From Amoebophrya sp. A120 (Eukaryota > Protista > Dinoflagellata): 64,000 nt of DNA. The position numbers were made by a program, and so were the translations under genes. Below are positions 1 to 64,000 of the stretch, piece after piece. The DNA lies in contig CAJINV010000002.1 in the NCBI GenBank assembly GCA_905178155.1, forward strand, positions 4,097,838 to 4,161,837. The letters run 5' to 3'. Numbering within the stretch: the stretch's first letter is position 1; the number at the start of each line of letters is the position of its first letter. Below the pieces are notes generated by a model. It was given only the letters and a program-made list of their open reading frames with translations. It was not told the DNA's origin and made no database searches.

Positions 1-181
1 TGCGGTTTGGTGATGGGATTACTCTTTATTGCAGGAGGCGTTAAAGCGTAGTCGTTCGTTGCAATCTTGTAAAAGTAGTTGTTGCGCCAACGTCGTCAAT
101 TTACCTCGGGGGCAACAACAAATATTCATTTTTCTCCTGTTACAATTCGAGGAAGCAGAGCCCGAAGACAGGAAGACCAAG

Positions 182-2940
182 ATGTTTCTGTTGCGTGGAC
201 CACCGCTTGCAGCACTACATGCAAAGAAGAAGAACCACCACCGCCTTAGGCTGGTCGTCGTGATGTCCTTGTTTTATTTCTCTATCGTTCACAATTTTAT
301 CGCATTTTTTTCAATTTTTCCTTCAAGATGGCAGAAGTTCTTGTTGGTACAGCAGCACGACGAGGCACAACGAGACAACAACAGCACGACAAAATTCTTA
401 AGAGCTCACATTGCTCTTCTCTCTGCTTCGCCTTATTTCGTCCAAGCGACGCGGATGCTTCCGGGTCGCGGCCGCAGAATGCCTGGCGGCGCTTCCAGTC
501 GCTACGCGGTCCTTATCGAAGACGGGAATAAACATCGAGACACCAAACAAAATACGGCCGAAAATTTTTCGCCACACCACAAGGGAGCGGCAGGAGGTGT
601 TGGCGCGGGGAGTTCTGTGATTGCAAAGCAGCAAGACAAAACACTGAGCGGCGCGGCGTCCTCGTCGGTTCAACATCAAGGGGGAAACAAGGAAGTGCAA
701 GATCTTGCTGCCCCCGCTACTTCTACATCGGGATCATCGGCAGCTACAGACCAGCATTCTGCTGAGCGTCGGTGGAGTAGTTCTGCGACATCAACATACA
801 TACCCTCGGGCATGGCGGTAATGAGCCGCAACAGGCTCCGCCTGGATCTCGCAAGCCTGCGGTCCTCTTCTTCAGACCCCGTGCAGCAGACCGCCCCGGG
901 GATGACTGCTAGAGCGGATAGTATTCAGCCGAGCGGGACAACAGGGACTTCAAGTAGCAGGTTGTTGTCAGCAGCACCTCCGAACAACGACAAAACGGCT
1001 AGAACGCACCTCCAGGAACCTCCCCCGGTTTCACCAGGCCGCTCTACTCGGTCTTTCACGACGGGTGGCAGCACGAGAACGCCGGGGGGAAGTTCATTTG
1101 CTACTTCTTCAACCAGAGCATCTTCCCCCGGCGGTTTAACTTGCGTCATGTCGAGTCGAACACCACGGCAGGACCTTCGAACTCCGCTCTCAACTACCCG
1201 AAGCAAGATGAGATCAGATCATGTTCAGCAACTAGTAGAGCAGACCGCAATTGTTATCCCATCTCCCCCGCCAGCGCCACGACCATTACCGCTGACAGCA
1301 AGTCTCCGTCCCCCGGTCGGCACGCCTCCAGCGACTCAGGGGCTAGCGTCTTCGTTTCGCGGTACAACTACTGGGAAGATCGTGAACAACGATGAGAGCG
1401 AAATCGCCTACAGCTGCAAAGCACGCGCTGATGTTCCAGCACAACAAGGTCCACGGAGTGTACAACTACGTGACGTCGTTGGTGAAAGAACCATTGCCAG
1501 TGTGGGAAATATGGGGGCAAGTTCATCTTCTAGTACTAGCACTTCTGGTCCTGGCGCGTCATCTATGTCCGGAATTACCCCTACAGCTGAATGTGGACCA
1601 CGAACTCTTGAACCTGGTCAACAACAGAACAACACGCACATTATTCCTGCTCCCCGCACCAGCTCTTTCATGCCGACTTTCACACAACTCGACGACCTGC
1701 TCAACGAAAGAGCGCACAGTGCAGGTAGCTCATCGTCCTCTGCGAGTGGGGGTATTGGTTCATCATCTTGCGGCGCAACTACTCCCGGTCAGCTGCTGCA
1801 CGACCCGGAGCTGCAGGACTACAACCAGCAGGTGGCTCCTGTGTACCGTACTGAGGGGAAGGACGAATGGCCACGAGACGATCTTCCGGTAGAAAATCCT
1901 CCTGCTCGGGTAGTAAACAAGAACTCGACGCTTTTCGCCTCGCGGTTAAAGCCCTCGGACCGAATTCAGCTGGAGCAAAGCGCGCTGGCGGAATTATCCA
2001 ATAGATGGAAAATCAGAAAATTTGAAATCTTGTTCACACCATCAAAGTAGAACACCGACTGGCTCTAGTACTTTGACGCTCTAGTACTTTGACGCAGGTT
2101 GGGATGATATTAAGAGGTTTGTCGTGGCAGGAGATTGAAAATAAATTAATCGCTAGTGGTGCAGGCTACTGGCTGGGAAGATACGTGGTGCGAATGAGAT
2201 GGGTAGTATGTTGTTTTTCCTTTTCATAAGCTCGACTGCGATCGGAGTTTCTCACCCCTCGTGAACGAACTGAATTGGAGGAAAAGACGGCTTATCAAAT
2301 GCAAAAGTGTCTGGGTCTGGAAGAATGCAACTTGTCATGCTGTCTTTGGATTCCAAAAAAATCTGTATTGCGTGACCAGCAACATGAGTCCAGTGCGTGT
2401 TATGCGGAGAGGGAATTTCTCATGCGGAATAGGCACTAGGGAGCCCTCTAAAAATCTGTGATGCTAGGTCATGCATTACATGCGTCATGGATCATACAAA
2501 ATATGCATCACAAATCCCGAAATCTTCCCGACCCAGACATTTTTGCATTTGATACGGCTGCGTTGCATTTACAGTTCCTGGACAGCCTCGACGATTTCAT
2601 TTCGTCACGGGACAAGCAAAATGACCATACAACCACTACTACTGCAACTTCTACCGGTACAAGTACGAGAGCGACCAATGGCAGTAGTAAAGATCATGCA
2701 GAGCAGCAGGTGGAGATGAATGAAACCTCCGGTGGGCCGTCTGGGCGAACAAGCACAACAGGAGCAGCTGGATCATCGTCAACATTTTTGTCCACGACTT
2801 ACAGCAACAATTTTTCGACGATGAAACCCGATGCGCGACCGTTTCCGACCGCGTACAGCCGCCTGTCGCACATGATGGAAGATGTTTTGGCCAGTGACTC
2901 GCCCAGCCCGATGATGGGAAGTATTACCGGGTTGTATTAA
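182..2940 (+). CDS. Hypothetical Ser/Thr/Gly-rich low-complexity protein (spliced)
   Basis: Long ORF 29-2050, two probable short GT-AG introns, then an introner at 2293-2554; frame continues to the stop at 2940. Start codon uncertain. Confidence 0.6.
2293..2554. mobile_element. Introner, family A
   Basis: TIR TATCAAATGCAAAA.TGTCTGGGTC / GACCCAGACATTTTTGCATTTGATA; TSD CGGCT. Confidence 0.9.
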
Positions 2941-3077
2941 TTGAATGGATAGATTTGGTCGGGAGTTGTGCTCTTGCGAACGGGAAGGCTTTTTTTTGTC
3001 GGAATCGGAGGTGGTGTTGCAGAGTCAGTACGTGTAAATCGAGTAGTAACGGTGTGGAAGTGGAGGAAGAAGGGGTT

Positions 3078-3103
3078 TGTGTGTGTGTGTGTGTTTGTGT
3101 GTG
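3078..3103. repeat. (TG)n microsatellite
   Basis: Interrupted tgtgtg run downstream of gene 1. Confidence 0.8.
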
Positions 3104-4994
3104 GGAATTTCGGCCCAACGAGTATGATCTTTCTGTACAGGGAGATGAAATTGTTCTACCACAGCATCAAATTCAAATCTATTTTTTTATTTGCGTATCT
3201 CTAGTACCCGTACCTGCTGCTGGTGTTGCTAGCTGTTATTGGAGACAGAAGCCAAACTTTATTCTGACTGCCATTACAATTTTGCAATTCCAATATGCTT
3301 CCACTTGTAGTCTGCGAAACTCAACAACGACCAAAGTTTTAGGGATTGTGGCCTTTCCGGACAAGTTGTTTGTCCCCCTCCCGTGCTGCGAGACTTATTC
3401 GGTGTTATATAGATCTGCGCAGTTGTGGGCGGCATGTCGAGCATTCCGATTCCCTTTCGGGTTCGTGTATGGCGATGAACGTTGAAAAAGCAGCAGGCGA
3501 GCCCCCGACGGACGACCCGCGTGGCGCGTGGCTCCAGTGGGGAGCTTGGCAGGCCGGTGCCCCGGCCCGGATGGGAGGCGGCGAGGCGCGGCGCCAGGGC
3601 TCTAGAACGGAGAAGGTGGCGCAGTCGGGGCGGGAGACCTCTACGAAGGTACGACGGAGACGCGGCAAAGCAGTCCCTTTGACAATTCGGACGCGCGCGA
3701 CCCCCTGTTGCAGCCCCTCGGCGGTGATGGACTGCGTCAGGGCCGCTCTTATGGCGTCTGCAGCGTGTTGGGGCCACTGGTCATGATACTGGTTTGGACT
3801 CACAAAAACCGCCGCTGGGGGCGACGGGGCTACCGAGGAAAACGAGGAGAAGCGGACAAGCGTCGGGCCTGCGCTCCTTCTCGGGGCGCAAAACATGAGC
3901 CCGCCAAACTCATTGCGAACGACTCCGGCGACCCGCCCCCTGTTTTTAGTGCGCGCGCCGCGCTAAACTTCTGCCGGCAGCCGCTGTCGCTACTCCGGGG
4001 CGAGGCGCGCCAACCGCCCCCGGCCCCCGCCCCAGTGCGCAGGCGCGCGGCGCACCGAGGGGCCCGCCCGCCCCTCCCCCCTCTGGGCATTTTGTTCGTG
4101 GGGGCGGCCGCCTTGGCCCGCGCTCCTTCCCGCGCGCAGGCATGCGCGGCGCGCGCGCCGGGGCGCCGGCGTGTTGTTGGTTTGCTATTTCCCGGGCGGT
4201 AGCTCCTGTCCGCAAGTGGGGCGCCCGGCGGCCCTTTCTGCACCGTGCACGCCGCGAACGAATGGCGCCAGTCTGGCGGCCGCCCGCTCTCCCCCGTCCG
4301 TTGTTGCGCGGGGGCCGCGCAGGCAGTCGGCGGGCGCGTTGCCCGTTCGTTGAGCCGTGTGCCTATGTATGTCAGTCTGTGTTGATTAATCTACAGACCC
4401 CCTCGCGGCCGCAGGCGCTCCCTCGAGGTCGGGGTCCGTGGTTATGCGCATGTCCTCTTGCCGGTGCAAGGTCTGGCCCGTCCTTTCTATATTTTTGGCG
4501 ACCTTGTGGCCTGGTTTTGTCGCTCCCATTAGCTTGTATATGCGCTGGCTCGCTTGAGAAAACGTGCCGGCGCACTGCAGCTTCTGTCGGTGTGTGTTTG
4601 ATGTTCCTACCGGCGTCGGAGACTGCGTATCTGTTCTGTGGGTCCGTATAGTTGCATGGGTCTTCTAGCATTGTGTAGTCTGGCCAGCGCCGCAAGGCAC
4701 ACGTTCGTACAACTACATAGTATTTGAATGCTTGTCGCTGCTATTCCTCAATGCTTTTTTTTCGCTCTCGGGCAGGAAGTAATGATTTCGGACGCATGCC
4801 GAATTCAAAGCGAAAGGGCCTCTGCGCATCTTCCCGCAGAGATGACGTTGCTGGATTCGTCGTGCCTCAGTACTTGACACGAGATTTTTGAATGCCCAGT
4901 CCCAGTTTCCAGTTGAGAGAGTGTTTACACAAAGGAGATAAACGCGACTCTCCTGCGGCGCGCTTCTAGCGCCGTTCTTCAACTTTTTTCGCAC

Positions 4995-7900
4995 ATGAAG
5001 ATGTTGCAGCGTACTTATCTGCTTCTTTTCGCATTGCTCTCGTCGTCCTTGGCCTCCATCGCCTCGGCAGTATCGTTGCAGAGATCCTCGTCTTTCCCAA
5101 GCGCAACTAGCACCAACCCCCAAAGAGCAGGTCAAACACCCAACACGAACGTACCAGACCCACCGCGAGGACTACAATTTCAGTCTCAACAGCCCCGTTT
5201 TGCAGCAGGAAGCGCAGCAGGAGGAACTGCCGCAGGAACTGGTGTGCAGTCGTCTGTAGGAGCACAGGTTCCCCCCGGCCATCATCTACAACTACACCAT
5301 GTAGGCCATAGTCAACACCAACATATTGATGAAAAGAACCACAACCTGAAGCACAGCAAAACTCCAACTCCGCCAACTGTTCCTCCAACTTCCTATTTCA
5401 ACGCGTTTTCTTGTACTTCCGAGGACCTGATCCAACCCGCATCCTCCCTGCTCTGCAGCTTATGACAGTGCACACCTCCCCCTCCGCCTCATTTGTATAG
5501 CATGCATGGCCGGCAATACAAGCATCAGCCTGAGTGCCGGTTTTGCATGACAGATTTACATTTACACTAAAGCGTATTGCTATTTGGGCTACCAGAACTT
5601 GTCATGCAAACAGTGCTAAAAGGCACAGTCTGGATTTGTGGTTTTGCATGACAAAGGAGGGATAAAGGGAGTGGTGCACCCTCATACAGCTCGCACCACA
5701 GCTACAACCACCGGCAGGTGTCCAAAGCCTCCGCTTGCTCCACGGCGGCATCCTCGACTGGGTGTAGTGTTCCAGCCACAGTCGCAGCCGAAGTGCGCAA
5801 TGCCAAGCGGACTAACAACCAGCACCCCGTTCTCGGCAGCGCGGGAAATCACGTTTTGTCGACAGCAGGGTCGGCGTCATCTCCTGGAGATGTTGTAGTT
5901 CACACGATGACAACTGCAACTGGTGCTTACGGAAAGAAAATGAACAATGACGTTGGGCCGCATGATTTTCGTGACGTGTCTGCAGGTGGAATAATTGGAA
6001 GTTGTGGCAGTACGTCAGCTAATGGAGGCGGTGGATCAACATCTTCCTCCGCAACTACTCCCTCCACTACTGACCAACATCCCGCCACGACAGCAGCGGC
6101 AGCCGCTGCGAAGCGGTTCGTCAACAGTATCGATGCGGCCCATGCGAGCTCTTTTCAACAGCAGCAGGGTAGAGGCGTTGGCTCCTCTAGTTCTTCTGCC
6201 AACTATTTGCGGGAGCTGGCGAGCATTGGGAGTGGGTCGCACCATCTGCAGAGGGATTTTGAGACGAAAAGCCGGCAGAAGCGGGAGGGCGGGCTTGGTG
6301 GAGATCATTTCAGGCACCCGTTAGACGTGGATCATCATGATGCCGGGCCCTCGCATAGTGTCGGAAAGAATTATAGTCGAAGCAGTAGCAGACATCACCC
6401 GACTTCGGGCCTGTTTCGGCAAGATCCCCACCAGGAATTGCAGCAGACACAGAAAACTACAAGCTCGACGTCCTGGAGTAGAGCAAATAATGTTGCCCAT
6501 GTGTCTTTCTTGAGCAGCAATGAGAATCACCACGATCGGTACCGGGACCAGAAAGTTTCCAGATCCCCAAAAGTTCTAGGTTTGTGTTGCAAAATCCCCA
6601 TTTAGACTCTGGGGTTGGGACGTTTTTACACGGGATACCCGGATGGAGAAGATCATAAAGTCGGACTTCGTGGTGGAGCGGCCGGAAATGTTTCGCGACC
6701 TGCACCACTATCCTGTGTAAAAGTATCGTACTCGTATTGCAATCATGCACTACAAATCCTTTTGTTAAGGTAAATCCGCATTACAGATTTTATTTCTCAT
6801 GGATGCTGAGGGAATTTGTCATGCATTTCTACGAGTGCGATACTTTTGCAGTTCATAGCCACCTGTTTAAGTTGATACTGCACGAGTTCCTGAAATGCTA
6901 CAAGGACAACAAACTCGCGATCACCGAACTGCTGCTGAACCTGACCACGGGCCGCGACGAGCTCACGGGGAGCTACGAAAACTGGGACGGGATTTATGAA
7001 TGTGCACAACTCCCCCTCCCCCTCATTTGTCATGCAAAACCCCAAATCCAAGTGCGTCCCTGCGGCACTATTTGCATCACAGATTCCGGAAGCCCAAACA
7101 GTACTACACTAGGCGCATGAGTTTGTCATGCATAGGCTCCACGTGTGGTGGTGTTTGTATTGCTGTTCATGCCAAGGCTGATTGCAGGGCATAGCATCAC
7201 AGGTTCTGCAGCCCCTCGGTGATGCATATTCTGCATGAGAAATGACCTCTCAGCATGGCCAGAAATGGGGAGCTTTTGCAAGTCACGCAACACAGATTTT
7301 TGTATGATCCGCAATACGCATCACAAGTTCGCATCCTTCCAGACCTCCAGGGATTTTTGCAATTGATTGGACATGGTGATCAACAAAAAGACGTACGACG
7401 AAATGAAGGCCGATATCCTGAGTAAAAACGTCCCCACCGCATAGTCACGTTGGTAAATCTGCAACACAAATCTCCAAGGTTTGGGAGTTGTGCATGACAA
7501 GTTTCCATCTCCAGTGTAGTGCTGGTTAGCAAGGGAAGCGGCATGAGAAAGCCACTTTCTCATCCTGTTTACAGCATTTCAGATTCCAAAACACGATTGG
7601 AAATGCCTCTCGTAGAGCTGCGCATTACAAATGTTGCTGTAATCGCAAATCTGCATGGCAACTCTGGGGTGACCGGAGAATCACCATGATCGGAACCGGG
7701 ACCAGAAAGTTTACAAGCAAATGGCCGGATGAGGGTGGCGCAAAGCAAATTGAATTGCTCTAGAAACTACCACGGACGTACACAAACAGAAACGACCAGG
7801 GTCAAACTCACACAGCTTGCACACTAACACTGGGACACAGCTTTTCGCCGCAGTGGTTGAACTTTTCGTCGCTGGAAAATATTGAAACTCGTCGCTGATA

Positions 7901-10900
7901 TTGAAGCGTTTGAACTTTTCGACGCTGGCAAATATTGAAGGACCACCATAACGCGGCGGCCTCGCACCCGCGTGCTTTTGTTCCTCTGCTGTGCTGGTTT
8001 TCGTGGAACAAACGAACGGTCTGTCTTCCGGTTTTTTGTTCTTCTGCTCGGTTACGGCGCAGCACTAGACTGCACAAGCAGCGCAAGGTGCTTGAAAGCA
8101 GTAGCTCCATTCGATCAAGCACCTCGTGCATGAACGCAGTAGCTCCATTCGCTCTGCTTCTACTAGACTTCTGGCGTTCATTACTCTCCTAGAGTTCGAG
8201 TGTATATCCTTTTGGCGATCAGCCAGCACAAGGTGTAGTGCTATTTGAGCTACCTCCGCAGCATCACAGAGCTAGTTCATCAGGCTGATGGTCAACAGCA
8301 CGGCTGGACTTCCAGCTTCTCGCAGAGCCTGGCCTGCCAGCTTCTCGCAACCCGGGAAGCTGGGCTGCCAGCTGCTCGGAGCAAGAGGGCTGACGTTCCG
8401 GCTGCCAGAATCTAGAAGCTAGACTTCTTCTAGAGCCTAGAAATCTAGACGTCTAGAACCTAGAAATCAAAGAACAACGAAATCAGTAAGAAAAATAAAG
8501 AAAAAAAGAAAGATCTTACAAAATCTAGAAAATTCTGAGAAATCTAGAAAATCCCAGAACATCTATGAAGAAGTTAGAAAATGATCGAAAACCTCTATCA
8601 ATAGAGGTTCTTATAGAAGTTCTCAACTATTTTAGTTTAAGTGACCGGAGAATCACCATGATCGGTACCGGGACCAGAAAGTTTCCAGATCAAATGCAAA
8701 TGTGTCTGGGTCCGGAAGAATGCAAGACTTGTCATGCAGGTTTTCCATGACCCATGAGGTCTAGTATGTAGGACATAGCATGACAGAGTCTGTGAGCGTT
8801 CTATCATGCCTATCCTGCATGAGAAACTGCCTCTCGATTAGGTCAAAAGTGGACAGCTTTTGATAATCATGCAACACAGAGTTTTACATGATTCAGATTT
8901 AGCATGACAAGTTGCTTTGTTCCAGACCCAGACACTTTTGCATTTGATAGTAGCACCGCAGGTGATCCAGGGGCTCGTGGACATTGACACGCAGCGCTAT
9001 TTATGAACCGCAAATATCCCTGGATGTCTGGACACGAAACTTGTGATGCTGAGTGGCGTATCAGGAGGAGGCCACAAGTGCCGGCTGAGCATGACGAGTT
9101 TCTGAGCTTCTAGGTGTTGCCTAGTATTCTGCGTGACAAATTGCGTTTCTGCGTGACAGAAGAATGGAGCAGCTCTTGGGTAACGCGCGTGACAGTGGCC
9201 ACATAGATTATGCTTCTCTTCTAGTCGTAGTTCGTTCTCCCCTCTTTTTCATCTGAAAATTTGAAGTTTCTCTGTGCTTTAATTTGGTCTTTCCAGTACA
9301 TAAACACAAGCATGACAAACTTGCATTTTTCCAAACACCAGACATATTTGCAATGCATACTGATTGGTCGACCAGCTGCAGAAGGAGGGGAAGGAGGTAA
9401 CCAACTGTTTGTGTATATTACAAGAAAAAGATATAAAACGCAGTACGTGCGTGTCTTCGTAGTAGAATCACCACGATCGGAACCGGGACCAGAAAGTTTC
9501 CAGAGTCCCTAATATTTCCGGCCGAACCTGCTCGCCCCACTCAAATCAGTTCTGCTCGTCTTGGGCTGAAACAGCGACTGGGGGAACTACGGCAACTCCA
9601 CCGAGAACCAGAAGCAGAACCTCTTCCTCCCAAGGTGAAAATGCGGAAAGCGCAGCCACTGGAAACAAGCGAGGAGTAAAAAATCGAAACCGCGAGCAAG
9701 GTGGTGCGAGGAGAGAAGAATTGGAGGCGTTGAGATCGCAGCTGATGGCCGAAGATTTCATTTCCGGCCGGAGCTTCAACGCGGCGCAGGTCGGGATGCA
9801 AAATTCCTTCTACGGCACGACGAGTCACAACTTCATGTCGACTTTATCCTCCTTGGATGTCGAGCCGGGGTCCCCGAAATTTCCCTCTAGCAACCGGCAT
9901 CGGAAAAACCAAGACGACTTTGCGAACACCAGTAAGATTGTAAACAGTCGCGCGGACAACACAAACGCTAGTAGGTACGTTCCCGCGGGTGGGAAAACGT
10001 CAGTCACAAACCGGCGACGGAACATGTACTTGCCTGGAAATCACGAACATGATGGTGAGTCAACTACTTCTCCAAATGAAACAAAGGATTTTATCCTGAG
10101 TAAAAACGCACCCACACCAGAGTCAGGATGGGGATTTTGCAACACAAACCTAGGAGTTTTGTGAGTCACGCTCGACAAGCTGCACTCTGCAGTCTAGTGC
10201 AGGTTAGCAAGTGCAGCCGCGTCACAGATTCATCTGCTCATCCTGTTCACAGCATCACAAATTCCAAAACACGACTGGAAATGGCTCTCATGGGGGATGC
10301 GCATTACAAGTCTTCCTGTCTTTGCAAATCTGCATTACAGCTCTGGTGTGGGTACGTTTTTACTCAGGATAGATTTGGGTATGAGTTCCACCGTGCAGCT
10401 GAGTTACGACGAAATCGTTCGGGGCGGACATCAACTGAAACCCTTGGAGCCGATTACAGTAACCGCGAAGAGGTTTGCAAGGGCGAGTCGGTATCGGGAT
10501 CATGATGCTAGTGGAATAAACGAGGAAGGACAAGAAGGAAATCAAACAGGAGCAGGACGAGTTGCGGCCGCGCAACACACTGCAGACGAGGCAGCAGGGG
10601 GTCGTGTAGTATCTGGGCCTTCTAGAAGTCAGCATCACCACCAGACACATCAGCATCCACGAAGTCTTGGTGCTTCGTCTTCCTCCAACTACCAACAAAT
10701 TGCGGCCCAGCACGCGCACCAGGCTTTGGAAAACGCGATGGACCTAGATAAGGACGAGATTTTCCTCCTCCACGACCTAGAAAATTTACATATGACCGAC
10801 ACCAACGCAGACGCGCACCCGAGCGACTCCATTTTTCTGAGTAGTCGTGGCGCAGGAGCGCCAGCGCCGGCGGGAGCGATTACAACAACCTGTGCGCCGG

Positions 10901-11376
10901 ATGAAGGGGTTAGTTGTACCACGCGGGATCATCATCATCATCATCATCTGCGAGAACCTCCAAGGTTGTCTGTAGACACGAGTAATGGTGCCGCCGCGAC
11001 ATCGAGTTTGGGATTGGGAACAAACATTGGGACGTGTAGCAGCTTGTCTTCCTCTTGCGGAGCGGGCGGTCTTTCTATACCAGATGCCTTAGACCAGTTG
11101 AAGTTCAACACCCTGGTGACTACATCAAGTGGCCACGGGAGCGGTGCTGGAGCAGGTGGAACGATGAACAAGCGGGGTTCATTGAATCCTTACACCGGGG
11201 TGTTGAACGACAAGTATGTCGACGCACGAAAACTGCAGCCGCTGGAGATAGGTGAAAAAGCTGCGGCGAAGAATCCGCAAGATGTTGATGAAGAACCCAT
11301 GATGAGTCAGCGAACTGAGGCAAGCAGTATTCAATTGTTGAACAGTCCGAGGGATCTCTTGAAAAACCTTTTGTGA
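4995..11376 (+). CDS. Hypothetical low-complexity protein with predicted signal peptide, interrupted by introners and a 3-kb repeat-cargo array
   Basis: N-terminus MKMLQRTYLLLFALLSSSLASIASA. ORFs 4995, 5718, 9721 and 10297 join when the introners and the 6564-9504 array are removed. Confidence 0.65.
5461..5686. mobile_element. Introner, family B
   Basis: TATGACAGTGCACACCTCCC...GGGAGTGGTGCACCCTCATA; TSD CAGCT. Confidence 0.9.
6638..7413 (+). pseudogene. Captured gene fragment, Timeless/Tof1-like, with its own introners
   Basis: Exons give MEKIIKSDFVVERPEMFRDLHHLFKLILHEFLKCYKDNKLAITELLLNLT, resembling the Timeless (Y/F)(K/R)(E/D)L..K.IL..F.....N..A..ELL segment. Bounded by truncated family C elements. 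Confidence 0.5.
6709..6857. mobile_element. Introner, family D (inside captured fragment)
   Basis: TATCCTGTGTAAAAGTATCG...CGATACTTTTGCAGTTCATA; TSD ACCAC/GCCAC. Confidence 0.85.
8689..8949. mobile_element. Introner, family A (inside cargo 3, left end clipped)
   Basis: ATCAAATGCAAATGTGTCTGGGTC...GACCCAGACACTTTTGCATTTGATA. Confidence 0.8.
10092..10371. mobile_element. Introner, family C
   Basis: TATCCTGAGTAAAAACG...CGTTTTTACTCAGGATA; TSD GATTT; removal restores KDLGMSS. Confidence 0.92.
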
Positions 11377-13809
11377 TAGTTTTGCTTTGTTTCTTCGCCC
11401 TTCGGGATGTGATGTTAGTTAATTTACAATTTCATTGAGAATGTACATGTACTTGAGCCAGAATTTTATGACTAGCACCTCCAGCGGTAGCAGCTGCTGC
11501 ATGTGTTATGAGCAAAAATGTAAACCTAAAGCTAATCATTGCGCTCCTAATTGATGAGTACTTACTATGTAATATCCTACGTAAAGTTTAAGTTCTAGAA
11601 GAACTCAAAGATAAAAATGAACGCTGTTGAAACTTTTCTGCTCCTCCTTTTGGAGCAAATGTCAGATAGGGTTATTCGGTGAAAGAGAAGTTTTTTCGCG
11701 ACCGTGCTATCTATCAGGTAGAGGCACCCGTACACTAGATGAAGCTGTTTTTGAGTAGAAGATGTCCGCGAAATGCAAAGGCTGCGAGCCGGTTCTCTTC
11801 TTCCTATTACAGGACTTTGTTGTACTGGGAGTTTTTATGCGGTTAGAAGCAATGCATTGCTGACGAGCTGATTAGTGTTCGAATCAACTTATTGTTTGGG
11901 TTTTTTTTTTGACGACTTCGCCTTTTTAGCTGGCACATCCAGACGCCGCTCTTTTCAGGTCGCGCCCGCTCTGAGAAACGAGCCGAGAGCCCGCCGAGGG
12001 TTGTCGTGAGATGGCCGCGCCGTGGGCGTTCTAAAGCGCCAAGCCCCGGGCCGGAAAGTGCCAAGCCGCCCGCCTTTCTCTTCAGTGTTTTTTCACCGCC
12101 TCCACAAATAACAGCGGAGCGCATGGCGCGCCACTCGTTTGCGGCGGGAAACGGGCCGACCGCGGCGGCCGATCCCGCCGCCCCGACGGAGTCCCTTTCG
12201 GGGGCGTGCGCCCTCCGCGTGTTGTTGAGTAAGGCCGCGAGAGGCATGCCGCCGGTCATAAAAGCGCGGCGGCGGCCGTGTTCTTGCAGTTCGAAGATGG
12301 CCGCGGCGTCATCCGGTCACGGGATGGAAAAGCGGGGGCGGCCATTGGCATCGGCGCGCCCCGATTGCCGAAGACGAAGGACGCGCGCCGTATGATTGGC
12401 GGTGGGCGGGGCCGCTTGGGCCAAAACGCTTGCCGGGCATCGGGAACGAATACAGCCCCCGCGCGCACCCGTTGCGCCATGCCCGAGCGGATACATATCC
12501 GCGGGGGGCCATGCTTGTTGCGGCCGGCGCCCGCGCCGCGGGTGGGAGTCTAGCCCGCGCGCCCGTGTTGGGCCGCGCCGTGTTGTGTCGCGCAGGCAGC
12601 GCGGCCCTATCTTGCCTGGGCTATCTTCGCTCTATGACCCAGCACGCGCCCCAGAGCATCATAGCGCGCAAGAATCTCCGGACGACAATGCTGGCGGCCC
12701 AGCGAACAGATGGCCGTCATGAGCAGCCTCGGCCCGCTACCTCTTTGGACACTCCCCCACGCACCCGGCGCCCTGCCTTTGTGTAGTCGTAGCAAGCTAG
12801 GCGGCAGAAGGTCGCCGCTGCCTCCTCTTCCCCGTCGGCCGGGGAGCGGAGTAACCCTGCCGCCGCCACGTACGCGGGGCCTTGGCTTGCCTCCCGGGGC
12901 CGCCGGCCCGGCTCCCCGATCTGACTGGGGCCGCGCGCCCGCCGCGGCCGGGCCCCGTGTGTCTCACGCACAAAGTTTCCTTGGGGGTCTCTTTTCGCCG
13001 CCCCCCCGCGCGCCTGGCCTCAAGCTCGCTGGTGGCCCAGGGCGCGCGGGCCGCGCGCGCGGCGGTTCGCTCACTATGCGCGCCCGGTGCCGCGCAGGGC
13101 GCGAAGGCGGCCCCGCGCGTCGGCCGTGTTGCATTTCCGACCAGCCACGCTTTGTGTCTCAACTTCGGATGGGTGGTTTCTTCACGATCTGGGAACGGCT
13201 TTCGCTTGTAGCTGTTCTACTGTTCTATCCCCCACCCGGGCAGTCAGTTGATGACTTTACCCAATTGCGTTTACCACCTTCCTATGCAGCTGACCCACTT
13301 GTCCTGTTCCAGCAGCTCTGTGTTTTTCTGCATGAAGTAGTATCAGTATGTCTTCTAGTTTTTTTGCTCGTAGCACATGCCGGTCTATTTTTTTTGGTGA
13401 TGGTATTGCAATTGCTTACTCAGAATCAGAGTCGGATTGTGATGTCTATGCTTCAACTCAAATGGCAGAACAAGCGCACCAGGAGCGTCGTCGGAGAGAG
13501 TAGACATAGCCCTTTCGCGATCTTTGACCGCTTTAGCTTTGACCAATTTCGGCTCTTCAATTCTTTTTGTAAGCCTGCGCAATACAGTCAGTGACCCAAA
13601 CAAGAGATCTAGACCCACCACTCATTGACAAGTAACCCAATACCGATCTAGAAAGAATCATGCGACTCGAATCACTCTGAATGCATATGCAATTGCAAAG
13701 CTGCCCACTTCAATTTCCTTTACTACCCGAACCCGTTCACTACCACTTCTTGTTCCTGTGTAACTTATTCGTATAAAATAGCGTACAGTTTCAAAAGCAA
13801 AACTACACC

Positions 13810-16800
13810 ATGGTCGACCCCTTCGCCCTCTCTTGTCTCGAGCTGCACGCCGAGAAGCTGGAATTCTACACCCCCTTCCTGAAAGACAACTCGGGTAACG
13901 AGTACAAGCTCCGCACCAAGCAGAACAGGTCGGAATTTGTGACGGACTGCTTGAGTTTCCGGGACGGCGCGGTGAACGTTTCTTCGCTCCCTTTCGTGAA
14001 CCTGCTGAAGAATGGGGTCTTGTCGCAGGAAAAATTCGAGTTATACCAGTCCCAGCTGGAAAAACCGGCGTACCAGCAGATGCACGCGGGGATTATTGGG
14101 AAAGCGTTGAGTATGATCGCGGTGGGAGGAGGAACAGCTACAGCAGGAGATCACGCAGATGATGTTGACAGCTATTCAAACCTCCTGTCTCTCCTGCGAC
14201 CAGAGAAAGAAGCTGATGCTGCTGTTGGCTCTGCAAACGGGGATGAAGTTATGCTGGATGATCTGGAAGAAGACGAGGACGATGCTGATAAAACAACAGA
14301 CGAGCCCGAAGACGAGGAGGAAAAGGAAATCCGGCTTGCCGCGCTGCGCAAAAGACGAGAGGCTGCGAGGATGGTCACCGCAACAGAGATATGGAGTGTA
14401 AAAATGTCTAGATCTGGAAGGATGCAACTTGTAATGCTGCATTTGGATTCCAAAAAAATCTGTATTGCATGAGCAGCAAGGGAAGTGTAATTTTTGCTAC
14501 TGGATGGAGACGGCATTTGTTATGCGGAATAGGTATCCAGAAGCCCTCAAAAGATATCTGCCGCTAGAGCATGCATCACAAACATCATGGCTCATGCAAA
14601 ACTTGCATGACAAGTCTCAGAATCTTCCAGACCCAGACACTTTTACATTTGATAAGAGATCTTGCAGAACTGCTTGGCGTTTGTGGCGAAGGAGCAACAA
14701 ATGTCGAGTAATTCATCTGCATCGTCCTCCACGACGAAAACGTCGAAAATCCCGAATGCAAATCGGAACAATTCCCGATCCGCACCTACCTCTCCAATGA
14801 CAATGAGAACAATAACAAACAAGAAGCACCAGATCAGAGTTCCGAAACAGGTGAAAGAGTACAAGAACTGCCTCGCGATGGTGAACGAAGCCGGGAGCTT
14901 GAGCGGTCTTAGTTCTGAAGATCCAGGCGGCATTCCTCGGCTGGCGGGACTGATGGGTGAGGTAGCTGATTTGATGCCGGAGGAAGTTCTTCCTGTGTTG
15001 ATTCCGCAGCCAACATCGTTTGGAGAGGAAGAAGGTCAAAAGGTTGAAGACCATCCACTTGCTGCTGCATTCTACGCTGGTTTCAGCAAACGGCTGCTGG
15101 AAACCTTGATTCCAGTCGCTGTCCACTACCGGTTGTTTGCAGAGTGCGGGAAGTTTTTTAAGTTTCTGAACTTCACAGCACCACCGGTGGAAGGAGAAAA
15201 AGAAGGTAATACTGCAGCTGACCAAAATGCAGCAGTAGCAGCGGCTCCTGAGATGAATCTGTCCGGTGAGCAGGCTCCTCTTGCTCCATCATATCACGAG
15301 AAAAAAGTGCTACAGTTACACATTTGTTGGAGTTTCTGCATCACAAATTTTCCCTGTGTGGCAGAGAAGGCTTGTAATGCGAAGATCATAAGGGAAAACA
15401 GGACGGAAACGAGGCTCCCAAGCATTTCCTGCATGAGAAAGGTTGTCTCTGTTGCCGGTCTTGCATCACAATGTGCAACTGTAACACTTTTTTCTTGTGA
15501 TACATCAGCGAAGAAACTTATCACCGACTACAACCGGAAAAAACACCCGTTTTTTGACAGCTTCATCCAGAAGTACAGTGGGAAAATATTCCAACAATTG
15601 GCGGACGACTTGGATCTACTGGTAAACTCTCTTTTCAGCAAATTTCTCCGGTTCACCTCGTTCTCCTCATCTCTCGACCAGGCTGCCGGAGTACTAGAGC
15701 TGCGGCAGGAAGTGATCGTTTTCAAAGCCCACTATCTCCGTTTCCTCGAAGCAGAAATCGCCGCGCTTCACGAATTTTCCGCGGTGGACCCGCTGATATC
15801 CGATCCGGACCTGCACCGGGAGCGCTTTTTCCACGTGATAGAAGTTGCACAGAAATTGTCTGCGCCAGGAGAGCAGGACCAGGATCTGACTCTGCTATCC
15901 AGCATGACAAATTTCGAACCCAGCCCCAGTGTTCTTCTCCTCTCGTCCGCGAGTGTGAATGCCGTCCGGTCTGGGCAGACTAGTTCTGCCGACGGCGTCG
16001 TTCAGTTACTCGACAACCTCGACTCTACCGAGTTGAAAGTCTTGTCAAGATTACAAATCGCGACCGCAACTTGTCATGCGGTCAACGAATACGAAGTGGC
16101 GAATTCCGTGTTCGAGCAGGAATGTTTCCTGGAAGAGTTCCGGGGGAGAATTAAGACTGCGCTCACTAACGGTTCTAGCATGACAAACAGTCAGGGAGCA
16201 GGTGAGGAGGACGAAGCAACAAAGACGAAAATTCTCAAGGTAAACAATTTGAATAATTGGAGCGCGAAAACGATCCAGGTCTTGTCGGAGGAAATTATCG
16301 AGTCCGAAAAGGAGAACCCTTTTGACGGGAAAAATCCGCCGTTTTTGTTGATTTGCGATGCGACGAACGCTTCGGGACGAACTACAGGTAACAACAAAAC
16401 CGCCGATGATCCGCAACTCGTGGAGCAGCAGCAAGCACAATTCTTCGCGTTGCAGGAATTTTTACTTTCGAAGGCGTTTCTCTTAACCGGTAGTTCCAGC
16501 GAAGTTGGGTTTTTCCTGAACAGAAGCGAAAGAGAAGTGATGAACGACCCAGATGGCTCGGCGATGGAAATGTTCCGGAAATTCATGGGGTTGAATTCTT
16601 TGCTTCTTGTAACCGGGGAACAAACGGGAGTCGATTTGTTCACGTTGTACATTTTTCTCCCTGCGAACCACAACTTTTTGAAGAAATTGTCCTCTAGTTC
16701 TGCGAAGAATCTGACCACTGTTCTGAAATTGGAGTCGTATCGAGAATTGATCAAGCAGCAACGGCGGGACTTCGTGGAGTCGCTCGGAGATCTGGACGAA

Positions 16801-17425
16801 TTGGCGATGCTGAGTACAACTAGTGGTACAACAACTTCCTCGACCGGAGAGATAATTATGAACAAGATCTGCATGAAGGACGTGGAGATCACCCCGGAAT
16901 TATTAACCGCAGTCGCTGCGAACGGGAAAAAGTTGGCGAGTAAGGTGTTGAAAATCGAATTCAAGCCGCATTTGACGAATTTACAGAAGAATTTGATTAA
17001 ATCGAATTTACTCGAGCAGAAGGAAAACCGGACCAGCTCGTGTTATTGTAACGACAGTTTTGGGGCGATTGTTTCAGCGGTGGTGGTTGGGGAAATTGCG
17101 AAGTTTGTGACGCTATCAAATGCAAAAATGTCTGGGTCTGGAAGAGTGGAACTTGTGACGCTGTCCTTGGATTCCAAAAAAATCTGTGTTGCATGAGTAG
17201 CAAAGGGATTGCAATTTTTGCTACGCTGAGACGGCATTTGTCATGCAGAATAGGAATCAAGAGGCCCTCAAAAATTCTGTATTGCTAGGGTATGCATCAC
17301 AGACATCGTGTGTCATGCAAAACGTGCATGACAACTGTCAGAATCTTTCAGACCCAGACATTTTTACATTTGATACACGCCACCACCAGGTGGAGGACTT
17401 CTGTCGTCGGACGGAGTGGGCGTAG
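13810..17425 (+). CDS. Hypothetical protein of ~950 aa; C-terminus weakly resembles E1/ThiF-family regulatory subunits
   Basis: ORFs 13810-14472 and 14662-17196 join across introners; ends GAIVSAVVVGEIAKFVTRHHQVEDFCRRTEWA*. Confidence 0.7.
14390..14654. mobile_element. Introner, family A
   Basis: Family A TIRs; TSD AGAGA. Confidence 0.9.
15292..15502. mobile_element. Introner, family J
   Basis: TATCACGAGAAAAAAGTGCTACAGTT...AACTGTAACACTTTTTTCTTGTGATA; TSD CATCA. Confidence 0.9.
17114..17375. mobile_element. Introner, family A
   Basis: Family A TIRs; TSD GACGC/CACGC. Confidence 0.9.
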
Positions 17426-19992
17426 GGGTAATGCAGGAGTCCTCTTCGAATAGTCCGTTTTCCTCGGTGGAGTGTTTGCCGAAAGCAGCGTTTTCTGGGA
17501 TGAACTTCTTGTTTAGTTCGATCAGTAACGGGAAAATCAGTCCGCAGTGTGGGAAGGTCAAGGTGTTGTAAGTGTGAGAAATGATATGGTTTATTTAGTT
17601 ATGCTACACCTTCACCTGCACATCACTGTCGCTTTAGTAAATGTAAAAAGTCGTGACAAGAAGGATGGTTACAACACAATGAACGTGAAAAGGACGACGA
17701 CGTTAAAACGAAAAGTGAGACAATGTCGAGCATCATGTCTTTTTCGCATTCATAAGTTTAAGTACTTGAGTATTCCACTCCCAGTCATAGTTTTTTCGAA
17801 GTACATGAAAATGTTTGTAGTACTAAGTTGAACACAAAGTAGCATCCATAGGCCGCACACAAATAATCTCTTATGGACTAACCAATGCCGAGGTGGTCTT
17901 TCTTGGATGAACGCAGCGTAGGAGCTGAATAAGTCTTGCCATTATTTGAAGATGAAAAGCAACATCCAGTATAAGCAATTGCAATGTGCAGTAGCCGGAA
18001 CCATCACCGGTGCCTACAGCCTCCATGATTCAGTAGTAGTCCACAAGTACTACATCGGCCAAACCATCAACACGTCGAAAGAAAAAACTTGATGAATTGT
18101 CTAAAATGCACTGACTCACCCTGCGAAGATAGCGCAGTTCGGAGACGGATTTAGTACATAGAGTTTTAGTGATGTTCCACTTCCAGCGGCAGGCAAAGCG
18201 ACACGGTGCGGAACTGGGTTCCCGAAAAGTTTTCCAGAAAAGAGCCAGTAATGCGAAGGACGGCAAGCGCAAGAACTCGGGCGTGGGGCTCGCGTCAGCC
18301 GGTTTTGCGGCCAGATTACCTCTTTGGCGCGGCAGGAAGCAAGCGCCGCCCGCTGCCTGTGCCGCGTGGCGGGTTGTGCAGCGTGGCGCCGCCCAGGCCT
18401 TTTCCGCTCGCATCGGCTAGGTTGGCAGCCGCGCCGCCCAGCAGCGCGAGGCCGGCGGCGCACGGGCCTGGTTGCCGGGTGGCAGACGCGCCGGCCAGTG
18501 TAGTCGCAGCGCCTCCGAGCATTCCGGGCGCGCGCGCGTTCGTGGCAGCGCGCCGGCCCGGTTGGTGGTAAGTGTTCGCAGTGGCGCCCGGCCGGCGCGG
18601 CGCCTGCTGGCCAGCCCCATCTGGAGACTGCAGAGGCCCGGGGCAAGGTGGCCCCTCCTGGCCAAGGCGGAGAGAGTAGCTGCCCCGATCGACCTCGGCC
18701 GGCTTCGCCGATACGCCGCACGCAGGCAATGCCGGGGGGGCTGCCGCGCGAAGCACTGCGCAGGCTGAAGCGTTCTTCTCCGCGATTCGAATCGGGGGCG
18801 CATCCAGCGAAATGGGCCCCGGGGGCGCCGGCGGGCGCCACGGGATGGAACCAACGCAGCAAGGGGCGGGCAGCTGGGCGACGGGCGCGCGCGTTCGCGC
18901 CCCCCGCCCCGCATCGCTTGGCCATTGCCGGTCGCTGTCCGGCCGCCCTTTTTCGTGGCGTGCATTGGTTTAGGGGTTGGCCGGTGCCCGCCCGCCCCCG
19001 CCCCTCCGTGTGTCTCTCTGTTAGCAAGCAAGCGAGCGCGCCCGGCGGTTCCGCGCGCCCTTTGGCGCCCCCTTGGGTGAATGTGTGCGCCGACCCTTTA
19101 TTTTGGAAGGCAGCCAGCCAGAGCACGCAGGCGGCGTCCCGCGGCGGCCTCAATCCCTGTGTGCCAGCCTGGCCTGGCGCGGGCTCCTTGCGTGATGTGG
19201 ATTCATTTTTGGTTGTGCGCGGGGTCAGCCTGCCCTAACGCGCCGCGCGGCGAAGATGGGGGGCACGAGCGTAGGCGCCTTCTGAGCCTGCCCCCACCTG
19301 TTTGCGCGTCGTTCGATCGTTCTTTCGTTTGTGGACGTGTTTCCACTTGCTGAACAACGAGGGCGGGTTGTGCCACTTTCCATCCAGAACCGCGCTCCTG
19401 CTCGCGCTCGTGTTCATCTACTATGATTTTGTTGTGCCGTGTCTGTGTGATATTATCCTGGCCCTCGTGATTAAGCGCTCGGTGTGCACGTGGTTGCACC
19501 ATCAGAATGCATTCGACAGCGGATGAAAAAAACCTCTTCACCGTTATGCCCGCCTGTATGAAATAAAAATTGAAAAGAACCAACGCAACCGCAAGAAGTG
19601 AGATCGGTTCTTCATTTTCGTCAGCTTCTCGGTATTTCCCTGCTGACATCGCGCCCTCGCAAATGATGATGAAGTGCTCGGCTCTATTCCCCGTGGTCGC
19701 CTGTAATGTGATCATTGTTCTGTGCTGCATGTGCTAGTGCTTGTGCGTCGGTGTCGATTAACATGACTTTCTCAAGCCTTCCTTTCATGACGAGGATGTT
19801 CTGTCATATTATTCGCGGTGCTTGAAGATCTCTTACTTGCTCAATTTAACATCATGCAGATGCTCCCTTGCTTACCGTGACACGCGGAAAACCTGATTTA
19901 TACGATTTTCTTTTATTTATTTCCCCATTTCACCATCTTTCCCACCAACTTGATTTCCACCGCTTTATTTCCTTTCCAATATCAAAATCAAA

Positions 19993-22900
19993 ATGAGTTT
20001 CTCCTCCACCGGCGCATCGGTCCAGGTGGTCCGGGTTGAGAAGCTGGCGCCAGCAGCCCAAGCTGGAAGCTCTACTACTACTTCTATCCAGAAGCCCCAG
20101 CCGCACAACATGACGATTTTCCAAGTCAAGGTCAACATTGTCCGGAAGCAAGACGAAGCTGCACAACTACAGCAAGGCAATCTTCATGACGACGACGAAC
20201 ACAAGGCGTCGAATGAGATCAAGAATTCCATTTTACTCCTCGCCAAGGAGTACCCGATGTGCAGCAAAGAGTGGTTCGCGAAAATCGCTGCGCATATTTT
20301 TTCCACACCGGACGTAGTAGCTCCTTCTGCTGAAGGACCTACAGCGATTTCAGCCGCTCCGCAGCAAGAAATCAAATCCGTGACCGTCACTATCGAGGAG
20401 GAGCTGTGGGAGAGAGTGTACGACGACGTGCACGAGCAATTTCACCACCATGTGTGGCGTATGCATTGCAAACATGTCTGGGTCTGGAAACTTGTGATGC
20501 TGGGTAGCGTATTATGTATGAGGAGGCCACATCAAGTGCTGGCTTAGCATGACACGTTTCTGAGCTTCTAGGCGTTGCCTATTCTCCATGACAAAGTGCG
20601 TTTCTGCATGACAGAAAAAAAATGGAACTCTTGGGTGCCGTGCATGAGAGATTTAAGAGTCATGCCCGACAAGCATGACAAACATGCATTCTTCCAGAGC
20701 CAGACTACATATTTGCAATGCATATGGCGCTTGCGCTCCCCGGAGAAGAAGTGGTGCGTGTGCGACATCCAGGACTGCACAAACGTGGCGAGAAAACAAA
20801 GTTTGAAGGGCGGGGTGAGGAATCTGACATTATTGAAAACCGGCGAAATGGGGTTGGGGCTGGGCGGTGCAGCGGGGGCGCAGGTGCTGGCAACCAGCAT
20901 CGACGCGGAGTGGCTGTTTCGGGAGGAAGGTACAGTTTCGGTTTGCTGCTCAACTACAACTTCCAACTAGTACTAAATTTCGAACGAGGACGAGGTCCGG
21001 AAACGTCGCACAATCTAGCATGTTCGGATTAAGGGTTTAGGATTTAGGATGAAGAAGAACTGCAACGTACAAGCAAAGTAAAGATCAAGTAGATCAGTGC
21101 TGACGGTTCAACATATTTCTATTTGTCTTGCATCAACCCCATTTCTTCAGGTTCCACCGCCGCCCAAACAATTGACTACGACACCTTCAACCAAAAATTC
21201 ATCAAAACCCTCGTTACGGAATTCGCCGGGCACCCGGAGCAGGGGGTGTTTGTTTCCTCCCTGCAGAAAACTTTCTCCGACATGGCCGAAGCGGTGATTA
21301 CCCGCTTCGGCGCTAGTACTTCTACGGAGATCATGATGAACAGCACGACATCCGCAAGTCCACTGCCCTTAAACTGCATTCAGAAGGTGAAGCTTTCCAC
21401 CCACCCGGAGCAGCAGTACACGATCACACCGGCGTTCTCCGCGTTGGCCGATCAGGATTTCACGAACGAGGAAGCAGAGTATGACAGTGCACAACCCCCC
21501 CTCCCCCTGATTTGTCATGCAAAAACCCACATCCAGGTGCAGTGCTACCTTGTGACACCGCGTGCATGACAAATTCCGGAAATCCAAACAGTACGACACT
21601 CGGCCGCGCATGAACGTGTCATGCACAGGGTCCACTTGTATTGGTGTTTGTAAAAATGCTGTTGATACCATACAAATGAGGGGGAGGGGGAGTTGTGCAT
21701 TCCATTGTCATACAGAGCAGTTTGCGAACGTGTTCACCGCCGTGAAATCCGGGTCGACACATGGGAGGACAATTGAGGTAGAGCTGGAGGCGGGTGCGAC
21801 GACGTTGAAAAGTCCGGGAGGTAGTACGACTGGCTCTCGTCCGGCCTCGAGCCGGTTGGAAAAGCAAATCGGGCACTTACCATCCCCCGTAAAACCAGAC
21901 GCGAAGCCGAAACTCCAAGCAGAAATTAGTGCATCAGCAAGAGCAACAGCAACTCCTGCTGCACCTGCTGCATCAAATGCGGACAAAACAATTGTGGAGG
22001 AAGAAATTTCGGACCTCGTAGCCGCCGGCGCAACTGACACGCCGAAAGGACCACAGCCACCGCCAGCAGCTGGTGCAGCAGCATTAATCGAGCAGCCTCC
22101 ACCGGCGAAGAAGCCGGATCCTTTGCCGCTGAACTATGGGACTCTCAAACGTTACATTCTCAACTGTTACATGAATTTGCCATGCAAAATTGGCGCGAGC
22201 ATCTACCTGACCAAGCTGCTTCGCATGACAAGTTCTCGACGCGCCAGATAGTATTCTTTCTAGTCTGCTCTAAACCTGTAATGCAAAAGGCGCAACCTTT
22301 TCCCTTTCACTTTTGCCATTTTTGCATTACAAATTTCATGTAACAGTTGAGAATGTAACGCTTGAGAACGCCATAGGAACCCAGCGGCGCAGAAGGTCCG
22401 GAATAAGTTGAAGGTGCTGAAAATTCAGCAGGGCGGGACGGGTATCATGTATTCGGATAACAAAGAGGATGTCAAACAAATTGCGGCGATCGGGAATTAT
22501 ACACCAAGCTCATCCCCCACAAACCAGCCGAAGTCGGCGAATTCTATACCAGCCTCTCCAGCAGGATCAGCACCACAACTCCCGCTCACCCTCGCCTCCG
22601 CAACCACATCGCAGGGGCAGCAGCCATGCTTCTTCGCGAAACTCGGCATTGTCTCGAGAACAACCTACATCGAGAAAATCACCCCCTGCTACCCGAAATG
22701 CCCCTGGCTGGTGGAAAAGTCCTGGCCGAAGTACGTGAAACAGGTGGATTTTCTCTCCTATCACGAGGAAAAATCCCCCCTCCCCATATCGAAAACGAAA
22801 TTTGTGATGCTGTATTTGAGTACACAAATCGACTTGTAATGCTAGAAGGCCAAGAGACGCAGCTGTGGCCTCGTTTGCAGGCAATTTGTCATGCAGTTTC

Positions 22901-23429
22901 CCACTTCCAGCTGCCCCCTGTTATGCTGAAGATGCAAGGCTTTCCCACGCCAACCAGTACTACAGTCCGCATCTTTTCCCTTCTAGCATGATAAAGCTGA
23001 TTTGTGACCACAAATCTGCATCACAAATCTCTAGTTTGAGTATGGGGTGGGGGGATTTTTCACTTTGATATCTCCGCCATGGACTTCTTACTCCATCTCC
23101 GGTTTGTCATGGAGCAAGAGCCGCAGGAGACGCAATTGAAATTACTCCGGGACTACGCAAATTTTGTGGAAGAAGAACTGTTTCAAAATCCGAATCAACC
23201 AATGACAAACGTCTCGGCGACGGACAAGCAGAAGTTTCTGGTTCTAAACGGAAAATACGCGAACAAGTTTTTCTTCCCGTTTGTGTTAGCAATTTCCGGG
23301 TTCAGCATGGAGAAAATTTTGGAGATTTTGGGAAAAAGGTTGGAAAATAGCTTCGACCAAGAGTTGCACGAGGGGATGAGGCAGGTGCATCGGATTGCGG
23401 AAATACAGATACGGAAGGTGGTTTACTAG
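19993..23429 (+). CDS. Uricase-like / OHCU-decarboxylase-like fusion protein with degenerate active sites
   Basis: Uricase-like motifs ASNEIKNSILLLAK, LTLLKT, VLATSIDAEW, FAGHPEQGVFVSSLQKT. C-terminal LNGKYANKFFFPFVLAISG...RLENSFDQEL...VHRIA resembles OHCU decarboxylase. Four introners plus GT-AG intron 20930-21150. Confidence 0.75.
20460..20724. mobile_element. Introner, family A
   Basis: TATGCATTGCAAA...TTTGCAATGCATA; TSD TGGCG. Confidence 0.9.
21480..21712. mobile_element. Introner, family B
   Basis: Family B TIRs; TSD CAGAG. Confidence 0.9.
22135..22375. mobile_element. Introner, family H
   Basis: TATGGGACTCTCAAACGTTACATTCTCAACTGTT...AACAGTTGAGAATGTAACGCTTGAGAACGCCATA; TSD (T/G)GAAC. 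Confidence 0.9.
22759..23070. mobile_element. Introner, family I
   Basis: TATCACGAGGAAAAATCCCCCCTCCCCATA...TATGGGGTGGGGGGATTTTTCACTTTGATA; TSD TCTCC. Confidence 0.9.
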
Positions 23430-24603
23430 AATTTTTTGCAGTTGCTTTTGCAACGTGATGTTGCATCCATAATTTTCACGTTATGATTTGTCAGCCTGCC
23501 TTGATGGTTGTGGCTTCTTACACTAGTACGATCTTCCGGCAAGAACTTTTTCTCTACCGCTGCAGTCTTTCGCTCTATCATGTGAATTGAAAAAAGTTTC
23601 CAAGAATCACGGTACGCTCCCATTTTGCTTCAGATTTTTTCGCAAATACATCTTTTGGAGTCAACATTCCTAACTGTTTCTAGAATGTCACGAAAGGGGA
23701 AACGCATCACGAGCCTGTCGCTCTTACTTCAGAGTAGGGAATTCGAAGATGAAGAATGAATGCAGGCTGCGATCATGATATCTGTTTTTCCTGCCAGATA
23801 GTCGGGCACATAGATACGTCTGTCCGAGTAATTCCAAGTTCTTGCGATCAAGAGCTATTCATATTCTATTTTTATGCAGATGCAGAATTTCTTTTTTATG
23901 CAGATGCAGAAGTAACAAGAAAAAGTGTTCACCAGTTTCCGTTCGAGGTGAAACGTGCCGTAGTGCAGCTTCGTAGTTGCTGCCTACTTGCGCCACCTCG
24001 GCAAAGAAAAAAGAAACAGAACAACACGACGAGAGGACGTCGAGAGTAGTACACGATGTCATGGTGTGCTGGTTCAAAATAGATAAGGAAAAAGCAGTTG
24101 CGATGAAGTTCAAAAAAGTTTATAGACATAGAGTTTGTTGTCACGTACTAAGCCTGCAAGGCTGCTCATGAAACAAGTTTACGCTTAAAGCAAGCCAGTA
24201 ATTGATCTTTCCCGTTCGTTGATGAGAGAACACGAAAAAAAAAAGCCTGTGCTTCAATGGTATACAGCGACTACGACATAGATGATTAGCGTTTACATTT
24301 AGGAAGATACCTAGCAAATTATCACGAGTGTGCCTCCATTCATTCGCTCTATTCGATAGCTGAGTAGCAACGTATTCGTACTGTGTGTAGTAGCGACAAT
24401 AAGAATAAATTCTATCCTCTGCTGGTGTGTTCTTTCATAGCGACATCCTGAAACACAAACAATTCAAAGTGGCACAAGAGACAAAGGGCGACACCTGTCA
24501 TGTCGGAGATAAACCACGTGACACATTTATACCGTAGTGACACCCATCACTCCTTAGGTTAGATGACTCTTTTCAACCTTTCGGCCAAAACTCCTAAACC
24601 AAC

Positions 24604-27600
24604 ATGCCGTCGGACCAGAATGTAAAGATGGGTGAAACGAAAATGGAGGACCTTGCAGCTTCCGGGGCCTTATGCTCTGCAAAAGTATCGCACTCGTATA
24701 GCAACCATGCATTGCAAATCTTTTCCTTGAGGTAAATCCGCATTACAAATTGTCTGTCTCATGCTGAGGAAATTTGTAATGCATTTATACGAGTGCGATA
24801 CTTATTTTGCAGTTCATAGGCCTCGCCCGTCCAGCCCCCTCCCGTGAAAAGGGCGAAGTTAAATCCGAAGGTAAAAATGGAGACGAAAAACAACGACAAG
24901 GCCACCGGTATCCTGAGCAAAAACGTCCCCGCCCCATAGTCAAGTTGCAAACTCTGCAACACAAATCCAGAAGTTTTGGGAGCCACGCATGACAAGTTCG
25001 TCTCTGTATTGTAGTGCATGTTAGCAAGGACAGCCGCATCACAAACCCATCTCCTGATCCTGTTTACAGCATTACAAATACCAAAACAAGACTAGAAATG
25101 TTGGCTCTCATGGGGATGCGCATTACAAGTCTTTCTGTCTTTGCAAATCTGCATCACAAAGCTAGGGCGGGGACGTTTTTACTCAGGATAGCCACCGGCA
25201 GCTCCAAAGAGAGCGGTGGTGCTGGTGCATCAAATAAGGAGGAACAGCAATATTCCAAAATGACGCACCACGAGCACATTCTAGCCCGGCCAGATACGTA
25301 CGTGGGGACCCGGCAGGAGAGGAAAGAGAAGATGTTCGTGCTGAACGCAGCGGGGGAGAAATTTGAGGAGAGGGTTCTCAGGTATAAGGAAGTTGTTGTA
25401 CTGCATGGCGAGAACAATTATTTGTGATGCAAAACTCGCGGCCTGAGGCAAAGGCGTGTAATGCATGAAGACGATGAAGCTCTATACTTTTGCTATCAGG
25501 TACTGTCCCGCCCTGTACAAAATCTTCGACGAGATCCTGGTAAACGCCGCGGACCACATGCAGCGCGACAGCACCTGCGACGAAATCAGAGTTGAGATGG
25601 ACACGAATACCGGGAGAATCTCCGTCGAGAATAACGGGTCCGGGGTCCCGGTGCAAATGCACGATATGGCTTGCTCAGATGTTGCAATCCCAAACGTTAC
25701 AATAGAATCTGAAATTTGTCTTGCATAAACAGCATGAGCCTCATACAGAGGCTTGGGCTTTTCGCAATACAAATTTCGCCAGATGATTGATGTCACGGGG
25801 TTCCGAAACTTGTCATGCGCGCTCCTGTGGCAGTAGGCCAGATGTTGCGCATTTTGCAACACAAATTTCAGATTGTAGTATTGTAACGTTTGAGATGGTA
25901 ACACCTGAGCGGGTTATACACGAGGAACAGAAAATCTACATTCCAGAGTTGATTTTCGGCAACTTACTCGCCGGTGATAATTTTAACGACGACAAGCAAA
26001 GAGTAACCGGGGGTAGGAACGGGTACGGTTATGCAAGAAAAAAATTGTGTAAGTGTAACTCTGTAATGCAGAACATGCAACATAGTATACACCTGTCATG
26101 CCAGACAGCCATGAAGTCCTCTTTTCCTGTGTGTTTTCCCTTACAATCCACGCATGGCAGGTTTTCTCTGTAGTCATGTAGAGCAAATTTGTGATGCTGT
26201 CAGCCAAAGAACAAAGTTACACTAACACAGTTTTTTTCTTGGATAACGGTGCGAAGTTGACGAATATCTTCTCTTCCCGGTTTATGCGAGTGTCAGGATC
26301 GAAATCAACAAAATCGAAAAACTTGTAATGCATAAAATGTATGGCACGCGAGGCCTGTATTGCGGGGCAGGCAAATGAGGCCGATTGTGAGCCTGTTTAG
26401 GGGTATGGAAGTGCTGCAAAAGTGGCTTGACAGGAGCAGCCTTCTCTGCGCAAACAGCATGACAGACTGGATTTGGGTGCTCCCGAAATTTGTCATGCGC
26501 CACTTGGAAACTGAGGCTCCAACTGACATCGATTTTGTGCATCACAAATCTTTCGATATTGTGAATTTCGATTCTGACACTTCCATACGGTTCGAGTTGG
26601 AGACGGTGTGTTTACGACACTTGAAGTCCTATAAGCAGGTCTGGACCAACAACATGAAGAACAAATCGGAACCGGAAATCGTGGACTTCTCAAAACCTGA
26701 ACACGCCGAGAACACGCCGACGGAAGCGATGACGAAGATCACGTTTTACCCGGATTGGCACTACTTCCCGCAATCTGGTTTGACGGAGGACACGGCGGCT
26801 CTGTTTCAGAAACGGGTCTACGACATCGCCGGGTCGACGGATAAAAGAGCGAAGATTTTTCTGAACAAGAAGGAATTGCCGATTAGAACGTTTGAGGATT
26901 TTGTGAAGATGCACATACCAGAAAATAATGTTGCTCCAGCACAACAAGCAGCCGCAACTTCTTCTGAGCAACTACCCGCACCAGCGGGGGCTGCTGCTGT
27001 GGTCACAGCCGGGCAATCCTCATCCTCCAGCTCCTCTACGAACGCAAAGACTTTTCCTATCGTGCCAGTGAAACAAGAAGCAGACGTGGACGACCGCTCC
27101 TCCGCCGCATCCACGATGAACAACGACAATATCACGAACCCAGACTCTATGACAGTCCACAACTCCGCCCCCTCCCCCTCATCTTCTGTGTCGCATGAGC
27201 AGCAATACAAGCGTCAGCGTTAGTCCAGGTTTTACATGACAAATTTTGACAGGAGTCTAGTAGTGCTATTTGGGCTGCTGCCAGAACTTGTCATGCAAAC
27301 AGTGCCCAGAGCCCAGGCGTAAGTTGGGCATTTTGCATGACAAATGAGGGAAAGGGGGAGTTGTGCACTCTCATAATTTCCCTAGCCGTCGGCCCGGGGA
27401 CCTACGCCGGGACCGTGGTGACGACTGGAACCGTCGAAACTGCGACCAACACAACTTTGGAGAAAACCGCCGCGGACAACGAGGTGGACGAAAACGAAAA
27501 AGTCCACGGGATTTTTGCCCGCGAGGTGCTTACCTACCCCTCCGCACGGGATTTCAACGGGAAGGCATCAAAGAAAGCGATCGAACTGAAGTGGGAGGTG

Positions 27601-30600
27601 ATCTTAGCCTACAACACGTTTGACGAGTTTAAGCAAATTTCCTTCGTAAATTCGATCCGAACCTACAAGGGCGGGTCGCACGTGCAGTGGATAAAAGAAC
27701 AAGTCCGGAACATTATCAAAAACAAGTGTTTGAAAGAAGCCGGGAAGAAGAAAATTAAGAAGGATTTGATCAAAGACTCCGACATCGACGGCGAAATTTA
27801 CATGTTTGTGAACGCGTTGATTGTCAACCCGCAGTTTGATTCCCAGTCCAAGGAAACTTTGAACACGAAACGGGACCAGTTTAAAACCGACACCGTTTTA
27901 TCCGACCAGTTTAACGCGGAGGTCGAAGATTGCGCAATTATCGACACAATTCTGTCCTACGCGAGCGCGGCTGGGGAGGGGGAAGCGGCGAAGGCGTTTG
28001 CAGTGGACCGGAAAGAGCGGGGAGACGACGCTGGGTGGAATTTCGGGGGGAGGGCGAGAAGGTATAGAAAAGTGGACTATATTGATATTCTGAGCTGTGA
28101 GTTCTTTGTCATGCGGGATGAACTTGTAATGGAAAGTTGTGCTTGGCATGTCGACCATTCCCCAACATGACAGAACCACAAAGTGAAAACCCTGTATCTA
28201 ATATCAGGCTCCAAGACGTCCCGAAGCTGGAAGACGCGAACCTCGCCGGCACAAAGCGGTCTAAGGAGTGCACGTTGATCCTCACCGAGGGTGACAGTGC
28301 GAAAGCGTTGGCGGTTGCCGGTCTGTCCATTGTCGGAAGGGATCTTTACGGCGTATTTCCCCTCCGCGGTAAGCCGATGAACGTGAGGGATGCGGCGATC
28401 AAGGATGTCACGAAAAATAACGAGGTGAAGCAGATCATGAAAATTCTTGGCGTGAATCCCTTCGACAAGTCGAAAATCCCGAAAATCGACGACATATGCA
28501 ATGCAACAGCATCGTACTAGTATGAATTGCATTGGAAATTAGCTGCCCAGCATTACATATTAAATTTGTAATGCTGATTTGCCTTGAAAAAGAGATTTGT
28601 AATGTATAAATGCAATTACAACTACTACGAGTACGATACTTTTGCACAGGATACGACATGCGGTACGGCTCTGTGATGGTGATGGCCGATCAGGATCTGG
28701 ACGGTTCGCACATCAAGGGGCTCTTGTTGAACATGTTCCAGACCTATTTTCCCCAGCTGTTGCACGACTTCGAGCACAATTTTCTGAAGGAATTCATCAC
28801 CCCGATCGTGAAGGCAAGCAAGAAGCAGCCAAATGGGGAGGTGGAAGTGAAAGAGTTTTACTCGCTGATCAGCTACGAAGCGTGGCGACAAGAAACGGAC
28901 GGGGGGAAGGGCTGGGAGTTCAAGTACATCTACATAGTGCGGCTCTGGTTTCTGTTGCTCAACATTATCTGCATGGAGGTTGCATTTTGATGACGCGCAA
29001 ATTCTCAAATAATTGCATGCTGTACTACCTCAGATGTTGTGGTGTCCTTTTCCTTCAGATGCTGCGTTCTAAGGGGTGTGGCGGAACTGGGTAGGGTGTG
29101 CCCCTGGAGCTATCTAGGCTCAGTATCAGTTCGCTACGCGGAGTCGTCCTGGATTGCGTGGTGCTCTTGGGGCTAGGCTGCTATGCCCATGGGCTGTGGC
29201 CCACTGATGTGGTTTTTAGGAATGTTATCCGCCTCTGCGCGGCGATTGGCGGTGGTCGAGGGCTCGCAGGTCGGTCCTCCGGTCCCTCTTTGGTTCGCCC
29301 GAATTCATCTTGTCAGTTCTCTTCCCTGGGTTCTTCGGGCCGCCTGCGCTGCGGCGTGTGGGGAGGGGCCTTGAGGCATCCTTGTAGGCTGTCTCTACGG
29401 TGAGGGACCGAGACGCCCTTGCCCTCTCTCCTCCGATCACGCCATAGGGCGCGTCGGGTTGATGGTTCAGATTGATAGGACGATAGGAACGAAGCGAAAT
29501 GCATGCTGTACTACCTCAGATGTTGTGGTGTCCTTTTCCTTCAGATGCTGCGTTCAAGTTGAAACCAGCGCGAGAATTTCGCAAACGGGGCGCGCGTGGA
29601 CGCGTGGGCCACAAAGGGCCCGCCTTCATTCTGAAGCTGTTTCTTTTTGAGAAACAAGGGGCCTACATTCCGTCCAGAAACGGGACGAGAAGAACGCGCT
29701 TTGTGACTTCGGAAGAGTTTTCATTTTGGAAGACTTCTCACTCCGGTCCGTTTCCCGCAGGGCTTCGAACAGCGGAGTGAGAGGTCAGCGACCTTCCGCT
29801 TCTGAAGCATTTTCATTCTGGAAAAGTGAGAAATCACTGATTTCTCACTTCTGAAAAGTTTCCATTTTGAAAAAAGTGAGAAGTCACTGACTTCTCACTT
29901 CTGAAAAATTTTCATTTGGGAAAAGTGAGAAATCACTGATTTCTCACTCTGTTTCTCGAACACCTTCGAGAAACGGAGTGAGAAATCAGTGATTTCTCAC
30001 TTGTGAAAAATTCTCACTCCGGAGTCGGAGTCGCGTGTACTCTTTCCAGAGTGAGAATTTTTCAAAAGTGAGAAATCACTGATTTCTCACTTCTTTTCCC
30101 TAAGCCTTTCGGAATGTGTAGTGACTTGTCACTCCGAGTGAAAACACCGCTGAGCTTTCACTTGGTTTTTTGAGTGTCTTCTGGAGGCAGACTGAAAGCT
30201 CGCTGCGTGCGAAAAGTTGGTGGAGTTTCACTCTCCCACTTTTCCAGCCTATTCGCAAAACGGAGCGAAAAAGCGCGGGCTTTTTATTTCCTTCCTGAGG
30301 GGTTCTTTGGGCGAGCCCGGAGTGCAAAGTCAACGCGTTTTCGCTTTTGTTGACAGCGCGCAAAGTCAGCCGGTTTTGATCGCCCGCCTAGGGAGATTTG
30401 TTTTGTGCCGCCGATCTTCGTGCTGCTGCAGATGTTTGCTAAGCTTCAAAAGAACTACACCAGCGCGCCAAACCGATCGACTTGGCATGAATTGCGTCCC
30501 CCGAGGGCGTTCGGAGAAGTTTTCCGGCGAAAAGGGGGGGGCTTTTGCGAGTCATGAATAATTGCATGCTGTACTACCTCAGATGTTGTGGTGTCCTTTT

Positions 30601-33600
30601 CCTTCAGATGCTGCGTTCAAGTCAGCCATAGACGGACCGCTCTTTTCGCTCGATCAATGGGAGCAACATCGCCACGGAAGCCTTTACTTTGGGTGCGCTG
30701 TATTGCATGCCAAAAGCAAAAACGGCACTGCGCGCGCCAGCACTGACAGGGGCTGCAGGCTGCCCTTGCATAGGGCGCAGAACTACTGTAGGCCCCCTTC
30801 GCACCTGCTCGCGCGCTCTGTTAGTTTGAATTGCAGTGGCTGGCGCGCTCTGCTTTGTTTCTGTGCTGAAGCAAAACAATGATGGGCGGTAGCGGGGTCA
30901 TGGGGTGGGGGAGGCGGGGCTTTCTCTTGAATGATTCACGGACGGGCAGCGTTTTTTTGCCTTTTCTGAGGATATTCATTCGGGAGCCGGCTCTTGTTGT
31001 GAATTTTCGCAAGAAGCGCTGCTTTTCTGGATCCCGATTTTGAATCATTCAGCGGCCGGGAGCAAGCGGCCGGGCCTTGCTTCCCTTTTTTTTGCCTCTA
31101 GGCACACACGCCGCAGGCCTGGGCAGAAGCCTGGCGCACACGCTGCCAGATTGCATTCCAGGCGCAGAACTACCTTGCTTACCGTCTAGGTATGGGGTGC
31201 GTCTTGTTCTGAGTTGCAGAACGAAGAAAAACCTTGCAGGCGGCGGCAACGAAGCCAAGGCGGGCACGTAGCTGCGCGCGCAGGCACGTAGCGACGCCTA
31301 TACTTCTTCTCCCCGGTGCTTGTTGGCGCAGCTACGATGCGCCGATGAAACAATGCGCAACTATTTCCGCGTGCCGGAGGCGGAGGCCGCTGCCACGCCT
31401 CAGACCTCCGCTGGCGCCGTTGGCGTTGCTTTTTTTGCCGCGCCTGCTCGGTAGTTGCCGGCGGCGGATCCTAGTTGTGGGTCTGCCATAAACAGCGACT
31501 GTTTTGAAACTCAGGGCGTGGCTGTTGAACCCGGAAAACGTCGGCTTCGGTGTCGGTGACGGGCGTGTTTGAAAAAATCATTCTTCTGCAAAGTGTAAAT
31601 ATTCACGGCCGATTTTGAATATATTCAAAATAGATCCATGAAGCTAAATGGACTTTGTCCCTTCATGCGCTGCCTCAGATGTTGTGGTGTCCTTTTCCTT
31701 CAGATGCTGCGTTCAAGGTGGAAGGTGCTGCCATTCTTCTGGTGCATTTCTCCCCCTGCCGCCGCTCTGATGTCTGCATCGGCAGAGTTGGATGCAGAAG
31801 ATAGCAGATGGACAGCACTTGCGTTTGGGTTTTTCGGTTTGGTCAAGGCAACAAGTCCATCCGAACCCGCAAGCTTTGTCTTTTGGGGCTAATGAGAAAA
31901 CATCTCCAACATGGAAACTGCCCCACGTGGCTTACACCATTGCGGGCGCTTCTTCTCATTGGCTTGGTATTCGAAAAATGTCTGCTACAAACCCTACCAG
32001 AAAGTATCGCGCGATGCTAGCGAACGCTGTTACAGGTTCCGGCAGTTTCTGGGTAGAGGTATCCCGCGATAACGCGGAGGGCTCAGGTCTGTACCTAACG
32101 AATTTGGGGGCATTAGGAGTTTCATTTGTCTGATTTGTCTTTTGCGCTGGGATTTATTTCTCAATGACAAGTTGGTGGCCGAAGTTTCTACTCGTAATCG
32201 CAAAAGCAAACTCGAGTAAGGCACCAAGCGAGTTCTGCAGCTGTTTCTGCTTTTCGCACATTTTCGCTTTTCGCGCATGACAAACAGGGGCAACACTTTT
32301 GCGCTTGGGTGCAACCATCGCAATTGCACGCAACCACCGCCAAAGCTGTTGCTTACAGCTTGAAGAAGAGCGCTCTGCCGATGGGATCATCGGTCAGAAT
32401 GAGTTAACCGCAGGGGAGTGGGGATCTAGGATGCACAAGATGCGTCTGCCGCCCCAGAGATGGGAGCGTAGGCATTTCCTAGACTAAGAATAGGGAGCGA
32501 TGATAGCCGCAGCGCTATTCTTTCGCTAATTACCCCTAGCAGCCTTCATGCCTTCAGCATTGTTTGCTTCGCATATGTTTTGCGAACGAATAAAAGCACT
32601 CCGACTACGCGTATATTCTTAGCCTACTAAATGCTATCGCGATTGCGCGTTTTCGAATCTCGGTCAGAAGATTCGACTGTCAAAAGCCAGCAAGAGATGG
32701 GAAGCGCAAGCTACTCAGGACGGATCGCGCCTTGATCCAAGTCCAGAGTAGGGTCGCTGCATCTGCTTGTAAGAGCTCAGAAGTTTGCATTTTAGGCAAG
32801 ACACATTTGCCAAGACATGAGCAGCGCGCTCATTGTAGACTTTACCAGTTTCCTAGGTTGCCTGCCGTGGGCCCCATTATAGCTAGACCGTCAGCACCAG
32901 CAGCAGCTGAGTGCAGCACTTGCTTTCAAGTGCAGCGTGAGCATCTCTGACTCATTTGATCAGGAGCAGGGGAGTGTATTGCGCAGCAACCTGTCTCGGA
33001 CTAGAGCAGTTGCTAGCATGCTCCTGAGATCAATGAGATCGAAGAGATAGGCTCTAAGTATACCGATAGGTAGACGATCAAATACTAGCCTAGAGGGGTC
33101 ACGCGAGTAGGATCACAGTACTAGAATCACTAGGACCACATGGGTCCTCACATGGGTCACACACTACACCACTAGGATGGTGACAGGATGATAACCATGA
33201 CAATGGTAACAATGTACAACACAGTGCCAGAATGGCTTCTGGTCTACGGGCCAGTAGCTGGAAGAATAAAAAGCCTTTTCTCTCCGTAGTACCTACTAGG
33301 TAGGTGCTTAGATAGTAACTCTGTTCTCTATCTTCGGACAGCATGCTAGTGAGCATGCCTAGTCCCTGACGCTTGAGACGTCCACATCAGATGTTGTGGT
33401 GTCCTTTTCCTTCAGATGCTGCGTTCAAGTTGAAACCAATTACCGAAAAAACTATCAGGTACTACAAGGGTCTGGGTACGTCGACCTCCAAAGAAGCGAA
33501 AGCCTACTTCTCCGACCTTCCAAAGCACAAAATCGAGATTGTGTACGGAGACAAAGTCGGAAAAGAAGTCACGGTGGAGGATGAGACTGATCAAGAAAAA

Positions 33601-36600
33601 GAACCAAATAACCCACAGCAAGCAGGACAGAAGATGAAAACGGTCTACGAAGACGACGACTTAGTCGACATGGTTTTTCGCAGCAACCGCGCGGATGACC
33701 GGAAAGACTGGATGAATGCAGCGGACGACACACTCGCGCTGGATACGTCCTCTGGGACCATCACGTATCCAGGAAAAAAACTGTGTAAGTGTAACTTTCT
33801 TGGAGGAACAGCATCACAAATTTGTTCTGCATGACAGAGAAAACCTCTCATGCGTGGTTTGTAGGGGAAAACACAAGTAAAAAGAGGATTTCATGCTTGT
33901 CTGGCATGACAGGTGTAACTCTGTTGCATGTTCTGCATGACAGAGTTACACTTACACACTTTTTTTCTTGCATATCACGGTGAAAAATTTCATTAACCGC
34001 GAGATGGTCCAGTTTTCCAAATACGACTTGCGGAGAGCGTATCAAATGGAAAAAATGTCTGGGTCTGGAAACTTGTGATGCTGGGCGCCGTCTCATGATG
34101 AGGCTACAAATGCTGGCTCAGCATGACAAGTTTCTGAGCTCCTAGGTGTTGCCTATTCTGCATGACAAACTGCGCTTTTGCATCACAGAAAAACGGAGCT
34201 CTTGGGTAACGTGCATGACAGATCTAAGAGTCATGCCAGACAAGCATGACAAACATGAATTCTTCCAGACCCAGACACTTTTACAATCCATAGAGCGATT
34301 CCGAGTGTAATTGACGGATTTAAACCATCGCAAAGGAAGATTCTCTTCGCCTGTTTCAAGCGGAAATTGACGTCCGACATCAAAGTCGCACAATTATCCG
34401 GCTACGTGTCCGAAAAAGCGGCCTACCACCACGGCGAGGTCTCGCTGCAGGGGGCGATTGTGAAATTAGCGCAGAATTTCGTGGGGGCGAACAACATAAA
34501 CCTCCTTGTTCCCTCCGGTCAGTTTGGAACAAGGTTAGAGGGCGGCGACGACCATGCGAGTAGTCGTTACATCTTCACGAGGTTAGCGAGGACCGCGCGC
34601 GCTATTTTCCCAGAGCAGGACGACGCAATTTTGGATTACAACAACGAGGAGGGTTTGTCCATAGAACCGGTCTGCTACTACCCCATCATACCCATCGTCC
34701 TTGCGAATGGCGCCAACGGCATCGGCACCGGTTGGTCAACGCAAATCCCGCAGTTCAATCCGCGCGAAATCATCAAAAACGTGCGGAACTACATCGAGAA
34801 AAAGCCGTTTCAGGACATGAAACCCTGGTACCGGGGGTTCAACGGCTCTTTAGAGCTGAAGGGCGGGGAGTCCGCGTTTCTCGGTTTGGACAACACGGGC
34901 GAAGCGCAGATGCTGCAGAGCTCGGCCTTGGTGTACGAGAACAAGGGGATAATACGGGAGACAAGCAGAACCTCGCTGGCAATCACGGAATTGCCGGTAG
35001 GGACGTGGACCAGGAAATATAAGGAGAAGTTGCAGGAGATGCTGAAAAAGGACGAGAAGGATACCGATTATCTGATCGCGGATATGAAGGAGCACCACAC
35101 GGATAACACAGTTCACTTCGTGCTACAACTCACCCCTGAGAAGATGCTACAAGCGAGACAGGTCGGGTTGTACAAGCAGTTCTCCCTAGCCGGCCAGATC
35201 TCCATATGCAAGAAAAAAACTGTGTTAAGTGTAAATCTGTGATGCAGAAAATGCAAAACAGTTACACTTGTCATGTTGGAAGTGCGTCATAGGCTACTAT
35301 CATACGCGTTTCCACGTACTAGCTGCGCATGACAGGTTTTCCCTGCAATACAAAACGAATTTGTGATGCTGCTCTTCCTACAAAGTTACACTTACACAGT
35401 TTTTTTCCTGGATACTTCATGAGCAACATGCACTGCTTCGACAAACAGCACCAGAAAATCCGGAAATATGAGTCCCTCAACGAGATTCTGCTGGAATTTT
35501 GCGAAGAACGGGAGCGGATTTATTTGAAAAGAAAAGCGTATTTGTTAAGGAAGAAGGAGCAGGAGATTTTGGAAATGTTTTCGAAATCCGTGTTTATCAA
35601 ACTTGTTCTCGACGACGAGATTGATTTGGAGAAGAAATCCCAAGCGGAACTCGCGGTGGAATTGGAACAGAGGAAGTTTCCGAAATGGAAAGAAATCCAC
35701 CCGGCGGATTTTGAAATGTTCGAGGAAATCACGAAGAAGAAATTCACGCCGCGGGAGGAGATTGGAAAAATGCGACAAAATATCGACGCAACTACCGCTG
35801 TACAATCCGATTACAGCTACTTGTTGAAGATGAAGGTCCACCAGCTGTCCGAGGAGAAAGCGGCGCAGCTACTGCAGCAATTACAGCAGAAGGAAGCGCA
35901 AGCGGACGCGATTAGGAAAACGGAAATAAGCTCTATGTGGTTAGGAGATTTGAAGACGTTAGAATCCGCGTTGGACGAGCAGGATAAAGAAGACGGGAAA
36001 GAAATCGCGCAGGCGATGAAAATATCAAATGCAAAAATGTCTGGGTCTGGAAGATTGCCAGGCTTGTCATGCATATTTTGCATGAGTTGTGATGCCTGTA
36101 ATGCATGGCCTCGCATCAGAGATTACGCGAGGGCTTTCTGATGCTCATACAGCATGAGAAATGCTCTCTCCGCGTAGCACGAATTGCACCTCTTTTGCTG
36201 TTCATGCAATACAGATTTTATGTAGAGTCCAAAGGTAGCATCACAAGTCGCGTCCTTCCAGACCCAGACATATTTGCAATGCATAGAAAATGAACCGAAA
36301 GATTGGAGATAGCGAGGACATGACCAACCACCCGTGTTGTCTGGCCCTGAATAGTGAATCCGGGAAGATAAAGCAGATTCTGCGACAAAAATTAGTCAGT
36401 CGAGCGCACGGGAAAAATAAACAGGGAAAACAGTTTCTGCTGAAAGAGGGGTTTGCGGTGCCCGATGGGGAGAAGCTGAAACTGTTGGGTTGTCACAACT
36501 TCGACACAATTCTCTTCGTGTTGTCGGATGGGATGGTGATATGGATGTGTCAGAGTTGAAATCGACAAAGTTGAAATAATTTGTCATGCATAAAATGGAT

Positions 36601-39600
36601 GCCAGTTGGAACCCAGTTTCCAAGTGGCGCATGACAAATTTCGGCGGTCCCTAAATCCAGTTTGTCATGCTATTTAGGCAAAGAAGAGCGATTTTATCAT
36701 GCTACTTTAGCAGCTCGAGCTGTAACCCCAAACAGGCTTACAATCGGCCTCACTTGCCTGCTCTGCAACACACGTGCCTCGGGTCATGCATTTTATGCAT
36801 TACAGACTATTTCAACTTTGACGATTTCAAACCTGACGCTTCCATAGGTGATATCACTACCAGTGATCTCGATCAAGGATGACGGAACATCAGGAGCAGG
36901 GAATGCGTATGGATTGCAAAAATGTCTGGGTCTGGAAGAATGCAACTTGTGATGCGCATTTCAGAACACATAAAAATCTCTAATGCATAGGTAGCAAAAG
37001 CTGCCCCCTTTCTGTCACCAAAGTGGGGGATTTGTCATGCGGATTCGGCATTGCGGAAGCTCGTCGAAACCTGTGATGCTAGAGCTTCCATGCCAGACCT
37101 TGTGTGTTATGCAAAAACAGCATGAATCTTCCAGACCCAGACATTTTTACAGTTGATAATGCAAAGGAAGAAGACGACCCAGACGCAGCCGCAGCGGCAG
37201 CCGCAGCAGCGGCGAATGGCGGAAAACCGAAGCGAGCGACTCGCGCAACGAAGAAGAAGAACGAGAATTTGCCGCGGCCAGTGCAGGACTTTCTCTCGTT
37301 CCAGGACTCGTGGCGGGCGCCGTATTTGTCGGCGAAAGAGATCGACACGCTAAAGGAAGCTATCCAAGAAAAAAAATGTGCACTAAGTGGGACTTTCTTT
37401 GAGGAACAGCATCACAAATGTGCTCTGCAGGACAGAGAAATAAGCCTGTCATGCCAAGCTAGTATCAGTGAAAACATAAACACGTACGAAACAAACCTCT
37501 GATGCATGTGTCTAGCATGACAAGTGTGCGCGTCTTTCATCCTCTGCAACACAGATTTACACTTAAGTACACAGTTTTTTGCCTGCATAGAAGCCAGTGG
37601 GAAAAACAAGCAAATCCTCGCGGAGGTAGCCGGGGGAGATCTATGACAGTGCACAACTCCCCCTCCGCCTCATTTGTATAGCATGAACGGCAACACGAAT
37701 ACAAGCATCAGCAAGAATGCTGGTTTTGCATGACAGATTTGATGGCGCAAGCCGTTCATGCTATACAAATGAGGCGGAGGGGAGTTGTGCACTGTTATAA
37801 GATCCGATGGTGGTCGATGAAGAAAATTTCAACGCAAAAGACCGGTGGAACTCCACCACGAAAGTCGTCGCCATGGTCCCTGTCTCCGACGAAAGGTCCT
37901 GGGAGTCGGACAGTTTAATCCTAGCGAGTAAAAACGGGCTACTGTTGAAGCTAAAGCTCAACACGGAATTTTACCAAAAGCAACTTGTCCGGGGGTTGCA
38001 GATGATGAGGTTGAAGCCAGACGACGAAATTTCCGGCGCTTGTTTGGTCAACGAGGACGACACGCTCTGCCTCGCGAAGCAAGACGGTTCATTCCTCCAC
38101 ACCTCCGTCCGCGCGATTCGCTTCGGGAACAAAAACGGCGCCGGGAACAAGTTTTCATTCCTAACCAAGCAGAAAGTTTCAAAAGAACTCCGAGAGAAGT
38201 TCAAACAGGCCGCTGATCCGGCGAAAGCACGGAAGGAGTTTTTGCAGAAGTCCAAGCCCGCGAAGTTGGTCGCGATCTCCCGGGTGTATAACGGTGGGAA
38301 GTTGTACGATAAGACAAAGAAGATCCAGGACAAGGACGAATTTCTCTTAGCGGAGGGGATTTCCAAGCCGTCGAAAATTCTCACCGCGAGCTACTTCTAC
38401 GCGCAGTGGCGGATCAGGCAAGATTTGAAGGAGAAGGACGAAATAGGGGAATCCTTGCTGAAAGCGGAGAAAACGATTCCGAGAAAGTTAAAAGTCGCGA
38501 TCAACGAACTGTATCCGAAATTAACGGATGGAGAAAAAGAGAAATGGGTGGAGAAAGAACAGGAAGACACGAAAAGATTCGAGGAGGAGATGAAGGTGTT
38601 TAAAGAGAAAATCAAGGAGCACAAGCAGGAACTGAGGAATAACAAATTTATCAAGGGAGAAAGATTGAAGGGAACAGTAGCTGGTTCCTTAGCCGGCGGT
38701 GCGAAGAGCTATTTGTTTCAAGCAGACCACTTGTACGCCCAGGACATAGCGAAGAACTACGAGGAAAAAATGCCGGATTTGGTGGAAAAAATGAAAGCAG
38801 CCGATCCGACCATGAACACGAGCTCCGTGAACTTTCTCGGGCGGGTTTTCTTCGTGAAGAAACACATCTGGCCCACCGTCGATGAGGAGACGAAGAAACT
38901 TTGGGGGGCAGAATCGGAAAAAAAAATCGCGGCGTTGAAGGAGCAAGACGGGGCGGGGAGCAGTGCTGCGGTCGGTGCTGGGGATGAACAGGACGATGAC
39001 CCAATGCTCGGCCTAGACGGCGCAGGAGCTGTTGATGAGGACGGGAACATCAACATCAATGCCGCTGATGAAGAAGACGGGGCGGAGAATGAAGACGATG
39101 ATGAAAATGACGACGACGAAAACGAAAATGACGAGGATGACGACGTGAAAAGCAGTGGTGAAGACGACGAAGACGGCTCGGATGACGACGGCAAGACGAC
39201 CCCACGGTCCAACGCGGCAGGGGAACAAGGGGAGCTAGGAAAAAGTCTTGCTGCGGCGGGTGTAGTAGCAAAAGAGATGAATAACAACCTGTTAACCCAA
39301 AAACCATCGAAAACGCAATTAAAAGACAAGACCTGCTTTCTCTTCATCACGAAAAAAGGCCGGGGACAGCGGATCCCGGTACAGCAATTCGCCATCGAGC
39401 GGAAAACCAACACGGGAAGGCAGATCAAAACCGAGCCGGGCGATGAGTTACTGACGGTTTTGGTGCTGCACGAAGACCACTTTGACAACAACCAAAACAA
39501 GTCCTCAAGAGGACAGGGTGGGGGTTTGGCAAAGCCGAAAACGGGGGAAGAGTTTTTTTTGGATGTGAAGATCGAGGAGGAAAAGGAGAAGAAGGCATTC

Positions 39601-40741
39601 AACGGAAAAGTGGTGGAAAAAACGGTGGTCGTCACCAACGCCGAAGGGAAGGAGGAGGAGGTTGTGAAAAAGGAATACGTGAAAGACGTAAACGGGAAGT
39701 ACCAGCTGGCGCTGTACCACGAGGCGAAGGCCGGGCTGAAGCAGAAGTTTTTGGAACTGAGCGAGGAAGAGAAGAAGGAATGGGAGGAAAAAGCGAAGGC
39801 ATTCAACGAAGAAAATGCCTCTGGTGCGAAAGACCTCTCTCAAGTGCAGAGCATCCCCTCGGGGTTAATTTCCGCGAGCCAACCGGGCGAAGACTCGGAT
39901 GTGGTGAGCGTCGTGCAGAATAAGGGTGGAAATGTAAATGAGCTGCAAACGACCACTGCTGCTGCAGCAGTTGCTGCCCCAGGCCTTCCAATTCTGTCGA
40001 ACAAACAGCGACCGCATCACGAGGTTCTGTTGCTAACCTCGGACGGGGAAGCTTGCCGCATCATTCCAACGACGATTAACATCTCCAAGGGGCTGAAGGT
40101 ACTTACAATACGACTCTTGTTGATCATTTAGATTTTTTGTCATGCATTGTTAGCATTAGGTGTAGTGAGAGAAAGAAATCTGTGATGCGGAGCATGCGTG
40201 ACTTCTCACATCCCTTTATGTTGAGTACGCCAGCAGGAAATTGTGTTGAACCAAAATCCCCCCTTCCAGATCGCCAAATCGCGTAGCATTGCGAAGCTCC
40301 AGTCCGAGAGATCCCACCTGGTTGACGCCAGCTATTGCGTCACCTGGGATGTTATGCACTGCAAAAATGTCGGGGACTGGAAGAGTCATGCTGCTTTTGC
40401 ATGACAAAGAAGGTCTGGCATGGAAGCTCAAGCATCACAGGTTTCGAGGTCACAGGTTTCGAGAAGCTTCCGCAATGCCGACTCTGAATCACAAAAGCCC
40501 GACTTTGGTCACAGAAAATGGGCAGCTTTGCTGCCTATGCATGAGAGATTCTTAATATGTGTTGTGAAATGCGCATCACAAGTTTGCATTCTTCCAGACC
40601 CAGACATATTTGCAATCCACAGATGTGCCAGAAAAGGCGAGCGACCGGAAGGCGCGACTGCAGGCGGAGCGGTTGGCGGAGAAGGAGAATCGGCTGGAGA
40701 CGGTTTTTGAGGACAGCGAGGAAGAGGACGAGGACGAGTGA
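24604..40741 (+). CDS. TOP2: DNA topoisomerase II (type IIA) with GyrA-CTD-like and HMG-box-like C-terminal extension; ~20 introns
   Basis: EHILARPDTYVG, KIFDEILVNAAD, GGRNGYGAKL, LILTEGDSAK, PLRGK, MADQDLDGSHIKGL, YYKGLGTS, YHHGE, QFGTR, SSRYIFT, NGANGIGTGWST in order after element removal. Confidence 0.96.
24671..24818. mobile_element. Introner, family D
   Basis: Family D TIRs; TSD GGCCT. Confidence 0.9.
24909..25190. mobile_element. Introner, family C
   Basis: Family C TIRs; 8-bp flanking repeat GCCACCGG. Confidence 0.9.
25665..25918. mobile_element. Introner, family G
   Basis: TATGGCTTGCTCAGATG...CCTGAGCGGGTTATA; TSD CACGA. Confidence 0.88.
26030..26245. mobile_element. Introner, family E
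   Basis: TATGCAAGAAAAAAATTGTGT...ACACAGTTTTTTTCTTGGATA; TSD ACGGT; splits GGRNGYG|AKL. Confidence 0.92.
26283..26587. mobile_element. Introner, family F
   Basis: TATGCGAGTGTCAGGATCGAAAT...ATTTCGATTCTGACACTTCCATA; TSD CGGTT. Confidence 0.9.
27148..27375. mobile_element. Introner, family B
   Basis: Family B TIRs; TSD decayed, but removal plus 5 nt restores the frame. Confidence 0.82.
28495..28653. mobile_element. Introner, family D
   Basis: Family D-like TIRs; TSD CGACA. Confidence 0.85.
29008..33438. repeat. Repeat-cargo array 2: five copies of an identical 40-bp core separating four unrelated inserts
   Basis: TCAGATGTTGTGGTGTCCTTTTCCTTCAGATGCTGCGTTC at 29030, 29516, 30579, 31675, 33387; inserts of ~430, ~989, ~1050 and ~1669 bp. 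Confidence 0.95.
29825..30091. repeat. Five spaced 25-bp palindromes
   Basis: AGTGAGAAATCA(C/G)TGATTTCTCACT at 29825, 29875, 29924, 29977, 30067. Confidence 0.9.
33766..33974. mobile_element. Introner, family E
   Basis: Family E TIRs; TSD TCACG. Confidence 0.9.
34040..34292. mobile_element. Introner, family A
   Basis: Family A TIRs; TSD GAGCG. Confidence 0.9.
35205..35414. mobile_element. Introner, family E
   Basis: Family E TIRs; TSD CTCCA/CTTCA. Confidence 0.88.
36023..36285. mobile_element. Introner, family A (reverse orientation relative to 2293)
   Basis: Family A TIRs; TSD GAAAA. Confidence 0.9.
36540..36846. mobile_element. Introner, family F
   Basis: Family F TIRs; TSD GGTGA. Confidence 0.9.
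36908..37158. mobile_element. Introner, family A
   Basis: Family A TIRs; TSD ATGCG/ATGCA. Confidence 0.88.
37361..37589. mobile_element. Introner, family E
   Basis: Family E TIRs; TSD GAAGC. Confidence 0.88.
37642..37799. mobile_element. Introner, family B
   Basis: Long TIR TATGACAGTGCACAACTCCCCCTCCGCCTCATTTGTATAGCATGAACGG; TSD AGATC. Confidence 0.92.
40353..40621. mobile_element. Introner, family A
   Basis: Family A TIRs; TSD GATGT. Confidence 0.87.
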
Positions 40742-42509
40742 TAGATCATGAAGGGATCATCTTCTGAAGGTAGTTCTAAGATTCAAGAATCCACTTGTTC
40801 TGTGGGCCACATGGGACATCTTTATTTTCCATCGCAGCGCCGAAAAAGCTCGCGGTAGGCCGTCGTCCGCTACGAATGCTCTCAGTTACTCCAACAATTT
40901 CAGGATAAACTTTACTTCACTAACACTTTTTTTTCGAAACTTTGTCAGTACTCATCACCAGCATGCAGAAGCCTTTTGCTGGTGCTTATCTGTTTAGCTT
41001 TTTTGAAAAACAAAAACGGGAAGATTTTAGATTATTGAAAATAAAAGTTTCTGGGGCGCCAACTTAAAAAAGTTGGCGAGGCTACTTCTACTCGGGCCTC
41101 ATTTGATGAAAATGAAAAGACGACTCTAGCTACCTATTCCAAAATGAACCTTTCTAGCGTCTTTCCGCAGTAGCGTCTTTCCGGAAGTGTCGCAAAAAGT
41201 AGTTTCGGGCACGACAATTCTGTGGCGACATGCTTGTATGACGACACGGTAAAACTAAAAATGCAAATGTATCCATAGTGATAGTCTTCAACTCCAACCC
41301 ACTTTACAATTTTTTTGCAAGAGCTCCTTTACGCAACGCACTGTCGCTGATAGTCTGTAGCTGTCACGTTTCGTGCAGCTGCTCGACACCACACGACCGA
41401 GTAAACAGCATTCGTTTAATATCGTCCCGCCTAGGTACCAGTATCTTTGTGTGTTCGGCTGCTGGTGCTACCCGTTGAGATGACTACAGTCGTTGTGGAT
41501 ACGACATTATGTGGTCAGGCGCGAAACAACAATCCGCCATAATAGAGCGGCTACAGGAGAGAAAAGGAGGCTATATCTTTCTAGAAAGGACCTACGGGTC
41601 CAAGTGTCGGGAGGTACTTCTACATGAGAGAAGCAGAAATAAGAGCGAAGGAGCATGATCGTAGATGAAGGGCAAGCACTTGACGTTGAGACGTACATAT
41701 CGATTGGCGTGGTCGAGCATCGCCCACATCGTGCTCGTATAGTCAAGAACCTCGGCAGCGTAAGTTAAGACGCAACTCCATGTGGTTCTGATTTTCGAAA
41801 GATGCACCCACCTGAATTACAGGACCAAATGTCTATGAGTATGATGTTTGTAAGTACGTCAATCACAAGGTATGATTCTCGACGCCTATCAACAGCACCA
41901 GTCTCATGTTCGTCTCGATCGAGTTGTAGGATGCATGCAGAAGAAGCGAAAATAAAGTAGAAACACTCTGAGGAGGCCACGTTATTTGTTGCCACGATCT
42001 TTTTACTAATAAATACATAGTAATATCAAGTCAATCGCCTCGCGATAGCTGATCAAGATGAGCTTGTTGCTTTCTGATTGGTGAACAAGACACCGACTTA
42101 GAAATCGTCTTTGCTGCTCCACCAGTTGTACTCTCTGCTGCGTCGTTCGTTCGTTCCACGACTGGCGAACAACAATCTCCCCGCGGACGAGACCACGAAA
42201 AGGACAAGAACATCAACAGGAGCCAACCGCTGCCCGCGCTCTGCTCCATCCTGCTCAACTCCTCTTCCCCTAACTCTTTCGATTTTTTCGCACCAGCAGC
42301 CAGAGCCGAACCCTCTAGTTGTACTGTCGGAACAAGAACGAAGGAGCTGCACAAGGTCGGTTATTAACGGTAGCCAACCCCCGAAAGAGGAAGAGCGCCA
42401 GCCGCCACATCAGCGACAGCGCCCCAAGCGAGCAGGATCCCTAGAAGAAGTAAGTATTCCAGGCGGAGGACTCACTTCTACGCCTACGCAAGCAGACCAA
42501 GAAAAAATC

Positions 42510-45500
42510 ATGGCGACCGAAGCGCCACCGAATGCCGCGCACATGTCAGAGCGGCAGGAGTACCGGTTATGAACTGCAAAAGTATCGTACTAGTATAAAT
42601 TGCAATCATGCATTACAAATCTTTTTCTCAAGGTAAATCTGCATCACAAATTTTCTTTCTCATGCTGAGAAAATTTGTAATGCATTTATACGAGTACGAT
42701 ACTTTTGCAGTGCATACCGATGGATGCTCTACAACGGTACACCGGCAGCGCGGGTAAAAGCACTGGAAACGCTCTTCATCAAGTTTGACATCAACGGTAT
42801 AAAGTTGCTTCTGCTTGTCTTTTTCATGCGTAACTTCTGTGCATGACAAAGGTCGTCTGTCATGCGTGTGACCCGCATGATTTTTTTGAAGCAAACTTAT
42901 AGTTATGCAAAAAGTTTACCACCTATTTCTATTTGTATTTCCAGGTTCTGGCGAAATCGACTACGATGAATTCAAGAAGATTCTCTGGTCTTGCATTACA
43001 AATCTTGTTCCCAAGGCAGATCAGCATGACAAATTTCATTTCTCGTGCTGAGGAAATTTGTAATGCAATTTCGGCCGCTCAGGGTGCAACTCAATAGGGC
43101 CGTCCGTGGAAAATGGCTAGCAGGGGGCGCGCTTCTAGAAGTTGTCTCTAGAAGCCCCACCCAGAAAGCTGCATCGAAGACGCACTGAAGAAAACGACTG
43201 GCACTGCGGGGGCCGTCCTCGCGGGCGGAAAATAGCACAACAGCGGAGCTCCTTTTGGCCCCAATTTCTTTTCCTATAGATTGGAGGGCGCTCCATAGTG
43301 GCTGAGTAGTACGTAGGGGAGGCCGTTCTACGAGTTTTTTTGTGGTAGCGGCCCCACCGGGCGGGCTTCTTTACTTTAGAATGAAGGGGCCGGCGAAACG
43401 GCAGGGGGTGCGCTGCGGGTGGTAATGTCTAGAAATGAGACAGCGCACACGAGGGCAATCAGGCCAAGGCCCGCGGCCGGGTGGGGGCGAGCTAGCAGCT
43501 GAGCTCGGGGAACGAAAGCGAGCGCGCCCTCTAATGTGGGCCGCTTCTAGGGAAGGGCGCTACTAGCAAGCGCGGGCCCGGTTTGCCATGCTAAAACCGC
43601 CCGCCGGGCTTCTAATAGTGGCCGCGGCTGCGCTAGGTGCAGACTCCCAATGGTAAGGCTCTTTCGACTAGCCTGCGTCCCCACACTCGCCAAGTTTTTT
43701 CCTTGGTGTTTACATTTAGATTTACTAGACGACCTATCGCCGGCGTCCTGGACGCCGGCGTAGTAGTCTAGTAGTTATACAAAAAGTTTACCACCTATTT
43801 CCAGGTTCTGGCGAAATCGACTACGATGAATTTAAGAAGTATCCACAAAAAATTTCCCGTACACGTACAAATGCCGTTTCTGCATGACAAAGCTTCCCTC
43901 TGATCCTGTTTGGCATGACAAGTTGTCTGCTCTAAGTATAGTGAAATTTGTGATGCATGTTGTACATGTTGTACGGGAAATTTGTATTGCATACGAAGAT
44001 TCTCTGGTGGCTCGAGTTTTCCCTCTCCGATGAGGGTGTGCGAGAAATCTTCGACGAGCTCGACGCGGATCGGTCTAACTGTCTGGATATCACATGCAAA
44101 TATGTCTGGGTCTGGGAGATATCGAGCTTTGTCATGCTAGTCTGGCATGACTCCGAACTCTGTATTGCGTGGCCGCGAAGGCTCCTCTTGGCTGTCATGC
44201 AAAAACGCAGTTTCTCATGCAGAGCGCGCAACTCAGAAGGGCCGAAAAATTTGTCATGCTTGGCAGCGCATTTGCATTACAATGTGCTCACTATTCCCTT
44301 CCGTGCATCACAGGTTTCCAGACCCAGACATGTTTGCAATGCATACTGGACATGCGAGAATTCGTGCGGTTTTTCGACGTGCTCGACCGGTATCGACAAA
44401 TGCACGAGGCGGACGTGAAGGACCAGCAAGTCGGATTATGCATTGCAAAAGTATGATCGTACTCGTACTAATTGCAGACATGCATGACAGATCGCCTTGG
44501 TAAGCTAAAACAGCATTACAAATTTCATCTGTCATGCTAAGGAAATTTGTAATGCAATTTAAACGTAGTACGATGCTTTTGCACTTCATACGGGTTGGTC
44601 CGCAGCAAGATCTGCCAGATGTTTTTCGTCATCATCATCCTGGCCACCGCGTTTTTCGCCTATTCCTGGGTGGCGGCGTCCGCGCAGGGCCGGGACGCGA
44701 GCAAGTGGTTGACCATGACGCTCGTCGGGGCCAGCATGCTGTTCGTCGGGATATTCGTGCTGGCCGCGTACCCGATTCTCATGATGAAATACGAAAAGTA
44801 CCAACAGGAGAGGGAACAGCGGAATTTTGAACTCCAGCAAATGAAAGCAAACATGGCACACCACGAGACCATGGACTCACCAAAGAGCGGGAAGGGATCG
44901 GTATGGATATTGATGAATGTGATGTTGAGTAGCATCACAATTTTTTTGCATCGCATGACGGAGAAATCTTGTCATGCGACGCTAGCACGCGACCGAAATC
45001 GCATCTGGAAAGAGGCTCTGATTGATATCCAGCATGGCAAGTACAAATCAATAGCATTTTCTGCATCACAGACTTACACTTTTTACCCACGTTCAAAATA
45101 ATACAGAAATCACCCATGGGAATGGGTTCGACCTCGCGATCAAGGCCACAACTCGACTCCGATGGGTATGGAGGGGTTCTCACACGTTACACTGACTGCT
45201 GTTACATGAATTTTCCATGCGAAATCAGTAGCACCCTCCACTTCCACACAATGAATCGTTTTTGTGCATCACAAGTTCTTGACGCGCTTTATAGCATGGA
45301 AAGCAGTTCCAGATTTGTATGTGCAAGACGTGCAAACGCTAACGCCCCCCCTTTCCTTTTGTTGCTGTTGCACCACGAATTCACGTAACAGCTAAGCAGT
45401 GTAACGCTTGTGAGCGCCATAACGCGTTTGCGGACTTCGGAGACGAGCCTCGCTTCCAATCGTCCACTATGACACCCTATGAACTGCAAAAGTATCGTAT

Positions 45501-48312
45501 TCGTATAAATGCATGACAAATTCCCTCAGCATGAGAAATAGAATTTGTAACGCGGATTTACCTTGAGAAAAAAATTTGTAATGCATGACTGCAATACGAG
45601 TGCGATACTTTTGCACAGGATACACCCGGCGGCGGGCAGCAGATGATGAGCTCTTACCGGATGAGCAGAATGGACCAGAGTATCATACGAAAAAAGTGTT
45701 TCACTGTAAAAGATTTTGCGAGTTTCGCATTACAAGTTCGTTACATGTGACAAGGAAAACTTGCCGTGATGCGCGGTTGCAAAGGGAAATAAACACAGCT
45801 AAAAATCACTTGTCTTGCATGTGTAGCAACACAAACACTTCTACGATGCATTGTCTGCATTACAAGTTTACAGTGAAGCAGTTTTTTCTTGTGATACAGA
45901 GCCAAATGCAGTTGATGGATCAGTCCATGCACAGTACGATGGGAGCGAGTCAGATATCCTGTGCAAAAGTATCGTACTCGTATTGTAATCATGCATTACA
46001 AATCCTGTTCTTAAGGCAAATTAGCATTACAAATTTTATTTCTCATGCTGAGGAAGTTTGTAATGCATTTATACGAGTACGATACTTTTGCAGTTCATAT
46101 CAGACCATGAGTCCCAACAACCAGAGTCAACAGCATAATATGGGCGGCAGTCCGAATAACCAGTCCAAATACGCACTGCAGGACTTTTCGAAGCATATCG
46201 TACGAAAAAAGTGTTTCACGATTGTAAGGATTTTGCAAGTTTTGCATCACAAGTTTGCTCTACATCACCGAGAAAATTTGCCATGCGAGATTCCTAAGGG
46301 AAAACACAGGTAAAACTCCATTGGCTTGCATGTGTAGCAAGACAAATACTTCTCAGATACATTTTCTGCATTACAAGTTTACAGTGAAGCAGTTTTTTCT
46401 TGCGATAAAGCAGGCCTCGCAGATATTGTCCGATGAAGAGTTGATCGCCGAATACCAAAACAATGAGGAGATCGAAGACTTCGCATACCACCAGGGGAAC
46501 TACGATTTGGCAAAAATCCAGCAGCACCAAATAACACCCTCGACGTTTCACCCCATGGCGACAAAGGGATATCGAGGTATAATTTTTGAAATGCAAAAAC
46601 GCAGTTTCTCATGTAGTTGACGCAAGAGATAGTCGCTCAGAAAGTACTTGTCATGCGCATCCCCATGATATTGGAGGCTGCTTATTATTCGCAAACTTGC
46701 ATCACAAGTTTCCAGAGCCAGACCCAGACATGTTTGCACTGCCTAGGTCTACTCGCTCAACAATTTTTCTTCCACAGGTTCTTGGGTCCAGAAGAACAAT
46801 CCGAACCTGACCCTCCAAGGAAGCTCCGCGGCCACCACTTTCTGGTCGCGCAAAAGTGTTGGCCAAGTGCTCCATGGCCATCACTTTTGCCCATCACTTT
46901 CCGGTCGGGCAACCGGGCAAGAGTGATGGCCAAGAGCTTCCAGGCAGGCACTTTTTGCCACCTCTTTCGTTCCGGCCGGGCACGCTTTTCCTATTCGGCT
47001 TCAATCACTTTTCTCGCGCACGCTTTTGCCCCTCGGCTTCTGGTGCATGGCATGGGCGGGGGGGCGCGAGGCAAAACCGCGCAAACAAGCCCCCGGAAGC
47101 GTGAGGCCCATCCCCATCCAGGGGCGGGGGTTTTCTTTACGCCGGCCGCCGAAGCCGCCCCAGAATAAGCTTCGCAACTGGCCTCCTTCGCTTTGCTTGC
47201 CGCGTGCGGCTAAAGGGCTGACGGCGGGCCGGCGTCCTGGACGCCGGACCGCAAAAGGCGTTAAAGCGGCGAGGCCGCTAGGGCAAGCGCAGGCGCGGCA
47301 ACGCGGCTATAGGGCTGACGGCGGGCCGGCGTCCTGGACGCCGGACCGCAAAAGGCGTTAAGGCGGCGAGGCCGGTAGGGCAAGCGCAGGCGCGGCAACG
47401 ATCTTCCTCGCGGCAGGCAGCGTTATGCTTTTCAACCTTCTAGCCACATCCTATTCGACTCCACGCCAGACCTTCTAAACGCATTCCCATCTTTAGAATT
47501 ATCTTTAAATCTACTAGCCCAGCGGGCGTCCTGGACGCCCGCGTCAAGAGGCTAGTAGATCTACTTGCTCGAGAACAATTTTTCTCGGGTCCAGAAGAAC
47601 AATTTTTCCACAGGTTCTTGGGTCCAGAAGAACAATCCGAACCTGATATTGCAGTGAAAAGTGCCCCCCACCCCTGAAAGTGCAAAATTTGTGATGCGAA
47701 GTTTCCAAATGAAAACTTTCTGTCATGCATGGAAGGAGTATGGATCTTTCTGATGCAGAGTCTAGGCGTATATCGCATCGCTTGCATGACAAGCGCCGCT
47801 CTTTCTGGGCCCTTTTGCAATACAAATTTTTGCTATTCACGATTGAAGACCTGTGATGCTGATAGATGCAAGAGCGCGAATGTTTCATTTGGAAAGGTTT
47901 GCAATACAAATGCTTTTAAGTTCGGGGGTGGGGGCATTTTTCATTGTAATACCTGACCCTCCAAGGAACGTCAGACTACGTTGGAAAATCTATCCAGAAC
48001 ACGAACCGAATGAGCCAGCACGCGCAGAGGGAGGGTTTGACGAAGCAGAAAATCGAAAACATCAAACTCAACTCCACCATCTCGAGCGGGTGGTACGGCG
48101 GCAGCTGCAGCCCCTACGAAAGCAGCCACATGATACCGCCCCAGGCCACGAATAACCGGATCGCGCCGACGGAGCCGGGTGGCCTGATAGGGGGCACGGC
48201 GCCGAGGGGGCACGGACAGGGGGCTTTAATGAATACGGGGATGTCCTCGAGTCCGAAGAAAATCGGGACCCACGGAAACAGCCCTAAATCACAACTGGCG
48301 CTGGGGAATTAG
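42510..48312 (+). CDS. EF-hand pair plus two-transmembrane-helix protein (multi-exon)
   Basis: Spliced FIKFDINGSGEIDYDEFKKIL...IFDELDADRSNCLDMREF, then hydrophobic FFVIILATAFFAYSWVA and LVGASMLFVGIFVLAAYPIL; last exon ends at 48312. Confidence 0.75.
42568..42716. mobile_element. Introner, family D
   Basis: Family D TIRs; TSD CCGGT/CCGAT. Confidence 0.88.
42990..43771 (+). mobile_element. GC-rich insert with Helitron-like 3' end, flanked by an ~80-90-bp duplication
   Basis: Ends in hairpin CGCCGGCGTCCTGGACGCCGGCG + 7 nt + CTAG|T; flank 42900-42989 is repeated at 43772-44008. Confidence 0.65.
43840..43993. mobile_element. Introner (minor family)
   Basis: TATCCACAAAAAATTTCCCGTAC...GTACGGGAAATTTGTATTGCATA; TSD AGAAG/CGAAG. 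Confidence 0.85.
44088..44345. mobile_element. Introner, family A
   Basis: Family A TIRs; TSD CTGGA. Confidence 0.9.
44437..44590. mobile_element. Introner, family D
   Basis: Family D TIRs; TSD CGGAT/CGGGT. Confidence 0.85.
45167..45421. mobile_element. Introner, family H
   Basis: Family H TIRs; TSD decayed. Confidence 0.8.
45478..45622. mobile_element. Introner, family D
   Basis: Family D TIRs; TSD CACCC. Confidence 0.9.
45681..45896. mobile_element. Introner, family J
   Basis: Family J-like TIRs; TSD CAGAG. Confidence 0.88.
45955..46099. mobile_element. Introner, family D
   Basis: Family D TIRs, opposite orientation to 45478; TSD TCAGA. Confidence 0.9.
46196..46407. mobile_element. Introner, family J
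   Basis: Similar to the 45681 copy; TSD AAGCA. Confidence 0.88.
46823..47555 (+). mobile_element. GC-rich insert with Helitron-like 3' end, flanked by an ~80-bp duplication
   Basis: Ends in hairpin GCGGGCGTCCTGGACGCCCGC + 9 nt + CTAG|T; internal 97-bp tandem repeat at 47207-47400; flank 46744-46822 is repeated at 47556-47968. Confidence 0.65.
47647..47951. mobile_element. Introner (minor family)
   Basis: TATTGCAGTGAAAAGTGCCCCCCACCCC...GGGGTGGGGGCATTTTTCATTGTAATA; TSD CCTGA. Confidence 0.9.
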
Positions 48313-49473
48313 GTAGTGGCGGAATGAGGGTGAGGTACTACGGAACTACTTATGATGTTGTCCCGAAAAATATTAGAAACCAATGAATCTTAAAGTTAAA
48401 CAATGAAGAGGAAGCCGAATGTTTATTACATTACACACAATTTACGAATTATGTTACGAGCGTTGTTTCGCAAAAGTTCGCCGACAGATCTGATGACTGG
48501 TGACAGACTGTAGAATTATGTCCTAATCTAAAAGTCGAATGCAAGAAGACAAGGACAAACAAGTGCTCGACTAACTCCAACCCGGAATAGGTCCACTGTG
48601 GTTCTTTGTCAGCACGCAAGAAGAGCTTTGAAGCAATGCAGAGACAATGAATTTCTCCCATGTAAATTTGTTAAGATTGTGCTACATCTGTGACAACTGT
48701 CTGGTATATGATGATTTTCGAGGAACAATTGTTACTTGTGCCAGCGAGAACAAATATTCTCACGCTAGTACAACTTCGGCTACATGCCTATCATCTCCGT
48801 GCGTGATCGGTGATGGCAACCTGCAGGGTCTTGCTTGGCGAAGCGTTCTCTGCATGCGCGGTTCATCCACTTTAGATAGACGTGTGGTTTTGATGCGCGC
48901 CAATCGTTGTCTCGCAAGATGATAGAATCAAGAATCAAGAGTCATGAAGCCTCGATTAAGTACATGTCTTTATCTGCTTCATCGATTTCGTCGTGTACGA
49001 AACACAAACAACAAGATCAGCTCCTGCTTTCAACAGCAGGTTTTATTCGTACGACCATTTCTATGTTCCTTTCGCTCTCGTGGTTGAAAAATTCGTAAAG
49101 GTTCTTTCTGTTCCGATCCGCTTATTGTTTTGACTAGTTTCTCGTCGTGCTGCTAAGTACTGATCCTTGTGCTTCATCACCTCGTACGAAGCGGATCAAC
49201 GAGAACATCGAGGAAACCAGTGTCGGTAGCGGCCTTTTCGTCGTAGAAATAGTTGAACTTAGGTCTGGCTAAGGCTCGTACGCATGCAGATGCAGGAGCA
49301 GAAAAATTACAACAACGAATTTTATGCAGCCCCGATTTACATTTATTGACTTTGGTTTTTTCACATCGATAACCATTAACAACAGGGTGATTGCAGTTCT
49401 TCTATCGTGGACGAGCCGAGGATGAGTTTTTTTCAAGGTTCTTTTGGGTTTTTTTGATTTGTTTTTTTCAACT

Positions 49474-52400
49474 ATGACAAGGAGGAAAAAAATGCGGCTT
49501 CGAAGGTTTCTCTACCGTCAGCTGCAGGCTCTTGCCCTTTCGTTTTTTCCGCGGCAGCTCGTCTCGTCATTTCGATCTTCTGTGCAAAGCACGGCGGCGG
49601 GGGCGGTAATATTAAACTTGGTCGCCAATCATGACGACCGGACCACTACAAGAAGGACCACGGAGAGGCGGAAATTAATGGTGAAACTGTTGCAAGGACG
49701 TCGAGAAGGGCGGCCGATACTGCTGGTCGCCGTGCTCCTAATTCTGGTCGCCGCTGTTATACTCATTTTCCAAGTGGCGCAGGATCTGCTTTGGGGTTCT
49801 TCCGCTGTGGTTGTGGATAAGCAAACAATGCGTAAGATAGCAAAATCTGCAAAATCTGGAAAAAAAAATATATGGCATTTAAATTTTGACGGTTGTGAGA
49901 GAGAAGGAAAAAAAGAAGAAGTGCGGTAAGTGCCCACGGCATGCGAAGCCTTGTCCTTGTGGGCCTCCGGGTTGCGCTCGTGTTTCGCTCGTCCTTTCGG
50001 AAACAAAACTCGCACGCCCATCGATGTGAGAGAGCGAGCAAAACCGCAGAGGCAGTCGCGCGAACAAAACTCGGCGCCGCAGGCCGCCGCACAAATTCCT
50101 GCACGCAGCCCGCCAAAATTCCGTTGCCCGGCGCCCGCCTGAAATTGACGCTGCCCGCCCCCCGGGCAAAATTTGACGCCGGGCGCCGCCAATTTTTCCG
50201 CAGCAAGCCTCGGGTCCCCGTTCCGCTGCGGAAAATTCAAAATGCAGTTTTGTGAGCAAAATCGCGAAAACCGCCGGACCCACGAAAACCCATTGAAATC
50301 GCAATGAAAATCGGCGCGGAGCAATTTTGTTTTCGCTCGCGCCACCTATTTTTCAGGTTTTCGCGATTTTGTTGCAGTAGTTTAGATTTTTTTTTCGCGA
50401 CTTTGTTTTCCAATTTTGTTCCGAAATTTTGTTTCGGGTTTTGTTTTCTATTTTGTTTCGAAATTTTGAAGCGGACTCTTTTGTCCCGATTTCCATGAGC
50501 AAAATTTGTTCGCGGACTCTCATGAAAATTTTGCTGTGAGTCCTCTGCGGCAAATTTCTTTCAGAGCGGCTGCGTTTCCAAAGCCCTTTTTTACGCTAAA
50601 ATCCGGAGTAGTATTGAGATAGTGTTGCGGCTGTCCGGTTCGAGACGATGCTGTACAGGGTGGAGCACGAGCAGCATATGCCCAACGGAGTCCGATGATC
50701 GAGAATGAGAATGACTAGAGCCACGCCAGGACGCTTGCGTGATTTCTTTTTTCGTTTTCCCAATTTTCCCGATTTTGCTATCTTGGTTCTCCGGAACATA
50801 TGATTCTTCCGCTGTGGTTGTGGATAAGCAAACAATGCGTTAAAATCGCTTCAAATCCAATTCAAAACGATTTCAAAAATTCCGAAATTTCAACTTTGGG
50901 CGTCAGTGGGTCATGCCTTATTTCAGAAAAAGGCAGGCAGCCCGTCAGCAATTTTTGCCAAATCATAGCTCTGGGGTTTCGGACTTGCGTGTGTTTCAGA
51001 GCAGTTCTGGTGCTGCGCGGGATGCTTTCTTCGGCTTTCCTTCCTGCACTTGCTAGAAAAGCGTGGCTGCGGGGTTCTTTAGCAAGCCTGCGAGCAACTT
51101 GATCAACACAGCTCGGTGCCAGGTTGGCGGGCGGACGACTACCTACCGGCGCCAGGGTGGTAGGGTTGCTGGCGAATGAACCTACAGTCTTTCACGGGCC
51201 TCGAAGATATCACACGACTCCCCGTCCCCTGGGCTATTTATAGGCTTGATGCAAAACGGGGGGCCACTGCTCGCCTCTGGGGACCTGTGGGCACCCAGAG
51301 CAGGACTCCCTTTTGGGGCTCGGAAGATTTCGTCGTTCGGAATCCGGTCTTCCGGAATTCCGGGCAATTCAAAAAGGGAGCTCGAATTCAGTCCGATTTC
51401 GGTTCGCCATATCAGTATCCACGATTCGGACTGAGGTAGGACTATCGTTTTGAATTTGAAGAGCTGGGCTCCGGAGAGGAGCAAATTCAAACGGTGGGCT
51501 GGCCAAGTCGCTGAATTCAAACGGTGGGTTGATCATTTCAGGAAATTCAAACGGTGGGCTGGCCAAGCCAGGAATTTCAAACCGTGGGCTCCCCAGATGC
51601 CGGAAGCCGAACTGCTGGCGGACGCATAGGAGCGGAGAAACCAAAGAAGGGGCTCCACGGCTCCAGGGCCAATCGCAGTGGTTGCAGCGTTGGGGCCCCG
51701 AGTAGGTGAAATAGATAGAGACGCCAGCCGCACACACGCGCATGCGCGCGCACAGCTTTTGTCCTGTGGCACGTTGAAATGTCGCGAGCTCTATCATGAT
51801 GTGCCCCGGTCGACAACACCAATGAGGGGAAAAATCTCCGCGCATCAGAAGGCCAGGAGACGGGCGCACGAGGCGAGGAAATCATGCCACGAGATAGCGG
51901 CTCTCGTTGTGGCAGATTCCAAAACTTCCAAATTTTCGAATTCGTTTTGAATTGGTTTGGAAAGCAAATTAATGCTCGGGCGCTTCTTGATTAAGGGTTC
52001 TTCCGCTGTGGTTGTGGAGAAGCAAACAAGGCGTAACGAAACGACACCACCAACACCATTTCCGAGTAGTACCTTTTTTGTTCGCGCCCAAAACATCATG
52101 GGTGCCGGGGCAGGCGGTGGAGTGGGCACTGGCAGTAGACGCGGCAGTGGAAAAAGTGTCGAAGCTGCACGAAATAAACCTGGAGAAGCAGGGCAACCAG
52201 GTCCGCCATTAGGAGCAGCTACAATAAATGAACCGAAAGATGAAAAAGTACAACTATCAATGGCGCCGACGCCAGTGAGTATGGACGCACCATCGAGCCT
52301 GGTGTCGTCTACTTCCACCGCGGGACGGGGAGCGCGACAACCTGGCACTATGGGCGGAGGTGGAACTGCCGTATCAAGCCCGGCAGGTAGCACAACGAGA

Positions 52401-55400
52401 CTTCGGGCAGGCGTGGCACCACCATCGACATCGTCAACGGAGCTGCTGCAGAGAGACCACAGTAGAACAAGAGACCCGCCCGATAAGAATATCAAACCGG
52501 TGTTGAAAGAACCGCCAGACCACTCGGGAGTACAACAGGTAGATGAGCATGATGATTCTAGTGTAGGTGGTCCAGCTAGTACTGGAAGTGCTGGTCGCGC
52601 TGCCCCCGGTGGCGACAGAAGTTTAAGAAGTTCTGGCACTGCCACAACTCGAACTCCCGCAAGCGCCCCAGCCCCTACTCCTGACACAGGAGAAGCGGAT
52701 GCAAATGAAACTGAAAATGAATCCGCTGCTGCTTCCTCGTCGCTCTTTTCCAAGTCAGCGGCGGAGCTAATCAGTGACCTGCTGAGCATAAATTCTTCGA
52801 AGCCCCCGCCCCCGCAGGCGGGTGGTTCACCACCACCTCCAGGAAGGACGTCGTTGAAGGATGGTGAAGGTGCGGCTTTAGATCCCGACACAACCGTCGA
52901 AGGCGCGGGAGCTAGTACTGTATCTAGAGCAGAAGAAGAAGTGGAAGGGACAGGTGCGGCTGGTCGTGCGACAGCAGCGGTCGGGGGTTCCTGGGATGCG
53001 CCACATGGGTCCGGTCTCCTCCTGTCCGACATGATCTCCGGCAGTACTAGAGAAGTAATACCGCGAGCAGACGAGGCGAAAGAAACAGAAGCGACCGAAG
53101 GAGCGGGTCGTGTCAGCGTAATAAATGGCACGACCGTGAGGAGGTCGCTTGCGAGCAGAAGTACCGAAACGGAAGGAAGTGACATATTACCTCTCTCCAG
53201 AGTAGAAGAAGACCCCTACAACTTTATCAAAAGGAAAAATCTTCCCACCCCATATCAAATGGGAAATCTGTGATGCAGGATTTGTGTACACAAATGCGCG
53301 CTGTCTTGCAATACGGCATCGCAGCCAGCTCCGCAGGTTAGGGAGGGACGTTTTGGTCTAGTTGCTTAGCATTGCAAACGCCTGCCCTCTAGGCCCAACA
53401 GCATTCCAAACCGCTCCCATAATGCCAGGGAAGCGTCTGCGTTTGTCTTCTGGCAAGACAGACGTGATTTGTGGTCTCAAATCAGCAAGACAAATTTTCG
53501 GAAACATGCCTTTTCGATATGGGGAGGGGGGATTTTTCCTTCTGATAAACTTCCCCCCCCGAAGAGGACTCTCCACGGCGCCAGACTACTCGGACGCAGG
53601 TTGCTTCAAGATGCAGTATAAGACCACGGGTTGGTGCGGCGGCTGGGTATGTGACTCATCAAATCGGCTAGTACCTTCTCAACTGTTGTTACATGGTTTC
53701 ATCATGCAAAACTACCTTAAGCCGCCAAATGATCAAGCTGCTTCGCATGACAAATTTACAAAGGTGGGCTCAACAGCGTCTAAATCTTTGCCAAATCTTC
53801 TGTCACACGAAAGCAGCAAGCTTGCCTCTTCGGCTGTAGCTGATCTTGCATTACAAATTCATGTAACAGCTGAGAAGGTCGTTGTAACCGATTTGAGAAC
53901 GCCATACTGGGGTGGTAGCGCGTCTGATTTGATAAACGTCTGCAATCCCGGTTGGCCCGGGATATCCAGTGCAAATATAATGTCTGTGTCTGGAAGAAGT
54001 AGAGTGCAACTTGTCATGCTGCGTTTGAATTCTAGAAAAATCTGAGTTGCATGAGCAACAAAAAGAGTCAGCTTTTCGCTACGCGAACAGGGCATTCATC
54101 ATGCAGCATGGGCATCAACTTGCTTGAAGGTTTTCTTGGTCTTTGACTCACTCACCACTGCAAGAGTGGGTGCCCGTGCAAGAGCCTTTGAACAAAAGAG
54201 CATGATGGTCCCGTTTTTTCTTCTTCTCTTCGTCACGTTTTCACTTTTCCTTCATTTTCAAACCTTTCTAAAAACATCAATCTGTCATGCGGTTTTTCTT
54301 GAAAATTCTTTTTCTTGTAGTTTAGACTTTCGAGAGCTGTTACCTGACGGGTCGAAAAATATAGGAAATCTACACTCTTGCCTACCGTGATAGCTTGAAG
54401 CGCAAGGTCTACTACAAGAAGATGGGCCCTGTTTGCATTACAAACTCTAAAAAACATGCAATCTGTCATGCTGTTTGAAATTCTGCACGAGATTGCCGGC
54501 TCATCCTTTCTCTTGCGTTACAAATTCTAAAAACGTAAAAAAAAATAAATCTGTCATGCTGCTGGCATTCTGCACGAGATTGCCGAGGTGTCATTTCTCA
54601 TGCAATTTTCCAACAGAGTGGTAATTTTTATGAGTAAGATACTTTACTTTGAAAACGATCAAACTATCCATAAATGACATGTGTGGAAGGACTCAAGCAG
54701 CAAATTTCTTGCGCGATCGATTTCGTACGAAAGGCCGATATTTCATTTGTGCTTCGAGCCGAATAGTTTTGCTTGCATTTTCATCTACGATTTTCCAAAA
54801 AAGGGCTTTTGCAGTTCCGAGTGTTTTGCTGTAGGTCTTTGAGAAGATTTGCATTACAGATTTCGTATCTTGTTCGCTGAATCTTCACAAGCGCGACCGA
54901 ATAGCCGAGAATTACACTTTCTGAAACACAGCCGCCCCTGGGCATCAAGAACAAGACACCTCCATATGAAAATCTGTGATGCTAAAAATACAAAATAACG
55001 CGCATGACAAAGCTCCACTCTTCCAGACCCAGACATATTTGCAATGCATGCGGGGCGTGCAATAACAACAACGTGAGGCGGTACGCGCTTGCGGAAACGC
55101 TGGAAAACGCGTATAAGGTTTGCTTGCAAGTCAAGGATTGCACGGCCATTTCCTGGGAACAGCAAAGGCTCAGCCGCTATGTGCATCACAAGGACGGACT
55201 ATGCAAGAAAAACACTGTGTGAGTGTAAGTATTTGGTGCAGAAAATGATTGTCACATGCGAGACAACCACGAAGTACTACTCTCTTCATGTGCGTGCTTT
55301 TCACCGTCCTCGCTGCGCATTGCAGGCTTGCTCTGTCATGGAGAACAAATGTGTCATGCGTAAGTACATCGTCCCAAGTATTCTGAGTAAAAACGTCCCC

Positions 55401-58400
55401 ACCCCATAGTTGTCATGCAGATTTGCACTCACAGGAAGATTTGTAATGCGCATCCCCATGAGAGGCATTTCCCATCGTGTTTTGGAATTTGTAATGCTAT
55501 AAACAGGATGAGTAGATGGCTTTGTGATGCGGCTGCACTTGCTAAACTGCACTACAATACAGAGAGGAACTTGTCATGCGTGACTCCCAAAACTTCTCGA
55601 CTTGTGTTGCGAGATCCCCATCTTGACTATGGGGTGGGGACGTTTTTACATAGGATACCAAGAAAGCTACACTCACACAGTTTTTTTCCGCGATACGAAC
55701 GTCCCCTCATGGGCGGTACAGACTATGAACTGCAAAAGTATCGTACTAGTATAAATGCATGACAAATTTCCTCAGCATGAGAAATAAAATTTGTAATGCG
55801 GATTTAGGTTAGGAGGGAGATTTGTAATGCATGACTGCGATTACTACGAGTGCGATACTTTTGCACAGGATACAGGCCGACCATCCGCTATGTTCAGCAT
55901 TGTGGCGTGCAATCCCGCTGCCAGCAGCATATCAAATGCAAATATGTCTGGGTGGTCTGGAAGAGTGTGATGCTGCTTGTCGTGCCGCGTGACACAGAAG
56001 GTCAGGCATGCAGGTCCTAGCATCACAGGTTTTGGGCAGGTTGCGCCATGTGCCTACTTAATCCGCATGACAAATGCCGTCTTTGGGTGACAAGAAATGA
56101 GCAACTTTTGCGGTCCATGCATGACAGATTTTTGTCTGGTGTGAAACGCGCATCAGAAGTTTACATGTTTCCAGGAGACCCAGACACATTTGCAATTCAT
56201 ACAGCAAGTCTCTCGACAATGCTTGGCAAGTTTTTGAGAAGGTATAGATTTAGATTTTATTTCAGATGCAAATGCATGATTAGAAGACGAAGAGTGAGAC
56301 AGAAGAAATAAAATTTAAATTTCCTTCAGAAGGTGAAGGTCCTGCTGAAACAACTGCCATCAGCATCACAAAGTTCAATTGTCGGTGCTCCTCTCCTTTG
56401 TCCTCGCCTGGTTTTGCGATGTTGTTGCCCAGGGAGGTGGTCTCTGCTCGCTTGGAAAGTCGTGCCATGATCATATATAAACATGAAATTCAAATAATTA
56501 TTTGTGCCAAAGGTGAGCACTGCCGACGGCGAGGGGAGTTGTCTTTATGAGCCAGTTATGAACTATAAAAGTCATGTACTCGTACAAATGCATTACAAAT
56601 TTCCTCAGCATAAGTAAAATTTGTTGTAATGCTGATTTACCTTGAGAAAAATAATTGTAACGCATGATTGCAGTACGAGTGCGATACTTTTCCTTTTGCG
56701 CTGCATACCAGTAGCAAACTCTTGCCGTTCGACCATGCGGCAGAAGCCGGGCCTGATGGGTTACTGTGGGATGGTATCAAGAATAAAAACGTTGACGTCC
56801 CCACCCCAGAGTTGCGATGCAAATTGGTATGCTTAAATATGTTTGTCATGCGGAGCCCCATGAGAAGCAATTTTTAGCGGTGTTCTGGAATCTGTGAATC
56901 AGCATGAGATGCTAGATCTGTGATGCTGCTGCACTAAGTACAAGTAGCTAAACGCGATTACCCTGCGAGCCCAAAGAACTTGTCATGCGCAACAGCCGAA
57001 GCGTGTTGATTTGCCTAGCAGCTTTTCCATCTTAACTCTGGGGTGGGGACGTTTTTCCACAGAATAGATTGGCGTCTTTGATGATGGTGGTAGACAGATT
57101 GACCCGAACTACCTGTTTCCATACAGCGGAGGATCGGGCGGATGGGCGCCTGAGGTATCATATGTAAAAACGTCCCCACCTCAGAGTCAAGACGGAAATT
57201 CTGCAACACAAATCCAGACGTTTTGGGAATCACGCATGACAAGTTGCAGTGCGTTGTAGGGTGGTCGTGCAGGTCAGTAAGGACAGCCGCATGGAAAATC
57301 CATCTCATTATCCTGTTATACAGCATGATCACAAATTCCAAAACACGACTGAAAATGCTTGTCATGGGGACGATGCGCATCGCAAATGTTCCTGCCATCG
57401 CATATCTGCATGACAACTCTGGGGTCGTGGGGACGTTTTTCCACAGGATAGATGGGAACCATTGCTGCCGGAGCCACGACCACGAAGGAGCACTGCGCGG
57501 AAGTTTGCCTGGCGCATGACAGTATGGATTGCAAATGAATATCTCTGGGTCTGGAAGATTGCAACTTGTCATGCTAAATGCGAATCATGCAAAGATCTTT
57601 GTTGCATAAGTGCCAAAAGCTGCCCACTTTCGACCAAGCTGGGAGGGAATTTCTCACGCAGGATAGGCATGTTGACAGAAACATCACAGAGTCTGTCATG
57701 CTAGGTCCCGCATTCCAGAACTCATGGGCCATGGAAAATCTGCATGACAAGTTTGCACTTTTCCAGATGGCCCTGACTTATTTGCATTGCATGGACAGCT
57801 GCCTGGGCTATTCGTGGCACGATTCGGGCGAAGTGTGCTTTCTGACACGGATCCCCTGCGTGATTCACGTCAAGCACATGCACAGTCCAAGGTGGTTATG
57901 CAATGCAAAAGCGTAGTACAGTAGTTGTACTTCTAGTAGTAGTTGCATTTAATGCAACTAAGTATCTATAATACTAATTCAAAAATTCTGGCGGGCGCGG
58001 GGTTGCAAGCTACTAGTAGGAATCCTGCTAGCAGAATCGTACTAGCAGAAAAACGGCTACTGGTAGAAATCCTGCTAGTGATTTTAGCGCGACAAAAAAG
58101 CGCGAGAGGTACTAGTGACATTGAGCCACTAGTGACAAAAAGCCGGACTTTGGGGAAAGCGGAAACACTAGTGAGAAAACCCGCCAAATTGGGAAACTCG
58201 CTCGGAGGGACCGAGACGCGCGCTGCCCGGCCCCCAGGTGGCCTTCGGACCTGCCTGCCGTGGTCTGGGCCCTTGGCCTTGGCTTAGCTGCCTGGCGGTT
58301 CGGGATTGGCGGCCCTGGGCCGGAGTCGAGCTGCATTCTGGCGCCCCTTGCCCTTCGCCCCCTGTTGCGGGGGATTTGGCACCGGTTTGCGCCTTTCCCT

Positions 58401-61400
58401 GCCGCCTGTGGCTCTGCGGGCCGGGCTTCGTCGCGTGGCCACTGCCGGCCGCGAGGGCTCTTCGGCCTCGCCGGGTCTGCCTGCTTTTGCATGCCCCGTG
58501 TCCGTTGGGCAGCCGGGCGGGTTTCCGGTTTCTTTACGGCTCGCCCCTTCGGCATGTTTGGGCGCCCCCCCCTTTCGTTTCCGGGGCTTTTTGCCTCTTC
58601 CCCGGGCGCGGGCTCTGGCCTGCTTATTTTTTTTGGGGTTGCCCGGTTTCTCGCGAGAACCACCCGCAGCGCCCTCCCTGCCTTCCCGCTGCCCCCCTGC
58701 CTGCTGGCTCTGCTTTATCTTTGCTTGGCGCCGGCCGTTTTTCTAGTCTTACTTTCGGCCGTCGGCGCTCTCTCTTCGTTCTCTTTCCTGGGACTAGCCT
58801 CCCGGGGCTTCGAAAAGGGTCTTGGCACGCTCTCTGCCGGACCTGTTTGTGGCGGCTCGGACAGGGGCTGCGCTGTGCGCCCCCTACCGCCTCTCGCGCC
58901 TCGCGGCCTTCTCTCTACCTACACTTCTTTCGCTCCCGCCGACCGAGGGAGGAAGGCCAGGGGCGCTGCCGTTTTTTTTTTCGCCTGTTGCGCCAGCATA
59001 GTTTGAGGCTGTAGCGCTACCCTGTAGGCTGCTTCCCCCTCGCCCCCCCCTTGCACCCCCTCGTCGCCGGGCCGGCGGGCGCGGAGCGCACGCCCGTTCT
59101 AGATAAGTACTACTAGAAGTACATTTTCTTTTTCCATTTTTCATGCTGAGCAATTTTGTAATACAAAATTGCTCAGCATGAAATATGGAATTTGTATTGC
59201 TAGTGAACCTGTACAAACGGGCACCCCTGACGGTGCGGGCCCTCTTATACAAAAGCGTAGTACAGTAGTTGTACTTCTAGTAGTAGTTGCATTTTTACAA
59301 ACTTGCAGCTCAGGATGAAAAAGGGAATTTGTATATGCTAGTTTACCCATTAGGAAAAAGATTTGTCTTGCATCAGTCACAACTACGATAGTACTTTTGC
59401 AATGCAGAGCTGTATCCTTTCGACAAGGTACCGGCGATGAGTTGCTTGGAGGAAGGAAAAATCCGGTCGATAACAGTCAGTTATGCAAGAAAAAATCTGT
59501 GTAAGTCAAAGTCTGTGATGCAGCGCATGCAATACAGTTACGCCTGTCATGCTGGCTAGCCATAAAAAACTCCACTTCTTTTCAAATGTGTTTTCACGTA
59601 ATATTAGCGGTGCATGAGAGCAGGTTTTCTTGCCATGCAGAGCAAACTTGTCATGCTCTGAGCACTTCAAGACGCTTACACTTACACAGTTGTTTTGTTG
59701 CATATCAGTGACGAGGTGAACGCGAAACAGCTGCCCGCCGGCATGACCACTGCTTTCGTGGTGCCGAAAAAGTCAGCTGCAGGGGTTTCCGCGACTAGTA
59801 CAGCCAGAATCAATATCCCGTACCGAACCACTTCAATTCGCCCGTCAGACGTCGAACTGGTGCCGTATGGCGTTCTCAAACGTTACATTCATTCTCAACT
59901 TGTTACATTCATGATTTGTAATGCAAGAACGGCAACAACCAAAGGGACAAGCGTGCTGCTTTCGCATCACAGATTTGGCACAGATTCAGATGCTGTTTAG
60001 CCCTGCTTCGGAAATTTGTCATGCGAAGCACCTGCTTGATCATCTGACGGCTTAAGATATTTTTGCATGACAAATTCATGGAACAGTTAAGAATGCAACG
60101 TTTGAGAGCCCCATATGCCCCGCTCGCAGCTGTTCGCGTGGCAGTCGACCGTCTTGACCTATTTATGCATTGCAAATATGTCTGGGTCTGGAAGGAGAAG
60201 GTTGCAACTTGTGATGCTACCTCAGGACTCTAAAAAAAATGAAAATCTGTATTCCATGACCAGCAAGAGGAGTCCAGTGTGTGCTATGCGGGGAGGCCAT
60301 TTCTCATGCGGAGTAGGCATCAGGGAGCCGTCTAAAAATCTGTGATGCTACGTCATGCATTACAGGCGTTATGGGTCATGGAAAATCTGCATGACAAGTC
60401 TTGCAACCTTCCAGACCCAGACACTTTTGCATTTGATACTATTCCGGGACAAACGAGCCCTACGTGGCGACGAATGGGTTGAGCTATGTGCAGGGCACCC
60501 CCGGGCAGATTACCGGCGACTCAACGGACCCCCAGTGGGGACCGGTGGACTCCTTCGGCGTGCACACGGACCAAGACAGCAGTAACGCGGGGGCCTGGTG
60601 GATCGCGTCGTTTCGGGATAAGAAGCCCAGGTTTGTCCACAAGATGCGGTGGTTTACCAGGGATTGGTTCGATTTTAAAGCAGCCTTCGGCGCCAAGCTG
60701 TATTTTGACGGTAGTCTCAACGCCGATACCATGACCCTGCCCACAGACACAGACGGGTCCTTCACCAACTTGGGCGCGGGGTCTTCCTTCGAAAATTTCG
60801 GGTTTGACGTGATCCTAAACAAGGTCTTCTGGCAGATCAAAATCGAAGTCGTGCCCGCGACGAGGAGCGACGGCAGCAGCGACAAAAATATCAAAGACCA
60901 CATTATGGCTTGCTCAGAAGATGTATACAATCTCAAACGTTACAACAGATGAATCTGAAACTTCAACTTGTCTTGCATGAACAGCATGAGTACCATACAG
61001 AGGCTTGGGCTTTTCGCAGCACAAATTTCGCCAGATTTATTTTCATGGGGTTTGTAGTTCCGAAAGTTGTCATGCGAAATCGTGTAGCAGTAAGCTAGAT
61101 CCTGCACTTCTTGCGTCAGAGATTTCCAGACTCTATTGCAACGTTTGAGATTGTAACGTTTGAGCAGGTCATACACATGTTTACGGGCGCGCACTTCTAC
61201 CAACTCCGTCCCCATCTGGTGAACCTGCCCGCTTACACGGAGGTTCGCGAAAATTACTTCAAGGGAGTGAAACAGGTTTACGTACTGAGAGGAAAAATTC
61301 CCCCTCCCCATATTGGAAACGCGTCCGGCTGACTATTTGCGATGCAGATTTGCGACCACAAATCCTGTCTGTCTTGCAAGAAGGCAACTCCAGAGAGTTG

Positions 61401-64000
61401 GCCTCATTCCGCCGGCGGTTTGTAATGCTGTTGGTCCTACGGCGTAGACTTTTGTCATGTTGGGCGCCTATGTCAAAACGTCTCTGCTCAGGCTTAGCAT
61501 ATGACTGCAGTCCTCTACTGCAAGACAAGTTTACGCAAATCCAGCATCAGAAGTTTCGTTTTGGCAGAAAAAAAAAGAAAAAAACAAAATGGTCCCCTTG
61601 GTCGTCTCAGCTAGCCCGCAAGGGCCCCGTTCCCGCCAGCCGAAAGGCATGGCGTTGGTTGCTCATCATCTCGTCCTCGCCAGCCCGTAGGCACGGCGCT
61701 GCTATCCTGTCGTCGTTAGCGCGAGTCTTTTACTTGAGAGTGGGAACAGGGTTGCTAAATTAAAGACTGCGCCCGCTAAGGCAGCACCCCCCTTCCCCAA
61801 GGGGCCCCCCGGGGCGGGCGCGGTGGCGGCTCTGCTAACGCGGAGCTCCAAAGTCCGACTCTACCTATGCGCATATAAAGGTAGGGCGCGCGGAAATAGG
61901 TCGGCAAGGTGCTTGAAAGGGGCGTGCTAGCTTTGGGGTTGTCCGTCATCGTGATAGGGTCAACGTGTGTGACCAATAGACCCCCAGTATATTCTAGCGC
62001 GCAACCGACCACAGAAGCAGTAGCGTTCAACGTTTGTAAGAATAACCCAACAAGGCAACGCTGGAGCTCCACCTTGCTCGCGGGCTTGGATGGTAAAGCA
62101 GGTCAGCCACATCTAGCGCCCACTGGCCGTATGCACGCGTAAGAAATCGGAAACGGTTCGGCGGATGCGGTCGGGTGGTACCTGTAGGACGTGGAACGGG
62201 TGTCCGCCTAGGGGTATTGGCAGGGGCTAAATCTGTTCTAACGCCACGGTATTGGCAGAGGCTAAATCTGTTCTAGCGCCGCCCTGACAGGAGTCAATCA
62301 AAGGTCAAAGCGATGCGATACGGTACGGGGCGGGAGGATTTTTCCTTTTGATAGCGCGCCAGCTCGGTTTTCGACTCTTCCCTAAAGCAGAATGAGACGA
62401 ACGTCCCGACCCAAGCTGACCTGATGGAGCTGAAAGCAGACGGCATGATGCTCACGGCAACCGCGTCGCGGTCCGATGGCACCACGTATTCTGCCGCACA
62501 CGTCTTGAAGTACGAAGCGGGGGTCGTCACCGGTTCGGGTCACGACAACGTGATCAACTATTGCGTGAAGCACGGCGACGGGAGTAGTTCCACCCAGCCG
62601 GAATTCGCGGAATACTTCTGGACCGACCGACTTCCGCGGTTCGTGACCAAGATCCGGCTGTTTAAGGAGACGGGGACCAACGGGGATACCATTCAAAACG
62701 CGAAAATTTACCTCGACGACGTTTTGGCCGGGACGCTGCCGAAGAAGATCGCTTCCGGGTCGTCCGTATCAAATGCAAAAATGTCTGTCATGCTGCTTTT
62801 GCATGACACAGAAGGTCTGGCATGGAAGCTCTAGCATCACAGGTTTCGTCGAGAAGCTTCCGCAATGCCGAATCTGCATTACAAGTGCCCGACTTTGATG
62901 ACAGAAAGTAGTCGGCAGCTTTTGCTGCCTATCATGCATGATAGATTTTTATGTGTTGTGAAATGCGCATCACAAATTTGGATTCTTCCAGAGGATCCAG
63001 ACATGTTTGCATTTGATAGGCCGTCTGTGAACCTCTGTTGAACACCGACTACGCGGGCGACGCTGCATATGGATGTGTCAGGATCGAAATCAACAAAATC
63101 GAAATGATTTGTGATGCATAAACGCGATACCAGTTGGAACCTCAGTTTCCAAGTGGCGCATGACAAATTTCGGGAGCATCAAAATCCAGTTTGTCATGCT
63201 GTTTGGGCAAAGAAGACCGCTCCTGTCATGCTACTCCGGCAGCGCGTCGCCCTTCCCTAAATGGGCTTGCAATCGGTCTCATTTATTGCCTGCTACCCAA
63301 CACAGACCTGACTTGCCCTACATTTTACGCATCACAAATTTTTCGATTTTGTCAATTTCAATCCTGACACCCCCATACTGCAACGTCAACGATGACCTCC
63401 GGAAAGACGTGGCAGGAATGCGTCCGCGGCTGTGCGGAAAGCTCCACGTGTATGGCGCGGAAAAATCCCCCCTCCCCATACCAAAGCGGGATACCTTTGA
63501 AAATTTGTGATGCTGATTTGAGACCACAAATCGTCTCCGTATTGCAACAAGGCAAATCCAAAAACCTGGCCGCGTTCTGCAGGTAATTTGTCATGCTGTA
63601 TGGCCTGCGGAGGACATGCCTGCCTTGCTAGGCGCCTACACCAAAACGCACCTTCTCCCGCTTTGTGACTGCCGGCACTCTTCTACTGCAAGACAAGAGA
63701 GCCGATTTGTGTACACAAATCCCGCGTCACAGATTGCAAAATGAGGCGCCATAGGCCAGGTTGAAAGCTTCGATCCAAAAAAGATTCCGACAGCCTGGTA
63801 CTAGACACTGAAAAGAGCAGCTTTTTCCTCTTATATGATAGCCCTTGACTTGTATACTTTGAGATGTTTTTTGACATCACCGGGCCAACTACTGTCAAGG
63901 ACTCTGCAATCAACATTAGGCATGACACAGCAAACAGAATGGAATGAAGCGAGCTACTTGTAATGCATGATAAAGCTATCAGCTATAAAAGGGCGAAGCT
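49474..64000 (+). CDS. Large secreted or surface protein (3' partial): hydrophobic leader, low-complexity stalk, PAN/Apple-like and F5/8-FTP lectin-like domains
   Basis: LLVAVLLILVAAVILIF leader; ORF 51957-53224; Cys motif KVCLQVKDCTAISW; HTDQDSSNAGAWWIASF...FVHKMRWFTR and FVTKIRLFKE...QNAKIYLD. It could be more than one gene. Confidence 0.55.
49834..50784. mobile_element. ~950-bp non-coding TIR element
   Basis: AAGATAGCAAAATC ... GATTTTGCTATCTT perfect 14-bp TIR. Confidence 0.7.
50841..51971. mobile_element. ~1130-bp non-coding element with imperfect ~50-bp TIR and internal 30-bp tandem repeats
   Basis: CCAATTCAAAACGA / TCGTTTTGAATTGG TIR core; AATTCAAACGGTGGG x4 at 51484-51592. Confidence 0.7.
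53225..53547. mobile_element. Introner, family I
   Basis: Family I TIRs; TSD AACTT. Confidence 0.9.
53648..53906. mobile_element. Introner, family H
   Basis: Degenerate family H TIRs; TSD CTGGG. Confidence 0.85.
53963..55050. mobile_element. Expanded family A introner (~1.09 kb)
   Basis: Family A ends; TSD CGGGA/CGGGG; ~800 bp of extra internal sequence. Confidence 0.75.
55200..55695. mobile_element. Family E introner with a nested family C introner (55379-55657)
   Basis: Outer TSD CGGAC/CGAAC; inner TSD CCAAG. Confidence 0.88.
55724..55872. mobile_element. Introner, family D
   Basis: Family D TIRs; TSD CAGAC/CAGGC. Confidence 0.88.
55930..56201. mobile_element. Introner, family A
   Basis: Family A TIRs; TSD CAGCA. 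Confidence 0.88.
56557..56707. mobile_element. Introner, family D
   Basis: Family D TIRs; TSD CCAGT. Confidence 0.87.
56775..57066. mobile_element. Introner, family C
   Basis: Family C TIRs; TSD GATGG/GATTG. Confidence 0.85.
57156..57450. mobile_element. Introner, family C
   Basis: Family C TIRs; TSD decayed. Confidence 0.83.
57523..57793. mobile_element. Introner, family A
   Basis: Family A TIRs; TSD GACAG. Confidence 0.87.
57906..59294. repeat. 45-bp perfect direct repeat flanking a 1.3-kb GC-rich insert inside a family D-like introner (57897-59408)
   Basis: CAAAAGCGTAGTACAGTAGTTGTACTTCTAGTAGTAGTTGCATTT at 57906-57950 and 59250-59294. Confidence 0.92.
59482..59704. mobile_element. Introner, family E
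   Basis: Family E TIRs; TSD TCAGT. Confidence 0.88.
59866..60115. mobile_element. Introner, family H
   Basis: Family H TIRs; TSD TGCCG/TGCCC. Confidence 0.88.
60164..60438. mobile_element. Introner, family A
   Basis: Close relative of the 2293 copy; TSD CTATT. Confidence 0.9.
60904..61173. mobile_element. Introner, family G
   Basis: Family G TIRs; TSD CACAT. Confidence 0.9.
61283..62353. mobile_element. Family I introner carrying a ~750-bp insert
   Basis: Family I left arm to ~61563, unrelated DNA, then right TIR GGGGCGGGAGGATTTTTCCTTTTGATA. Confidence 0.75.
62767..63018. mobile_element. Introner, family A
   Basis: Family A TIRs; TSD GTCCG/GGCCG. Confidence 0.88.
63068..63377. mobile_element. 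Introner, family F
   Basis: Family F TIRs; TSD CTGCA. Confidence 0.9.
63451..63732. mobile_element. Family I introner, right end not in view
   Basis: TATGGCGCGGAAAAATCCCCCTCCCCATA left TIR; body similar to the 22759 copy, then diverges. Confidence 0.75.

Follow-up and report, generated by a model that had tools for sequence, protein, structure and literature searches.

A 64,000-bp stretch of the Amoebophrya sp. A120 genome (hereafter, the window) carries six loci at which one or more DNA segments, termed cargos, lie between direct copies of the local host sequence, termed X. These insertions are real: each is about 1 kb long and is accompanied by a 37-90-bp (mostly 37-46-bp) duplication of its landing site, and the identified cargos are the organism's own sequences (pieces of TIMELESS twice, and low-copy repeat families). 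We tentatively attribute the insertions to target-primed, template-jumping reverse transcription with the enzyme working in trans on a staggered break and in some cases going through more than one round during a single repair, a reading to which we give somewhat less than an even chance.

The six X-cargo-X structures with their 12 cargos had been proposed by a sequence-only reading, and all were confirmed at their coordinates (Table 1). The window is Amoebophrya DNA packed with introners, exon-plus-introner DNA making up most of it, and exact 20-mer direct repeats 100-6000 bp apart were found in none of 50 shuffled windows. Together, the cargos (430-1669 bp) amount to 11,888 bp, or 19% of the window, at about one event per 5 kb. 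The duplications are variable in length, measuring 37-90 bp in 12/12 events and 37-46 bp in eight: 41, 42-44 and 44 bp at locus 1; 74, 56, 46 and 43 bp at locus 2; 78-90 bp at locus 3; about 79 bp at locus 4; 40 and 37 bp at locus 5; and 45 bp at locus 6. Because a scan of the window (score of at least 17) yielded no X-cargo-X structure with a unique-sequence repeat of 17-36 bp, the lower bound of about 37 bp does not reflect a limit of detection.

Table 1. Positions of X copies, cargos and the intron that holds locus 2, numbered from the first letter of the window
Feature	Positions	Strand	Description
Locus 1 X copy a	6522..6565	+	host-gene in-frame coding sequence; last 2 bases ambiguous
Cargo 1a	6566..7675	+	unspliced TIMELESS fragment, P0001 aa 790-887; both ends inside introners
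Locus 1 X copy b	7669..7712	+	opens with the last 7 bp of cargo 1a, which the 1b event duplicated again
Cargo 1b	7713..8640	.	non-coding, CTAG-rich (14 sites)
Locus 1 X copy c	8641..8691	+	
Cargo 1c	8690..9463	+	unspliced TIMELESS fragment, aa 592-620
Locus 1 X copy d	9464..9504	+	runs on into downstream exon
Intron holding locus 2	28930..33460	+	inverted-repeat intron of topoisomerase II gene; boundaries approximate
Locus 2 X copy a	29008..29069	+	target positions 1-62
Cargo 2a	29070..29499	.	430 bp, GC 0.60
Locus 2 X copy b	29500..29567	+	target positions 7-74
Cargo 2b	29568..30556	.	989 bp; palindromic tandem repeats inside
Locus 2 X copy c	30557..30622	+	target positions 1-66
Cargo 2c	30623..31672	.	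1050 bp
Locus 2 X copy d	31673..31717	+	target positions 21-65
Cargo 2d	31718..33386	.	1669 bp, CTAG-rich
Locus 2 X copy e	33387..33438	+	target positions 23-74
Locus 3 left X	42900..42989	+	3' end of GT-AG intron, 35-nt exon, 10 nt of next exon; no introner between
Cargo 3	42990..43771	+	introner fragment at start; long hairpin (-34.4 kcal/mol) and CTAG at end, as in cargo 4
Locus 3 right X	43772..44008	+	split by introner at 43840-43994
Locus 4 left X	46744..46822	+	intron 3' end, short exon, 12 nt of next exon; no introner between
Cargo 4	46823..47555	+	multi-copy family; 97-bp tandem repeat, 3' hairpin, CTAG end
Locus 4 right X	47556..47968	+	21-bp internal re-duplication; split by introner at 47647-47951
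Locus 5 X copy a	49794..49833	+	within open frame that resumes after copy c
Cargo 5a	49834..50803	.	inverted repeat at left end and about 19 bp inside right end
Locus 5 X copy b	50804..50840	+	
Cargo 5b	50841..51994	+	subterminal inverted repeats, single-copy depth; right end as in L039 cargo
Locus 5 X copy c	51995..52034	+	2 substitutions relative to copies a and b
Locus 6 left X	57906..57950	+	starts about 10 bp inside an introner
Cargo 6	57951..59249	.	GC 0.60; opens with fold-back copy of X end
Locus 6 right X	59250..59294	+	

Repeated insertion at the same site, as the sequence-only reading had held, is borne out by the counts: six of the 12 events reused a site, compared to a maximum of three in 200,000 simulations of random insertion, and the event pairs 1a/1c, 2c/2d and 5a/5b reused boundaries within 0-3 bp. 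X is, also as proposed, host sequence that differs at each locus; it is exonic or intronic, and the repeats are not the termini of one element family. At loci 3 and 4, X is uninterrupted in the left copy only, an introner dividing the right one. Introners contain or adjoin four of the six targets (loci 2, 3, 4 and 6). The suggested search for a shared X motif found none above random windows in the 12 X sequences (k = 4-7; P 0.29-1.0).

The two gene-derived cargos, 1a and 1c, stand in one array and come from a single TIMELESS gene located outside the window, and both retain introns. The exon for aa 858-871 is absent from cargo 1a, between two fused introner halves, and cargo 1c runs in the order introner, exon, introner, exon and GT-started intron. 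The 1b duplication takes in 7 bp of cargo 1a, and 1b, at least, was probably inserted later than its neighbor. In P0005, the public gene model at this locus, TIMELESS exons are spliced to the host gene's downstream half; for locus 5, no matching gene model was found, which is weak evidence. At locus 2, the topoisomerase II intron would measure about 190 bp without the array, compared to 4.5 kb now. Variant copies of cargo 5a occur elsewhere, as do related copies of cargo 6; within cargo 6 itself, 16 bp of X recur in inverted orientation near 59109-59124.

The cargos encode nothing or are self-derived, have variable starts and include no mobility gene, and 10 of the 12 are not exon-plus-introner DNA. 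The earlier description of them as largely unrelated to one another is qualified by a right end common to cargos 3 and 4, weak similarity between 3 and 6, and a single donor gene for 1a and 1c. No cargo among the 12 resembles a retrocopy that had been spliced and given a poly(A) tail; poly(A) was absent from all cargo ends, and short TAG-type ends occur at 1c, 3 and 4 only. Rfam identified no ribozyme or SINE head; its five weak miRNA-like matches, on palindromes of cargos 2b and 6, scored below the gathering cutoff. Across 18 cargos, a hammerhead-core regular expression gave two loose matches and the spliced-leader motif gave none. Reverse transcriptase (RT), endonuclease, HUH, Rep and integrase domains were absent from the 14 window ORFs scanned, and the first four of these also from 77 ORFs in 0.62 Mb of a second assembly. 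Viral contigs contained no match to the introner or hairpin motif.

In the second assembly, 11 candidate pairs were inspected, three of which are clear X-cargo-X cases (L018, L039 and L057). Three more are doubtful (L074, low complexity; L011, whose X also occurs in L014; and L068, whose flank also occurs in L046), and the others were rejected as longer degenerate exon-type duplications (L022, L061 and L065), two introner ends (L075) or a coding repeat (L002); the remaining listed pairs were sorted out as tandem or segmental repeats without single inspection. Among 630 end-to-end comparisons of 18 cargos, common right ends against X were found for 5b and the L039 cargo (score 64) and for cargos 3 and 4 (score 49), relative to a maximum of 32 in 3,000 shuffles. 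A fixed 3' end is seen for 5b/L039 and, with one truncated copy in addition, for 3/4; for eight of the 12 cargos no shared end was demonstrated.

The final part of cargos 3 and 4 comprises a 21-nt palindrome, a gap of 8-9 nt and CTAG with a T directly behind it, and their right-end hairpin (about -34 kcal/mol) includes a compensatory base pair. Cargo 4, which begins with GC, was found in an RNA-type contig set, where a further copy comprises only its last 129 bp with the same 20 letters before and behind; judged from two contigs, this copy appears to be truncated at the 5' side and to have a separate duplication, 20 bp or more in length. At both loci with an introner within X (2/2), the left X lacks the introner, keeps the canonical intron end and, beyond the introner, matches exactly for 10 nt (locus 3) and 12 nt (locus 4). 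Introner skipping was absent from the other 21 of the 23 pairs tested. An introner-less left X would also result from duplication followed by later introner insertion, which cannot be told from skipping by divergence: X copies differ by about 2-3%, and the locus-4 introner has diverged by at least 2%.

Under target-primed, template-jumping reverse transcription, the target would be cut twice at a spacing of about 44 bp, or first nicked and later cut again, so that X is exposed, and the 3' end at the start of X would pair by 2-5 bases with the 3' end of an RNA and prime copying. Either a structured non-coding RNA would serve as template or a transcript that is still nascent and unspliced. The enzyme would be a non-LTR-type RT acting in trans on cellular RNA, which would then jump back onto X via the DNA overhang and close the break. 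At loci 3 and 4, it may instead have returned on a partly spliced transcript of the locus itself, and this would account for a left X without an introner. Repetition of the cycle before ligation would produce arrays with near-identical boundaries. Widely staggered nicks filled in around captured DNA had been proposed from the outset, and the structures fit the filling of a widely staggered break around copied DNA; the re-cleavable sites proposed with it are one route only, as boundary reuse within 0-3 bp also fits repeated copying in one repair episode.

Counting for reverse transcription are the shared right ends, the 3/4 hairpin and the truncated cargo-4 copy, which point to polarity, together with the introner-less left X at loci 3 and 4, the boundary reuse and the derivation of two cargos from one donor gene. 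Furthermore, the eukaryotic elements found with long target duplications are the non-LTR retroelements Dualen and R9 (PMC9977147), non-LTR enzymes jump serially between templates (PMC2104539; bioRxiv 2021.04.30.442027), and non-LTR elements have been reported in Amoebophrya (PMC7789003). Against it count the introns, all kept in both gene cargos, as trans-retroposition of mRNA usually leaves a different product; the fold-back start of cargo 6 and the junction re-duplication at locus 4, which are typical of repair polymerases; the 7-15-bp duplications typical of RTE elements (PMC6007223); and the scanned ORFs without RT and the eight cargos without a shared end. A broader proposal, which we regard as unlikely, is a general 'copy-in' machine, probably an RT freed from its own element, that would use a fixed stagger of ~44 bp, copy structured or nascent RNA at hand, make several donor-target jumps per event and be able to write a locus's own spliced transcript back into DNA.

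The close rival is DNA-only repair, which we place only a little behind reverse transcription and likewise hold to be somewhat less likely than not. Here, long 3' overhangs of a staggered break would be filled on both sides, duplicating X, and a captured fragment of flap, over-replicated or hairpin-derived DNA would be joined in; in a variant, the repair polymerase would switch to a distant locus and return about 44 bp behind. Arrays would reflect iteration or persistent break hotspots, often at introner ends, and the placement of four of the six targets in or at introners favors DNA-only repair. Gene cargos that are unspliced genomic pieces, two pieces from one donor (consistent with spatial proximity), and the fold-back and re-duplicated junctions at loci 6 and 4 all argue for such repair, as do tandem duplications arising from 3'-overhang fill-in (PMC8355091), the capture of distant and sometimes multiple fragments at yeast breaks (PMC11724301) and the Daphnia introns that result from repeated staggered breaks (PMC4202315). 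However, right ends common to the base are unexpected for random fragments, few cargos are exon-plus-introner DNA despite its prevalence in the window, the introner-less left copies would twice call for hairpin skipping or the later arrival of an introner, a minimum length near 37 bp would demand fixed geometry, and the Daphnia repeats span only 4-12 bp (PMC4202315).

A rolling-circle mechanism of the Helitron or Replitron (HUH) type that moved non-autonomous elements and captured host DNA could account for the palindrome-CTAG-T ends of cargos 3 and 4, the asymmetric inverted repeats of 5a and 5b, unspliced gene fragments of the kind captured by Helitrons (PMC6544945) and variable duplications like those made by Replitron-1 (PMC10288648). 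We nevertheless judge it very unlikely, given that Helitrons start with TC and make no duplication (PMC6544945), whereas cargo 4 starts with GC and its truncated copy has a duplication; that CTAG sits in a longer stem extending into the target; that only 2/18 cargos have a long (9-11 bp) terminal stem, by a scoring window that missed most of cargo 4's stem; that the junctions show no terminal direct repeat or RG target of the Replitron-1 kind; and that no HUH protein was found in the 14 window or 77 second-assembly ORFs. A dedicated acquisition system had been one of two options in the sequence-only reading; in CRISPR- or integron-like form, storing foreign DNA at reusable sites, it matches the array form, site reuse and narrow duplication size, but fares poorly and seems highly improbable: identified cargos are self, the locus-2 cargos matched none of 50,697 phage records and the hairpin motif no viral contig, the 12 X sequences share no target motif, the sites lie in unrelated exons and introns, and the 14 ORFs hold no integrase or RT. 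Equally remote is an assembly artefact, or alternative alleles strung into tandem arrays. The best DNA run may be the very sample assembled, contig depth is 22.9 over cargo 5b compared to 28.6 and 29.6 over its flanks, and no single clean tree accommodates the substitutions among the X copies of locus 1; yet short-read contigs cross the left flank-X junctions of loci 4 and 5, the X-5b junction and 5b-X-right flank with zero mismatches, the copies of X are distinguished by substitutions, by indels and by the insertion of an introner, part of cargo 1a is included in the 1b duplication, and the same form is seen in the second assembly.

The combination of long duplications with stacked, unrelated cargos was not found described in the literature searched, and no description of an RT-type copying process of this kind was found for Amoebophrya's group; long duplications themselves have precedents in Dualen, R9 and bacterial insertion with long target duplication (ILTD). 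That retroelement duplications are much shorter, as had been assumed, holds as a rule, but the duplication has a median of 900 bp for Dualen-4b of Chlamydomonas (PMC9977147) and is 126 bp for rotifer R9 (as cited in PMC9977147). Like these elements, the arrays place an insert between long, variable duplication copies, and some cargos also show fixed 3' ends, a truncated copy and short 3' microhomology. Unlike them, their cargos are non-coding, mostly unrelated and include unspliced host gene pieces, and the duplications cluster at 37-46 bp while inserts pile up at one site, separated by X, no autonomous partner being found in the scanned ORFs. Variable-length duplications as in non-LTR retroposition were present in 12/12 events, whereas its spliced gene inserts were not seen (1a and 1c). 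Bacterial ILTD (PMC2853133) likewise involves variable, locus-specific duplications of more than 30 bp (46-47 bp in three tabulated cases) and inserts without a mobility gene, and these features of ILTD or staggered-break filler are found here; ILTD is, however, defined with empty sites and carries restriction-modification genes (PMC2853133), whereas the present events are eukaryotic, dense, and have non-coding or self-derived cargo. Staggered-break intron gain in Daphnia pulex (PMC4202315) shares unrelated inserts, target direct repeats and repeat and secondary events, but not the 37-90-bp repeats, ~1-kb inserts and traceable donors. Templated insertions in yeast lacking Dna2, Rad27 or RPA function are similarly copied from distant genomic sites, sometimes several, with 0-4-bp microhomology (PMC11724301), and CST/Pol alpha fill-in similarly duplicates sequence from 3' overhangs (PMC8355091); the yeast cases stem from engineered breaks and from mutants, and the available text of that study reports no X between fragments and no long flanking duplication (PMC11724301). 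Amoebophrya introners share this genome and are present in several targets and cargos, but have terminal inverted repeats and 3-5-nt direct repeats (PMC7789003; PMC12130899), with duplications of 2-11 bp or not given in 56/58 A120 family rows (PMC12130899 Dataset S2), and the arrays form a separate layer. A TIR DNA transposon or introner does not fit, since the right inverted repeat of 5a and 5b lies about 20 bp inside and their duplications are 37 and 40 bp; an LTR/TRIM element, since X differs between loci and is host exon or intron; a Helitron, since every event has a 37-90-bp duplication and cargo starts vary; and a Replitron (as defined in PMC10288648), since the junctions lack short terminal direct repeats and an RG target and no Rep match was found in the scanned ORFs. 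The Helitron-type 3' palindrome with CTRR end occurs in cargos 3 and 4 only.

The process that added 19% of the window also moves intron-containing exons between genes (locus 1, P0005) and has expanded an intron of a topoisomerase II gene, originally about 0.2 kb long, to 4.5 kb. Published work on intron gain in Amoebophrya covers, in its available text, only introners with 2-11-bp duplications (PMC7789003; PMC12130899). These arrays bear on whether new introns and structural variants stem from retroelement enzymes or from break repair, and on whether spliced RNA templates repair in nature. If the 'copy-in' machine were to exist, long introns and exon shuffling would have a second source, distinct from transposons, and the arrays would be a direct genomic record of RNA-templated break repair.

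All six loci of the form X-cargo-X, in which inserts (cargos) are bracketed by duplicated local host sequence (X), were found with their 12 cargos where the sequence-only reading had put them. The cargos range from 430 to 1669 bp and sum to 11,888 bp. Duplication length is 37-46 bp in 8 of the 12 events, and a window scan covering 17-36 bp recovered no duplications of those lengths. Exact 20-mer repeats at these spacings appeared in 0 of 50 shuffled windows. The claim that single sites were hit repeatedly was also borne out, with 6 of 12 events reusing a site compared to never more than three in 200,000 simulations; all six landed at X and none inside adjacent cargos (P about 4e-7). The same reading had proposed looking for a motif common to X, and this comparison, run on the 12 X sequences, yielded no shared 4-7-mer above chance.

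Target duplications at the window loci and at the clear cases of the second assembly
Locus	Assembly	Cargos	Duplication (bp)	Around
1	window	1a, 1b, 1c	41, 42-44, 44 per event	
2	window	2a-2d	74, 56, 46, 43 per event	
3	window	3	78-90	
4	window	4	about 79	
5	window	5a, 5b	40, 37 per event	
6	window	6	45	
L018	second		41	849
L039	second		32-36	1108
L057	second		47	867

An assembly artefact fits these arrays poorly; it is probably not their source, and we consider it highly improbable. Contigs of the DNA-type run X1, which may be the very sample assembled and whose pieces each cover less than a whole array, match within 42200-60200 with zero mismatches at single-copy depth (27-32), and break where collapsed X predicts (46379-46799, 47926-49833, 50811-51989 at depth 22.9, and 51966-53273). 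Also against an artefact, X copies show substitutions and indels relative to one another, an introner (a short inserted intron with inverted repeats) interrupts two of them, and the 1b duplication takes in 7 bp of cargo 1a.

From a second, fragmented assembly that shares the window's introner families, a pattern scan retrieved 124 loci, none overlapping the window; after 45 short and 3 overlapping loci were dropped, 76 (622,787 bp) were searched. Eleven candidate pairs were inspected, of which three were clear, three doubtful and five rejected. Long-duplication inserts are far less dense there than in the window, and repeat-caused fragmentation may explain part of the difference. Older and longer exon-type duplications, 240-590 bp apart, are seen at L022 12993-13503, L061 2494-2784 and L065 1929-2559; these may be members of this class that have since decayed, or exons repeated in tandem.

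A single gene, TIMELESS (P0001, PF04821), supplied both cargo 1a (residues 790-887) and cargo 1c (residues 592-620), each an unspliced fragment of it. They retain introners and a GT intron, one exon is missing within 1a, and the remainder of the gene lies outside the window. The longest contig is 3.95 Mb for TIMELESS versus 13.16 Mb for P0005, the public gene-model protein at locus 1, which suggests that the donor is unlinked. None of the remaining ten cargos is coding; many are palindromic or rich in CTAG, and introners are nearly absent from them. The locus-2 cargos gave no phage match. Summed contig depth, which is not copy number, reaches 457 for cargo 4, 149-266 for cargo 6 and 55-83 for cargo 5a; together with variant-bearing contigs, these values point to probable related copies elsewhere of cargos 4, 6 and 5a, not of 5b. 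A 56-bp piece of cargo 1b (8234-8290) resembles the interior of an introner family, with 77-84% identity to nine matches in about seven distinct second-assembly contigs.

Some cargos have right ends in common up to the junction, namely 3 and 4 (score 49) and 5b and the L039 cargo (score 64), against a null maximum of 32 in 3,000 shuffles (630 pairs compared). The end common to 3 and 4 consists of a long hairpin that includes one compensatory base pair. Additionally, in the RNA-type run X3 one contig joins at 47429 and another departs at 47557 with identical 20 letters outside both, which we read as a putative 129-bp, 5'-truncated copy of cargo 4 with its own duplication. At loci 3 and 4, X begins with the 3' end of a canonical intron, takes in a short exon and extends 10 or 12 nt into the exon after it; the right X has an introner at the exon junction and the left X lacks it, a skip seen in none of the 21 other pairs among 23 tested. 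Either the left X was copied from a partly spliced local transcript or the hairpin was skipped, or both introners came later; X and introner divergence is compatible with both origins.

The loci lie in varied host contexts. The topoisomerase II gene harbors locus 2 in an inverted-repeat intron, and locus 6 is enclosed by an introner. One contig of run X3, known by its length, has 285 letters at locus 3 versus 2,028 in the genome, which one X exon plus adjoining exons accounts for. A loose end at 42515, common to RNA-type runs X3 and X9, suggests that an exon is used alternatively or that another transcript continues from there. Without the array and one X, locus 1 reads as an open frame of 499 codons and locus 5 as one of 548 codons, so X is coding there. 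Locus 5 has nearly zero RNA-type coverage and no protein match. The P0005 gene model (8565-11376) starts in cargo 1b, reads X in another frame, and then splices two captured TIMELESS exons from cargo 1c onto the downstream half of the host gene; it is possibly a chimeric gene, or else a mis-annotation.

Locus 2 boundaries are nested in a way that gives a single consistent order (2b first, followed on its left by 2a and on its right by 2c and later 2d), and its five X copies are identical over their overlaps. As 1b duplicated part of 1a, it came later than 1a. Neighbouring events (1a/1c, 2c/2d and 5a/5b) reused both boundaries within 0-3 bp, and 1a and 1c have a common donor, which is consistent with several rounds of copying in a single episode, between broken ends that stayed fixed and with no sequence-specific target. 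No single tree accommodates the two sites that vary among the locus 1 copies, so there is some conversion or polishing noise.

As to mechanism, we tentatively favor target-primed, template-jumping reverse transcription acting in trans, at somewhat less than even chances. Such a process would explain the fixed right ends, truncation, short 3' microhomology and intron-less left X. In the available sections of the sources, the printed eukaryotic long-duplication elements we found are non-LTR (Dualen, median 900 bp; R9, 126 bp; PMC9977147), and serial template jumps are known for non-LTR reverse transcriptases (PMC2104539; bioRxiv 2021.04.30.442027). Counting against it, the cargos taken from a gene are still unspliced, none of the cargos looks like a poly(A) retrocopy, and no candidate enzyme was found in 14 window and 77 second-assembly ORFs. 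DNA-only repair is a serious contender and nearly as likely: in the portions consulted, overhang fill-in yields duplications (PMC8355091), yeast captures distant and multiple fragments (PMC11724301), and Daphnia shows repeated staggered breaks (PMC4202315). Rolling-circle transposition fits poorly and is very unlikely, and the dedicated acquisition system raised by the sequence-only reading, likewise a poor fit, is most unlikely.

The window itself is eukaryotic and dense in genes, and its ORFs match P0005, a public Amoebophrya sp. A120 protein, at 98-100%. Dispersed repeats occupy 65 intervals (14.2 kb) in it, most of them 150-310 bp long with inverted ends, and break up reading frames, including the topoisomerase II gene. 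These repeats fit published Amoebophrya introners, described in part of PMC7789003 as inverted repeats with a TAT start and 3-5-nt direct repeats. Introners of different families adjoin or sit a few bases apart (24666-25191, 55378-55878 and 36539-37159), and canonical GT-AG introns enclose introner-like repeats or an entire X-cargo unit (46577-46778 and 42797-43804). In the second assembly, a common-family introner (L011 571-1051) has grown to ~480 bp via internal sequence. The C-terminal residues of public proteins P0002, P0003 and P0004 are translated introner sequence, likely gene-model read-through. A 776-codon ORF (37801-40131), immediately downstream from the frames of topoisomerase II, has a weak, below-cut-off match to the DNA gyrase C-terminal beta-propeller (E 1.2e-5) and is possibly an unusual extension or neighbor of the topoisomerase. 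GC-rich (57-65%) intergenic stretches at 3500-4900, 11500-13700, 17900-19300 and 61560-62300 resemble several cargos in composition and had no flanking duplication in the direct-repeat scan of the window; they are possibly a donor class or older insertions.

In the literature searched, with subscription journals mostly outside it, and in the portion of the PMC7789003 supplement text available, the pattern is undescribed for Amoebophrya or other dinoflagellates. The 2025 introner survey (PMC12130899), as far as its accessible rows go, lists duplications of 2-11 bp or none (56 of 58 A120 rows). A named precedent of the same anatomy is bacterial ILTD (insertion with long target duplication), as outlined in part of PMC2853133. 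In summary, the arrays work like known long-duplication insertion but qualify as members of no element family; their novelty lies in the tight clustering of duplication sizes, in cargo of mixed kinds that includes pieces of host genes, and in how densely the inserts occur and stack.
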